Positions 1 to 64,000 of a DNA stretch of 64,000 bases are shown here, piece after piece. Source of the DNA: Ruditapes philippinarum (taxonomy: Eukaryota). The translations under genes were made by a program, and so were the position numbers. Every line of letters begins with the position of its first letter. Position 1 is the first letter of the stretch. The stretch covers positions 124,001 through 188,000 of the forward strand of contig NW_026857573.1 in assembly GCF_026571515.1 (NCBI RefSeq), written 5' to 3'. Below the pieces are notes generated by a model. The model worked only from the letters and a program-made list of their open reading frames with translations, was not told where the DNA came from and made no database searches.

Positions 1-33
1 ATTCCCACTGAGTAATGAAAAGTTCATCACCAT
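1..33 (-). CDS. 5' end (first 11 codons) of a third copy of the 5-HT4-like GPCR; runs off the left edge
   Basis: Bases 1-33 match 54886-54918 (ATG GTG ATG AAC TTT TCA TTA CTC AGT GGG AAT = MVMNFSLLSGN), and the upstream flank is also homologous. Confidence 0.85.
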   Translation of the reverse strand, partial: MVMNFSLLSGN

Positions 34-1702
34 ATTGAAATACTGTCAACAATATACACTATAAAACGGTAACTGTATTTCAAATGAAACTAAATTTATC
101 ACTTTACACATGATACTTCCTTTCTCCTCCCCACCTCTTTGTTGCAAAAATACATGACTGTTTATATCTGTAGAATAAATTTCAGAAATTAACTTGTCAA
201 CGTATATAACACCCTGGCTCTAAAGTCAATGGCTGTATGTATTCATCAGGAAACAACTACTGAGTTTACATGATCCAATATTAGATATACCCAGCATCCC
301 GCAAGATGAAAAATTTATACACATAAAAACCACTGGTTTAAATGGCATTCTATCAATTATTTGAAAAAAACCTATTTAGTCTTTATTAGTCTACCTTTGA
401 TTTTGATATTTATGACCGAATCGATTAATAAGCATGAATCAATGCAATTAAATTGAAAACAAGAGAAAATTTAAATTGCATATTGGCAATTTTGGTCGGA
501 ACACGTTTCGTAATGCGCATTTAATACAAAGGATTTTTTAATATCAAATTTATGGATTTAAACGGTATAACTAACTCTGTTCTATAGTTTGAACATTGCC
601 ACATCTTTCATTTGGAATTTTAACAATCGTAAAAGTTTAACACCTAGCCTAAAACGTACTTAAGGGCCGTTCATATACCCAAACAGAAAAACAGCCTGTG
701 ATCATGACAGAACCCCGTAACAGTCATTTATGGAAAACAAATTTATCTTTAAAAAGCATGAACTTTTTTTCCCCATTTTTTTATAAGACCGTTTTCAAAT
801 CCCGATTTCTAAATTTTTAGAACCCAAAAACAAAAGGGAAAAAATAAGATTTAAAATTTAAAAATGTAAAACCCTCTTTTATATCATTAAGATCCATTAA
901 AATTTATTCTTAAAATACGAGTAAAATTCTCATAAAGGCTATAAAAGGGGTTGAAAAATCTGTTGAAAGCAAACGCTAAACAAAAAGGCCCGAAAAACGA
1001 AAACAAAGCCATCCAATTAAAAGGATTTTTTTCACCAGTCTTTTAAGGGCAAAAAGACGAAAAAACAACCCAAAATTTTAAAACTGGTTGTTTTAGCGGG
1101 GACTAACGAAAAGGAAAAATTGAAAATTAAAAATTTGTCGGGGAAAAGCAAAAAGGTTTTTTAAAAGTCAGCTGTGTTTTTTAACCCTTTTTTCCCCCTT
1201 GCGTTTTATCAGGGCTTGCAAAAAAACAAGGGAAACATGACGTTTTACCGCTGTTCCCGTTCGTTTTTTCCTTTTTAAACAAATTTTGGTCTTGTTGCCT
1301 TCCCTTTAAATTTTGAACAAGTCCCCGCGATAAAAAAAAAAAAAAGGGAAATTTTTCCTCGTGCCAAAGTGATATAAATAAGTACGATAGTTTTTAAAAA
1401 CGTTTATTTTCCCCAGATTGCAGAATGGGGTTTTAATATTATAAAAATAATTTTTTTTACAAACCAAATTTTTTAAAATTTTAAGGGTCTGGGGGTTTTT
1501 TTGGGATCAAAGTTTAAAAAGGGAAATAAATTTACTAAAAGACCGTTCGGCCCGAAGCCTTTTTTGTCTGGGAAAAAAAAAAACCCCAAATTTTTTATTT
1601 TTTTATTTATTGGGAAAAGCTAAATATACTGCATGCGTATGTGTAAAGGGACTAGAGCTGCTGAAATCCGTTTATTTTGTAGTTTCCAAGATTTTATTTT
1701 AT

Positions 1703-3164
1703 AATAATAATAATTTTATTGAACAAAAGGCAAATGCCTGTGAGTACATATATACATACATATAATACAAGTTTGTTTTTTTTTTACAAAATAATCAGTG
1801 GCGGTCCAATTCTATATAAATCAGCATAAATGTATGAGATCGTAAAAAATATCAATCATCACTGCATGCAATCATTATCAGTTTGCAAACTATAAGAGGC
1901 GATTGGTGAAACAACAGTATCATAAATGCTTTTATATAAATCTTCTCAAATTTTCAAACAGTTATACACCTATTATAGTCAACGTCAATAAGATTTTGAA
2001 AAATACNNNNNNNNNNNNNNNNNNNNNNNNNNNNNNNNNNNNNNNNNNNNNNNNNNNNNNNNNNNNNNNNNNNNNNNNNNNNNNNNNNNNNNNNNNNNNN
2101 NNNNNNNNNNNNNNNNNNNNNNNNNNNNNNNNNNNNNNNNNTAATACATCAAAATAGAGTCTTCCACAAGAGAAAAATGTAAAAATATATTTTGTGGAGA
2201 AAAGTGACTCACATTTAATATAAAACTATGCTACGGCGTTCCATGGCTTTAAATAAGTATATGGCAAGATTTGTATTTATTTGTTTTTGGTCGCTGGAAA
2301 GAAGTTCAACAAACTTTGGAATATTCGGTCTTTTTTCGAAAATATTGTTTTATATATCTAATTCTTAAATCTTTATATAATTCGCATTCTAAAAGAAAAT
2401 GAAATTCGTCTTCTAGTGTGTTACATAAGATACATTTGCGTTCATTTCTTGGAATCGGATGCGGTTTATGCCATCTGCCGGTTTCTATATACAATCTGTG
2501 TGACGATAAACGAAATCTTGTTAAAGCAGCTCGGTATTTATTGATATTAATTTGTTCTATGTATTTCGAAAAACCGAAAGTAGCGAAAAGTTTATATGTG
2601 TCGGCCCTGGGTGAAGCTTCAACTTCAGACATCCAGGTTTGAATAAAATTATCTTCAAGTCTTCGCTTGATTTCTGCTATAAAAATGTTTTCATTTCCTA
2701 TTTCTTGAAATATCCATGCATAATTTAAGCCTAAATTTTCAAGAATTGTTCTTACAGATGTTGCCCAATTAGTAATTTCATTGTTTCGTTTCAATATCTT
2801 CAAGCATCAAATTGTATGTTTGTTTAATCAGTTTCACGTTTATCGCATTTAATTATCTTTAACCAGAATTTAAAACTTGTATTATTCTTTGTTGTTTTAA
2901 AGGCATTCTACCTAAATCGCCGTATACAAAATTAGTCTGGGTTTTGTAATTTTACCCCTAAAAATATTTTTCAAAAAATGTGTATGTATATTTTCTATTT
3001 TATCAGCTTTATTCATGCCCCATATTTCACATCCATAACATAAAATCGGTTTAATTAACTTGTCAAACAATTCAATTTTATGTTTTATATCTATATAAGT
3101 AAATTTCTGTAAGTATTGTTTCATTTTGAAAATAGCTTTTAATGCTTGACCTGACAATGCATCA
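1703..3164 (-). mobile_element. 5'-truncated non-LTR retrotransposon (LINE), C-terminal part of the RT ORF, frameshifted, containing an N gap
   Basis: Minus-strand ORFs carry LFDKLIKPILCYGCEIWG and RAALTRFRLSSHRLYIETGRW..RKCILC..EDEFHFLLEC, typical of LINE ORF2 C-termini. The 3' end is AATAAA plus a (TTA)n tail. An 8-bp TSD TATTTTAT lies at 1695-1702 and 3165-3172. The paralogous site at ~57440 is empty. Confidence 0.9.
2007..2141. other. Assembly gap (135 N)
   Basis: Run of N inside the LINE copy. Confidence 1.
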
Positions 3165-3970
3165 TATTTTATCGACCGCACTATTCAATGTATCTCTTGC
3201 ATGCTCGAGTGATATTATTATTAAATTTTGTAGTTAAAGATATACATATGTACCTGTATGAAGGAGTAAACTATGGTCTAAAAAAGATCGACATTGTTTT
3301 CATTTTTTATACATTTCACGGTATAACTATTAATCACTAATTACTTTTATATAAAAGTATATATCTTTACATATACATTGACATTCTATAGATATTTCTT
3401 GGTATATAGTATGTAACGGCTTGTCAGCCGGCCTTCTTGTATAAGGGCTAGTGATGTGCCGAATACAACCACGAGCGAGACATGACAAGTTATTTATAAC
3501 CCATTTAATGTGTGTGTGTGTGTGTGTAGCATCATTCTTCATTCTTTTAAATTCTTTGTAAGCAAACAACCAATTGAAACATTTACCAATCTCTGACCCG
3601 AAAACGCTTGCGACAAAAAGCATGCGTTAGTGTAAAATTAAGATTTAGTAGTGAATCCTATCAGAAAAGATGACCTACCAAATATGTCATAATGCATTTT
3701 CTTGTGTATTATAATGGTTATTATTATATTCATGCTACACGTTTTATATTCAATCATATAGGAGCAATATAATTAGAAATATTGACTACTTAAAATATCG
3801 ATTTCAATTTTTCTTTTGTCTATAACAATAGTCAATCAAGCAGCGAAAACATATATACAAGTAGGTAATTGAATATATCGTAGGCTTGTTAAATGTAAAG
3901 GATATTTCAAAACTACATGTATTAATGACGCTTTGAACATTTATTAATATGTAAGTATAAACGTGCAAAA

Positions 3971-6900
3971 ATGGCAACAATTAGCCGGAAAGGACCTAAA
4001 CGAACGGAATTTGAAATAATGGATACAACATTCAGTCCAACTGGAAAAGAAACACTTGAACCAAAAGAGAGTCAGTTAAATATTACGAGTAAAAATCACA
4101 ATGTGAGTAACGCAGACGAAGCTAATTCAGGGGATATTTCAATGAACATTAGAAATCCAACACCATCTAGCGAAACAATAACTCCTGAGCGGATCCGCCC
4201 AGTCGACTGTGATACTTGTCATTTAACTAAGGATATAGACACGGTAATGTTTTGCAGGAAATGCAAACAGAAGCTATGTGATTCATGTCTGGAAATTCAT
4301 AATCGCATTGGAGGGACCAGGACTCACTGTAAATCAATTGAAAAATGTGTAAGTAGATTGATTTCAACAACAATAAATAGAATGCACGTAGCAGCTATAT
4401 GAAATATTTAAAACAAAATGTTGCAACAAAAATCGTATTTTTCAAAAGCAAATATTTGTAAAACAGAACTCAGCTTTAAAATATATATTTTTAAGAAACA
4501 TTGCTTAAACCATCGGGGAACCTAGATTTTTTTCAGCGTAAAAATATAAAACTGGTTTTATGTAACACATCTGTTTGAAGGAAAAATCATGTAAATTTGC
4601 CAATAGAGATAGAGAGAAGAGTAAAGCTAATGATCATACTATGATATTCGTTATTTGAAAAAGTTTCATTTTATTTTTATTTATTTATTTATTTATTTAT
4701 TCAGTGGCCAGAGGGAGAAATTCTTAACAAGTCGGTTATAACTAGACTTATGAAAGAGCGAGAAGTAGATATAGAACAGTTATCTACAGACCTATCCAAC
4801 GAGCTTGGTTTGCATGTGAGTCTCTTATATGAAACAGATGATCTTGAAATACGGGCACCGTCTGGCGACATTCTTGAACTGGCTATTGACACAATATGCG
4901 CGGGTAAAAAACCTGCCTCGAAAAGAGTCAGTTATGGTTTGATAGAGTGGACGCTAGAAGGTTTTTATGCACATGCTATAACAAAACTACTTAAAAGGCA
5001 ACTTGAAACTTTGATTGACACATATGACTTGAGCGTCTTGAAAAAACATAATTCTGAAACAGCAGTGCAGCCAGTACATCTCTCGAGAAGAAGTGACAAG
5101 TCTAATTTTGATAAAAATACAGCTTCCGAAGTAGAACCGCATTTTGGTTTCAACGGAAACATAGAATTAACTATAGCATCAAGTTTTGACAACTATTATG
5201 CCGTTAATTGTGAAATCGAGGGATTTAAAGACGAGGTGGAAACCCTTAGAAAAGCTGAAGTATTTCGACCGAAACATGATGAATTCCGAATGAAGCTGTA
5301 TGTACTAATGAAAGAAAATAATGATGACGTATTATGTCACATGGAAAAGACAGACAGCGTTTTTAAGCTTGTAATACAAGGGACTGACGACAAAACTGTG
5401 AACAACGTGAAACAGGAATTCCTCAGTTTGTTCTGTAAAGGTAAACTTTATATAACAATATTACAACTTTGTTTTAAAGAAATATGACGAATTTCCGGAT
5501 ATTTACAACATAGCAGAAAATAAAAACACAGTAATGTCCGAACAACCGATTGGTAAAAGTCTTAAACTGTGAGCAAAAGCCGCTTTACAGATAAAAATTT
5601 GATTACCAATTTGATTTTATTCTTGATTATATTCTTTCCTCTTGTGGCTGAGGGGTTGCCTTTACAGATTTAGGCATCAGAATAGCAGCCACCGTTCATA
5701 CATGCGTGATCGTAAGGGGAGACTAAATGGGTTCGAATATTGGAGTCTATGTACCTCTTATCTCAAGCAGGTGAGGTGTTTTTGACCTCTGGTGTTGCTT
5801 AAAGTTTGTAACACCCGAGATTAGCCGAAATCATCAAATTCCTATTTCGGCGCCATATGACCTAAACTGTTACAAAAGTAAGTGATTAAGTAAGGATATT
5901 CTCCTGTATGAGGAAGCTGTTGAAATATTTATACAAATATGTTTGTACTAAACACCATGTTGCCCACCTAACAGTTACATTTTTTCCTGGTCAGTGCAAC
6001 AAATCACGTTCATTATCATATCAACTAAGCCGCAATGAAATTGAACGATATTTCTGTACATTATATCATTTGGGAAAGTCAGCTGCATCCAATATATCGA
6101 TTGAACTAATACTAATGATTGTTGATTAAGTGACAATTTCATACTACCATATAATATCGCATTTATTATTCATAACTCCATAACCAGATGTAGCGCAAAA
6201 CATTTTAGCTTAATAATGCAAATTCAATCGATGATTACCATGCAATCTATGTGATGTAGTACATAATATCATGCAATTATTAACAGCATTTTAACGCTTC
6301 ATTTAGAATGTTCATCGTGTAAAAGAGATTCAACACGACCAATCTTTCTAGAATGTAAGCATGTACTATGTCAACATTGCGTAACAAAATCAGCTTCACG
6401 AAATGACGGATTACGATGCCCAATATGTTCAGACACAACCAGGGAGAAAACGCCGGTAACTTCGTTAAAACTACGGTGTATGCAAGTTATAGATAGTCAT
6501 CTGATGGAAAATACACAAACCAGCACTAGTAGACCATTTGGTATTGTCAGAAAACAGGTATTTTTAGTAATCTTTGGTAAAATAATGAATAATGTAAGTT
6601 TGATCTTCCTACTATGTTAACAAATCATAAATTTCTTAATGACTTGACGATTTTAAGTTCAGCGTCTAAAGTTCTACCAGTTACCCGATTATTGTCATGT
6701 AGTAACACATTAATACACTTGAATCGTTTGCAAAACGGTGAAATGCAAATACCAGGCTTTATTCAATCGTTTGGCCACCATTGTCTGTATAAAAAAGTTT
6801 CTATCTCTAACTGAACTGCCTCCTTGAAAGCTGTTTAAAGAACTTCATCTTAATCTTGTTATATTTTTCTGGCACCTTTTGTTTTTTTCTATGGACAGGC

Positions 6901-7934
6901 CGGTCCAATCAAACTGTGTTTGCCATAATCACCTGTGTATTTCTGTTTTCATTCAAAACGAAAAATATCATTTCCCATAATGTTTGTTAATATAGGTTAA
7001 AATTGTGCAATCAACCAGCATTAGAAAAGAAAATTTAATTATTACATGCAAGCAAAGTTTCGCACTATTCCATATGCAGTTGCAATTGATAAGATTTGCG
7101 ATATTTAGGAAAAATCGGATTTGAATATGATGTTTGACCATCCGTTCTATCACTGGTTTGTTAACAGTATCATTTTCCATACTTTGTTATTTTGATCACA
7201 AATTTTGCAATATCAAAATCAAGTTCATATTAAATAGCAATATAAATATAAAACAGATACATTATTTTTTTCAGAGCTCTCTCAGAATAACTCATGTATC
7301 GGTGAAGATTCCAAAGTACCTGCTACAGAAATGGAAGAAACTGACTGGAGGGAAATCTCGCCTGAAGAGCGTGATCGAAAACACATATGGATTAAAAGTA
7401 GCTGGCGTAGATGATAACATGAAGATATACGGTCAACAGCAAGAAATTCTCGATTTGGCTGTACAAAGCCTTGAGAAACTGAACGAGAAGACGCCCGACA
7501 TTGGAATTACACAAAGACTCGTTGAGAAAAATGTGGAATGGAGACTTAGAGGAGAACATGCAAGAATTGCTTACTTTTTATTCAACAAAGAGTTGTATGA
7601 TTTAAGGAGGAAGTTTAATACAGTAACAATACGTGCGTTCACCGAGTCAGAACCGATGATCGTTGACGTCAGGTGTGGATATGAGGAATTTCTAAAAGTC
7701 AAGTATGAAATGGAAGAGCTGGAAAATGATATAAAGAATCTTCACACTGACGAATGTGTACAACCAAAGAATTTTTACCATAATGTTAAGATAAAAGAGT
7801 ACTTGAACAGTAAACGTAGAGATGAACAGGTTCATTGCAATCTAGTTGACAAGAATAACGTGAATGCAGTCGTATTCCGTGGACGGAAAAAAGAATTTAT
7901 CGTAGCTGCAAAGGAGCAGCTAATGAAGTGGTGA
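3971..7934 (+). CDS. 4-exon gene, 674 aa: B-box zinc finger, KH-like region, C3HC4 RING, KH-like repeats (putative E3 ubiquitin ligase)
   Basis: Exons 3971-4348, 4705-5440, 6307-6557 and 7275-7934 are all GT-AG with phases 0/1/0 and give an open frame of 2025 nt. B-box: CDTC..FCRKCKQKLCDSCLEIH..H. RING: CSSC-x11-CKHVLCQHC-x12-CPIC. KH-like: IPKYLL..GGKSRLKSVIENTYGLKV..KIYG..LAVQSL. Confidence 0.85.
5690..5872 (+). mobile_element. SINE-like remnant in intron 2 (second copy ~60020-60220)
   Basis: Ends in cgccatatgacctaaactgt(gttggtgcgccgtaacaacaaacaaa), resembling the reverse complement of the SINE 3' end at ~47290. Confidence 0.4.
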
Positions 7935-8215
7935 CAACCCCGTACAATAAAAGAAAGAAAAAACATGCAAAAAATGCATCTGTGGACCTCAAATAAGTCA
8001 CAATTGGGCTATTTTTACATTTCCTGATAAACATTGAATACATAAGTATTAATCATTTACCGTTCTTTGTCTGAGTTTGCCCTTAAATGTATACAGTTCT
8101 TGGCAAATGTTAGTGTGAAAATGTTTTCATCTATATATTATAACATGGTAAGAAAAACACCTTCGTGTGATATTCACCAGTTTTATTGAAATTATAACCA
8201 TTCCCAAAAACAAAC

Positions 8216-11200
8216 TCAAATAATTTTTGTGGTAATGGTTCCGATATGTTCAATAGCAACTTCGACAACATCCCCAATCTGGAAATAAAATATGAAAAAG
8301 TGAATGATTCCAAAACGTGTACACTGCTATAATATACATATTAGCTTAAAGACCACTTAGCGGCGAGTCGAAAGCCTGGAAGTTTCTCAAAATTAGAATT
8401 TGTGAATTTTTTTTTCAACACAGTTAAAATGGCAAATCGGTTCAGACATACCTTGAGCGATTCTGGTGGTGTTCTGCAATAACCAACACCTGGTGGGGAG
8501 CCAGTTAAAATCAAATCTCCCGGTTTCAGCGTTATAAACCTGAAAAGATAACCATATTCTTTGTATCAATATTAATCGATTTTATTTAAAAATACTTTTA
8601 AATGATGGCTCTGGATCGCTCATCTTTGATTCATTGTTAGAAATGGTCATTATTCATCAAAGCAGACGTAGGCAATTGGGTCATTTTTTTGTCAATAAAA
8701 CTTTTATGGAGGTATGCCAGGGAATGCAACATGTCAATTTTCTAAGCATTTTGTATTGTGTTATCTGAATATCAGATGTTTACTTATTCCCCTGTAATAG
8801 AATGTAAGTGATCTAGAGGCAGGCGATTTTTGAATCTAAAGGCATGAGTTTTTTATCATATTTTGTAAAGGTCTACTTGGAGATATCAAATGTCGAATAT
8901 GTAAACTCTTGAAATTGTAGTTCCACAGCAGAAGACCTAAATCTGTTTCTATATATTAAGCCCATTAACAAAGTAACCACTTACTATAAGATAGGACCAG
9001 TTTTGTCCAAGTGTATGATTTATATAACATTTGTAAAGAAATATATAACACTTATACGTGCCAAATATTATATATGCTTTAGACATTATAGTTTTAGAGC
9101 AGAAGATTTTTCAGACGCATTTATTGTATAAGATTTTGCGTTCTGTGAACGTCGTCTTGCCTTGTTGATTTTATTTTTTATAAACAAGGTGGCCCCAAAG
9201 AAAGGCCCCTTTTGACTTTAAATGAACTTACAGGAACACGAATTATGTTACATTTTGTAGAGGTCTACTGGGGACATAATATGTCAAATTATTAAGCTCT
9301 GTGCAGTGTAGTTTTATAGAAAAAGACATAAAAGCGTTTTCTCTATATATGTCGATATAAACTAAGTGACCTCCAAGTCGCGGCTATTTTGACCCCAGTG
9401 GCATAATTAATATCACTTTTGTCGAGAACCTGAAATTCATATTGTAGTTCCGAAGAAAAGGTTTTCCAGGATTATTTTACTACACATATGCATGTATGAT
9501 CCTAAGTATAATATATGGCCTCCAGGGCAGGGTCTTTATTAGACAAAGACATTATTGACATAACATTTTAAAGGTCAACTAGGCAATGCAATATACATAT
9601 GCACCAAATATATAAGCTGTGTGCCTTGTAGTTTCACACGAGATGGCTTAAATCATTTTCCTATAGTAGTCCATCTAAACTAAGGGGTCGATTCTTTTAT
9701 CCTTGAGACATGATTTATGTAACTGTTATATAGCACCACAGGTGATGATAAATGCTAAGAGCATCATAGTTACTGAGGCAATTTTAATGAATTTGTTTAT
9801 AATGTTTATTCGTAGCTCCTTAAACTTTCTAGTCTATGAGACTCAAACCAATTGTATAACTTTTGTAGAGGATCACTCAAAGGTCATTCTAGTGAAGTTT
9901 AGTCAAAATCAACCACATTATTTAAGAGAATAAAATATTATGTGGGTAACGACAGACAACAGACAACAACCAAAGTGCTAGAACAAAAAAAACTCACCTT
10001 TGAGCTCTTAGTACAAAATGATTTTTTGTAAGCCTTAAAAAGATCGCATGAAGTTTTTCATCGTTTAAAAACAGAATTTCTTTTTAAATATGATAAATAA
10101 AATCTTACCTAGAAATATAAGCAATGATTTGTTCAGTTTTATGTATAAGTTGGTTCGTATTGCTGTCTTGTTTGAGGTTCCCATTAACCTTACAGGAGAT
10201 CCGGAGATTGTGAGGATCTGCAACAATGTAAAAAACACTTTTTTTCACATGATTCTAGTACAAACTTTATTCAGTTGAAATTTATAATTACGGAAATATT
10301 ACAATATCCTCAAAGCACTGTGTAGATAGTTTGAAGAAGCAAAATGCAAAAAAAAAAAACCCCAACTTTTTAACACATACAAACGGATGATATAGTAACG
10401 ACAAATTTTAATATATTTAACTTCTTGCTAATCAATTCAACATACCATTAATTTCGTCTTTTGTAAGTATTGATGGTCCAAGAGGGCAAAACTGGTCTCT
10501 TGCTTTTCCAAGAACCGCCTGTCCGCCATTTTTCTTCATCCAGTCACGTGCAGTGACGTCATTTGCAACGGTAAAGCCAAATACATATTCCATAGCGTCT
10601 TTTACCTAAAGGAATATACTTCAGTGCTTATTGTAGTAATGACGTTTACGGATATCCTTAAAGACACTATCTATGTGATTTTCTAATTAAGAAAAGCATA
10701 TATCTTGTTAAGGATGCATTCGATCTTTGTGTTAAAGCTGAAAAAAATACCAATCCCGATTTTTTTACTTAATTTTTTAGATGTTTTTCAAAGTCGAATG
10801 AAACTTTGAAGAGAAAGTATTAATGGTCTCGTTTTCCCGTGAGAAATAAGAACACAGAATATAATTAATGTAGCTTTTTGATATAGAGTATAGAGAATAA
10901 ACTAACAACATTAAAATGTCACCCAAGTCACATATAAAAGTTAAAAAAAATCATTTGAGACGCTGAGATGTATGGTTTCTGGGGAGAAATTTTATTAGAG
11001 CTACAGTACAATGTACATACTATCATTAAGTACAAAAGATAACATTAGAAAGTTTATACATAATCATATGCTTTCCACACTGTCTCAGAATTTCATTTTA
11101 GCGTATATCTTAAGAAAAGGCTCTTTGTAAATATTTTGTATCTTAGAAACTCAAAAAGAACCTGGATATATTTTGCCGTTTTGCCAATTACTATTGCAAG

Positions 11201-13185
11201 TTCCGCTTCCCAGTCAAGAGCCTGAAAAGTACAGTGACGTCATAATTATAAAAGTACTAGATACGTTGAAATTCGTCTTTTTCAGTTTTAAAGAGTCATC
11301 AAAATGTTAAGAATGTTTGAATTTGTTGTATTTATAGACAATGTGTTTTGTTGGTTTATAAGTCAAATTCTGCTTAAATATGAAAAAGCATGATCAACAA
11401 GGAATGGCGGAAATCATTGAACGCTTCTCCCAACACAGGACTACCAGCAAGGAGCCCAGCACGACACCAAACAGGACAGGGCACACGGGCAAACCCGCAA
11501 GGTCGTATGGTGATTATCAAGCTTAACTAGTGGCGGGAAATATTTCAGTCACTACGAGTTGCACCTGTGTAGAACCTCATCTTCGGTTACCTCCTTAGTT
11601 GTTTCAAATGTGAAATGGTAGAGAAAACCAAAAGCCTTATAAATAATGACATTATATTTTAATGATATTTGAAAGCAAACCTCTGTGTATCCAGGGTATT
11701 TCAAAGAATCGTCTGGCCCAATGACACAGCTTGGGAACTTGTTGAACACCACAGGTTCTCTTGGAATAGGAAAATTTAGTTCCTTACAATGGTCTCTATA
11801 GTTCATGCCAATACACAAGACCTTCTCACAAGAAGTAATTGGGGCAAGCAACCTTATCCTATCCCTTATTACCAAGCAGTCTGTTCTGTTTGAAGCACTG
11901 AAATAATATTTTTTAATTTTATATGATGCATGTTATAATATTCTTATCTAAATCGAACTTTAAGAAGACCTGAAATACCGGTTACTATTGAATAAAATAA
12001 TTTTAAAATTACACAACTACAAATGTGTTAACATTTATCTATAAAAAAGGAATGCCTCACATTGACAGTTCCATGATTTGTGTTGCTTTCAATTGATATT
12101 ATATTTTTGTTATTACTTTGTCCGGTTATCATACATAATATTGAATAATATTTCAATAGCCTTACGACATGTTGCTTGCTTTTTAAATTTGTCTTTTGAC
12201 ATCTGTCAGTGAAACGCAGGCTTCAATCCCTAAGACCCCCTTTCAAACTTCCATCTTATTTTATTTTCTTGTTTCAGACACACTCATATTTTACTTGGGT
12301 CCATACGCCGTTTTTCGTGGAATAACACCACAAAGTGTCACATTGTAGGTTCCATGAACTGCTGCATAAAGAACATCTGTTGATGCTTCTAAATTCAAAA
12401 TTTACCCATTTACATGTTTACTCACTGATTAAGCCTGTGTTAATAGGTGGGGTCGGTAGTTTGCACATTACGTCTACCGTCCATGAACAAGTTAAACTGT
12501 ACCTGCAACATTTTATTTTTTTCCGCTTTGGGTACCCGTTTTTAATTTTGTTTTTTCTTTAGAAGAGATTTTAAGCTTAATTAGTTTTATCAATACACTT
12601 TAAAACATTAATTCGAACGTATTTTAAATTTTCATACGAGTAAAAGCATACGCAGATCTGATGACCTACTAAAATTTATCATGTGAATCGACTTAAGATT
12701 AAACCAGTATTTTTTTTGTATTCTCAAATGGATAAATAGACACGATCCTATCCTTATAAAAAATATCTGGAAAAAGTGGTCCCTTGGACGCATTAAAATC
12801 AGCAAAATTACATGAGAGTTGCAGACTCGGTTTCATTGAGTCTGTATTTGAGGACTTATGAAATAGTGCAGCATCCGTCACGCCCCCTAGAACCGGCTTG
12901 AGCGGTACTCAATTTTCAACACTTAAAATGCTGGCATCAATGATCCCGAAGAATTCTATGCTCGGAGAAAGATTTTACTAGTTAGTTTATCAAACTTATT
13001 TGTATTTATGTATTATAACTTGACCTTGGTGTCCGCTCTAAAACGTCTGCACCACCTTCTATAAATATCCTCATATCACGTGGTATCGATGAATCTGTTG
13101 CGTTTAAATTGAAAATATCCCCTGATTTTTCAAGTTCCAATCCAAGAAATTGTTCTCCATCTTGTAAAAACTGCACTAGTCGCAT
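8216..13185 (-). CDS. FAHD2: Fumarylacetoacetate hydrolase domain-containing protein 2-like, 7 exons, 285 aa, intact
   Basis: Exons 13185-13025, 11897-11681, 11221-11162, 10605-10446, 10217-10109, 8539-8452 and 8278-8216 are all GT-AG and in phase. Motifs: [66 protein letters not shown]. Confidence 0.92.
8600..10010 (+). mobile_element. Degenerate non-autonomous Helentron-associated/MITE-like element with an internal tandem array, in the FAHD2 intron
   Basis: Starts atggctctggatcgctca. Recurring ~170-190 bp units (ttttgacccc..ggcataatt..tttgtagagg..ttgtagttt). Ends with (GACA/GACAAC) repeats and ctcacctttgagc, a layout typical of bivalve HINE-type elements. Confidence 0.5.
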
Positions 13186-14324
13186 TTTTATTGACGCTTA
13201 TCTATATACTACTATTAAAACAACTCAATTGTGAATTTACATAATCTATTTAACATTGAGATAAGAGATCTAACACTAGCGTGAATAATAAACAGCAAAT
13301 AAGGACTATAGTGGCCGACTTTTGTAATTTATGGTTTTCGTTTGACCAACAAGGAGAAAGCATCAATCGGATGGAAAAAAACTCAGCACATGAAAGGCGT
13401 TGTAATCGCTATGATTTTTCGTGTCTTCGAAATTAAGCGTTTGTAAGCCGAAACACATATATTGCGTTTCGACTTTTCGATTTTTAGGCAAGAGTTACGA
13501 AACAATTAAATGCAATTGGTCGTATAAGCCAACGTGATGTGAAACAGTTGATTGGTGAATAATACTTACACCAAAATTAAATGAGGGTCCATAATTCTGA
13601 CAAATTGAATGTAAAATATCAGTATTTAATTTGCTTACATATAATTGTATACGATTCCCGGTAAGTTGGATATTGTATTTTCACAGTGTGTTGGATGATT
13701 ATGATTTAGGCGTTGTCTCCTTTTGCCACCAATTTACCATTAAGCAGAAAATAACAATAATGTATTCTGCATTATGAATACGGTTTGTAATATTTTGCCT
13801 ATGTAATATACTTATCAAAAGCATTTATTCCCAATTCAGAATAATTAAAAAATCCAACATCGTCTTGTCTGGACAACATGTCATCCGATGGGGAAAATCC
13901 AGTGTTTGTATATTGCTCTCCTTATTCTCTTTTGTCATGGTAGATTTATCGTTTAATAATGATTGGAATATATGTAATACATTTAATTGATGAATTAATG
14001 CTGTGTTAAAAAGAGATTGACCTGATGCAGGTTTCCCATTGTTTTATGTCTCGACATGAGCGATAAAACTTTGACGAATTAATTAAACGATTTTCTACAG
14101 GTGTTAATCAACAATACAATAAAACAGTGCCTGCATCATAATTAATTTTGCCGTACTAGAAGACTTCCAAAGTTAGTTTCATGAAGTCGTGACTCCATAA
14201 ACAGAATAATTTGTAGTGTTAAAAAGTTATATTGTTGACATCGATGGGTAAAAATGATTAACTCTTCTTGACATCTGTTCATAACTTTGTATCCCTATGG
14301 TTCTCATTTTGTTTGTTTCTAAAT

Positions 14325-17300
14325 CTAAATGATTTTAGTCTTGATTGTCCCAATTTTCTCAATTTCAACTTCAACTACATCTCCAACCTTAAAACAAAAT
14401 ACATTTTGTATTACAAATAAAGCTTAAAATCTTAATTGTTACAAAACAGTTTTACAGAAGAGAACAGATTATACATAGTATATCATCTGGTATATACATA
14501 TAAATAAATACATTTGTCAAAGATAGATACAAATTCATACAATAAGAAAAGACCATTTATATTAAGTTACTTTTTATATTCGCTGCTTTATCCATAGATC
14601 GTTAAATGAAAATAAAGTAAATTTCTTAATGTAAAATGCATGCAATATAAGTTGGTACGCGTGCATATAATCAAATGCTTGATAATTGTGAACCGTTTCT
14701 GGTGATTCAGACAAATTAAAGCAGACCTACTATGCACAACTTTAAATATAAGTTGAGAAGTGCCTGTGACTATATTTAGTGACAATGTCAATAAAGGCAT
14801 CAATTATTTTTTATTTTGTCTTTCTAAATATCCGATTTATAAAATCTATATAAATTTCAATTATTGCAAAATGGTCGTTAATTAAAACTTTTACCTTTAT
14901 ATACTCGGGCGGATTCATACAATGCCCAACTCTTGGGGGCGATCCTGACAAAATAAGATCGTCATGAATCTGTAATTTAGAATAACCACTTAAAAGAATT
15001 TGCCAAACATTACACAAAAATTTAGAAGAAGAACTTTGTGAATTATTTCATAACCGCTTTAAAAGATCCACACTGTACTGTCATTCCTAAATTTAAAATT
15101 TGAAATGAGTTTATCTTCATAATTATCAGCATAATTATCTTCATCGTTTTGACAAACATTCTTATCAATGGACAGTCAAAACAAGTCGTTTTACCTTTAT
15201 AGAGATCAGATATTTTAAAACCATAAGATGTATATAAATTGTGTGGTTCTAGTGATATCAACGAATTGTTTCAGTACAGCAATGTATTACCTCGTTATAT
15301 GGGCAACTATTTTTTCGGTTTTATACAACATTTCACAAGTGTTACTGTTTTGTTTTACAACACCATTCACAATACACTTTATACCAAGGTGATGAGGATC
15401 TGAAATATTTAAAATATAAATCACAACGTTGTTCCGTGGGGAAATTACCTGAACGTCAAGTTTTATATTTATCAAAGGACAAATTAGGTATTACATATAT
15501 CTATTTAATTACATTACCTTTAGAATAAGTTTAGATTTACTTTCTGCATTTTCTAATAACATACTTCATTTAAGTCTATCGATCATTCTATCATTCGGTT
15601 GAAAATTTTAAAATCATTGACAAGTGCATACTTAAACGCATTTACCTTTTATTTCATCAACAGTGACTATTGTTTGGTCCATAGCTGAACTAAGAACCAC
15701 CTGGCCGGCATTTTTCCATACCCAGTCACGTACGCAAACGGCATTCGCTTAAGTAAAGCCAAACACGTATTGAATGGCGTTCTCTAACTAAAATTGACAT
15801 AAAATTGAATCAAATATATAACAATATAATGTAAACAATTACATTGTATACAGGATTCGGATAAACATCAATCAACTAGCTATTGGCATGTAGAACCACT
15901 CCGTGTGAGTTCTGCAACTATTGAACCAAAGAATGAACAATTTAGTAGCTTTGGCGTTTAAAAAGGATTTTCAGACTTTGCAAAAAGTTTCTGAAATAAC
16001 GTATCTGAAATTTCAAACTAACAGGAAGTGAAACAAACTTAAATGCCAATTACTATGAGTTGCAATATAAAAAATGGGAACAAATATTCTATATCCTGAA
16101 TGCAAAGAAAACCTTGACATGTTTTGCTGTTTTCCCGATAACAATGACCAGCTCTGCTTCCCAGTCTAGTAGCTGAAAAGAAAAGAAAAGTGGAAGTCTT
16201 ACATTACCCGGATAAACTATCTAAAACCTGAAAGAATAATCATACATATTCATTTTACAGATATTCTTGAATTTAAAAATTATCTTGTAGGCGATTCATA
16301 GTATAAGACAGACATACTAAAAGCTGAAAAGTAAGCCGTACATTATCCATAAAACACATGCTATTGGAGAGTTATCTGTAGATATGTGTAGAGATAAAGT
16401 AAAAGTGCACAGCTGCATTAAACTTGTAAAACATTAGCTTAAATTAAGACCAGTATATCTATTCATTAATGTAAGACAACTTGAATAGTGAATAGAGCAA
16501 TTATAAACGTAACTGTGCATTTACACAGTCTGCTATTCAGTTAAGTATCTCATGTTAGAGCAATATACGCAATACCTTTGCCTCTTCTGGGTAGCTCAAT
16601 GAATCATCTGGTCCAATAATACAACTTGGAAACTTGTTGAACACCACAGGTTCTGCTGGTATATCAGCATTTTGTTCTTTACAATGGTCCGTATAGTTCA
16701 TGCCAATGCATAACACCTTCTCGCATGACGTTATAGGGGCAAGAATCTTTACACAGTTTCTCTTTACCAAGCAGTCTTTTCTGTTTGAAGCACTGAAAAG
16801 TCAATTTATTCTAGGAATTACAATGACGTGATCTTTTGTGTCGTCTGATTGCATAAAATAAAGCCATCAAATATGTTTCTGCGTCTGTATAGCTTTTACT
16901 GTAGATTGTTTCCTTATCTTAGTTTGATCAATACAGTAGAACAATTACACCTTCAAAACAGTGTCATAGACATGTTTATTGCAAGGTCAATCAAGGGTCG
17001 TAACTCTTAATTGAAAACACAGATAATGCAGGCCTATTTTCCGTAAAGATTAAGATATGGGTTTATATAGGACAATACTTTATTATCACTAACTGCAGTT
17101 GTTGCTTATGTCAGACGCCGCAACCAATGAAAATAATAATAACAATGATGAGGATGATCTAGCTAACTCTCATACTCCTACCTACATTTGAATCATTTAT
17201 AGCATTCTTGATTTACAACAGAATTTTGACAACGTATTATTCATTTATGATTAAGTGTAAAGATACTTCATTTGAAATGTCCAGACGCGTTTTCTGCGTC

Positions 17301-17678
17301 AGAAGATCTATATGAAATAAGTGATGTCATAGCTGGATTATAAGCCACTGGAGGTGAAGCTTGTTCACGCACACATAGTATGTGAATTTGAGCACGAACT
17401 AAAACATTTTAAACCAATTTCTAAACTTTTGCAATTGAAAAAAATATGCATAACAAATAACGTGTATCAATGCACGAATGTTGCATTGTATAGTACTGAT
17501 TTATTCAGATAATCAACCTTCTAGCTTTGTTCCATGTATCTTCTCCGCATTCGAGAAATGTTCTCATATCACGTGGTATAGATTCGTCTGCTTTATTCAA
17601 ATTTATTAAATCTCCATTTTCAGAGAGTTCCAGTCCAAGACACTGTTGTCCATGTTGATTGAACTGCACTAATCGCAT
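14325..17678 (-). pseudogene. FAHD2: FAHD2-like paralog, unprocessed pseudogene (7 exons)
   Basis: Exons 17678-17518, 16792-16576, 16172-16113, 15787-15646, 15399-15291, 14969-14895 and 14387-14325. Exon 4 has an in-frame TAA (15749-15751), ND->NA, GK->SS and an 18-nt deletion at FCPLGP. Exon 6 has a 13-nt frameshifting deletion. Confidence 0.88.
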
Positions 17679-18974
17679 GATTTGTATAATTAAAATTGTA
17701 TCGTCTGTTATAATGCTCACAGTGAATGAGATTTAATACTATCAAATCGTTGAGGTGTGTTTAAAATTTTGATATAAACTTGATATATAAAGAAATATCA
17801 TAGCAACTTTGTAATGTTTGTATAGTTATACATTATCTAGGTCATAGCTACAAGCTATCTACATATCAAACCCTTGACTGCACAATCATGAAGGTTGACA
17901 AGGTAGATGAATACATTAACATTACAATATTTCAAGAGTGTGTAATCTCATTGTTTTTATGGTTGTTGCCCCTCTGTTGCACCTTATCTTTGGATAATCG
18001 TAAACAAATCATTTTATTACATTACACTAAGCTTATTAGGGTCAGAAAGAACCATCTTAAAACTGAACATAGTTGTCACTTTCTGAAATAATCTCATCCC
18101 TGAAGACAGTTCCGCTCTATTATTGTTAGTCAAATCTGGTATAACTATCAAAAACCTTGAAGAACATTTACTTTAATTCAAAACCGTGTAACGTTTGTTT
18201 CATTGCAAAGAACAAGTAAATTTTGTTGATTTCATGAAGTAACTTATCAAAGTATTACATGTATTTCACCAGCAATAGTGCTCATGCTACTAAATTGATC
18301 CAGATTAAGACCGTCTGATCATGCATTTTCAGTCAATATCTATTTTGAAATTTGCCCTTAAAATGGTTTTGTCGACATTCAAAGATGGAAAACTAGGATG
18401 GAATAAACCATAAATGCTAAATAAAATCTTTACATTATATTGCATACATGCATTTATAATAATCATTGCAAATTTCAAATAATTGCACGTAACGTAGAAT
18501 TACCGATTTGGACGTAATTGTATGCAGGAATATTGTTAATGCACTTTTTTTTTTATAAATCTGCAGAAGCGTCTGGGACTTATTTATTCCCTTGCCTGTG
18601 ATCTCTACTTTTGCAGATGTAAATGCACGGAACAAGATGCACTAACCCTCAATTATGATTACCAGTGAGATTTTGTCACATACAAGATATGTTCAATGCT
18701 ATCAAAATGTTGTATGCACCGGTCTGTGCAATGGTGGATCTTTTCTTTAATGCTGTTTAATAGAAACAATCTTTCATCTTTTTTTAATTTCATAATAAGT
18801 TGATGATTATACTTTTTTGGCCCAGTAAAGAAAGACTTGTTCACCACATAAAGATTGTGTTTAACCTTTTTATTTATTACAATTTAAAATTATTACATAC
18901 CACCACTCTTCTGAATTCTTTTGGATATGTTTCTCAACTCAAAATGTCGATATTTTCGTGTTTTAATATTGAAT

Positions 18975-19075
18975 TCTGCTTAAGCCAGTGCTAGTGGGCG
19001 TGGACGGTAACTACCGTCCATGATCAGACTCAATCAAATCGAGCCTGTAACATTTATAATTTTGTCGTTTCGGGC
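18975..19075 (+). repeat. Interspersed repeat with hairpin TGGACGGTA-ac-TACCGTCCA (other copies ~12430-12520, 46420-46515, and ~52120-52215 on the minus strand)
   Basis: Shared ggcgtggacggtaa..taccgtccatga..ctcaa..gagc(c/a)tgtaacattt sequence between copies. Confidence 0.6.
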
Positions 19076-20101
19076 TTTCTTTAAGGATTCTGTTTTCTCT
19101 ATTCTAATAATGGCAGTACAAAAATTAATTAATTAAGCAAGTAAACAACTGGTTTTTTTTTCATAAATTTATTTGTTTGTTTTTTTGTTATTAGTTTCTG
19201 TCCCAAGCTTTATAGCTGTGCATAGTTTTTGGCGTTATGTACTTTTTTACAATACCTGCGTTTATTTCACATTCCTGCGTTACTTGATATACACGATGAA
19301 ATAGTAATCTGATTTGCAAGGGTCTTATAGAAAATGGAGATATTAAAGCTTCATGCATTTGAGATTAAATTTATTTCCAAAAATAGACTAGTTCATGCTG
19401 TTCTGTCACGATCACAGCCTGTTCCTTCCTTGACGTAACAAATCACATGACTCTATAGCTAAAACAATAACTGATAATTATTTAGCTATTTAGCTTTTAC
19501 GACTGTCTAATTCCTATGTAAGCATATCGGTATTTGAACAGTTTTAGTATATTTAGTTTTGCAGGTCATACAAATCAAATCTTGTTTAAATGCTGCACAC
19601 ACCACGTATCCCAGCAAGACTGCAATAACTCGTTTCAATGCGAATTTTATTTCCCTGGTTAAAATATGGTACATTGATTTCATATAAATAAGATAGAAAA
19701 TGGGCTTAATGCTAAATCGATTAGTGATTAAATATTCAAAAACAAGGTAGACTAAATACAAGACTAAAATAGTTTGCTCAATATAATTGATAGAATGCCA
19801 TTAAACCAGTGATAATTATGATGTATAAAATTACATCGTGCGGACTGCTGGGTATATCTAATATTGGATCATGTGAACTCAGCAGTTGTTTTCCGATGAA
19901 TACATTGAGCCATTGACTTTAAAGCCAGAGTGTTCTATACGTTGACAAGTAAACTATCTGACAATTAGTCTGACGTTATATTTAGCCATGTATTCTCAAA
20001 CAAAGAGAGGAAAAAATATAATTTGTGATGTGATAGATTTTATTTCGTTGGAAATGTTGGACTAACTATTTCATAACAAATATTATTGAAACTATTTCTT
20101 G

Positions 20102-21070
20102 ATGGTGATGAGCTTTACATTTTTAAGTGATAATGGTTCATCAAACCAGGTAGAATGTTCGACGCCAACTTGGGGTTATAGTTATTTAGCAGGGCAAGTG
20201 ATTGGATATTGTTTAGCATTCGTCCCGGTGCTTGATATAACTATAAATATTATAACATTAGCATACACTATACGTGCACCGAAATTAAAAGCTAACACAC
20301 GGTTGTTTCTATGTTCGTTGATGATCTGTAACACATTCTCCGGAGTGTTCGTACTTCCGGTCAAGTTGTTTGGAATGATAGCAGTGGAGCTGGAAATACC
20401 TGGTCAATTAATAGTCTTACTCTGTGATCTCGGCAACAGTTTTGATGGCATGCTCCGCACAAGCTCTATATTTCATCTTTCTGCGTTGGCTTTCGATGAA
20501 TATATCTCTATTTGCCGACCATTTAGACGAAGTTACTGGTTAAACCGGAAGTTCAATACGATACTATTTGTCGGATGTTGGATAATTCCAGCTATTTTGT
20601 CTTTTTGTTTTATTCCTCCGAAAATTCATATTAAAGGGATTGAACAACAAATGGAATGTTTATTTCAACGAACAAAGATGTGCCAATTTATTTCAAATAA
20701 GCCATACGCCTTTGCAACAACAGGTATATGTTATATTGTGCCGACAGCGTTCATTTTGATTTGCAATGCATGTACAAAGTCATCTGATAAAAAACGGGAA
20801 CAAATGTTTTATAGACTTGTACAGATCAACACGAAGAGACGCAGTTTGAACAGGAGATATTTTGGTACAAAATTGGCGCGCATCGTTATTTTTTTATCGT
20901 ATTCATGCATTTTATGCTGGTTCCCTTTCTACTTGATTACTTTTATAGATCCTTTAACCTCTTACAGTGTACCAACCTACATGTGGTTGCTTGTTTCTTG
21001 GATAGGGTACTCAAACTCTATTATTCTACCAATAATATATCTCAAATTAACCAAAGTTTTGACATTTTAG
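20102..21070 (+). CDS. Intronless class A aminergic-type GPCR, 5-HT4-receptor-like, with atypical activation motifs
   Basis: Seven hydrophobic segments. C3.25 and D3.32 (LCDLGNSFD), TSSIFHL, GCWIIP, CQFISNKPYA, CWFPF..IDP..Y.VP..W..W.GY.NS parallel 5-HT4 receptors. DRY is DEY, SLAxAD is SLMICN, and NPxxY is LPIIY. Confidence 0.88.
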   Translation: MVMSFTFLSDNGSSNQVECSTPTWGYSYLAGQVIGYCLAFVPVLDITINIITLAYTIRAPKLKANTRLFLCSLMICNTFSGVFVLPVKLFGMIAVELEIPGQLIVLLCDLGNSFDGMLRTSSIFHLSALAFDEYISICRPFRRSYWLNRKFNTILFVGCWIIPAILSFCFIPPKIHIKGIEQQMECLFQRTKMCQFISNKPYAFATTGICYIVPTAFILICNACTKSSDKKREQMFYRLVQINTKRRSLNRRYFGTKLARIVIFLSYSCILCWFPFYLITFIDPLTSYSVPTYMWLLVSWIGYSNSIILPIIYLKLTKVLTF

Positions 21071-21698
21071 TAAGCATGTGATATTTGGAATGTGCCAATT
21101 ATACTGCAATAAAAAACGTGCCTTTCCTCAATTATTATATTTAGTATTTATTAATATGCAATAATGTATGCAATTACAAGCATTTTGCTGGAATAAACAC
21201 AAAGTAATTCCAAATTACTGTTCATTTTCTCCAAACGAGCTTAGAAGTACCAAAGAAAGAAAACTGATTTGAAAAAAATAAATAAAGTGAAAGCGTCATA
21301 AATTAATTATGAAAATTATAACTAAATATATTATCTTGATTATCAAAATTTTATGCAATTTAACATATCATTTTTTTACTAAATTATTTCCATCTGTGGC
21401 CCACTTGTATATAACTACCTATTTATGGATGTTTACAGTATCTTTCTCTTTCATAAATGATGTAATATTTATTTAGTAAAGAACTGGAATAAATCAAGAA
21501 ATATGCAATTGAAAATGAACTATATTCTGTTTGTTGTTGTTGTTGTTTGATTGTGCTGTGTTAATTTATTCAACGGCCTATTTTAATTTTTTTCATTTAC
21601 ATATTTATTTGTAACCAAAAACGTTTATTTTAGATATTTATTATCATCTAGATTTTCAAATATGGACATTTCTCAGTATCTTCGCTATTTCAATTTAT

Positions 21699-22026
21699 TT
21701 AAGCTACATGCCTCCAGATGGAACAAAATATTTCAATTAATTCAAACTTGAGAAAAACGTAAGATGTAAGGAAAAGTTATATTTTACATATTATGTGCGA
21801 TTAATGACTGATTTTTCAGTATTTACAACTATATGTCTACTGCGTTACTAACGCAGTAAAGGCTATTTATGCATATTTTGACCACTTTTTGGTAACAACG
21901 TGATTTTTAAGTGCCATTGATAATGAGTAAATTGTTTCCTTTTGGTTACTTCACAATATTACACATTCAAATACATTGTCAAAATTTTCATGAAAATTAG
22001 CATGAATCTGGAGGCGTCTGCTTTAA
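21699..22026. mobile_element. MITE with TTAA ends (Kolobok/piggyBac-type non-autonomous element)
   Basis: Imperfect terminal inverted repeats (TIRs) ttaagctacatgcctccagat ... atctggaggcgtctgctttaa. Confidence 0.6.
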
Positions 22027-22029
22027 TGT

Positions 22030-22063
22030 ATAAATAAATAAATAAATAAATGAATAAATAAAT

Positions 22064-22102
<39 letters not shown>

Positions 22103-22112
22103 TTTGTTTATT
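22030..22112. repeat. (TAAA)n followed by (TTTA)n microsatellite (self-complementary)
   Basis: Direct read of the sequence. Confidence 0.9.
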
Positions 22113-23154
22113 CATATATTTTTGGATTGTTTGTTGTTGTTGTTTTTTTCTTTTCTTTCAATAAAACCAACACATTTTGAAACATTTAGATTTTGAATTT
22201 ATTATCTTACAATTTTCCATGTTTCCAGTAATTCAAATTGTATGTAATTTTGAAGCTACACTTTTGTTATATTGCTTTCTATACATCGATGTTAATTACC
22301 AATCAATACCGTTTGATTAGCAATTATAATTTTCCAGTATTGTTAAACAGATGACGTGTTTCCGTAGAGACATATAACCTGTAACCATAGAGACAGGTTA
22401 GAAGACGGATCATTAGTCATTCTCAATACCTGACTATTTCATATTTCTTTTATAATAACGTATTGTTTTTTTTTTTATAAAAATTCCTACAAGAGATTAA
22501 TAAAACATTCTATAAGTCACGTTCACATTAAGGTTGTTTAAAGGTAAAATCAATAATAGACATTTATAGAATAAGCTTAATGCAGCCTTAGCTAGATTGT
22601 AATCAAACATGTTCATATCCCTTGGTTACCAGTCCATTTTATCCGTAGTTGTCCTTTCATGAAAACTAGACAATAATCATAATTATAACAATCATTTTTG
22701 CAGCCGTGGAAGATTTGTATCGGCTATTTCCGTCAGCCTTCGGATAAATTCTAATTAGGAATTATCGGCGAGTTGTTCCGAAGTTAATTAAGCGACAAAA
22801 TATCGGTACACGGTTTACTCGGTCATAAAATAATTAATAATGTTTGGTGATATTGTGTATACTGTTACATGAAATAGTAAAACATTATTCAGAAAACAAT
22901 AATCAATGCATACAGTTTTATAGAACAAAAACGGAATTAACCCTTTTTCGTCGTGTTTAATAAAGCGTAAATTATATTTTAAGTTTTTTTCTTTTATCCA
23001 TGTTTATTTTTCGTTTAAGTTAAGTCGTATTTTAAAGCGGAGCATGTGAGTAACAATCTTTGTTGACTGGTTCATATAATTTCAATTCATTAACTTCAAT
23101 TTGATACGCAAAAATAGATGCCGCCAGCAATCATTCTCAACACTGCCAATATGG

Positions 23155-23215
23155 ATTGCATTGTATTATAATTTATTGTATTGTAATGTATTGTATTGTA
23201 TTGTATTGTTTTGTA
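23155..23215. repeat. (TTGTA)n microsatellite
   Basis: Direct read of the sequence. Confidence 0.8.
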
Positions 23216-23881
23216 AAAAATACTATTGTGTTGTACCAGTATATCGGTTAATGATAAAAACAGAAAGAGCCTACAAACTGAAGTTTTGAATGCTTGTAAA
23301 ATATTTGATAGAAAATTGATTGGAATTGAAGAATCTATGTTCACACTCTCCCCCCAATGATACCAAAAGATGACATCAGCATGTGCTATTAGGTACATGT
23401 ACACCATTTACAATCGGAGATGTAAAAGGAAATAATCTGTACAGTTGTTGCTGGTGGTTTTTCCTTTTCTGACGGTATTTCTATGAATTATTATCTTTGA
23501 TATTTGAACCTAGGTTCACTAATTACAAAGTGACGTTCTTGAAATATCTTAGCCAGTATTTTCCTTGAACTTGTAGTTTGAATAAATGTCACATTGCTAG
23601 CGCATTAGAGAATTGATGACTGAATTATTTTGCAAAAACATCGTTCAATTTAAAATGGTTATGAAATTTTCTAACCTGCTACTTTAAGACCTAATTATCA
23701 CAAAATTATCAGGAATATGTGAAAAGTCCTAATTATGCTTTCATGTTATGAATATTTTACTTCGCGAGGTTAGCCAAATCAGGAGAATATTTACTATATA
23801 GTCTATAATATTCTAACACTTTTAATTGTTTCATATAAAACAATTAATTTAAACATTTGTCTGAAGTTCATATTAAAGAAC

Positions 23882-23960
23882 ATTTGAGCCGTGCAGTCTG
23901 ATCAGGATCCATGCTGGTCGCAAACCCATTATGTTGATTTTGTCATGACACGGCTCATTT
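23882..23960. mobile_element. Short, internally deleted MITE
   Basis: TIRs tgagccgtg ... cacggctca around gcagtctgatcaggatccatgctg. Confidence 0.55.
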
Positions 23961-24243
23961 GTATTTTTTCTAATGACATAACAATGTGATTGCGAAAGGT
24001 TCATAGAAAAAGTGTTTTCTGTTTATGTCAGTAATATGTTATGTCACTTACTGTTTGACTATTATTCGTTACATTTTCAGGTTATGTGAAATGGCATATC
24101 AAATTGGTGGAATCCGTCTGATTTTAAATTACGTTTACTGATTCAAAAAAACGAAAACTAAGGCCAAGTTGTAAATCATTTTTGTGGCAAAGACATAAAA
24201 ACTATACGTTATTTTCACATTTTATTTCGAAATTCTACACATT

Positions 24244-25771
24244 TTATCTGTATATTCTGTATTCAAACCCTCCAAAGTAAACATTATCTGGATGAGCGGT
24301 CACTTGAATAACAATGTCTCGTGCGAATGTTGCGTTAAAACAGGCTGAGATTTCTGTAAAAAAAGGTATGTAATGTAAAATAAAATTGACCCGCAAAAAG
24401 AATTCTTATATGAATTTATAGTGATAGTCAATTTGTTGAAAAACGTGTATAATGGTTCAGAAGACATTCCGCAGCGAAAATTTAGGTTGAAATCCTAAAC
24501 ATATCTTTTAGAAATGCTAACGAGTAACATTAATAGTCTACCTTTAATAATAATAATGATAATAATATCGTTATTGAAGGCAGGTATCATATGAAGATAT
24601 ACCATCGTAGAATTCAAAACAATATATAGAAACACAAAACATCATAAAACCATGACAATTATTCCATTAAGATTTTGCCCTATAACAAACAAAAATTGAT
24701 TTATTTTGTCAAACGCTTCTTTAAGATATTAAATAGCATAGGAATCATCAAAATTAATGATCCATACGTGATTCAGAATAAGGTGTAGCTTATAAATAAT
24801 GTGTTCTTGTTGAGGACAAACCAACAATGAAGTGAACACTAACAACAGTTTATGTTGTACTCGTTATGATGAAATTTGTGACAGACCTGATCCTGTTTGT
24901 CATAGTGACATATTATTTATACATCTTCATTTACAAATATTTTGACAATTCTACATGCATGATACAACATTTATGGCTATCGCGAAAATGTACATGCATA
25001 ATTTGCTTTCTTTTTAAAATATACTTACTATCATCAAATGGCCCCAGGCGTTCATTCGTAGCCTTTTCCGTTATATTGAAGAAATCGCCACATTGACTGT
25101 CTCTTATACAGATAGTTCTTCTCAGCTAGCGGGGTGAAAAAAATGACAGATTATATCCGAGAAAATAAAAAATGTATACTTAGTAATTATACAAATTCAT
25201 AAAGTCATACTATCAAGATTCATTTATTAAAAATGAGAACAAATTATTTCTTTTTTATATATATTGTCTAACATAAAATATTTTAATTATTTTAATACCT
25301 CTTTCACATTTTGAAAATGTAGCATGGTGTGTCCTTTGGGATAATGCCAGTTGAAAGTTCCATTGGTGCATTCTGCTGGAACATTAACAGTTGTTATGAA
25401 ATTGTCTGATTTGGGAATCCTTCAAAATAAAACAGGATAATACAGGTACTAATTTTGTCAAAAATATTGTTAAAATTGTCTGCTTTACATAATAATCAAC
25501 AGATGTTCATACATTCATTTTAAAATCGTATTCCTCTGAATTAAACTAAGTTTTTTTAAACATCAAAATACCAACGATGATATATTTCAATTTTCGAAGT
25601 AAACTATTTGTAATGAAGTATTTTTGATCAAAAACAATAAAATAGTTATATAATATATTCCAGAACTTACCCGTTAGTATATTTCGGACATACGTCACAT
25701 GGCTTATCACAGAAAAGTCCGCATGCGGAAAATACGCACATCAAGAAATAAATCAAAAAGATCATCATCAT
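24244..25771 (-). CDS. Small secreted meteorin-N-domain-like protein, copy A1 (4 exons, 142 aa, intact)
   Basis: Exons 25771-25671, 25419-25299, 25125-25029 and 24353-24244 are GT-AG with phases 2/0/1. Protein: MMMIFLIYFLMCVFSACG LFCDKPCDVCPKY..VPAECTNGTFNWHYPKGHTMLHF..ICIRD..ACF..IVIQVTAH..GFEYRIYR*. Confidence 0.85.
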
Positions 25772-25950
25772 TATTATGTGCTTTTTTACCAACAATAATG
25801 CTAAGCTGTTTTAAATCCGTTCTAAGTATTTGTATACAAATATAATAAGAACTATGAAGTGAAGTAAGTTATTTAAATTACGTTTTACTTTAAATGTGTA
25901 TATGAACTACGTCAGTACGATAAATGAAGGTATTCGCTCAAAACGTTTCT

Positions 25951-25961
25951 TTTTATATATA
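25951..25961 (-). promoter_or_regulatory. Candidate TATA box of gene A1
   Basis: TATATATAAAA on the minus strand ~180 bp upstream of the ATG, in a block conserved with 43516-43655. Confidence 0.55.
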
Positions 25962-26406
25962 GTCCGGTTTAACGGCCTTGTATAATTAACTCGTAAAAAT
26001 ACATAAAACAATGACAAATGACATCCTGTTTCATTTTCGCATATATTAGTTTTTTATAATCAACAATAAGGTCATTAACATGAAATGTAAATATTTAACT
26101 TTATTATATACCTATAAATTTTCTCCCTTAAATACACGCCGATATTGAAGCGCAAATACGTTTCATCGGATAGAAATTTCCGTATTATGTTAGTGACAAA
26201 TACGGTACCATATATGGAAGTGACGGACTATTTTTGACGTTGGTTCCGATCTTAGCTTTGTATAACGTTGCATTTGGAAACGGGAACCAAAATTATTAAA
26301 GGCGTGGCCAGTTTTCAAGAATTACGTATTCATCCGTCAGTCATGAATTTATTTCTTGACAACTACATTGCATTTTCTTAATAAAACGAAAATGTATATA
26401 ATAAAA

Positions 26407-26569
26407 GGAAAATTATGTTGTAGTAGCGTTCTGAGACTATGTATTTTTCTACTCGCAACGTTGGAAAATTGATATCTCGCTCGACCTTCGGTCTCGCGAG
26501 ATATCAATTTTCCACCGCTGCTCGTAGCAAAATACAAAGCCCCAGAAAGCTACTACAACATAATATTCC
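26407..26569. repeat. ~160-bp imperfect palindrome (foldback element) with a central TTCG-containing loop
   Basis: ggaaaattatgttgtagtagc...ggaaaattgatatctcgc-tcgaccttcggtctc-gcgagatatcaattttcc...gctactacaacataatattcc. Confidence 0.8.
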
Positions 26570-29500
26570 GTATTTATCGACCCTGTTGTTTAATTATTTC
26601 GTAAAAGTATTTCACAACAATATCACATATGAAATCCTGTACGATATCCGCGTATACATGTTTTTTTTCAAAATCAACTCGGAAATTTACATGAAATATA
26701 AATATTTAATGATTTTCATAGAAAAAGATAAGATCATAGAAAAAATAAGCATATGCAAATGAAATTTATATATAATATGATTTGTATTCTGTAACCAACA
26801 TAATACATAAGAATCACAAAATAATTTCAAGTTTTTCAATCAAACCATTTCCGTTGTGAGCCTACTGTTATTGATCTGACATTTTGATTATCATTTACAT
26901 TTAAAAGTCCATTATACCCTAGAAATGTTTTATCTTTATTTATAAAAAAAAATCTTATATATTCCAAAAATGTATAATAAATGGCCAATTACTTTAACAA
27001 TCGTTTTTTCTGTTGCTTTTTTTTTGGCAATTAGTACCCTTACTGTATAGTGATTTAGTATTTTGTATAGAATTTAAAAATCTACTTTGTTTACATTTTG
27101 GTACTTTTTATGAAATCTTTTTCATATTTAAGATAACAAACATTTAACATGTTCTTGAACAATTATTTAAATGTCATAAAATTCACATTTGCCCGATTAT
27201 AAAGAAGTCAAATTTATTTATTTAATGTTTCACCCATGCAAACCCTTGAACAACATATGTTATAATATTATCGACCAGTCATTGTGATTATTGATGATTA
27301 TTAGTTACCCAACGGTAAAGAGCGGCAAATATCAAACACTGTCTGATTAAGTCACGTCCATCCTTTCATTTCCCATAAATATCACTAACTACGTACGTTT
27401 TAGCTGTTGATTATATATTATTTTCACTGCACGCAGGTGTTTTAACCAATGTTTTCATTTATTTAATTGCAGATTGTTTTTGTTCCCTTTTTAGGGAATG
27501 TCTTTATTCTTGAAAAACAATATGAAATAATTTAATCCCTGAACGCTTTTGGAAGAAATCTATATATGGCATTTTGACTATTATTAGGTATACGCATAAT
27601 TAGGTATACGCATATATACGACAGAAATCGTAAATGACAGAAAACGTCGATCGCATACAATAGTGGTTTCCCATACATTTATAATTATGTGTGTTCTTTA
27701 TTTAATTGTTGGTTTATAAAAAAAGCTAATAACTTCAAAATATATGGAGGTTTTCGACATTTCATTTCAACAGTTTTTTTAACACATCATATTTTGTTAT
27801 TTAATGGTAACCTTTAAAACAAAATATTACATCTTGAATATCACAAAATGCTTAATAGCATGTCCATTGTTCTTGTTTTCACCAATCGAATCTGTTCGGC
27901 TTTTTTCGTCATACTTCAGCAAATAAAAAAATACCGAACACAATAGTTGGATATTGTTTATCGGTTTCACTTTAATAACAATAATTTAAACTGAAAACAT
28001 GCATATTTATTTGTTTGATATTGTTTACACATTTTGTAAATGCCAACAATAAGATTCAAATATAAACCTTCTTCATTTGTTAGTTATTATGATTTTAACC
28101 GCCGATAGTAAGAATGGAATAGCTAATGATGGATTTTACACATTCTTAGAAGAATAATTTTATAAGACACGTTGTCTTTCATTCGAATCCTGTTTTTTAA
28201 GTTTATTTGAATTTCTTTCTGTATATTGTTAATTGTAACATGTATATATATTCTGAGAAATAAAATATATCTAAACTAATGATGGTATTTAAGATTATTT
28301 TAGATTGATATTCTAGAGAACTGGTATTTCGAATTCTTTCTAAATGTCGCACAACGTTTCAATAAAAACACTTTATAACGAAATACATTTAGTTTTTGTC
28401 CATATGTGTACATGTAACTAATAACCTCTAGCTATCTAGTTCCAACAAGGTAACGAGGTGGTTATATGTAAATAGCGAGATATTACGAATGATGTTAATA
28501 CTGTTTTTATATTTCTGATGTTTTCATATTTTGTCATAAAATACTAAGTACTAGTATGTTGATCAGTTAATGCGCATTGCTCGTCCCACAGCAATTTTCT
28601 ACATGAATAATGTCTATGGCGGTTAGGCCATAAAATTATTGCATAATATCAAATGGTTCGACATTTTCACATCACATATGTTTACTCATAGTTATGTAAG
28701 AAGATGGCACATTTAACATTGAAACTATATACGGCAGTGTTGCCGGTTGTTAATATGAAAAGAAATCTTACGAATATATTAAGCAGCATATTGTGACGCG
28801 TTATGACCAAACTACAATATCTGACGTTTCATGAATCAACACCTATACATGTATAAGTATATGGGTTAGCTCCTTCTGGTTAAACAGTTATACCCCCTAA
28901 ACATTATATTACTGGAATAATTGGTTTTCGCATAACATGGATTACATCCACTGGTAAAATCTCTAACAATTCTGTTAACTTCGGGTAAGATGTAAAACAA
29001 GGTCTAGGTATTCCTATAATGACAGTTAAACTATTCTTAACCAATTGTATATATGCGTTTTATAACTTCACTTATTTTTTTGCATCAATTCTATATTGAG
29101 CATAATTTAGCGGTCTATTTGTGTGTCTGAAACATAAATCAAATAAACAATTCTGAGGAAACTGACAGCTGAAGTCATAGATAATTACATAAGCACGAGG
29201 AGAGAAAACAGTTATAATATTGCCAATAAATTGTGATTTATACATCAATTCTTGTCTTTTAGTTGAAATATTTCAATGTTCAAATGGCGTGTCTATTTTC
29301 AAAAGGAAGTAACTTTTATACTACATTTCTTTGCTAAAATCCGCCCAAACAGCGTCATATACCCAGTTAATTTCCAGAAGCTCTATTTATCTTTTAAACG
29401 GTGTATCACATGAAGTTTCTCTATGGAAAATATTCATCATTTTTGTATTGCTGATTACGTAATAATTTCATGGTATCGAAAGTAAAAAGCAAAACAAATT

Positions 29501-31188
29501 ATGATATTGAAATGGTTATGAAATATTCAAAGCTGTTGTAAACCCTACGGAAATGGAATCACTTATCTAATTATAGAAACAGCAATACACACCATAATTT
29601 TACATGGCTATGAACTTTGTATGCATTTTACTTGAAATAGGTCACCTATCTCTGCACGGAGAACTTTCTACGTTTATTCATAATTCAATTCTTTTACATC
29701 ATGAATACAGTCGATTCCTGTTACAACATACATAATTCATGTACTGCCAATGCAATTGAAAGTAATTGAAAAAGTAAAGTCTAAATAGATATTCATGTGA
29801 AATTAACACATTTGTTTTGCAAAATTCTTGGATTTCAAATATTATTAGAAACAGTTTCTGTGACACAATGATTATAAAATTGATACTTCAGTAATTAAAC
29901 TAAAAATACTTTCATCTTATGACAGTGTTTATCTAATATGATCTTCTGACTGTCTTGTTATTTAATCATATTCCATTTTTTTTGCAGAGCGGCCTTTATA
30001 TATAGCAAGTTCTTTCAACACCAGTATGAATTCCTTCAAATGTTGGTATTCTATTGAATATTGCTTAAGACCATGCTAGAGAGGGAGTGAAAGACGCTCT
30101 TTTTAGTGCACACCACTCAGAAACAATTAAGATGTTTATAACAATGTTGCATTGTCTGAGACATTTCAAATGTTTAATTAAATATAATTATGTATTTAAC
30201 AATGCATCTTTTTTATTATATCACGAAAACCTATAAAATGTTTAATAACTTTATTTCGAAAACGTTTTGAGCAGTTAACCGCACTGCCTTATACCAAATG
30301 AAATAGATGTATATGAAAGCTACATACGCGAAGACAATATGAGAAGGCATATAACGCAATATCACAGATACTGTCTTTTGAAAGTAACTTTTTGATTAAA
30401 AAGTAAACTATGATATGCCCTACAAGCATGACTGTACTTTTACCTAAGTATAAAATCGTGTTGTTGAAACATTTGGATGGTGTGAACATATAATCATCAG
30501 CGAAATGGAAAAAGATTTTATCGCACTTATGTATATATAGATGTCTAATTTTTGCCTCTTTTTTAGCTCTACGCTTTCATTGTAATCAATAATGAATTAT
30601 ATACCGCTGATAAAATCATTAATTAATAATAAATTGCTGATGGCACTGATGGTTTTATTATTTGCATGTTTATTTCATCATTGATCTTAATGTTAAAGGT
30701 ACTCCACTGAGTTGTTTTTTTAATTACATGAACGCATTTGTAAATATTTAAATTCGCTAAAATCCTACGGAAATTTAAACAGAAAAAATGTGTGTCATTT
30801 GTCTGTAATGTTAAAATAAATTGTTTGACTTTTCTTTTTAAAAGGAATAATTCTAAAATTGCGTGTAAAAAGAAATATATCGAACAATTCCTAACGAATG
30901 ACGTTTACCATGATATACGCAATGTTTAAATAAATAAATGAATTAACGAGATTGAAGACATTTAAATATGCAAAATATACTGTCAGAAATGTTCATATTT
31001 TAACGCCTCTTTGGACGACAAAGTAGGTAAAAGTCTAAAGCCGGTAACATTTTAGAACATTTTAGAGGTCACAGAAATAATGATAAAAATTCCCTTATCA
31101 TATAAATGTATATGTACAATGTTTGAATTGAATTTTTATCGTTCATTGGCTGCTTATTTATTTAGTTTGTAAATTAAGGTGAATAATA

Positions 31189-33236
31189 ATGCTGATCCAT
31201 TTGATTTGTTTCTACATTGGTGTGCTAACAGTTTCCGGATTTTTATACGATAATCCATGCGACGTATTTCCAAAGTATTCTGGCGGGTAAGTTCTGATAA
31301 TTAATAAGTAAAAACATTATCTACATACTTTGCAAAAAGGTAGCTTTGTGTTAATACCGACCAGTTTTAAAAATGATTGTGAGAATATATTTTTGCTTAA
31401 AACGGTGCAGAAGCATAATCTTATTAGTTTACTTCCAATTATACTTAATTGTCTGCACATTTTCGCCTAATTTATTTTGTTTCAGTTGACAAATGTGCTC
31501 TTTCAATATAAATTCTTAGAGTATTATTAATATTATTGTTTTAAAGCATCTCCAACTCAGACGATTTTACAACAACTGTAAACGTTCCAGCTAAATGCAA
31601 GAATGGGACATTCCGCTGGGACTATCCTAAAGGACATGCCATGCTCCATTTTCAAAATATGCAGGAGGTAACACTTTTTTCTAAATATAGTGAATCAAAG
31701 TAATACTTTTTTATAGGTATACGTAGCCAAAATAAAATTTTTGTACCATTATTTAGTTACATACACTTTTTTAAAAATCTTTTTTGTATCAAAAGACCTT
31801 ATAGTACTCAAATAAAAATTTGTCTATCGTACAATAAACAAAAAACAATTGAAAATTGAGAAGGAAAAAAACAGAAATATCTGAAGTCTGGCATTCTCCT
31901 TTAGAAATAATATGAATTATTATGAAATTTCATATTACTTTCCTTTCTTTTCTTTTTATTTAAAAATCATGCTATTCATATTATATTTATATCTAGATGG
32001 AAATTAAAATCTGTATAAAGGACAGAGTAGGTGGAACAGTTTTCAATGTGACTTAAAAAGCTACCAAACAACGTCTCGGAACTTTTGATTACGGTAAAAT
32101 TCATAAATTGTCTTACGAAGGGTGTGACATTGTCATTTCTTATTATGATTTTGTATGTATCACTTTCGATTGTTCCTTTGAATAAGACAATAATCGTGTT
32201 ATTACAAATAAATGACAATTACTATGCACCAACTGGTACCCATGAATATAGATGGTTCTATTTATTGTTGTGACTCTTACAACTGTTGCTACCATGAATA
32301 TATGTATCTTAATTGTGATGACTACGAATGTAGATCTGTAAACTATGATAACTATAAATACACTGTACAGTAGAACCCCTTCTTAAGACCACCCCGGAAT
32401 TAAGACCATCCCACTATTTAGACCATTTTTCAAAAGTACGAATTTTTTTCTGTTCTTTATGTCAATGGTTACATGATATAAGAATTAAGACCCCCTCGCT
32501 TATCCACTTTTAAGACCGCCAGATTCAGTCCCAATTCTTTGTTTTGTTCTTTATTTGATCCCACTATTGAGACCACTGATGTAAAGTCAACACCTACCAA
32601 GATATTAACTTTGTTGTTATGTTGTTATTATCTGCTTGAATGCTCTTAGGCATGACACTTAATTTCACAAGGTGTCAAAAACACCTTATATCATAGGAAT
32701 ATTTATGAAAATAGGTGAGAAAGTAAATTTTAGAGTGGTTTAATGTTGCTTTAAGCAAATTGATTATGCGAAGACATTATTTCCTTTTTGATTGCTGAAT
32801 TACGTACATCATATTATAATTAATATTGAAATCAGGCCAAATATAATTTGATATTTAATTTCTTTCGGCCCATCAGATGTTAAATTATAACATACTTTTA
32901 TGTTGTATTTGCAGGTAAAGATATATATTGTTTTTTCATACAAAATGACTAAAATAGAAAATGGTCAAAAAAGTGTAAAAGCATCGATAAGAATATTCAC
33001 AGTTAAGACCACCCCACAATTAACAGTCCCGATAGTGGTCTTAACTGTAGTTATTTTAATATGTGACCATAAATATATGTGTCTAAATGTATGATTATTC
33101 AGGGCTATGAATGTCATTTTTTTCAGAAACCTCAGCCTGTTTCCAACCAACATCAGAACGAGATATTGTTCTTCAGGTGGACGCTCCGTTAAGTCTTCGT
33201 TACATGGGAGAGTTCGAATACAGACTTTTCAATTGA
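31189..33236 (+). pseudogene. Meteorin-N-domain-like gene, copy B1 (4 exons, one in-frame stop)
   Basis: Exons 31189-31286, 31547-31667, 31997-32093 and 33127-33236, with all splice sites intact. TAA at 32054-32056 where paralogs have GAT/GAA. May be a null allele or a base error. Confidence 0.75.
32368..33047. mobile_element. Tc1/pogo(Tigger)-type non-autonomous DNA element in intron 3 of B1
   Basis: TA|CAGTAGAACCCC start, repeated TTAAGACCA(C) subterminal motifs, and an inverted ggtcttaactg|TA end. Absent from the corresponding B3 intron. Confidence 0.6.
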
Positions 33237-34554
33237 AATTAATTTAGATTATCGAAATAAAATTGAAACTTGAAGCTGTGTTTTTTCTTGTTTGAATATA
33301 AAGCTGGGATAACTATAAATAGGCTATCACCTGCATAGTATCTTTCAAAAGGATGTGTCTTTTTTGTCAGAGATGAACGGAGTAGCTGTACGGAGACGAT
33401 CTCCGTGATATTATTTGTTTATAACAATGGTCTCTTTAGGGAGAGTCCTGTATAGAATATGTGTGTGCGTTGTTGCAGTCCTCAGTTTAATTATATAGAA
33501 AATATTTCCCCATTCCTTTACTTTAAAATTTAAAATACTAAATCACTATAACCTTAAGTATTGCCAAAGAACAGAAAGAAAAGGCTTTATGAACTATGAG
33601 TTATCATTTTTAGAAACCATACTAGGACACAAAAAAACTTTTGAGAAATAAAATAACAGCATGTTTTGGAAGCCTAATGAGCTTTTAAGTTTTTGTTATA
33701 ATTGTGGTTTTGTGCAGAATTAATGCACGAGATAGTCTTCTCCAAGGTACATTGTACTACAACTGGACGTACCATTAAAGTATAACTGCTATTGAAATTA
33801 AGTTCCGTTTTGAAGTATTGCTTTTAATTGTTTCTAAAGAAAATTTGTTACTTCATAAAAAAACATTTTTGATTGTCTTTGATTATTTCAACATCACTTT
33901 AGATATTCCTAGATTATAATACATCAATGCATTTGAAAATGTTAATTTTGGCAGTTTTCAAACTCAATACTAGTAATTTATATATGTTTGTGTTATTAAG
34001 GAGAATAAATCAAACATACCCGTATATAGCAAAATAAATGTTTCATTGCAAAATATAGTTAGTGCAGTTTCGTCTTAGAAAACACTTGAAGCAATACAGT
34101 TAAAATGATGCCGTTAGTGATTAGACAGATTGGAATTTGATCAGGGCCATTCTGCTTCAATTGGTGTCTTTAAGGTATACGAATTAGCAAAAAAATGTGC
34201 ACATCTTTAAGTGTTAGATGTTGCATAGAACGTTTTAGTTATGTAATTTCTCAAAACGAGTTTGATTTTCTTTTTTAAAATTTTTATTCCCTTATTTAAC
34301 TTTGCATGGCACAGTTGTTTGATTAGGTTCGTCTCACGTGCTTTTATATTATCCGTACATAAAAAGATGTAAAACAAGCTGAATATTAGAGGCAACACTC
34401 CTCTGTTTTCAGTTATAAAGTTTTATGGACACTTTTTACTTAGAATATCAAATTTGTGATTAAGAAATGTAAATATATAGTATGCACATTTGCGTGCAAG
34501 AAATGAAAACAACGGATGACATTTAAAAATTTATTTTGAAAATAAACAACAACA

Positions 34555-36073
34555 TCATTTGTAAATTCTGTATTCAAACATTTCCAGGTAGCGTCTTGAT
34601 GGATTGGCAGTCACCTGAAGAACGATGTCTCGTCCAGATGTTGTATTAAAACAGGCCAAGTTTTCTGAAAAATAAATGTCACCATCATGATATGGCCCAC
34701 AAATAGTAATTAATGTGTGTATTTATAGAAGTGGATATTATATTTCGCTTTGTAATATTTATGAAATTATTTAAACAAAATAATATTTAAACGAATATGA
34801 ATAAATGAGCATTAACTATTCATTTTGACACAAAATCTAGTTAAAATGTATTTTGAACTTTGAAATATGATAAATATGATATTTACCTTTGTCAAAGGTT
34901 CCTAGTCGCTGATTTGTAGCTGTGAACGTTATATTGTAGTCTGTATATGGACTAATATTTTTAATACAGATTCTTTTCATCTAAAAGGAAATAATTGTGG
35001 AACTTTTTAAGAAATGTTAGCAAACTTGCAAAGATATACTTTTTATAATTGTTGTTTTAAGTTATAATTCATGTTGATAAGGTTATATTTTTAGATAAGG
35101 AATTAGATTTATTTGTGTAAAACTGTGTAAAACTGAACGTAAATCAAATATAGGTCTATTTAAGTTATAAATATCCTACCTCTGTCACATTTTGAAAATG
35201 CATCATGGTGTGACCTGCAGGAGAATGCCAGCGGAATGTTCCATTCATGCATTCTTCTGGAACATTTACGGTTGTCGTAAAATTGTCAGATATGGGAATT
35301 CTTCTTTAAAAATAAGAAGGTAATTTTGTAACAAAATGACAATATATATATATGTTTTAAAAGAACAAATTGTCTACTTCATGTAATTTATCGCCAGTTG
35401 TTTATAAATTCATTTGTAAATAGTATTTTGTAAATGAAACTAAGTGCTGCAGCATCATGATGATTTTTACAAAATAATATTGTAATCATTGCCAGCATAG
35501 TGACAAATTGTGGTGCCAAACCAATAAGTATTTGGTGGAGAATCTATAAAAAATCATAACGTTTGCTATCTATTCAGATGAATCAGGTCTGCTGAAAGTT
35601 TTTTATCAAGACGTCTGAAAACTGATAATAAAAACATTTAAACATTGCGTAATATAAATAAAAAGAAACATTTAAGGGAAAGTCACCAGTCTCGTCCTTT
35701 CTTTTAATTTGAATTTGTTGCTTATTCTAAGGACAGATAATTCACATTGAAGGTGAACAATACATAATGTCGTTTGCTAATTATAGTCGCTGACTTCCTT
35801 TGTAGTCATTGTAAAAATGAAAGGAAACGATGCCCACGATTTCTGTACATTCTGTCTATGCAGGTAACTGTAACAAATTTTATTAAACATGAATATTTAA
35901 CAACAAAATATCTTAAATAAAAGATGCAGTCCAGTTATCAAAATTAAATAGACGCTCTTAAAGTGTATAACTTACCCGCCGGGATACTCCGGACATACTT
36001 CACATGGCTTTTCACAGAAAAGTCCGAAAACGGAAAACACGCACATCAAGAAATAAATAAAATTGATCAACAT
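34555..36073 (-). CDS. Small secreted meteorin-N-domain-like protein, copy A2 (4 exons, 140 aa, ORF intact)
   Basis: Exons 36073-35976, 35300-35180, 34980-34887 and 34664-34555. Protein: MLINFIYFLMCVFSVFG LFCEKPCEVCPEY..VPEECMNGTFRWHSPAGHTMMHF..ICIK..ACF..IVLQVTAN..MFEYRIYK*. Confidence 0.85.
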
Positions 36074-36254
36074 TATTTCCTATGTGTTATTTAAAAACAA
36101 TATTTATGCTAAAATGTGTTAAATACTGGGTAAGTACAATTTTTATTAATTGATATTTAAAACGATAACTGTAGCTAAACTATATTTTATAAATAATAAA
36201 TCACTAAAATTGCTTCATAAGTCTATACGCATTCAACACATTAAACATGAAAAC

Positions 36255-36466
36255 AAATCCATTCATTTACAGCTCGTCTTTAAATGAATGCAGTTATCTG
36301 GTCCCCATTAAAGGGAGAGAACTCGTCCGGTCTTGTTGCTTCAACCACGTGTTGTACGTGACGTCATAATTAAGTCTGATGTCATCGAGACCTTGCGCGT
36401 TTTCAATCCTTTTCCTCGAGGAATTCAAGCAGGAAGGTCGACATTTTGCTTTTTCTTACAAATTAA
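36255..36466 (+). repeat. Ngaro repeat A1 (212 bp)
   Basis: Identical by eye to 42491-42702. Confidence 0.95.
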
Positions 36467-36785
36467 TTTGAAATTGATTTAAGATTTATTTATTGAATAA
36501 GATTTCTTTCTACTTTTAATGGTAGATTAATATTGAATATCTACTAATTTCATAAATTATATGTTGATCTTGTTGTGTAGTGTAAATAACGATAATTATT
36601 GATACTTGATCAGCAGGAATGCTAGATATAAAACTACATGTTACAGTAGGTTTAGTCTGGAGGCTCTCTATCTATTAACGGAGATAAGATATATTCGACA
36701 TTGCATTTTCTTTTAGCCGCTAGATCTATATTGACTGATAGTTAATAATTTACTTATTAGATCTAATTTTTTATTTCTTGAGAAA

Positions 36786-38162
36786 ATGCCTCGGCCTAAG
36801 AGGAACTGTAAATCTACATGGAAGACGCGAGGGCAGACTAGGTCAGCCACAAGATCTAGAGGGAGACGGTCCCATCAGATTGAAGTCTCCATGCAACCCA
36901 TTGTAGAGCAGCCGGCTGTAGTTCAGTCTAATGCAACAACAACAAATTATGCAGCAGTAACTCAGGACCAAGGTCAAATCAATCAGTTCTATCACACTAA
37001 TCAGAACGATTATGTGAATACGTCATCTGTACAGAACCAATGTCATTACTCGTCACATACCCATGTCCCAGGGGTGTTGGGACAACAGTCGCTCTATCAT
37101 TCAAATTCAGTGAATACGTCATCTGTACAGAATCAAGGTCATTACTCGCAGCTGGCTAATTGTGTAGTACCAGCCTCAGTTGTACCAGTAACACATACCA
37201 ATGTCCCAGGGATGTTGGGACAACAGTCGCTTTATCCTTCAAATTCAATGCAAGTGCCATATACACAGCATTGTCAGGGAGCTGTTCCTTCAACGGCCTC
37301 GGTATCGGAAGGATTTGCTTCAACTTCACAAGGCTTGCAGATGTCTCCTGCTGGAGGAATGTTCGAGTCACCTGTGGTTGGGCAGCCCCCGATGGTACAT
37401 GAAACATCAGGTAATGAAAATGTTTTCAATTCGGTAGTAACTGATATGGCTTTGCATGTAAACGCTAGTACAAAAGAAAGAATATTGAGTGGAGAATTTG
37501 TTGATTTAACATGCTTATTAGAAAAAGATTCCTCCGCTCAAAGTAAAATCTTTAAAGTTGTAAATGGCGTACTAGTCTTGTCTGATAGTTCTAGATCTAT
37601 TAAACATACTGTTTTGTCAATTGAACAATGGACTGATGCCTTTTTAATATATATGAGTATTTTGATTGCAAAACACCCCGAATTAGCCATAGAATTGTTG
37701 CATTATTTAAACACAATACGATCTGCGTCAAAACTAAATCCGATTGGCTGGATAAAATATGACAAATTTTTCAGGTATAAAATGTCACAATATCCAAATA
37801 CAAAATGGTCAAATATTGATGCTGAGATATGGTTGGTAACTATGACGAATGTAAGCTCAAATCAATCAAACAAACAAAATCACTGCTATGAGTTCAACGG
37901 TAAAGGGTTTTGTTCAAAACCGGGTTGTCAGTACTTGCATAAATGTAAAAAATGTACCGGGCCGCATTCTGCTTTGCTTTGCAGATCACCTACACCAGGA
38001 TTTGTAAATGCTTATAGATCTAATAATAATCTCAGCCAAAATCATTTCAGACATCCCAGGTTTGAGCACTTCCCACAATTTGAAACTCCTAGAGCACCTT
38101 TGGGACCTAGGCAACACCCCAATAGATACTTTGCGTCTAGAAATGTGGCTCAAAGGTTATAA
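36786..38162 (+). CDS. Ngaro ORF1 gag-like protein (458 aa)
   Basis: Basic N-terminus, Q/S/N-rich internal repeats, KERILSGEFVDLTCLL..IEQWTDAFLIYMSI..W..YD..FR, and C-terminal CYEFN..C..C.Y.H.C..C..H zinc fingers typical of YR-retrotransposon gag. Confidence 0.88.
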   Translation: MPRPKRNCKSTWKTRGQTRSATRSRGRRSHQIEVSMQPIVEQPAVVQSNATTTNYAAVTQDQGQINQFYHTNQNDYVNTSSVQNQCHYSSHTHVPGVLGQQSLYHSNSVNTSSVQNQGHYSQLANCVVPASVVPVTHTNVPGMLGQQSLYPSNSMQVPYTQHCQGAVPSTASVSEGFASTSQGLQMSPAGGMFESPVVGQPPMVHETSGNENVFNSVVTDMALHVNASTKERILSGEFVDLTCLLEKDSSAQSKIFKVVNGVLVLSDSSRSIKHTVLSIEQWTDAFLIYMSILIAKHPELAIELLHYLNTIRSASKLNPIGWIKYDKFFRYKMSQYPNTKWSNIDAEIWLVTMTNVSSNQSNKQNHCYEFNGKGFCSKPGCQYLHKCKKCTGPHSALLCRSPTPGFVNAYRSNNNLSQNHFRHPRFEHFPQFETPRAPLGPRQHPNRYFASRNVAQRL

Positions 38163-39722
38163 TAAGGAGAATGCAAATTTTATATTACATGGATTCAGGG
38201 AGGGGTTTAGGCTGCAATACAGTGGTCCCCACTGCGAATTTACGGCAAAAAAAATCTGCAGTCTGCGATTAGATACCCGGAAATTTTAGCAAAAAAGCTT
38301 GAAAAGGAAGTACAATTAGGACGCTTTTTAGGTGCCTTTACAATTAAACCATTTGCAAACTTACGCATCAATCCAATTGGGCTAGTTCCCAAAAGTACAG
38401 GTGGAATGCGCCTAATAACTCATCTGTCATATCCTTATAATGGAACTAGTGTTAACGATTTTATTGATCGTGAAATAACTATGGTTCAATATTCCCGTTT
38501 TGACAATGTTATAAAAATAATACAGTGTTTAGGCCCTGGTGCACTTATGGGGAAAAGAGATGTTAAATCGGCCTTCAATCTCTGCCCTGTACACCCTGAC
38601 GATTTCGATTTATTAGGTGTCAAATTTGATGGCAAGTATTGGATTCAAAAAATGCTTCCGCAAGGGTGTTCAGTCAGCCCCGCCTATTTTGAAAAATTTT
38701 CAACATTCCTTCACTGGGCGGTTTCTCAATATGCAAACTCGTCAAACTTAGATCATTATTTAGATGATTTTTTCTTTGCCGGAAAAGCCGGCACAGAGGA
38801 TTGCACAAACCTCATGTTGGATTTTGAGTACATCTGTAAAGATATGAATATTCCTATAAATGAAGATAAATCAGAAGGCCCTAATACAATCATCACTTAT
38901 TTAGGCATAGAGATTGATTCTTTAAAGATGGAAATAAGAGTTCCCTTTGACAAAATAAATAAAGCAAAATCATTGCTATTAGATGCCTTGGTCAAACTTA
39001 AAATTAGATTAAGAGAACTGCAATCAATTCTTGGCATTTCAAATTTTTTCACGAAAGCAATACCAGCAGGTCGTACTTTTAACTGTAGATTATACGCTGC
39101 ACAGTGTCAGGCAAAGAGATCTTACCATATATTCGCTTGAATAAAGATCACAAGGAAGATATTAGAACTTGGCTGCAATTTCTTGATCATTTTAATGGTG
39201 TGTCTATATTCAGTGATCAATACTGGTCGTCAAATCATGACCTTGACCTTTATTCAGATGCTGCTGGTAACAGGCATTTAGGCTGTGGTGCTTACATGGA
39301 CGGGGAATGGATAATTTTTGAATGGCCGATGTTTTGGAGTAATGATGTATTTAAAGACATTACTCTTCTTGAACTAGTCCCTATTCTATTGGCCTTTTAC
39401 ACATGGGGATCAAAGCTTAAAGGAAAAAAGATTATCATCAATTGTGACAACATGAGTCTTGTGCAGATTCTTAACAAAAAAATCATCGCGAAATCTGAAA
39501 GTCATGATTCTGCTCCGAAAACTTGTTTTATTATTGCTTTATAACAATATACAAATAAAAGCAATTCACATCGTGTCGAAGAAAAATGATATATGTGACG
39601 CAATAAGTAGATTACAATTCCCTAGACTGCAGAATTGCTTGCCTGTAAATGCTAGCAGAACCCCTCTTTCTATCCCATTTGATTTTCAGCAATTTATCAA
39701 CACGAAATCATTCGACTGGTAA
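38008..39722 (+). CDS. Ngaro reverse transcriptase-RNase H, split into four ORF pieces by frameshifts near 38250, 39110 and 39480
   Basis: GFREGFRL, PIGLVPK..RLITHLSYP, DVKSAF, LPQGCSVSP, HYLDDFF, RNase H SDAAG / LELVPI / CDN / DAISR. Two of the breaks are at poly-A runs. Confidence 0.9.
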
Positions 39723-39724
39723 AC

Positions 39725-40562
39725 ATGTCTTTAAGTGAGAATACAAGCAAATGTTACAAGTCGGGATTAGAATCATTTAGAAAATTTAGAATTTTAATGC
39801 TCTGTCCGAGCGTTTGGCCACCCAGTCTAAATGAAATCGTAGAATATATAGCGTTCATGTCACATGGCGGATATGCATATAAAACGGTAAACTGTCACAT
39901 CGCTGCCATTAGCTATGTAAACAAAATGAATAATTTTCAAGACAATACTAAATTTTTCATAGTAAGAAAAATGTTAGAAGGAATGAACAGATTACAAAGT
40001 CGATCAGACTCTCGCAGGCCAATCACTTTGCACCTTCTTAAGCAAATTATACATAGCTTGGTGTTTATATGCATGTCCGATTATGAAGCATTACTTTTCA
40101 AAACAGCTTTTTTACTCGCATTTTTTTGGGTTAATGCGCGTGAGCGAAACTGCATTTCTCTGCAACGAAATTCAGTCAAATGATTCATTTGTTCAAATAC
40201 ACATAAAATCATCTAAAACAGATCAGATGGGTAAAGGTCAAACTATACGGGTAAATTTCGAGAGTGAAGACGCCGTGTTGCTCAAACATACCGGTACTTT
40301 AGAAAATTATAAAAGACAAAGACCTGCCGTTCAAGGTCAATATCTATGTCATGCAAATGGAAAGCCATTAACCCAATACCAGTTTAAGCATGTTTTACGC
40401 AAATGTCTAGAATATTTGGGACAACCTCTAAACATTTTTAAATCACAATCATTTAGAATGGGTGGAGCCACATACATGTTCAATAAAGGTATGTCTGAAT
40501 CAGCAATTAAGCAGGCTGGACGCTGGAAGTCAAATGTATATCAGTCTTACATAAGAGTATAA
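39725..40562 (+). CDS. Ngaro tyrosine recombinase (one frameshift at the T-run ~40120)
   Basis: AFLLAF(F)GLMRVSE, SKTDQ, SQSFRMGGAT (HxxR appears as QxxR), GRWKS..Y..YIR. Confidence 0.9.
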
Positions 40563-40576
40563 ACCAATCAACTTCA

Positions 40577-41176
40577 TTGTTAATTTTAGGTCCTCCCGAG
40601 GTATGGGTTATAGGGTCTTCGATTATCCGAGATGCCTACTATTATTCCATCGAAAACAAGGGTCACAACCTTGGATTGGATCTCAAAATAGTTTGGGATT
40701 TTAGGTCAGGTATGAAGGTTCAACATCTGGCAAACACCATACAGCACTTAGCACTGAAATATATGAAATACCCTGATATGCTTATCATTCACTGTGGTGG
40801 GAATGATATTGGACAGACACCCTTAAATGAGGCCGAGCTTTTAGCAATACGCACATTGAATGATGTACACCAGTTAGGTATTCAAAATGGGTTTTATATA
40901 AAGATTGTCTGGTCGCAAATTCTTCCACGTATGTTTTACCGTGGTGAACGTAGCCACTTTAAGTTGAACAAGGCACGAAGGCGCTTTAATACAACACTTC
41001 AATCATTTTGTAAAACAATTGGCGGTGCCTATATTCGACATCAAGACATAGTGGAAGCCCAGCCTCTTTTTCGGGATTTGGTTCATTTGTCAGAATTTGG
41101 TAATGAAATATTCACCAATGATTTAAAAGAGGGTATTGTCGCTATTTTGCGACATAACAGAGATTGCTACCCTTAA
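40577..41176 (+). CDS. Ngaro SGNH/GDSL hydrolase (esterase) ORF
   Basis: Blocks VWVIGSSI, SGMK, IHCGGNDIG and DLVHLS. There is no ATG upstream of the catalytic Ser, and the ORF is preceded by a splice-acceptor-like ttaattttag. Confidence 0.85.
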   Translation: MLILGPPEVWVIGSSIIRDAYYYSIENKGHNLGLDLKIVWDFRSGMKVQHLANTIQHLALKYMKYPDMLIIHCGGNDIGQTPLNEAELLAIRTLNDVHQLGIQNGFYIKIVWSQILPRMFYRGERSHFKLNKARRRFNTTLQSFCKTIGGAYIRHQDIVEAQPLFRDLVHLSEFGNEIFTNDLKEGIVAILRHNRDCYP

Positions 41177-42162
41177 GAATAAAAATAATTGATATCATGA
41201 ATTATTAACAAGTCTGTAAACTCTGGTAGGAGATTAGTGGTGACCGAATTCCGGCATCATTTATTAATAATAATTCTTTGTTTATGTTGTGATAGACGCC
41301 GCTATGATAATAATGGTCGAGATGATGCAAATATGAATAATAAAAATAATAATAAATGAATTCATATGACAGAAAACTAGAATATAATCTATTTAACATG
41401 CAGACGACCTTCTTGCTTGGAATCTTTAATGTAACTCAAAAATAGACAGATACAAATTTAAAGAATAAGCAATTGTCATTTATGAAGCTCGAATTAAGAA
41501 CTTGATACTAGTAGATAGAATATGCGTACTATCGGTGGCAAAAAACCTGACATTAGCTCTTCGTCTCATACGTAGACTCCGCATGATACTTTCAACATAG
41601 TATATTAAGTATATAGCATATAGTTTTGCATTAACTTATTATCGGCGACCGAGTTCCGGCAATTAATCCACGATATTAATATTTCATTAATATAATTTCA
41701 AAACTTTACCGAATTCCGGTAATATCTCCGATGTCCGGAGAAAGATACATATTTGTATATGCAGTATAAATACAATTTTATCAGTTGGCGATTTACGTCG
41801 TTAGAAATTCAGGCGTCCGAAGAGACAATTGAATGTCCAAATATTCCGGCGCTGTTGATCGAAGTCCGATCTAGTTACCGATATCCGGAACAAGTTGAAA
41901 TGAATATATATATCTATACAGATTGTTTATGGGATGTGCCATTGATCGCAATACTGCGGGCCTCCCTACAATTATCGGCGTCCGAATTCCGGGGCCACCT
42001 CCGATATCCGGAGTACACACAAGTTTTTCCAAAACAAAAAATTGGGGGGTCCTTACGTATCTGTAGGGGGCCTTTATGTACATTTTTGGCATTTTTGTCG
42101 TTGATAAGACGCTACTCCTTGGCAGGGCTTGGTCCTACGACGCAGTCTTGTCCCGGCGCTTT

Positions 42163-42492
42163 GGCATTCTAGCGCACTTATCAAGTAACATATTCATGTG
42201 TTTAAAGAAGCATTCGGCATTGTTCTTGATTGGTATTTATATTACAAACCTTTCTTTTGGCATATTGGAAATCGCAATCAAAGTTATATTGAACATATTT
42301 TGTATAATATATATTATTGCATGTGCAATGCGTTTTTGTTACAAGTCAGTCATGGCCAAGTAACTGCCATCCTTTTATAAATAGATAATATTGCTAATTA
42401 TATAATTATTCATTTAAGGTTATATGTTCTGAATAGAATACCATATATAAATATATATTGTGTTAGTTTTTTCTCACAGGGTGAACAGATAA
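42163..42492 (+). repeat. Ngaro repeat B1 (330 bp)
   Basis: Identical by eye to 43186-43515. Confidence 0.95.
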
Positions 42493-42702
42493 ATCCATTC
42501 ATTTACAGCTCGTCTTTAAATGAATGCAGTTATCTGGTCCCCATTAAAGGGAGAGAACTCGTCCGGTCTTGTTGCTTCAACCACGTGTTGTACGTGACGT
42601 CATAATTAAGTCTGATGTCATCGAGACCTTGCGCGTTTTCAATCCTTTTCCTCGAGGAATTCAAGCAGGAAGGTCGACATTTTGCTTTTTCTTACAAATT
42701 AA
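42491..42702 (+). repeat. Ngaro repeat A2
   Basis: Copy of 36255-36466, directly abutting B1. Confidence 0.95.
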
Positions 42703-43185
42703 CCCTCCCAAACCCTACCCTTGTAGAAAGATTTATTGATTATATATTTGGAAGAGTTGCTTCGTTTGTTTCTTTGTATATTTTCAGCATAAACTGCTCA
42801 CTAGATCAATTGATATGCTATCTTAGCCATTGATACACCTTAATGATCTACGTCATGACTGGCTGATGGGAAGAACCTTAACACTGAAAAATCACTGGAC
42901 AAGACTTGTGTGTGGTATGACAGTATAGTGATGTGACTTAATGTGATTTAACAGGAACCAAGATTCATTAATTCTGTTGAAAGAATAAAGTGTTCATGTT
43001 GAAGAAATTATGACATAGATTGATTTAGATCTACATTTGATATTATGATAAAGAACAAAAGAAATGTATTTGTGACTTGTGTGAAAATAAGAAATTGTGA
43101 ATGTGATTTAAACTAACATTTATGAAAAGATAACAAGGTTCTTTCCATAATTAATAATTGATTATATTGCATTTTATTATGATAC

Positions 43186-43515
43186 GGCATTCTAGCGCAC
43201 TTATCAAGTAACATATTCATGTGTTTAAAGAAGCATTCGGCATTGTTCTTGATTGGTATTTATATTACAAACCTTTCTTTTGGCATATTGGAAATCGCAA
43301 TCAAAGTTATATTGAACATATTTTGTATAATATATATTATTGCATGTGCAATGCGTTTTTGTTACAAGTCAGTCATGGCCAAGTAACTGCCATCCTTTTA
43401 TAAATAGATAATATTGCTAATTATATAATTATTCATTTAAGGTTATATGTTCTGAATAGAATACCATATATAAATATATATTGTGTTAGTTTTTTCTCAC
43501 AGGGTGAACAGATAA
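43186..43515 (+). repeat. Ngaro repeat B2 (right terminus)
   Basis: Copy of 42163-42492. Confidence 0.95.
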
Positions 43516-43655
43516 CTAATGTTAAAGAATTCGCTGAAAATGTGTCTTATATATAATTTCGACCTTATAATCGACCTTGTATTTAATTACTTCGTAAAAA
43601 CAACCGAAAACAACAACTTAATTTAACAAATGACATCCTGTATCATATCCGCCTT
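43516..43655 (-). promoter_or_regulatory. Displaced core promoter (TATA at 43547-43556) of gene A2
   Basis: Homologous to 25920-26040 upstream of A1 (attcgct.aaaa.gt.tct.tatatata..ccttgtat..tcgtaaaaa..acaaatgacatcctgt.tcat). Confidence 0.6.
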
Positions 43656-43993
43656 GAACATAATGTTAAATCAACAGGACATTGACGTGAAAGAAAAATA
43701 ATAAGTAAATTATGCGAAAAGAATAACTTAATTTTTGCAAAATCTACAATTAGGAAATTGACGTGAGATATAAATACATGTGGATTCTTTTTACTTTATT
43801 TGTATGTGTGTTGTTTTTTTTGCTTGTTTGTGGTTTTTAAGTTTATTTTTTACATTTAATTACTTTTTCTTTCAGAGAAAAATAACGAAATAAAGCTGTC
43901 GAGTTTTTATCTCATAAATGATATATGCAAAAATACATTTACCGTTACTTGACCTATGTTGAGTATGTAATAAACACGTAAATTCATAAAGTA

Positions 43994-44590
43994 ACGTTGA
44001 TCAAACTCATTTGTTTTTCATTTGATGTGGTAACATTTTCCGGTTTGTGTACAATAACCAATACGACGTATTTCCAAAGTATTCTGGCGGATAAGTTCTG
44101 ACATTTAATAGGTTAAGCTTGAAACTAACAATTGTGATAATTTATTCACATGTACAAATTTATTTTATGATCCCATAGGTTTCAAGAAAGCTTCAGACAT
44201 TCTTTTTATCTTTTATAGATAGTAGTAAATTGACTTTACTTGCATGTTTATAGTGCATTTTTTGTCCGAATGGTTACGAAGAACGTGACTCCTTATTTCA
44301 TCTCTTATAAGTTAAATTTGTTCAAGTCAGTGCCGCGAGCATATATCACGATAGCCATACTCAAACGGAGTCTAAAATTTTCACCTTTGTAGTTTAGATA
44401 ACTAGCCATATTGCATATCTATACAAATGTATCTAATTCAATATGTATTCTGTAATTAGTAATAAATTTATTTTTTAAAAGCAAACCCTTTTCGAAAAGT
44501 TGCTGAACATCTGTAAAGTTCCAGTATTGAGCATTCGCTGGAACTATCCTAAAGGTCATGCCCTACTCTAGTTTGAAAGTATAACATAGG
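43994..44590 (+). pseudogene. Meteorin-N-domain-like relic B2 (exons 1-2 only)
   Basis: Start codon ATG->ACG, a frameshift, and donor GT->AT after gacgtatttccaaagtattctggcgg. Decayed exon 2 (ttcgctggaactatcctaaaggtcatgcc). No exons 3-4 found. Confidence 0.8.
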
Positions 44591-46634
44591 AAATATACTA
44601 CTTTCTATGCAAAAATAATTAAAGTATTTTTTTCGTTTTTTAATATATTTCAATAAAAAATCTCCTCCATTTATGCATGAAAAAAAACCTTTTTACTCAC
44701 AAATTGATAATGTTTATGATGTAAAAGTCAAAGAAGAATTAACCATATTGTGTCGTTCTACTCTAATGAATGATAAATATTCCATATTTGATATAGAATT
44801 AGAAATTCATATAATTAATCAATTTTGTATAAAGAAAAAAAAGAAAATAACGACCGCTAAATCGTCCCACACGTTAATATAGTAATTAGAACCTTCACTT
44901 TGCGTGTTCTTAATGAATCACGGTCTCGAGACCTTGTTCATAACAATCTAAAACAGTCATAAATGACATACTTTACTATATCCGCATTGATAGTTTTAAT
45001 TACGTGAACTATGCATATTTTATATAGAAATAATAATAAGCAAAAAAGTAAACGCAAATGTAATCATGTGTATTTTGTATGTTAAAATAATAAAATGATT
45101 TTTGAGATTTTTTATATTAAAGGGAAAGGCAATGTAAAAATGAAAAATTATTATCAGAAAAAGCATACTATAAATAGTAAACATGCAAATTTTCTGCGTT
45201 CAAATAATGATAGTAAATGCTTTATAAATAGATTTAAATTGCTTAATCACCGATTTCTACAAAGCAGTAGGCACAACCATGTTTGTGTATTGGTCGCGTA
45301 AGACGTTGTTCGCCCGCATATTCACCCGCATATTTAGATTTGCGGTAATTATCGAATCGCCGCGAAAGACAACCTGCAAATCATTTCTGAATTATTAAAA
45401 TAGTATTTCTAATATTATTGGCTGAATATTTGGATATAGTTTACTTTCTTATTAATCTTTCAAGCCAGCAAATCCCTGAACAGGAAAGGTTAATAATTTG
45501 ATCGACTACCACTGATGATAATGAGATACACAATCTAAGATATTACTGCAATTCTCTTGATATTGAAAGTGGTAGGAAAAAGTAAACTTTGTTCTCATAA
45601 CGTGAAATCCGAAAATCACTTCTAGTTATGTTTCCCAATTTATTGTGACCAAGAAACAGATTTGTTGTTTATAATGCTACGAGCAGAAATAAGTGCAAAT
45701 ATTGCCATCCTTTTTATATTTGTAAATCGCGAAATGTATTTTATATGCCAATAAACCTGAAACTGGTAAAAAAAACATCCAACACATTTCTAATAAATAC
45801 AAGCTTTCAGAAGACAAAAATACATATATTTTAAAAGGACACAGGTGTTTTATTAATGCTTTCATATATTTAATAGATATCGTTATTTTTTTCTACAGCA
45901 AATGTGTTCCATTCTAGAAAGTGCTAGGTAATTAGAGCTATATTTATAAACATACGACAGTAAAAGACAATTGCCAAGAAGAAATTATTATTTTAAGATT
46001 TCTAATTCTGGACAATTGGCAATTAGAAATGATATACGTATATATAGCAGACAATATCGATTGCCAGTTCAGAGGCTTGCAAGAATATGAGTTCTCTCAT
46101 GTTAAGTTTTAAGCCTTCAAACTGCTGAAAAGAACATCACCACTTTAAATTTCAAAACAAGTTCACTACTGCTCTTTATTGGTGGCATTTGCATTGGTTC
46201 TTTGAAAACCGCATTCATTTAAAAAAAAAAGCTTCCAATAAACAACATGTGTAAGTATCATGTTTTTACCTACCGCAACGCTTTTGCCTTTTTGCCTTTC
46301 CTGTCATTCTTCAACACTAGGATACACTGAATAGATAAGGTATTTCGATTTCGCTTTAGCGATGAAAACAAGATATTCCTAATTATTTGACATTGTTCAA
46401 ACATTCTATTTTTATATATCGTGTTAGGCGTGGACGGTAACTTGCACTTTACCGTCCATGAAGTGGCTCAATGAAACTGAGCATGTAACATTTTCAGTTT
46501 TGGTCGTTTCGTGCGTACCTTATCTATTTTATATTTTTCAAAGATATGATATTTATTTGCTTATAATTCGGCTTTTATAAGCCAAAAGTATGAATGACAG
46601 TAAACTGTTGTTAACGATATTGTTGTGAAATTTT

Positions 46635-46893
46635 AACTTCGTGAATTCACGTTTTCAACATACGGAGTTCATAAATTCACGATTTCAACTTCGTGCATCA
46701 TGATTAAAACTTCACAAATTCATCTTCGTGAAGTCACGATTTCAACTTTACGAATTCAAAATTGCAACTTCTTGAATTCGCGATTTCGACTTCACGAATT
46801 CAACTCTACAAATTTATTATTTCAGCTTCTTGAATTCACGATTTGACGATTTCAACTTCATGAATTTTACGATTTTATCTTCACGAATTCAAC
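46635..46893. repeat. Degenerate ~22-bp minisatellite (AACTTCGTGAATTCACGATTTC)n
   Basis: Roughly a dozen imperfect units. The consensus contains the palindrome CGTGAATTCACG. Confidence 0.8.
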
Positions 46894-47289
46894 TGATACA
46901 TTATATTCTTAAAATTAGGCAAAAGTCTTTCACAGTAATATCAGCTTCATGTAAGCTGATATCAAAGACCCTTTTTGACAAAAAAATAATGATAGCTACG
47001 CGACGTGTGTTCTTTGTGTTTACATGCGTTGAAAGATTCTATTTGTTTACTTTTAATTGTTATCATTGTTATGTAAATTATTATTCAAAGTATGCTTTAT
47101 TACTATGACAATTGGTTAATCACACAGTATTGAAAATAAAATGCGAAAAAAGGATATAAATACCGTACAAATCAAATGAAGAAGGGAATATAAATGTTAG
47201 ATATACAGCTTCACCGTTATTCGTTATGTATTTATAAGCGCTTCCAATGTTTTTGCCACGACTTTGCCGTAATTTTGTCATTTGGCTGT

Positions 47290-47540
47290 CTTTTAATTCA
47301 CACCGACACTACTGGGGCAGGTCATACGGCGACTTGCTAGCTTTAGTTGTGGAGGAAAACCTAATGTTCCCTTCAGTGCAATATTTCAAGCATCTGGCAC
47401 CTGAGTGAAAACCGTCGACCTTCCGAAAGTTAATGAAAGAACACAAAGACCCTGGTGGAATTCTGACTCACAGTCGTGACAGACAAGATGTTCAGTGACG
47501 GAAAAGAGGCTCAAAATAGCGACCTTAACCACCGGGTTGC
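47290..47540 (-). mobile_element. Degenerate tRNA-derived SINE
   Basis: caccgacac..aggtcatacggcgact..gtggaggaaaacc..gcacctg..gaccttccg..gcgaccttaaccac. The right end reads as a decayed A-box/B-box head on the minus strand. Confidence 0.6.
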
Positions 47541-48355
47541 AGAATGTTTAAAAATCTGCCGGTTAGCAAACTTGCATGTCTTGTCTGTATTTTCAATTAT
47601 AGTTTTAATCGTAACTCAGAAACTATATGAAATTTTAGACATAAGAGAACATTCTAATTAAGCTTAGTGGATATTATTATGTTATAAAATGACGTTTTCC
47701 CTATCATTGCTGTAAATGTATGAGAATGTCAAATGTCTTATTAGAGTCTGATATTTAACGATCTATGCTATAATTTATATCGGCAATTATGAATACTTTA
47801 AATATTTGAAACCTGCCGGCGAATGATATTTTTTTTCAAAAACCATTAAACACACAGTCCCACATTAAAGTAAGACTGTTAAAATGCAACTATAGTATAT
47901 AAAGGCATTCATGATGTTTTGATATAAATACCCTTAGGAATCAAACCACAATGTGATTGGATCGAGTTGTTGATTAATGGTTTATGTCGGTGTTAATTCT
48001 CTTACAAAACAATACATTACAAAATTTTATTCGTCATTAAACATACACACATGTTTACAGCAAATACAAACAAAGCTGTTTAGTGACAAACATGTCAAAA
48101 GAAATGAAATTGTAAACGAATTTTTTTCCGAAGAGAGTATATAGTTCTTAGAAAATCATTAGTAACTATTAGTAAGTATATCCTGAAAGTCCTAATTTAA
48201 ATCAAAATATTTAGAATGTGATTAAAACAAGTAAGTATTTAAAGGTCACAGTTTTTATGATAAAAATTGCCTTATCTGTATACATATATAATGTTTACAT
48301 CGTATCTAACCATTCTTTGTCTTAAACTGAGTTTGAAAATAATCCGTGGACAGTG

Positions 48356-51224
48356 ATGATTAAATTTGTTTGTTTTTACCTTTGTGTATTCACCGTTTCC
48401 GGGTTTTTGTACGATAATCCGTGCGACGTATTTCCAAAGTATTCTGGCGGGTAAGTTTTTGTAAGTTTTGCTTGAAGGTAATTATAACATTCTTTTGTCA
48501 AAAAAAAAACAGCTAATGTTCCAATGGAATATATTTAGCTTTATTTAATTATACCCATGAAATATGGTGCTATATCAGTCAAATATATTTCATATTTTTG
48601 AAAAAATAAAATATGAAATATAAATATGAAAGTGGGCGGAGTCAAAACTCATATTTTTTAAGGGACTTCTTTCGCAATTTTGTTTAAAAAATCTGATAAA
48701 TAAAAAACAACTTTGTGTTATATTTTGGTTTGAAAACTATCTAGAATGATAGAAAATGGTCTAAGAAAATAAATCTGAAAACCAATATCTTTAATTAAGT
48801 CATTAACGCTGTACAGACGTTTAAAAAGTTGTTTACGTGAGTCACAATGTAGCCCGATCATCGCGTGCAAAACAAGACGCATCTATTAATAATAAATTTA
48901 TTACTGCGCGCTGTACAATTGCAGCTGCGTGGCAAGCAAAGCGATTTGTAATTAAATTAAATAAAAAGGTTATTTTTTCGTTTTTAGTGAAATATGGTGT
49001 ACATTTTCAATATGATAAAATGCCACACATTTTGGCTGAATTTGTTGTTTTAAGCATATAGTGCAAACCCTAATAGAAACAAACGTGGTTTTTCAATTTA
49101 TTGCCAGATATTTAACATCAGTGATGATATGTATAAGTGTTCTTAATGATAACCTATGCCAAAATATTCAGTACTGACACTCGGATATTGTTTAACATGA
49201 TTCGTAAACCATTATTTCTCATTTTCACCTACTTAATTTTTTCATTGCAGCCGTGGGATCTCCAATTTTACGTAGTTTTTAGAATATTTACTGAATTAAG
49301 TTAACATGTTGACATCCTATATCTAAAACCTATACTTTTAACATTTATATCTTTTTCTAAATTTTTGATCTCATATTAGTTTCTATTTTGTAGCATTCCC
49401 AGCTACAACAATTTCACAACAACTGTAAACGTTCCAGCTAAATGCAAGAATGGGACATTCCGCTGGGACTATCCTAAAGGTCACGCCATGCTGCATTTCC
49501 AAAATATGCACGGGGTAAATATAGTCAATTCTAAGTTTTATAGTCAATGTGAAGAACTTTCAATATTCATACCAAAGATATACATCAAGAAAAAGGTCCA
49601 CAGTTTACAGTACGACCTTTTAGCATACATTGATAAAATGACTTGAGAAGATAACATTTGGAAAAAGAAACATATTTATTCTGGTCCTTATTTTCGTGTA
49701 AATAATTTGAAATTTTATCTTTTTTCACTTGTAAAAGAATAAAACATTTTTATATTTTCACATTTTATTTCGTTTTTGTATTTAGATGGAAATGAAAATA
49801 TGCATAAAGGACAGCTTAGGTGGAACATTCTTCAATGTTACAGATAAAGCTACTAACGAACGTCTAGGACCTTTTGATTACGGTAAATCTACTTTTCAAT
49901 AATTTGTTTTATCAGGGAAAATCAGTCTAGATCAAATTCAGGAAAAATCTTATATATCAAGTGTAATTGTTTCACTTAGCATAATCGTGTTTTTGTTATA
50001 TATTTTATTTGTGATTAAAGGTCATCTGATATTGCAGTGACAATGCATGTAAAAATCTGGAAAAGGGGGTGGTCCTTCCGAAGCACTGAAAACAACAAAA
50101 TTACATTAAAAATGTATAGTCACTAGATTACGTGCGGCTATTAATTAAAGCCCTCGTAATTATGTGGCTGTCAATAAAAAACACCTTATTATCGGTCAAG
50201 CAAATTATATCACTTATTGCTGTGACTATAAATGTGGGTAATTAAATTTCGTGACTATTACTATTTGTCCTACTTATAGATTTTATTGTATATACTAGTA
50301 CATGGCCATTGTTTATGTTATACAATATTGTAAATTAGAACATAAGTTACCCTACCTTATGTTGTGTTTTACTAATAATGGTTACTTGTCGTTTTACTAC
50401 AAATATTTGTTGAGTTTAAAGTCACAACGGCCTAGATAAGTATAACGAATTTTCTAGAAAGATCTTACTTGTCTATGCTTATTTTCTTTTTACTTTTGTG
50501 ACACAAGCAGGTACAAACTATTGACCCTCTATAAATTTGCTGGATAGCTTCCTAAAATGACCAATTCAAAGTCCCTCGGGATTTTTTATATAAAGCTGAG
50601 TGATTTAAAGTTGAGTTGACAGATATATGAATGAAGTTATAGTGTTTCTTCGAATATGTGTTATGTAATCTTGTTTCTATGGGTACATGGATGTATGTCA
50701 TTTTGATTTTTACAAATATATGTTATAAAATGTTGTGTCTATGAATGTGTGTTTTATATAGTGGTAATTCTATGACTGTGTGTAAAAGAATGTTGTTTAA
50801 ATATTTTATATAATGTCACATAAAGAAATCTTGTTTTACGAATGCATGTGAAGACTATTTCAAATTATATTTTGTACACTTGTACATTTTTACAGTTTTG
50901 CCTCTACGAATATATTTTATATATAAAGTGTTTTTTTTCTATGAATTTATGTTAAATATTATTGTTTCTACAAATATAGATTATATCATGTTTCTACGAA
51001 GATATGATTCATTATGTTGTTTCTAACAATAAAGAATATAAATTGATATCTTTCACACAAGAACAGTCACAAACAGACCACACTTGTTTTAACCCTTTTA
51101 AGCATGTCTTTCAGAAACCTATGCGTGTCTGCAACCAACATCTGAACGAGAAGTTGTTCTCCAAGTGGATGCTCCGCTGGACCTTCGTTACATGGGAGAG
51201 TTTGAATACAGAATTTATAAATGA
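48356..51224 (+). CDS. Small secreted meteorin-N-domain-like protein, copy B3 (4 exons, 140 aa, intact)
   Basis: Exons 48356-48450, 49394-49514, 49786-49882 and 51115-51224. Protein: MIKFVCFYLCVFTVSG FLYDNPCDVFPKY..VPAKCKNGTFRWDYPKGHAMLHF..ICIKD..ACLQ..VVLQVDAP..GEFEYRIYK*. Confidence 0.87.
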
Positions 51225-53948
51225 TTTTATTTCTAGGAATAAATTTTTAATATGAACATGGACTTTTTCTTGATTAAACATGAAACATCAAACGTCCGTT
51301 TCTTGGCTTTTGCATTATCTGAATAGTGTTCAATCAACAGAAGGGGTTTTTAGTCAGGGAATCGTAGTTTCTGTTTTGTGTTTCAGAAATATGAACTAGT
51401 TCATACTATTTAACTGTTACCGACGGTTTTGTTAATCATATTTTTGGTGCGTTATTGCTCTCAATAAAGTCATCACAATAATGCCATAATGAGTTAACAC
51501 CTATAAAATTATATAAAGGGTTAACCCGTTTCTGCACTAAGGTAACGAAATGTGCTTGACATATTTTTCTTCCATTTTTGCTTCTACTTTTTACAAACAG
51601 CAGGATTATGTTCCCAATTTTCTTTATTTCACTTTTTAAAGAGCGTCGGTATTGGCAGATTATTTTTCAAACATGAAAAACGTGATTTGTTTTAATCTTT
51701 TATAGAATATTGGTCATGCACGGAACAGTCTTCTGCAGAGGACATATTGATACAGATGGACGCACCAATAATGCACAATCTATGTTGCTGCTATTGAATA
51801 CAAAGTTCTTTCTTGATATATTTGCGATGTTTGATTTGAATTGTTCCAACATTAAAATGCAATTTTCAAATTAACAGTTTAACCATTATTTCAAATCTCC
51901 GATCTAGCTTTCTGTTCCAGCAAAAATTCACAAATTTAAAAGGACACACAATTTATATTGTTTTCTATGACGACAAACCTGTTGTCTTGTTATTGTCTAC
52001 ACTGTTTGTTATTTAGTCAATACGTATTTGGAAAATTGTCCAATAGTTGATGAATGGTATTGTCCAAATAAAAAGAAGGATAAAATAGAGTAAAATAAAA
52101 TCCAAGGACTTCCAAAAACTGTAAAGTTGAAAATGTTGCAGGCTCGATTTGACTGAGCCAGTTAAGTGTAAACAACCATCACCTCCACCCCCGACTTTAA
52201 GCAGAATTTAACAATTAACATTTTTTTCAAGATTTCGAAATAAATTTCACGTCAACTTTCTGTCATTTCTGAAATGTTATTTAATTTCAATAAAACTTAT
52301 TACTGTTTATGTTTATATGTATATCATTTTTGCATTTTTTTTTAAAACCGATTAACCAATTACAATTTTCAAAGCCAAATTTAATTTTTCCAATTTTTCA
52401 TTCCACTGTCCTTCAATTATATGCGACTGTTTTTCAAAAATTAAAAAGTCTCTACATGGAAACGGGTGTTTTAAGATTACATTTTTTGCAAAGTCTGATT
52501 TATCAACACGAAAAGAAATAAAATTCCAGGTTAGTTTATTTTTCAGATTACTTTAACATATATAAAATGATAAAATCAGGATTTACATGAATAATGCATT
52601 ATTCTGATTACCTTAACCTATAGAAAAATAATACAAATCAGGAATTTCATATTTCTAAAAGATTACTATTAATATGTTATCAGGTAAAAGAAATAACACC
52701 GCTAAATCACTCTGGTACCCGAGGGATTTATACCAACGTTGTGAATATTTCAATGCATTAACACATGTCTGTGAAAGCCAAACGTGAAATTTAATCAAGA
52801 GGCTAATGGATCGATTAATCAAATCAATCATTTTATGGATATTATAATAGCAATACAAAATATTTGTGTTTTGCTTGACAATTAAAACATGGAAGGTAAA
52901 ATGAGTGTGACTTGATCTGCTGCTGGTAATGTCTTTCTAAGGTAACACGTTAAAGTGTTTATATGGGAACACGTGAATAAGGTGTAAATTACAATACATT
53001 TACTTTCAGTTAATTAAAACGGACCCACTTTGCTTAGAAAGTTTCATTCCGATATATGTATAACCACGCGTATCAAAAAATTGCCAAAAACATTACCAGA
53101 GGACAATAATCCCACCTGAGAAGAAAATAAAATAAATTATATACACGTGTCCGTTTACATATTACGATAGGATGCTTAAATAAATAGTAAGTTTCCAGCT
53201 CATACAAGTACTGTTACGTTTTGATAGGATGATCAAGTATTTAGTAAAAGTAAATAAAATAGAAAAAAATTGATAGCGATCAGAAAACCTAGTGATCATG
53301 GACAACCATATGATTTCAGTTGTATAGTTCTATTACAATTAGCCTGTTTCCATGGAAATTATCAAATTTATGGTTGGGAAATATTTATATATTTTGAAAT
53401 GTTTCCGTTTGAAAAGCTATGTATTGTCCACAGTTTATATATGTATACATACATGTATATAATAAGATAACTTATAGGTCCGATGGGCAGGGTGTTTTTG
53501 TATGTATTCTTATCAAGTATATATATTTGATATAAACTATGCTACTATAATAAACAATTTACTTACTTATTTATACATAATATATGTTCATATGTGTAAA
53601 TTATACATGTCTAAATACACATAGCGTACGCACAGAAATGGTTTTGTAGAAAAACTAAAACACAAAACATAATATGTTAACATAAGAAGTGCATAAAGAT
53701 TTTAGTAGCTTTGCTTAATTATTCTTTACGATAAATATATTTCTCAGTATCACGTAAGTTTTGTTGACTTTCTTTCTTTCTAAATATTGGAAATAAAAAA
53801 GGTTTACAAGTTATTTATGTGTTAAAATGAACACATGTTTAATATTCAATTATTTGTGAAAAATGTAGCCACTATCTTGAAGCGTACAATTACATAAAAG
53901 CACGTTTTCATTGCAAAACATTTGCATGGTCAAAATGCCATTTGTTTA

Positions 53949-54918
53949 CTAAAATGTCAAAACTTTGGTTAATTTGAGATATATTATTGGAAGTATAATA
54001 GAGTTTGAGTACCCTATCCAAGAAACAAGCAACCACATGTAGGTTGGTACCCTGTAAGATGTTAGAGGATCTGTAAAAGTAATAATGTAGAAAGGGAGCC
54101 AGCAGAAAATATACGAATATGATAAACAAAAGTATTATGCGCGCCAATTTTGTCCCAAAATGCCTCCTGTTAAAACTACGTCTTTTCGTGTTGATTTGTA
54201 CAAGTTTATGAAACATTTGTTCCCGTTTTTTAACAGATGACTTTGTACATGCATTGCAAATCAAAATGAACGCTGTCGGTACAATATAACATATACCTGT
54301 TGTTGCAAAGGCGTATGGCTTATTTAAAATAAATTGGCACATTTTTGTTCGTTGAAATAAACATTCCATTTGTTGTTCAATCCCTTTGAGATGAAACTTC
54401 GGAAGAATAAAACAAAAAGACAAAATAACTGGAATTATCCAACATCCGATGAATAGAATCGTATTGAACTTCCGGTTTAACCAGTAACATCGTCTAAAAG
54501 GTCGACATATTGAAAGATATGCTTCGAAAACCAACATGGAAATGTGAAATATAGAGCTTGTGCGGGTCATGACATCAAAACTGTTGCCGACATCACATAG
54601 TAAGAGCTTTAATTGGTCACGAACGTGTATCTTAACAGAAATTAATCCAAATAACTTGACCGGAAGTACGAAAACTCCGGTGAATGTGTTACAGATCATC
54701 AACGAACATAGAAACAACCGGGTGTTAGCTTTTAATTTCGGTGCACGTACAGTGTACGCTAATGTTATAATATTTATAGATATATCAACTACAGGAACGA
54801 ATGCTAAACAATATCCAATCACTTGCCCTGCTAAATAACTGTAACCCCAAGTTGGCGTCGTACATTCTACCTGGTTTGAGGAGACATTCCCACTGAGTAA
54901 TGAAAAGTTCATCACCAT
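53949..54918 (-). CDS. Second 5-HT4-like atypical GPCR (inverted paralog of 20102-21070) with a +1 frameshift in TM6 near 54125
   Basis: Close paralog including the upstream flank. DRY is EAY. Correcting one base in a T-rich stretch restores CWLPFY..W.GYSNSIILPIIYLKLTKVLTF* (stop 53949-53951). Confidence 0.82.
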
Positions 54919-56755
54919 ATAGAAATACTGTCAACAATTTACACTATAAAACGGTAGCTGTATTTCAAATGAAACTAAATTTATCACTTTACACATGATA
55001 CTTCCTTTCTCCTCCCCACCTCTTTGTTGCAAAAATACATGACTGTTTATATCTGTACAATAATTTTCAGAAATTATCTTGTCAACGTATATAACACCCT
55101 GGCTCTAAAGTCAATGGCTCTATGTATTCATCGGGAAACAACTGCTGAGATCACATGATCCAATATAAGATATACCCAGCCAGTCCGCACAATGTAATTT
55201 TATACAGCATTAATTACCACTGGTTTAATGGCATTCTATTCAATTAAATATTTAAGCAAACTATTTTAAGTCTTGTATGTAGTCTACCTTGATTTTTGAA
55301 TATTTTTATGACCGATCGAATATAGCATTTATCAATGCATTATATTTGAAACCAGAGAAATTAAATTCGCATTGAAAATAAGCTATTGGCAATTTTGCTC
55401 GGACACAGGTTGCGTATTGCAGCATTTATAACAAGATTAATATCAATCATTTATGGATTTAAAACCGGTATACTAACTTTGTAATAATAGTGTTGAACAT
55501 TTGCCGACATGCTTTCATTGGAATTTGACAAATCGTAAAAGTTACCTAGCTAAACGGTTACTATAGGGTTTTTTTTCATATTTCCCCCAACCCAAAAAAA
55601 GGGCCCGCGATATGACAAAAACAGGTGAATTTTCCCATTTATGGCACAAAAAAATTTATCTCAAATGCAATTTAAGCTTTTTTTTCCCACCCTTTTCTTT
55701 TAAGACCGTTCAAAAACAGATTCTAGTTGTTTTGAACAAATTTCAACAGAAAAAAGTAAAATTTTGTTTAAAATTTAAAAATGTTAAAAAACCCTCTTCA
55801 TATTTATTAATGAAATTCCTATTTTTTATTTTAAGGTTAACTACGATAAATTCTGAAAAAAGGTCTTAATTTAAAGGGGTTTTAAGTCTTGGGGTTTAAA
55901 ACACGCAGCAAAGGGGAGAAGAAAGAAAAAAAACGCCATCCAAAAAATGGAATTTTTTGTCAGCAGTTGGGGTTCAAAGGACAGGGAAAACAAAAAAAAC
56001 CCGATGATTTTAGACTGGTTGTCTAGCGGCACTAACGAAAGGAGAAATATGACATTAGATCGTCTGAATATGCAATAGGTTGTTAAAAGTCAGCTGGTGT
56101 TTTGACCTTTTTTCGCCTTGCAAAAAAGCAAGGTAAGACATGACGTTTTACCGCTGTTTCAGTGTCGTTTTTGTATTTTCTGATCGTAAGATCAGTAAAT
56201 ACATAGCTAACATCCACGGTCTAACACAAAATATCCTAACAGTCCTAACAACGCAAAGTAGTTCTCACTCAAAACTGCTTAAAAACCAGCAATTTAAAAG
56301 AAAGAATAATTTTTAATGTAGGCATTTAACGAATTACAGTGCATTAAAAGTTTAGAAAGGCCTATAGAAATATGAGGTTACAATCACAAATTTCGCGGAT
56401 GAAATATCTTTTTTTATCCAATGAAAAATGTTCGGCTATTTCCGTAAAGCTTCGGATTATCATGAATATCATTTTAATCAATGAAAATGCTATTTTTAGC
56501 TATGTCGATTAATGAATACTCCAGAGCGTAGTACACAAATAAATCTGACTGCCGAGTATATATTAAGCGGAATATATACATGTCGGACTGTTTTGGCGAG
56601 AATATTTTCGCTAAATTATTTTCATCAGTGTTAAACAACAGGTTTATCGTGAACAAAATACCTCGAAATTAATAAGGATTGCAAACACGAAATGGAAATT
56701 CTCAATTTAGAATTACATAATGTATTCGTTTTTTATTCAAGGTACATATGTATTA

Positions 56756-56829
56756 CTTCGCCGTGGTGCAGAGATAAGCGGTCTCGTTGAGAGTGTGAGA
56801 GGCCTATGGTTCAAATCCTAGTCGGGGCA
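56756..56829 (+). other. tRNA-like sequence (pseudo-tRNA or SINE head)
   Basis: A-box-like GTGGTGCAGAGATAAGC and B-box GGTTCAAATCC. Acceptor and anticodon stems pair poorly. Confidence 0.5.
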
Positions 56830-58294
56830 ATTCTATTTTTTTTCATGCAAAATTCCATATGTATCAATCTCAAACTGTTATAGAAGAAAAATCAAAAAAC
56901 GCTGTCGCTGCGTAAGATGAATTATATAGTATATATAAAATAAAACTTATATAGGAAAGTACATACAGATAGTCAGTATGATTTAGATTACAAAAGATCA
57001 GAAAATACCATAGAGCTGAAGCCCTTTGATTCGTATTAGCATTTCGGTCTTGTTGCCTTCTTGAATTTGAACAAGTCACGCGATAAAACACAAAAAAGTC
57101 AATTTGGTCCTCGTGACAAAAGTGATATAAATAAGCCACGATAGTTTTTACAACGTTATATTTTCCGCAGATTGCAGATATGGGACTTGAATATTACACA
57201 ATATTTTTATACACACCAGATTTTCTAAAATTTAAGGCTCTGTGTTTGGCATACAAAGTTTAAAAAATGTGGAAATGATTTACTAAATGACGCGTTCGGC
57301 CAGTAAGCCTTTAGTTGTCGTGGTAAAAAAACCCTCCCATGTGTTTATTTTTCTATGATTGAGAAATGCTAAATATACTGCATGTGTATGTGTAAAGGGA
57401 CTAGAGCTGCTGAAATCCGTTTATTTTGTAGTTTCCAAGATTTTATTTTATCGACCGCACTATTCAATGTATCTCTTGCATGCTCGAGTGATATTATTAT
57501 AAAATTTTGTAGTTAAAGATATACATATGTACCTGAATTGGGAAAAGGGGTAAAAATGGCAAAAAAGACACATTTTTTTTCAATTTTTTTAAAATTTTAC
57601 GGTTATAAATATGAAACATTAAATTAAATTTTATATAAAAATATATAAACTTTTCATATACATTTTAAAATTCTAAAAAAATATTTCTTTATTTTAAATC
57701 AAAGGAAAGGGGGTAGCGGCTTCTGTTTTTTGCTGAGTGGTGACAATACAACAGAGAACCCTGAAAAAAGGGTTTTTTTTTAATTTAAAACCCCTTTAAT
57801 TTTGAAAAAAACAAAACACTTTTGTAAAGCATCATTCTTCATTTTTTTTTAAATTCTTTTTAAGCAAACAAACCCAAATTTAAAAAATTTACCAATCTCT
57901 GGCCCCAAAACCCCTTGCGACAAAAAGCCCTGCCCTTAGGGGGAAAAATTAAAAATTTAGTAGTGAATCCTATTTAAAAAAGATGACCTATCCCAAATAT
58001 GTCATAATGCATTTTCTTGTGTATTATAATGGTTTATTATTATATTCATGCTACACGTTTTATATTCAATCATATAGGGGCAATATAATTAGAAATATTG
58101 ACTTAAAATATACTTAAAATATCGATTTCAATTTTTCTTTTGTCTATAACAATAGTCAATCAAGCACCGAAAACATATATACAAGTAGGTAATTGAATAT
58201 ATCGTAGGCTTGTTAAATGTAAAGGATATTTCAAAACTACATGTATTAATGACGCTTTGAACATTTATTAATATGTAAGTATAAACGTGCAAAA

Positions 58295-61200
58295 ATGGCA
58301 ACAATTAGCCGGAAAGGACCTAAACGAACGGAATTTGAAATAATGGATACAACATTCAGTCCAACTGGAAAAGAAACACTTGAACCAAAAGAGAGTCAGT
58401 TCAATATTACGAGTAATAATCACAATATGAATAACGCAGACAAAGCTAAATCAGGGGATATTTCAATGTTGAACACTAGAAATCCAACACCATCTAGCGA
58501 AACAATAACTCCTGAGCGGATCCGCCCAGTCGACTGTGATGCTTGTCATTTAACTAAGGATGTAGACACGGTAATGTTTTGCAAGAAATGCAAACAGAAG
58601 CTATGTGATTCTTGTCTGGAAATTCATAATCGCATTGGAGGGACCAGGACTCACTGTAAATCAATTGAAAAATGTGTAAGTAGATTGATTTCAACAACAA
58701 TAAATAGAATGCACGTAGCAGCTAAATGAAATATTTAAAACAAATTGTTGCAACAAAAATCGTATTTTTCAAAAGCACAATATATTTGTAAAACAGAACT
58801 CAGCTTTAAAATATATATTTTTAAGAAACATTGCTTAAACCATCGGGGAACCCAGATTTTCTTTCAGCGTAAAAATATAAAACTGGTTTTATGTAACACA
58901 TCTATTTGAAGGAAAAACCCTGTAAATTTGCAAATGGCTATAGAGAGAAGAGGAATGCTAATGGTTCAACTATGGTATGCTTTATTTGAAAAAGTTTCAT
59001 TTTATTTTTATTTATTTATTTATTCAGTGGCCAGAGGGAGAAATTCTTAACAAGTCGGTTATAAATAGACTCATGCAAGAGCGAGAAGTAGATATAGAAC
59101 AATTATCTACAGACCTATCCAACGAGCTTGGTTTGCAAGTGAGTCTCTTATATGATACAGATAATCTTGAAATACGGGCACCGTCTGGTGACGTTCTTGA
59201 ACTGGCTATTGACACAGTAATCGCGGGTACAAAACCAGTCACGAAAAGAGTCAGTTATGGTTTGATAGAGTGGACGCTTCAAGGTTTTCATGCCATATGC
59301 TATAACAAAACTACTTAAAAGGCAACTTGAAACTTTGATTGACACATATGACTTGAGCGTCTTGAAAAAACATAATTCTGAAACAGCAGTGCAGCCAGTT
59401 ACATCTCTCGAGAAGAAGTGACAAGTCTAATTTTGATAAAAAATACAGCTTCCGAAGTAGAACCGCATTTTGGTTTCAACGCAAACATAGAATTAACTAT
59501 AGCATCAAGTTTTGACAACTATTATGCCGTTAATTGTGAAATCGAGGGATTTAAAGACGAGGTGGAAACCCTTAGAAAAGCTGAAGTATTTCGACCGAAA
59601 CATGATGAATTCCGAATGAAGCTGTATGTACTAATGAAAGAAAATAATGATGACGTATTATGTCACATGGAAAAGACAGACAGCGTTTTGAAGCTTGTAA
59701 TACAAGGGACTGACGACAAAACTGTGAACAACGTGAAACAGGAATTCCTCAGTTTGTTCTGTAAAGGTAAACTTTATAATTATAACAATATTACAACTTT
59801 GTTTTAAAGAAATATGACGAATTTCCGGATATTTACAACATAGCAGAAAATAAAAAACAGTAATGTCCGAACAATCGATTGGTAAAAGTCTTAAACTGTG
59901 AGCAAAAGCCGCTTTACAGATAAAAATTTGATTACCAATTTGATTTTATTCTTGAATATATTCTATCCTCTTGTGGCTCAAGGGTTGCCTTTACAGATTT
60001 AGGCATCAGAATAGCAGCCACCGTTCATACATGCGTCATCGTCAGGAGAGACTAAATGGGTTCGAATATTGGAGTCTATGTACCTCTTATCTCCAGCAGG
60101 TGAGGTGTTTTTGATCTCTGGTGTTGCTTTGTAACACCCGAGATTAGCTGAAATCATCAAATTCCTATTTCGGCGCCATATGACCTAAACTGTGTTGGTG
60201 CGCCGTAACAACAAACAAAAGTAAGTGATTAAGTAAGTATATTCTCCTGTATGAGGAAGCTGTTGAAATATTAACACAAATATGTTTGTACTAAACACCA
60301 TGTTGCCAACCTAACAGTAACATTTTTTTTCCTGGTCAGTGCAACAAATTACGTTCATTATCATATCAACTAAGCCGCAATGAAATTGAACGATATTTCT
60401 GTACATTATATCATTTGGGAAAGTCAGCTGCATCCAATATATCGATTAAACTAATACTAATGATTGTTGATTAAGTGACAATTTCATACTACCATATAAT
60501 ATCGCATTTATTATTCATTACTCAATAACCAGATGTAGCGCAAAACATTTTAGCTTAATAATGCAAATTCAATCGATGATTACCAAGCAATCTAATATCA
60601 TGCAATTATTAACATCATTTTAACGCTTCATTTAGAATGTTCATCGTGTAAAAGAGATTCAACACGACCAATCTTTCTAGAATGTAAGCATGTACTATGT
60701 CAACATTGCGTAACAAAATCAGCTTCACGAAATGACGGATTACGATGCCCAATATGTTCAGACACAACCAGGGAGAAAACGCCGGTAACTTCGTTAAAAC
60801 TACGGTGTATGCAAGTTATAGATAGTCATCTGATGGAAAATACACAAACCAGCACAAGTAGACCATTCGGTATTGTCAGAAAACAGGTATTTTTAGTAAT
60901 CTTTGGTAAAATAATGAATAATGTAAGTTTGATCTGCCTACTATTTTAACAAATCATACATTCCTTAATGACTTGACGATTTTAAGTTCAGCGTCTAAAG
61001 TTCTACCAGTTACCCGATTATTGTCATTTAGTAACACATTAATACACTTGAATCGTTTGTAAAACGGTGAAATGCAAATACCAGGCTTTATTCAATCGTT
61101 TGGCCACCATTTTCTGTATAAATAAGTTTCTATCTTTAACTGAACTGCCTCCTGGAAAGCTGTTTAAAGAACTTCATCTTAATCCTGTTATATTTTTCCA

Positions 61201-62263
61201 GCACCTTTTGTTGTTTTCTATGGACAGGCCGGTCAAATCAAACTGTGTTTGCCATAATCACCTGTGTATTTCTGTTTTCATTCAAAACGAAAAATATCAT
61301 TTCCCATAATGTTTGTTAATAATAGGTTTAAATTGTGCAATCAACCAGCATTAGAAAAGGAAATTTAATTATTACATGCATGCAAAGTTTCGCACTATTC
61401 CATATGTAGTTGCAATTGATAAGATTTGCGATATTTAGGAAAAATCGGATTTGAATATGATGTTTGACCATCCGTTCTATCACTGGTTTGTTAACAGTAT
61501 CATTTTCCATACTTTGTTATTTTGATCACAAATTTTGCAATATCAAGTACATATTAAATAGCAATATAAATATACAACAGATACCGTACATTATTTTATT
61601 CAGAGCTCTCTCAGAATACCTCATGTATCGGTGAAGATTCCAAAGTACCTGCTACAGAAATGGAAGAAACTGACCGGAGGGAAATCTCGCCTGAAGAGCG
61701 TGATCGAAAACACATATGGATTAAAAGTAGCTGGCGTTGATGATAACATGAAGATATACGGTCAACAACAAGAAATTCTCGATTTGGCTGTACAAAGCCT
61801 TGAGAAACTGAACGAGAAGACGCCCGACATTGGAATTACACAAAGACTCGTTGAGAAAAATGTGGAATGGAGACTTAGAGGAGAACATGCAAGAATTGCT
61901 TACTTTTTATTCAACAAGGAGTTGTATGATTTAAGGAGGAAGTTTAAAACAGTAACAATACGTGCGTTCACCGAGTCAGAACCGATGATCGTCGACGTCA
62001 GGTGTGGATATGAGGAATTTCTAAAAGTCAAGTATGAAATGGAAGAGCTGGAAAATGATATAAAGAACCTTCACACTGACGAATATGTACAACCAAAGAA
62101 TTTTTACCATAATGTTAAGATAAAAGAGTACTTGCACAGTAAACGTAGAGATGAACAGGTTCATTGCAATCTAGTTGACAAGAATAACGTGAATGCAGTC
62201 GTATTCCGTGGGCGGAAAAAAGAATTTATCGTAGCTGCAAAGGAGCAGCTAATGAAGTGGTGA
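58295..62263 (+). CDS. Second copy of the B-box/KH-like/RING gene, with three +1 indels in exon 2 (errors or pseudogenisation)
   Basis: Exons 58295-58675, 59028-59766, 60636-60886 and 61604-62263. Splice sites are intact. Indels near 59294, 59400 and 59440. Confidence 0.8.
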
Positions 62264-62545
62264 CAACCCCGTACAAATGAAGAGAGAGAAAAACATACAA
62301 AAATGCATCTGTAAACCTCAAATAAGTCATAATTGGGCTATTTTTACATTTCCTGATAAACATCGAATACATAGGTATTAATCATTTACCGTTCTTTGTC
62401 TGAGTTTGCCCTAAAATGTATGCAGTTCTTGACAAATGTTAGTGTGAAAATGTTTTCATCTATATATCATAACATGGTAAGAAAAAACACCTTCGTGTGA
62501 TAATCACCAACTTTATTGAAATTATAACCATTCCCAATGGCAAAC

Positions 62546-62848
62546 TCAAATAATTTTTGTGGCAATGGTTCCGATATTTTCAATAGCAACTTCGACAACA
62601 TCCCCAATCTGGAAATAAAATATGAAAAAGTGAATGATTCCAAAACGTGTACATTGCTATAATATACATATATTAGCTTAAAGACCACTTAGCAGTGAGT
62701 CGATAGACTGTAACTTAAATTAGAATTTGTGAATTTTTTTTCAACACAGTTAAAATGGTAAATCGGTGATTCTGATGGTGTTCTGCAATAACCAACACCT
62801 GGTGGGAAGTCAGTTAAAAACAAATCTCCCGGTTTCAGCGTTATAAAC
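62546..62848 (-). pseudogene. FAHD2: Last two exons of a third FAHD2-like copy, damaged
   Basis: TGSPPG->TDFPPG, and a short deletion at ~62767 removes the exon-6 splice donor (AAG|GTATGT) present in copy 1. Confidence 0.75.
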
Positions 62849-63308
62849 CTTAAAGATAACCACATTCTTTGTATCAATATAAATCAATTTTATTCAAAAA
62901 TACTTTTAATTGACCGCTTTGGATCGCTTATCTTTGCTTCATTGTTAGAAATGGTCATTATTCATCAAAGCAGAGTCATTTTTGTCAATAAAACTTTATC
63001 AATAAAAAATTAATGAAGGTATGACAGGGAATGCAACATGCCAATTTTCAAAGCATTTTGTATTGTATTATCTAAATATCAGATGTTTACTCATTTCCCC
63101 TGTACTAGAATGTAAGTGATCTAGAGGCAAGTTTTATTTTATCATATTTTGTAGAGGTCTACTTGGCGATATCACATATCGAATATGTATACTCTTGAAA
63201 TTGTAGTTCCACAGCAGAAGACCTAAATCTGTTATCTGTAATAAGCCTATTGTCAAAGTAACCACTTACTATAAGATGGGACCTGTTTTGTTCAAGTGTA
63301 TGATTTAT

Positions 63309-64000
63309 TGGCGTCCGCGCCGAAGCGCGACGCCCCTTATGAAATGAAATAAGATTTTGTGAAAGGGCAATTGCAACTTCTCGGGCCTTTTCGTCTGTCA
63401 TAAAAGCCGATCATTCCGATTTGTATTATGGTGTTTGATTATCAAAAATGAAATGTCGCGATATGTACAATGAATAGCGAACTGGAGAAGTTCGCAATGC
63501 AAACATATTCAAATGAAATTATCTTATCCGTCAAAACATCGCGCTCCTCGTTCTTTTTTTTTTCATTAATCATGTAGGATATTATGTATGTTACTGCTGT
63601 ACCTATAAATAGAATGATGACCTTAACATTGTGAAAGTCCGAAAATCTATTTATAGAAGTAGTTTTAGTTAAACGAAATGGTCAATCGTGTCGCGTTATG
63701 ATAATAAATAACGAACTGGAGAATTTTGCAGCAAATGAAATGCTATATTCAAACAATTAATTGCACTCTGAAAAACTTTAAGTAGGTCATTTTTATTAAT
63801 TGTTATATATGAAATTCTATCAAATAACCAATAATAATGATACAAAATACCCCCTATATAATATAAATAAACTTATAATATGTAGGGGGTATATCTTGGA
63901 TATATAGACCTGTATATTTTTTTGATATTATCGTTAATATTGATAGAATTTTAATTTCCTGTGGGAAAAAAATGATATTGTAATCCCTAGCAATGCCTAC
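63309..64000. mobile_element. Inserted element starting with a GC-rich hairpin (Helentron/Helitron-like non-autonomous element, partial)
   Basis: Homology to copy 1 stops abruptly at a TT and is followed by GGCGTC(C)GCGC-CGAA-GCGCGACGCC. Internal repeat gaactggagaa at ~63478 and ~63713. Confidence 0.45.

What the first reader, a model, noticed from the sequence alone, without database searches (positions are those of the whole stretch)
24244..51224. Hidden family of stand-alone meteorin-N-domain secreted proteins
Five paralogs, none captured by the ORF track, are built on the same exon plan (four exons, phases 2/0/1, in the four complete copies). They encode ~140-aa proteins with a signal peptide, N-glycosylation sequons and four conserved Cys. 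The pattern C-D-V...C-x-N-G-T-F-x-W-x-Y-P-x-G...I-C-I-K...A-C-F...V-L-Q-V-x-A...F-E-Y-R-I parallels the meteorin/METRNL N-terminal CUB-like domain (C-x-x-G-x-x-E-W-x-Y-P-x-G-A...V-C-I...C-F...L-F-V-E-A...F-Q-Y-E-L, from memory). The proteins stop exactly where the NTR domain would begin. I know of no description of an expanded NTR-less mini-meteorin cytokine- or pheromone-like family, and this is the best candidate for a new system here.
Basis: partly seen in the sequence, partly recalled or inferred. Interest (0 to 1): 0.82.

Follow-up and report, generated by a model that had tools for sequence, protein, structure and literature searches.

The report
Stand-alone meteorin-N proteins in a clam
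The Manila clam carries a tandem cluster of small secreted proteins, each consisting only of the N-terminal domain of the vertebrate signalling protein meteorin; this puts that domain in molluscs as a free-standing, expanded family that nobody has described.

Summary
Window 24244-51224 (Ruditapes philippinarum, contig C6060) contains five paralogs of a four-exon gene with GT-AG introns in phases 2/0/1. Three are intact (A1, A2, B3; 140-142 aa). B1 keeps the exon plan but has an in-frame TAA in exon 3. B2 is a dead fragment.

Spliced transcript contigs support the B3 introns. NCBI models LOC132750200 and LOC132750197 are identical to my B3 and A2 models.

The meteorin reading is supported:
- A 44-sequence family profile finds only one significant PDB entry, 7TL6 (murine meteorin N-terminal CUB domain), E 1.7e-4. 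Gastropod-only and bivalve-only profiles also rank it first.
- The match covers the whole mature protein, which ends where the CUB domain ends. There is no NTR.

The family is larger than reported: about 13 copies on this contig, one divergent gene on contig C721, and 66 sequence clusters. All 31 named relatives are bivalves or gastropods, mostly labelled "uncharacterized".

Function is not known. I infer a secreted binding or ligand protein.

The parts
24244..25771 (-). Gene A1 (142 aa, intact). Exons 25671-25771, 25299-25419, 25029-25125, 24244-24353.
   Evidence: Manual model with GT-AG introns in phases 2/0/1. Exon-level tblastn E 1e-18 to 1e-25. Nine Cys in all, including two extra ones in the N-terminal segment.
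31189..33236 (+). Gene B1. The exon plan is kept but there is an in-frame TAA at 32054-32056 in exon 3, so this is a probable pseudogene or null allele. Exons 31189-31286, 31547-31667, 31997-32093, 33127-33236.
   Evidence: The stop was read directly from the sequence. Its expression was not tested.
34555..36073 (-). Gene A2 (140 aa, intact). Exons 35976-36073, 35180-35300, 34887-34980, 34555-34664.
   Evidence: The product is identical to database protein P0006 (NCBI LOC132750197 isoform X2).
36257..43513 (+). A 7.26-kb retroelement carrying reverse transcriptase, a tyrosine recombinase and a GDSL-like ORF, inserted 183 bp upstream of the A2 start codon.
   Evidence: The upstream DNA of the A2 copy in module I aligns to window 36256-35973 and then resumes at 43854-43514. 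Pfam RVT_1 and Phage_integrase hits.
43997..44583 (+). B2, a dead fragment. The exon-1-like piece has no ATG and a lost donor site; the exon-2-like piece contains stops.
48356..51224 (+). Gene B3 (140 aa, intact). Exons 48356-48450, 49394-49514, 49786-49882, 51115-51224.
   Evidence: The product is identical to P0001 (NCBI LOC132750200). Introns 1 and 2 are seen as GT..AG joints in transcript contigs of runs X2 and X3, and exon 3 is joined to exon 4 in X4.
51705..51816 (+). Alternative terminal exon 4b of B3, a duplicated copy of exon 4. It is out of frame in the window because of one extra base at 51777.
   Evidence: A GT..AG joint 49881->51705 in run X2 at depth 103. Reads in X2 and X4 lack the base at 51777, which restores the frame. 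The module-I paralog P0002 uses the equivalent exon.
20099..21070 (+). Flanking intronless aminergic-type GPCR gene (context only, not part of the family).
   Evidence: Pfam 7tm_1 E 3e-28. Best PDB hits are the beta-1 adrenergic and 5-HT4 receptors.
53908..54918 (-). Second flanking aminergic-type GPCR paralog (context only).
   Evidence: Pfam 7tm_1 E 1e-19. 84% identical to the first over 263 aa. Seven such paralogs interleave the array.

Best explanation
The interval holds one module of a tandem array in the Manila clam. The genes encode about 14-kDa secreted, N-glycosylated proteins that carry four conserved cysteines and probably two disulfides. Each protein consists of a signal peptide followed by one beta-sandwich domain and nothing else. 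That domain is a remote homolog of the N-terminal CUB-type domain of meteorin/METRNL. It shares the signature C-x-x-G-x-x-x-W-x-Y-P-x-G and at least three of the four cysteine positions. The protein stops where the meteorin CUB domain ends, so it has no NTR domain.

The family runs through bivalves and gastropods as stand-alone proteins of about 140 aa, and it has expanded locally in Ruditapes.

Shown here: gene structure, splicing, purifying selection, fold, and closest relative.

Inferred: the proteins act outside the cell as soluble binding or ligand modules, in the way stand-alone CUB proteins such as spermadhesins do. The local, fast-diverging expansion suggests a role at an interface that changes quickly, such as immunity, reproduction or mucus and shell.
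For: - **Models and splice sites:**
- **Agreement with NCBI:** identical models P0001 and P0006.
- **Splicing:** spliced contigs in three runs from three studies.
- **Selection:** dN/dS 0.2-0.45 between the older paralogs.
- **Family size:** 66 clusters at E<=1e-3, nearly all 130-150 aa. All 31 named relatives are molluscs.
- **Profile against PDB:** Meteorin 7tl6 is the only significant hit, E 1.7e-4. The printed alignment pairs three Cys and the W-x-Y-P-x-G motif. Two disjoint sub-profiles repeat the result.
- **AlphaFold model of B3:** pLDDT 93.2.
- **ESM Atlas:** after the family's own cluster, the nearest structural neighbours are Meteorin_N (PF27640) families of arthropods and chordates, TM 0.62-0.66.
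Against: - The sequence signal is modest (22-25 bits), and HMMER aligns only the first half of the domain.
- Identity to 7tl6 is 16-17%.
- The margin over other beta-sandwich and CUB folds is about 2 Z units.
- The Atlas, annotated with Pfam 38.1, lists no common Pfam family for the mollusc cluster, so the curated Meteorin_N model apparently does not reach these proteins.
- The Atlas feature search ranks CUB_2, CUB and CRF-BP clusters ahead of meteorin clusters, all at scores below 0.9.
- There are no data on tissue, secretion, disulfides or binding partner.
- One copy in the window is broken and one is dead.
Confidence: 0.75

Rival explanations
1. The family is simply a divergent stand-alone CUB-like beta-sandwich with no closer ancestry with meteorin than with any other CUB domain. 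On this view the shared motif is convergence or chance.
For: - TM-scores are only 0.48-0.66.
- Three UniRef relatives are auto-named 'CUB domain-containing protein'.
- The HMM alignment stops halfway through the domain.
Against: - None of the many canonical CUB chains in the PDB reaches E<=10 with any of three profiles, while meteorin is first each time.
- Pfam CUB hits 0 of 44 members at E<=1.
- Meteorin is rank 1 in four structure searches, with 16-17% identity against 5-10% for the other hits.
- The first three Cys and the W-x-Y-P-x-G block line up in the printed alignment.
Confidence: 0.15
2. The cluster is decaying, non-functional duplicated DNA, made of pseudogenes or assembly duplicates of haplotypes, with no current biological role.
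For: - B1 has a stop and B2 is a fragment.
- Exon 4b is frameshifted in the window.
- A retroelement sits 183 bp upstream of A2.
- Recent module duplicates show dN/dS 0.55-0.9.
- The modules are 93-99% identical and could in part be uncollapsed haplotypes.
Against: - Three copies are intact with perfect splice sites.
- Spliced transcripts exist.
- dN/dS between the older paralogs is 0.2-0.45.
- The family is conserved across bivalves and gastropods with invariant Cys, Trp and Tyr residues.
Confidence: 0.05
3. The four-exon units are the 5' parts of longer genes, and an NTR or other domain is added by splicing to distant exons.
For: - Exon 3 of B3 can splice past exon 4 to a downstream exon at 51705.
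- The window was not checked with long-read cDNA.
Against: - The downstream exon is only a duplicate of exon 4, with its own stop.
- A 1-kb transcript contig runs unspliced from exon 4 to beyond 52000.
- Every copy ends in a stop right after the last strand.
- NCBI models and relatives in more than 20 species are 130-150 aa.
- B1 and A2 end tail to tail 1.3 kb apart.
- The family profile finds no other locus in the genome apart from C721, and that gene also stops there.
Confidence: 0.03

Closest known systems
Meteorin / meteorin-like (METRN, METRNL/IL-41) N-terminal CUB domain; PDB 7TL6; Pfam 38.1 PF27640 Meteorin_N
   Different: The clam proteins have no C-terminal NTR domain and no hinge, so they are about 124 aa when mature against about 270 aa. 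Identity is only 16-17%. A conserved N-G-T sequon sits inside the signature. The curated Meteorin_N model apparently does not annotate them. They occur as tandem arrays of many copies rather than as one or two genes. Published work describes meteorins as restricted to chordates (PMC12316458).
Spermadhesins (AQN-1, PSP-I/II; PDB 1SPP)
   Different: There is no detectable sequence relationship. Pfam CUB hits 0 of 44 members. Spermadhesins are restricted to mammals.
Canonical CUB domains of multidomain proteins (MASP, neuropilin, enteropeptidase, PCPE-1)
   Same: They share the beta-sandwich fold and a count of four cysteines. PCPE-1 also pairs CUB with NTR, as meteorin does.

Membership tests
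Meteorin/METRNL family (full-length) | N-terminal meteorin-type CUB domain detectable by sequence profile | tested here: met
   7tl6 'Meteorin' is the top and only significant PDB hit. E is 1.7e-4 for all molluscs, 8.6e-4 for gastropods only and 0.014 for bivalves only.
Meteorin/METRNL family (full-length) | Same fold as the solved meteorin N-terminal domain over its whole length | tested here: met
Meteorin/METRNL family (full-length) | Signature block C-x-x-G-x-x-x-W-x-Y-P-x-G and the domain's four cysteines | tested here: met
   The printed HMMER alignment pairs the first three Cys and the W-x-Y-P-x-G block. The fourth Cys lies in the part aligned only structurally and was not seen residue by residue.
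Meteorin/METRNL family (full-length) | [quoted passage not shown] | tested here: not met
   A stop codon follows the last strand in every copy. Transcript contigs and NCBI models end there. Relatives are 130-150 aa. The family profile finds no longer relative in this genome.
Meteorin/METRNL family (full-length) | Score above the gathering threshold of Pfam PF27640 Meteorin_N | not testable with these tools
   PF27640 is not in the local Pfam copy. The Atlas lists no common Pfam family for the mollusc cluster, which suggests the threshold is not reached.
Canonical CUB domain (Pfam PF00431) | Match to the CUB profile | tested here: not met
   0 of 44 members match at E<=1. The exons and full-length proteins of the window give no hit either.
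Canonical CUB domain (Pfam PF00431) | CUB beta-sandwich fold | tested here: met
Spermadhesin-type stand-alone CUB proteins | Signal peptide plus a single CUB-fold domain, with nothing else | tested here: met
   The AlphaFold model has an N-terminal helix at residues 2-17 and then one all-beta domain at 20-140. This is a shared architecture, not shared descent.

The most novel reading that the evidence does not exclude
The stand-alone domain is the ancestral, pre-fusion form of the meteorin cytokines, kept and multiplied in molluscs (and perhaps in rotifers). In the clam it works as a family of diffusible ligands or modulators for the seven orphan aminergic-type GPCR paralogs that interleave the array. 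This would echo the reported binding of vertebrate meteorin to the serotonin receptor HTR2B (Dai et al. 2022, as cited in PMC12316458).
Probability: 0.08. Interest if true: 0.85.

Novelty: new variant of a known kind. Interest (0 to 1): 0.58.

Why it matters
Meteorin and meteorin-like (IL-41) are studied as neurotrophic, metabolic and immune signals. A 2025 paper still states that they could not be found in invertebrate genomes apart from amphioxus and tunicates (PMC12316458).

A mollusc-wide family made of the meteorin N-domain alone would matter in three ways:
- It shows that this domain is older than chordates.
- It shows that the domain can fold, and presumably act, without the NTR half.
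- It gives a natural minimal version for asking what the CUB half binds.

For mollusc biology, it gives a structural identity to dozens of 'uncharacterized' secreted proteins that sit in fast-evolving tandem arrays.

Tried and rejected
- **Pfam on single exons and full-length proteins:** no meaningful hit.
- **PDB search with exon 2 alone or the C721 piece:** nothing.
- **Combined alignment of exon-2 and exon-3 pieces:** MAFFT stacked exon 3 on exon 2, so alignment A3 was discarded.
- **Long bacterial proteins in the large HMM search (P0023, P0031, P0047, P0067):** these are sums of weak repeats, not relatives.
- **The look-up of encoding contigs:** NCBI gene calls for A1 and B1, and synteny in other molluscs, therefore could not be read.
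- **Complex prediction of mature B3 with the neighbouring GPCR:** no answer (score 0.01). This is not evidence either way.
- **Paper searches:** two were badly framed and returned nothing useful. Searches for the locus names found no paper.
- **Raw RNA reads of run X23:** they barely cover the exons, so that run says nothing about expression level.
- **Joined spliced models of A1 and B1:** these have no reference and were not sent to any search tool. I searched exon by exon, and used P0001 and P0006, which equal the joined B3 and A2 models. Joining was done only inside scripts, for dN/dS and sequon counts.
Full report
**1. The observation**

The window is AT-rich eukaryotic DNA (GC about 0.30). 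Six-frame motif scans and blastn between the candidate copies located conserved blocks. Read in three frames with their flanks, these blocks resolve into four-exon genes with GT-AG introns in phases 2/0/1.

| Copy | Strand | Window span | State |
|---|---|---|---|
| A1 | - | 24244-25771 | intact |
| B1 | + | 31189-33236 | in-frame TAA at 32054-32056 in exon 3 |
| A2 | - | 34555-36073 | intact |
| B2 | + | about 43997-44583 | remnant: no ATG, no donor, stops |
| B3 | + | 48356-51224 | intact |

The three intact genes encode 140-142 aa. Each product has:
- a hydrophobic N-terminus of 16-17 residues;
- a mature part of about 14 kDa;
- 3-6 N-x-S/T sequons in the intact copies;
- four cysteines shared by all copies, plus two extra in the A type.

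**2. Organism, annotation and transcripts**

A word search with the 88-codon open frame around B3 exon 2 returned NCBI proteins of Ruditapes philippinarum from a contig of 335,663 bases.
- P0001 (LOC132750200) is letter for letter my B3 model.
- P0006 (LOC132750197 isoform X2) is letter for letter my A2 model.

So the genes are hidden only from a prokaryote-style ORF list.

I laid contigs of three runs from three studies, plus raw RNA reads of a fourth, on 48000-52000. The joints found were:
- GT..AG at 48449/49393 (intron 1, two runs);
- GT..AG at 49513/49785 (intron 2);
- exon 3 to exon 4, in a variant copy;
- GT..AG from exon 3 to 51705.

The exon at 51705 is a duplicate of exon 4 with its own stop. 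The reads lack one base at 51777 that breaks the frame in the assembly.

A 1-kb contig runs unspliced from exon 4 to beyond 52000. Nothing is spliced on after the stop. Depth in the raw-read run was too low to say anything about expression level.

**3. Size of the family**

An exon-2 profile and then a 44-sequence profile were run over the whole 1.41-Gb assembly. They find the family on contig C6060 and at one other place, C721.

On C6060 there are about 13 copies between 9.8 and 175 kb, in three modules. The module at 10-46 kb is an inverted copy of the window's module.

The C721 gene keeps introns 1 and 3 in phase, lacks intron 2, and also stops right after the domain.

dN/dS is 0.2-0.45 between the older paralogs (A against B, B1 against B3) and 0.2-0.9 between recent duplicates.

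An HMM search of 1.84 billion representatives gave 66 clusters at E<=1e-3, nearly all 130-150 aa. Four long bacterial proteins among them are sums of weak repeats.

All 31 named relatives are bivalves or gastropods: Mercenaria, Mya, Mactra, Dreissena, Crassostrea, Argopecten, Mizuhopecten, unionids, Lottia, Littorina, Pomacea, Lymnaea, Biomphalaria, Physella, Elysia and Bradybaena. Most are labelled uncharacterized or hypothetical. Three UniRef entries are auto-named 'CUB domain-containing protein' and two carry other automatic domain names.

A maximum-likelihood tree separates a gastropod group (support 89/85, below the tool's cut-off) from the bivalve rows, which are left unresolved. It places all Ruditapes copies in one clade next to Mercenaria, so this is a local expansion.

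**4. What the domain is**

The local Pfam copy finds nothing.

Sequence profiles against the 177,635 distinct PDB sequences:

| Profile | Top hit | E-value |
|---|---|---|
| All molluscs (44 sequences) | 7tl6 'Meteorin' | 1.7e-4 |
| Gastropods only | 7tl6 | 8.6e-4 |
| Bivalves only | 7tl6 | 0.014 |

In the all-mollusc search 7tl6 is the only significant hit. The alignment pairs the first three cysteines and the W-x-Y-P-x-G block. No canonical CUB chain appears in any of the three searches.

Structure searches:

| Model | Search | Result for 7tl6 | Next best |
|---|---|---|---|
| B3 (pLDDT 93.2, pTM 0.82) | Foldseek | first, E 1.7e-5 | - |

The B3 model is an all-beta domain behind an N-terminal helix.

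In the ESM Atlas, the nearest structural neighbours after the family's own cluster are Meteorin_N (PF27640) families of arthropods (318 and 339 aa) and chordates (275 aa, some with NTR), at TM 0.62-0.66.

PF27640 is newer than the local Pfam copy, so it could not be run. The Atlas shows no common Pfam family for the mollusc cluster, so the curated model probably does not reach these proteins.

**5. Reading**

Several lines agree: three sequence profiles, of which the gastropod-only and bivalve-only sets share no sequences, two independently built models, and the Atlas's own models. Together they say that the mature protein is a remote homolog of the meteorin N-terminal CUB domain and ends where that domain ends.

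It fails one defining feature of the meteorin family, the NTR domain. I therefore file it as a separate stand-alone family of the same domain type, not as a meteorin.

In architecture it resembles spermadhesins, which are also one secreted CUB-fold domain encoded by clustered paralogs.

The mechanism I commit to is a secreted, glycosylated, disulfide-stabilised soluble binding or ligand protein. Its target is unknown. This part is inference.

**6. What is known**

- PDB 7TL6 dates from 2023.
- Reviews describe METRNL as CUB plus NTR (PMC13359822).
- An eLife paper of 2025 states that meteorin genes could not be found in invertebrates apart from amphioxus and tunicates (PMC12316458).
- One paper lists IL-41 among interleukins with invertebrate homologs (PMC8226699).
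- I found no paper that mentions these mollusc loci or an NTR-less family.
- The scan's own notes hold nothing on meteorin elsewhere.

**7. Limits**

- The sequence signal is modest and covers half the domain.
- The structural margin is about 2 Z units.
- Function, tissue, secretion and disulfides are untested.
- The joined A1 and B1 models were not sent to any search tool, for lack of a reference.
- The complex prediction with the neighbouring GPCR gave no answer.
- The N run at 2007-2141 was left alone.

Noticed in passing
window 20099-21070 (+) and 53908-54918 (-); contig C6060 at 5.4, 34.7, 52.8, 97.7 and 123.0 kb: Seven intronless aminergic-type GPCR paralogs interleave the mini-meteorin array. 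They match Pfam 7tm_1, and their best PDB hits are the beta-1 adrenergic, 5-HT4 and TAAR receptors. The pairing may only reflect segmental duplication. It is still worth noting because vertebrate meteorin is reported to bind HTR2B.
   Followed up: partly
window 36257-43513: A 7.26-kb retroelement with reverse transcriptase, a tyrosine recombinase and a GDSL-like ORF, bounded by repeated ends. It is inserted 183 bp upstream of the A2 start codon and is absent from the A2 copy in module I.
   Followed up: partly
window 51705-51816: A duplicated terminal exon (4b) of B3 is used by splicing from exon 3 in one run. The assembly has one extra base at 51777 relative to the reads, which breaks the frame. 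This is a polymorphism, an assembly error, or reads coming from the paralog.
   Followed up: partly
contig C6060 9.8-175 kb (L024-L036 plus the window): The window's gene order, A1(-) B1(+) A2(-) B2f(+) B3(+), recurs inverted at 10-46 kb and partly at 102-121 kb, at 93-99% nucleotide identity. This is a recent segmental duplication or, in part, uncollapsed haplotypes.
   Followed up: partly
L012/L022, contig C721 218329-221570 (+): A single divergent family member outside the array. It keeps introns 1 and 3 in the same phases but lacks intron 2, and it also stops right after the domain. Orthologs are found in Mya arenaria (P0019, P0072).
   Followed up: partly
window 48536-49071 (intron 1 of B3): A repeat with high RNA read depth in run X23. 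The reads run on into unlike sequence, so it is a transcribed dispersed repeat and not part of the gene.
   Followed up: no
proteins P0007 (Mya arenaria, 200 aa) and P0026 (236 aa): These proteins carry two family domains in tandem. They are either fused gene models across neighbouring copies or true two-domain proteins.
   Followed up: no
ESM Atlas results for P0001 and P0062: A cluster of 153-aa hypothetical proteins, mostly from Rotifera, scores 0.95-0.97 by language-model features. This suggests the stand-alone family may reach beyond molluscs. No sequences were available to test it.
   Followed up: no

Follow-up and report, generated by a model that had tools for sequence, protein, structure and literature searches.

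How does an Ngaro retrotransposon make enzymes whose reading frames have no conserved start codon? The 64,000-nucleotide stretch of DNA that we analyzed (the window) contains one such element, and a sequence-only reading of it had proposed that a single splice donor in gag feeds all three of the enzyme frames. Our own reading, which we consider reasonably likely, is that the gag donor at 37410 is spliced to the SGNH hydrolase (esterase) frame at 40590 and likely also to the tyrosine recombinase (YR) frame at 39690 and the reverse transcriptase (RT) frame at 38051, so that the enzymes would be fusions to the front end of Gag.

The locus from 36255 to ~43513 (all features are on the + strand) is a YR retrotransposon of a known family, Ngaro, in the order DIRS. 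It has the split direct repeats of Ngaro-like elements, in the order A1 … B1-A2-B2. A1 (36255..36466, 212 nt) is the 5' end of the element and is 100% identical to A2 (42491..42702); comparison of the repeats also gives B1 (42163..42490) and B2 (43186..43513), which is the 3' end. The start of A1 is also the first base of most of the closest copies, and the B-A and A-downstream joins are also present in RNA-like contigs. The first reading frame (36786..38162, 458 aa) is gag-like, with a basic N-terminus, a linker rich in Q, S, V, and P, and a conserved core with a Cys/His knuckle; it is long and has no Pfam match at the cut-off, and its core and knuckle are conserved in all families. The RT/RNase H frame (38008..39722) is +1 relative to gag and matches PF00078 (E = 1.9e-12, over the cut-off) and, weakly, PF17917 (E = 0.0098). 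The YR frame (39690..40562) matches PF00589 at the cut-off (E = 3.1e-6) and, weakly, PF02899 (E = 0.014). Behind it lies an SGNH frame, as in a subgroup of animal Ngaro elements. No DDE integrase, protease, or methyltransferase domain was found in the six frames scanned. The window's copy has frame breaks in RT/RNase H (near 38247, 39128, and 39476) and in YR (near 40121), and three of the four breaks lie in homopolymer runs. Because near-identical copies (L015, L016, and L019), placed reads, and contigs all differ from the window at these breaks, we attribute them to changes specific to this copy or to assembly errors.

The proposed donor, CAG/GTAATG (37408..37416), does lie after 37410, in phase 1 and after codon 208, counting from the ATG at 36786. 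GagN, as we call the coding sequence of the shared leader exon, is thus 36786..37410, or 208 codons plus 1 nt (625 nt). The sequence-only reading was also right that AG acceptors precede 38051, 39690, and 40590 and that all three phase-1 joins are in frame; they open 78, 163, and 194 codons. Within the window by itself, the three acceptors do not clearly rise above chance: among the 168 AGs from the donor to the SGNH acceptor, they rank 33 (RT), 3 (YR), and 10 (SGNH) by rough weight matrices, which are approximations. The case for splicing rests instead on RNA junctions, on intron-less copies, and on the conservation of phase across families. As to phase, 22 of 26 families have their best donor of the gag N-terminus in phase 1, and 29 of 31 families have their best esterase acceptor in that phase, as compared to 49 of 120 control windows for the acceptor. 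P-values for such comparisons are optimistic, because the families share ancestry, the matrices are approximate, and the RT windows were picked after an earlier result.

The junction to the esterase is present in RNA-like data at exactly the coordinates that had been predicted. Contigs from all 5 RNA-like runs, from 5 studies (P1-P5), join 37410 to 40590 and skip 3179 nt that begin with GT and end with AG; these runs are RNA by guess, the data are contigs rather than reads, and the junction contigs are short, with 26-30 letters on the shorter side, which is under a 31-letter bridging rule. The same five runs use the SGNH acceptor (ttgttaattttag/40590, phase 1, 40577..40589), and GagN exon contigs terminate at 37410. 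The skipped sequence (37411..40589) holds the gag core, RT/RNase H, and YR. The joint is absent from the one genome-sized run (X15), in which the depth of the element is ~380-960, so the GT-AG ends are removed in RNA and kept in genomic DNA, as for a U2-type intron. Three of the runs (X3, X5, and X14) behave as RNA because the flank of the element (35356-35859) is uncovered, and X5 and X14 also show other spliced joints. We are nearly certain that this Ngaro family splices GagN to the esterase. The other two junctions that had been proposed, to 39690 and to 38051, appear in 0 of these 5 runs, and X1 and X3 each cover the intron with a single unbranched contig of 3226 nt, although rare variants are lost from Logan contigs.

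Two more runs are labelled as RNA (X23 and X24), and no joint from 37410 occurs among their 647 and 669 placed reads. We rejected both as RNA evidence: their loose ends lie at GATC, they have no strand bias, half of their reads run on into unlike sequence, and overall they resemble ligated DNA. Also, X1 retains a minor alternative join from the donor at 37410, and the sequence joined there has no match in the element loci, the genome assembly, or the window.

The exon at 40590..41176 (194 codons) is predicted to be an SGNH/GDSL hydrolase. It matches PF13472 (E = 2.3e-5), and it has the Ser, Gly, Asn, and Asp-x-x-His of the four blocks: across 33 sequences, S10, N71, D162, and H165 are invariant and G40 is nearly so. 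A structure model (pLDDT 96) has an alpha/beta/alpha fold and matches SGNH/GDSL folds, with 159 PDB matches at E <= 0.001; searched by sequence, the esterase had 0 hits in the PDB. As the sequence-only reading noted, the frame has no Met ahead of the catalytic Ser, and just 7 of 31 families have an upstream in-frame Met. The GagN-SGNH fusion is predicted to have ~403 aa.

For the recombinase, the comparison between families is informative. In other families, the YR acceptor coincides with a Gln codon of RNase H, which is CAG in 19 of the 19 families outside one clade; in RT/RNase H cores as a whole, CAG accounts for 102 of 333 Gln codons (31%). In that clade (98/89 support in a tree of families from this genome), which includes the window's family, the codon is CAA in 4 of 4 families. 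In the window, this is the Gln of "DAISRLQ" (39615..39617), and the acceptor is lost there. Families 0-3 of the CAA clade have a phase-1 CAG at -35 instead, and their YR frame is closed 14-22 codons upstream. The corresponding predicted acceptor in the window (gattttcag/39690, phase 1, 39664..39689) lies 35 nt before the ATG at 39725.

In this genome, we found copies of sister families in which the Gag leader runs directly into SGNH, with loss of a GT-AG intron, in 4 families (L086, L093, L095, and the group L088/L110/L111/L117/L118). In one family, the leader runs directly into YR (L091 and L108, as compared to their parent L107), and the donor of these copies is the exon end common to the L088 group. 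So in a sister family, exact intron-less copies document one donor feeding two acceptors, as had been claimed. In a sister family, the degenerate L074, as compared to L043, joins the leader to RT; this join has two mismatches, and one of its seven equally good cuts is GT-AG. About ten other deletions that remove domains (such as L035/36, L102, L113 group, L130, L146, and L143 group) are neither GT-AG nor begin at the donor, so this test does discriminate. The window's family has no intron-less copy among 14 and 24 matches, nor do four more families from its clade (13, 13, 44, and 17 matches), and a survey of 40 RT-anchored loci gave none. Intron-less copies thus do not bear directly on the shifted YR acceptor. 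For GagN-YR, then, the sites, the phase, and the copies in a sister family hold up, but the RNA junction does not appear in the five RNA-like runs. On the sequence comparisons, we consider the join from 37410 to 39690 probable.

The RT acceptor (catttcag/38051, phase 1, 38036..38050) lies at a Phe-Arg of the gag frame, with a second in-frame AG nearby at 38060. It had been called the weakest of the three and perhaps due to chance. It does rank lowest, but all 9 of the 9 families in the window's clade have TTTCAG in phase. More broadly, the RT acceptor is in phase 1 in 18 of 25 families versus 31 of 100 control windows. As far as these sequences indicate, TTTCAG marks the window's clade only and is not universal. 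GagN-RT has its sites and phase, and the one degenerate copy fits, but it has no RNA junction in the five runs. We view this join, from 37410 to 38051, as likely, if somewhat less so than the one to YR.

Other explanations should be considered. The junction at 37410-40590 might come from transcription of a DNA copy that lacks the intron, or might be an artefact of assembly, without splicing taking place today. Intron-less copies do occur in other families, the junction contigs are short, and the sequenced individuals are not the animal of the genome assembly. Nevertheless, the junction is missing from both the genomic run and the genome assembly, the same GT-AG cut was found in five studies, and an intron-less copy would itself derive from this splice, so we consider this idea highly improbable. 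RT and YR might instead be reached by frameshifting, which Poulter and Butler 2015 supposed for YR, as quoted in PMC13003380. The frames do overlap (gag to RT by +1, RNase H to YR by -1), and frameshifting would fit with the missing RT and YR joints in the RNA-like runs. Furthermore, the +1 motif UUU_CGN is in register in 11 of 12 sister-clade families versus 1 of 84 control windows (the RT windows were chosen after an earlier result was known), so +1 frameshifting into RT, as predicted from this motif, is likely real in the sister clade. But within the window's clade UUU_CGN occurs in just 1 of 9 families, and it is absent from the window's family, where neither it nor a Ty-type +1 motif was found in the gag/RT overlap of 4 copies. 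Similarly, a canonical -1 heptamer (X XXY YYZ) is in the RNase H/YR overlap of 2 of 28 families, and the window's is not one of them. Also, exact donor-to-YR copies exist, and a synonymous switch between CAG and CAA that tracks the opening of the YR frame is expected under splicing and not under frameshifting. So frameshifting is an unlikely route to RT and YR in this element.

Alternatively, RT and YR could begin at their own ATGs (38008 and 39725), through internally started RNAs or re-initiation. The sequence-only reading had omitted the ATG at 38008; both ATGs are in frame and are kept in close copies. However, the Met at 39725 is exclusive to the window's family, and 19 of 28 families have no upstream Met in the RT frame (9 do). 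Nor did we see a contig start or a step in depth that would indicate an internal RNA, although contigs cannot show starts. We find this more doubtful than frameshifting. Finally, the YR and RT joins could be rare cryptic splicing events, accidentally retrotransposed, that are not the source of working enzymes. Such copies are indeed few (two for YR in one family, and one for RT), and these joins are unseen in RNA. But the conservation of phase 1, together with the compensated move of the YR acceptor, implies selection on the splice sites, and we rate this explanation as quite improbable.

We return to splicing from gag as the main route. We propose that unspliced RNA would provide full-length Gag and the genome, while the phase-1 donor would be joined to the head of the SGNH frame and, at a low level in the window's family, to those of YR and RT. 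Each enzyme would then carry the basic front end of Gag as part of a fusion, and this Arg/Lys-rich leader may bring the enzymes to the RNA, the particle, or the nucleus. The spliced RNAs are likely to be mobilized in trans, because they keep both sets of terminal repeats, and this would explain the intron-less copies. More generally, we lean slightly towards the view that animal Ngaro elements use one gag donor, in phase, to make fusions of the esterase, YR, and (in the window's clade) RT, and that a Phe-Arg in the gag/RT overlap has switched its means of recoding, serving one clade as a +1 frameshift site (UUU_CGN) and the other as a splice acceptor (U UUC_AG). Splicing would explain how enzymes without a conserved start codon get made. 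If we are right, then the annotated Ngaro ORFs for YR, the hydrolase, and some RTs are incomplete, and the actual proteins begin with a basic N-terminus from Gag, which would tell biochemists which constructs to make. Retrotransposed spliced RNAs would account for a class of non-autonomous copies, and the sister clade is predicted to have an uncatalogued +1 frameshift site. Because its mRNA appears to be abundant, the role of the unexplained esterase would become testable.

In foamy viruses and other retroviruses, the splice donor sits in the leader, and the ORFs have their own start codons. As described in PMC5294762, these viruses express gag from unspliced RNA and downstream genes, including pol, from spliced RNAs, and the spliced pol mRNA of foamy virus and the env mRNAs of retroviruses likewise use one 5' donor with competing acceptors. 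In contrast, the donor of the window's element is inside gag, and there is no envelope gene; given the position of the donor and its conserved phase, the products would be fusions to the Gag leader. Murine leukemia virus also has an alternative donor within gag (SD'), whose spliced RNA undergoes reverse transcription and integration as an independent retroelement, SDARE (PMC10496198). That RNA gives one accessory product, while two or three enzymes here apparently depend mainly on splicing, and Ngaro has left fossil copies in several families.

Among related elements, we found no report of natural splicing for Ngaro or DIRS, including in the available parts of PMC6681497, PMC7192593, PMC9210276, PMC8547959, PMC9341512, PMC4157794, PMC3783388, PMC13003380, and PMC9940879. 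The closest in layout are DIRS-53_XT and DIRS-54_XT from Xenopus (PMC9210276), which have the same order of gag, RT/RH, YR, and SGNH, overlapping frames, the same A1…B1-A2-B2 repeats, and a hydrolase that is also of unproven function; "splic" has 0 occurrences in that article. What differs here is that splicing from the Gag leader is seen for SGNH, with support for YR and RT as well. The esterase-bearing ORF1p of the non-LTR element ZfL2-1 resembles GagN-SGNH in having an SGNH esterase behind an arginine-rich N-terminal part, but it is a single unspliced ORF with a coiled coil (PMC3905857). ZfL2-1 is not among the fold matches listed for the SGNH exon, and given this and the lack of PDB sequence hits, direct kinship is not established. 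The UUU_CGN motif of the sister clade is that of the +1 sites of influenza PA-X and amalgaviruses (PMC5052127), again in register, while the window's family lacks it. Lastly, the subgenomic gag splicing of Ty1/Copia elements also sets the ratio of retrotransposon proteins, but it yields Gag alone (PMC5580714), whereas splicing in the window's element removes the Gag core and would yield the enzymes.

The Ngaro tyrosine-recombinase (YR) retrotransposon in the window had been predicted, in a sequence-only reading, to splice one gag donor, at 37410, to three phase-1 acceptors, at 38051 (RT), 39690 (YR), and 40590 (SGNH esterase). The donor follows codon 208 in phase 1, and each of the three joins from it keeps the frame. 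Taken from the window sequence alone, the splice sites suggest this arrangement only weakly. By a rough, approximate weight matrix, the acceptor AGs come 33rd (RT), 3rd (YR), and 10th (SGNH) in a ranking of 168 AGs, and both the RT and the YR frame contain an ATG of their own, at 38008 and 39725 (the latter Met is restricted to the window's family).

RNA-like data contain one of the three joins. We listed 24 sequencing runs, none of which is on record as RNA, and compared eight of them with the element; five contig runs, from five studies, were taken as RNA by guess. All five contain the 37410-40590 joint, with GT..AG ends, which links the Gag leader exon (GagN) to the esterase, and none of them has one at 38051 or at 39690. 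The contigs that span the junction, at depths of 60.6, 28.8, 125.6, 61.7, and 30.2, are short, with 26-30 letters on its shorter side. The genome-sized run X15 lacks this joint despite an element depth of about 380-960. Three of the RNA-like runs (X3, X5, and X14) behave as RNA, because the flank at 35356-35859 is empty in them and covered in X15, and X5 and X14 also because they have unrelated spliced joints. Depth is lower in the intron contigs (3-21) than in the junction contig in each of the five, which hints weakly at GagN-esterase as the element's main processed RNA; contig depth is a poor measure of expression. Two raw runs, X23 and X24, were left out of the RNA evidence and behave like ligated DNA: they are labeled RNA-Seq, but have chimeric reads ending at GATC and no strand bias, and look like a proximity-ligation DNA library.

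These runs hold some other joints and breaks. In X1, another RNA-like run, donor 37410 is also joined to non-element sequence with no match in the fetched loci, the genome assembly (G000), or the window; this is perhaps a host exon adjoining an element copy in another individual. On the minus strand at 34664-35976, directly left of the A1 repeat, there is a spliced RNA with three CT..AC joints in X5/X14 and none in genomic X15; the region is repeated, with inverted repeats I1-I3. A pyrimidine-rich AG at 36700-36716, 70 nt upstream of the gag ATG, may be an acceptor in the 5' UTR. In X3 only, a contig breaks and the depth steps close to it, with no joint listed.

Intron-less genomic copies in sister families show such joins directly for SGNH and YR. 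Using SGNH, YR, and RT matches as anchors, we collected 140 loci from diverged relatives; at 80% DNA identity these loci, the window, and a close copy of it form 39 groups, loci without a protein hit being excluded. An all-against-all comparison then sought copies that differ from a longer sibling by the precise loss of a GT-AG segment. The Gag leader is joined to SGNH in L086 (donor CCG|GTAGGT), L093 (CAG|GTAGAG), and L095 (CTG|GTAAGT). In one family, the donor of the parent copy L107, CTG|GTGGGT, is joined in L091 and L108 to an acceptor within RNase H from which the YR frame is open (419 open codons in L091). The same exon end is linked to the SGNH acceptor in L088, L110, L111, L117, and L118, so one donor serves both the YR and the SGNH acceptors in this family. 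For RT, L074 fits a join of donor ACG|GTACAA to the TTTCAG acceptor of L043, with two mismatches and seven equally good cuts. A repeated terminal segment is present in L088, L091, L093, L095, L111, and L074, as expected of retrotransposed RNA; the terminal-repeat test found no element repeat at the ends of L086, L108, L110, L117, or L118. About ten other domain-removing deletions have non-GT-AG breaks. No intron-less copies were found in four further families of the window's clade or among 14 and 24 matches of the window's own family in G000. Among the copies with non-GT-AG breaks, three sets are internally deleted, non-autonomous subfamilies that have been amplified: L113, L114, and L116; L035 and L036; and L143, L148, and L150. 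L077, relative to L063/L064, lacks 243-248 nt 5' of the gag core, from CAG|ATAAGT to an AG, which might be another intron whose donor has decayed.

The sites are also conserved. The best donor in the gag N-terminus is in phase 1 in 22 of 26 families. For SGNH, the best acceptor lying no more than 45 nt from the first conserved Trp is in phase 1 in 29 of 31 families, as against 49 of 120 control windows. The distance of this acceptor varies (5-29 nt), and only 7 of 31 families have an in-frame Met upstream of SGNH. The YR stop and that Trp are separated by anything from an overlap to 2100 nt, in any frame, so that a fixed frameshift or read-through into SGNH is excluded. For the YR acceptor, 24 families have a readable RNase H motif D-x-[IL]-S-R-x-Q, one of them lacking the Gln. 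All 19 families whose YR frame extends open to this motif have CAG as the Gln codon (background in RT/RH cores, 31%, 102/333), and L091 uses this CAG as its acceptor. The remaining four families have CAA as the Gln codon, a YR frame closed 14-22 codons upstream, and a phase-1 CAG at -35, which is the YR acceptor originally proposed. These four, including the window's, form one clade (98/89 support, 27-row RT tree), and the change from CAG to CAA with a new -35 acceptor is a single, but compensated, evolutionary event. A canonical -1 slippery heptamer in the RH/YR overlap occurs in just 2 of 28 families.

Entry into RT seems to differ between clades. The best RT acceptor is in phase 1 in 18 of 25 families and in 31 of 100 controls. 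The initial reading took this acceptor to be the weakest and perhaps chance, yet TTTCAG is in phase, in at least one copy, in every one of the nine window-clade families (two of these, 4 and 9, being placed by similarity and absent from the tree) and in 1 of 12 sister-clade families. Conversely, UUU_CGN in gag register, followed by an open RT frame, occurs in 11 of 12 sister-clade and 1 of 9 window-clade families. Control windows have TTTCAG in 0 of 84 and UUU_CGN in 1 of 84, the motif windows having been picked after the data had been seen. Seven families unassigned to either clade have neither motif. Both motifs encode Phe-Arg in the gag frame; family 9 retains TTTCAG with Phe-Ser, so the letters rather than the residues are conserved. 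UUU_CGN is a +1 frameshift motif in influenza PA-X and amalgaviruses (PMC5052127, in part), and by our reasoning UUC_AGR would offer tRNA-Phe no +1 re-pairing. Given this and the clade split, RT is likely reached by splicing in the window's clade and by frameshifting in the sister clade, where in-register UUU_CGN likely marks a +1 ribosomal frameshift. Sister-clade loci with this motif in the gag/RT overlap include L087, L092, L128, L082, and L127, and four families have the form TCC TTT CG.

The element (36255-~43513) is a split-direct-repeat retrotransposon with a gag-like ORF (36786-38162), RT/RNase H, a tyrosine recombinase, and an SGNH hydrolase; A1 (36255-36466) equals A2 (42491-42702), and B1 (42163-42490) equals B2 (43186-~43513). 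Amphibian Ngaro elements have the same layout (PMC9210276, in part). G000 (1.4 Gb) has about a dozen close copies and many diverged families. In the window copy, four small indels, near 38247, 39128, 39476, and 40121, break the RT/RH and YR frames. Three are in homopolymer runs, and the close copies listed and the aligned reads differ from the window copy at all four; a 6-nt difference at 40288 also separates it from close copies and most reads. All five are possibly assembly errors. The Gag leader has internal tandem duplications (D5 and D7, 37009-37271), the region preceding the gag core is 65 to 220 codons long, depending on the family, and a degenerate short tandem repeat cluster (D3, 46644-46865) lies outside the element.

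We propose that unspliced RNA, from A1 to B2, would provide full Gag and the genome, and that splicing from 37410 would yield GagN-SGNH of about 403 amino acids, the product whose joint is seen in RNA-like data. Of the other two fusions originally predicted, GagN-YR is likely and GagN-RT/RH probable but clade-limited, each at a lower level. The esterase retains its catalytic residues and is modeled as an SGNH hydrolase fold, and an Arg/Lys-rich stretch opens the leader in nearly all families. The leader might direct the enzymes to RNA, to particles, or into the nucleus. Elsewhere in G000, at L096 (G000:C11880), a phase-1 acceptor precedes a 671-codon frame that begins with an SGNH-like domain; neither RT nor YR lies close by, and the locus is possibly a host gene or captured exon.

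Our search of openly readable literature found no report of splicing in Ngaro. What appears to be new is the exact 37410-40590 junction, seen in RNA-like data and controlled against DNA, as well as the compensated shift of the YR acceptor and the split between splicing and frameshifting at RT. For Ngaro YR, frameshifting is the view of Poulter and Butler 2015, as quoted in PMC13003380. Related strategies are known from other elements: foamy virus makes pol by splicing (PMC5294762), MLV uses SD'/SDARE splicing (PMC10496198), and Copia splices gag (PMC5580714). GagN-SGNH itself, a basic leader with an esterase, can be likened to ORF1p of ZfL2-1, in which the esterase binds lipids and RNA binding has been proposed for the arginine-rich part (PMC3905857, in part).
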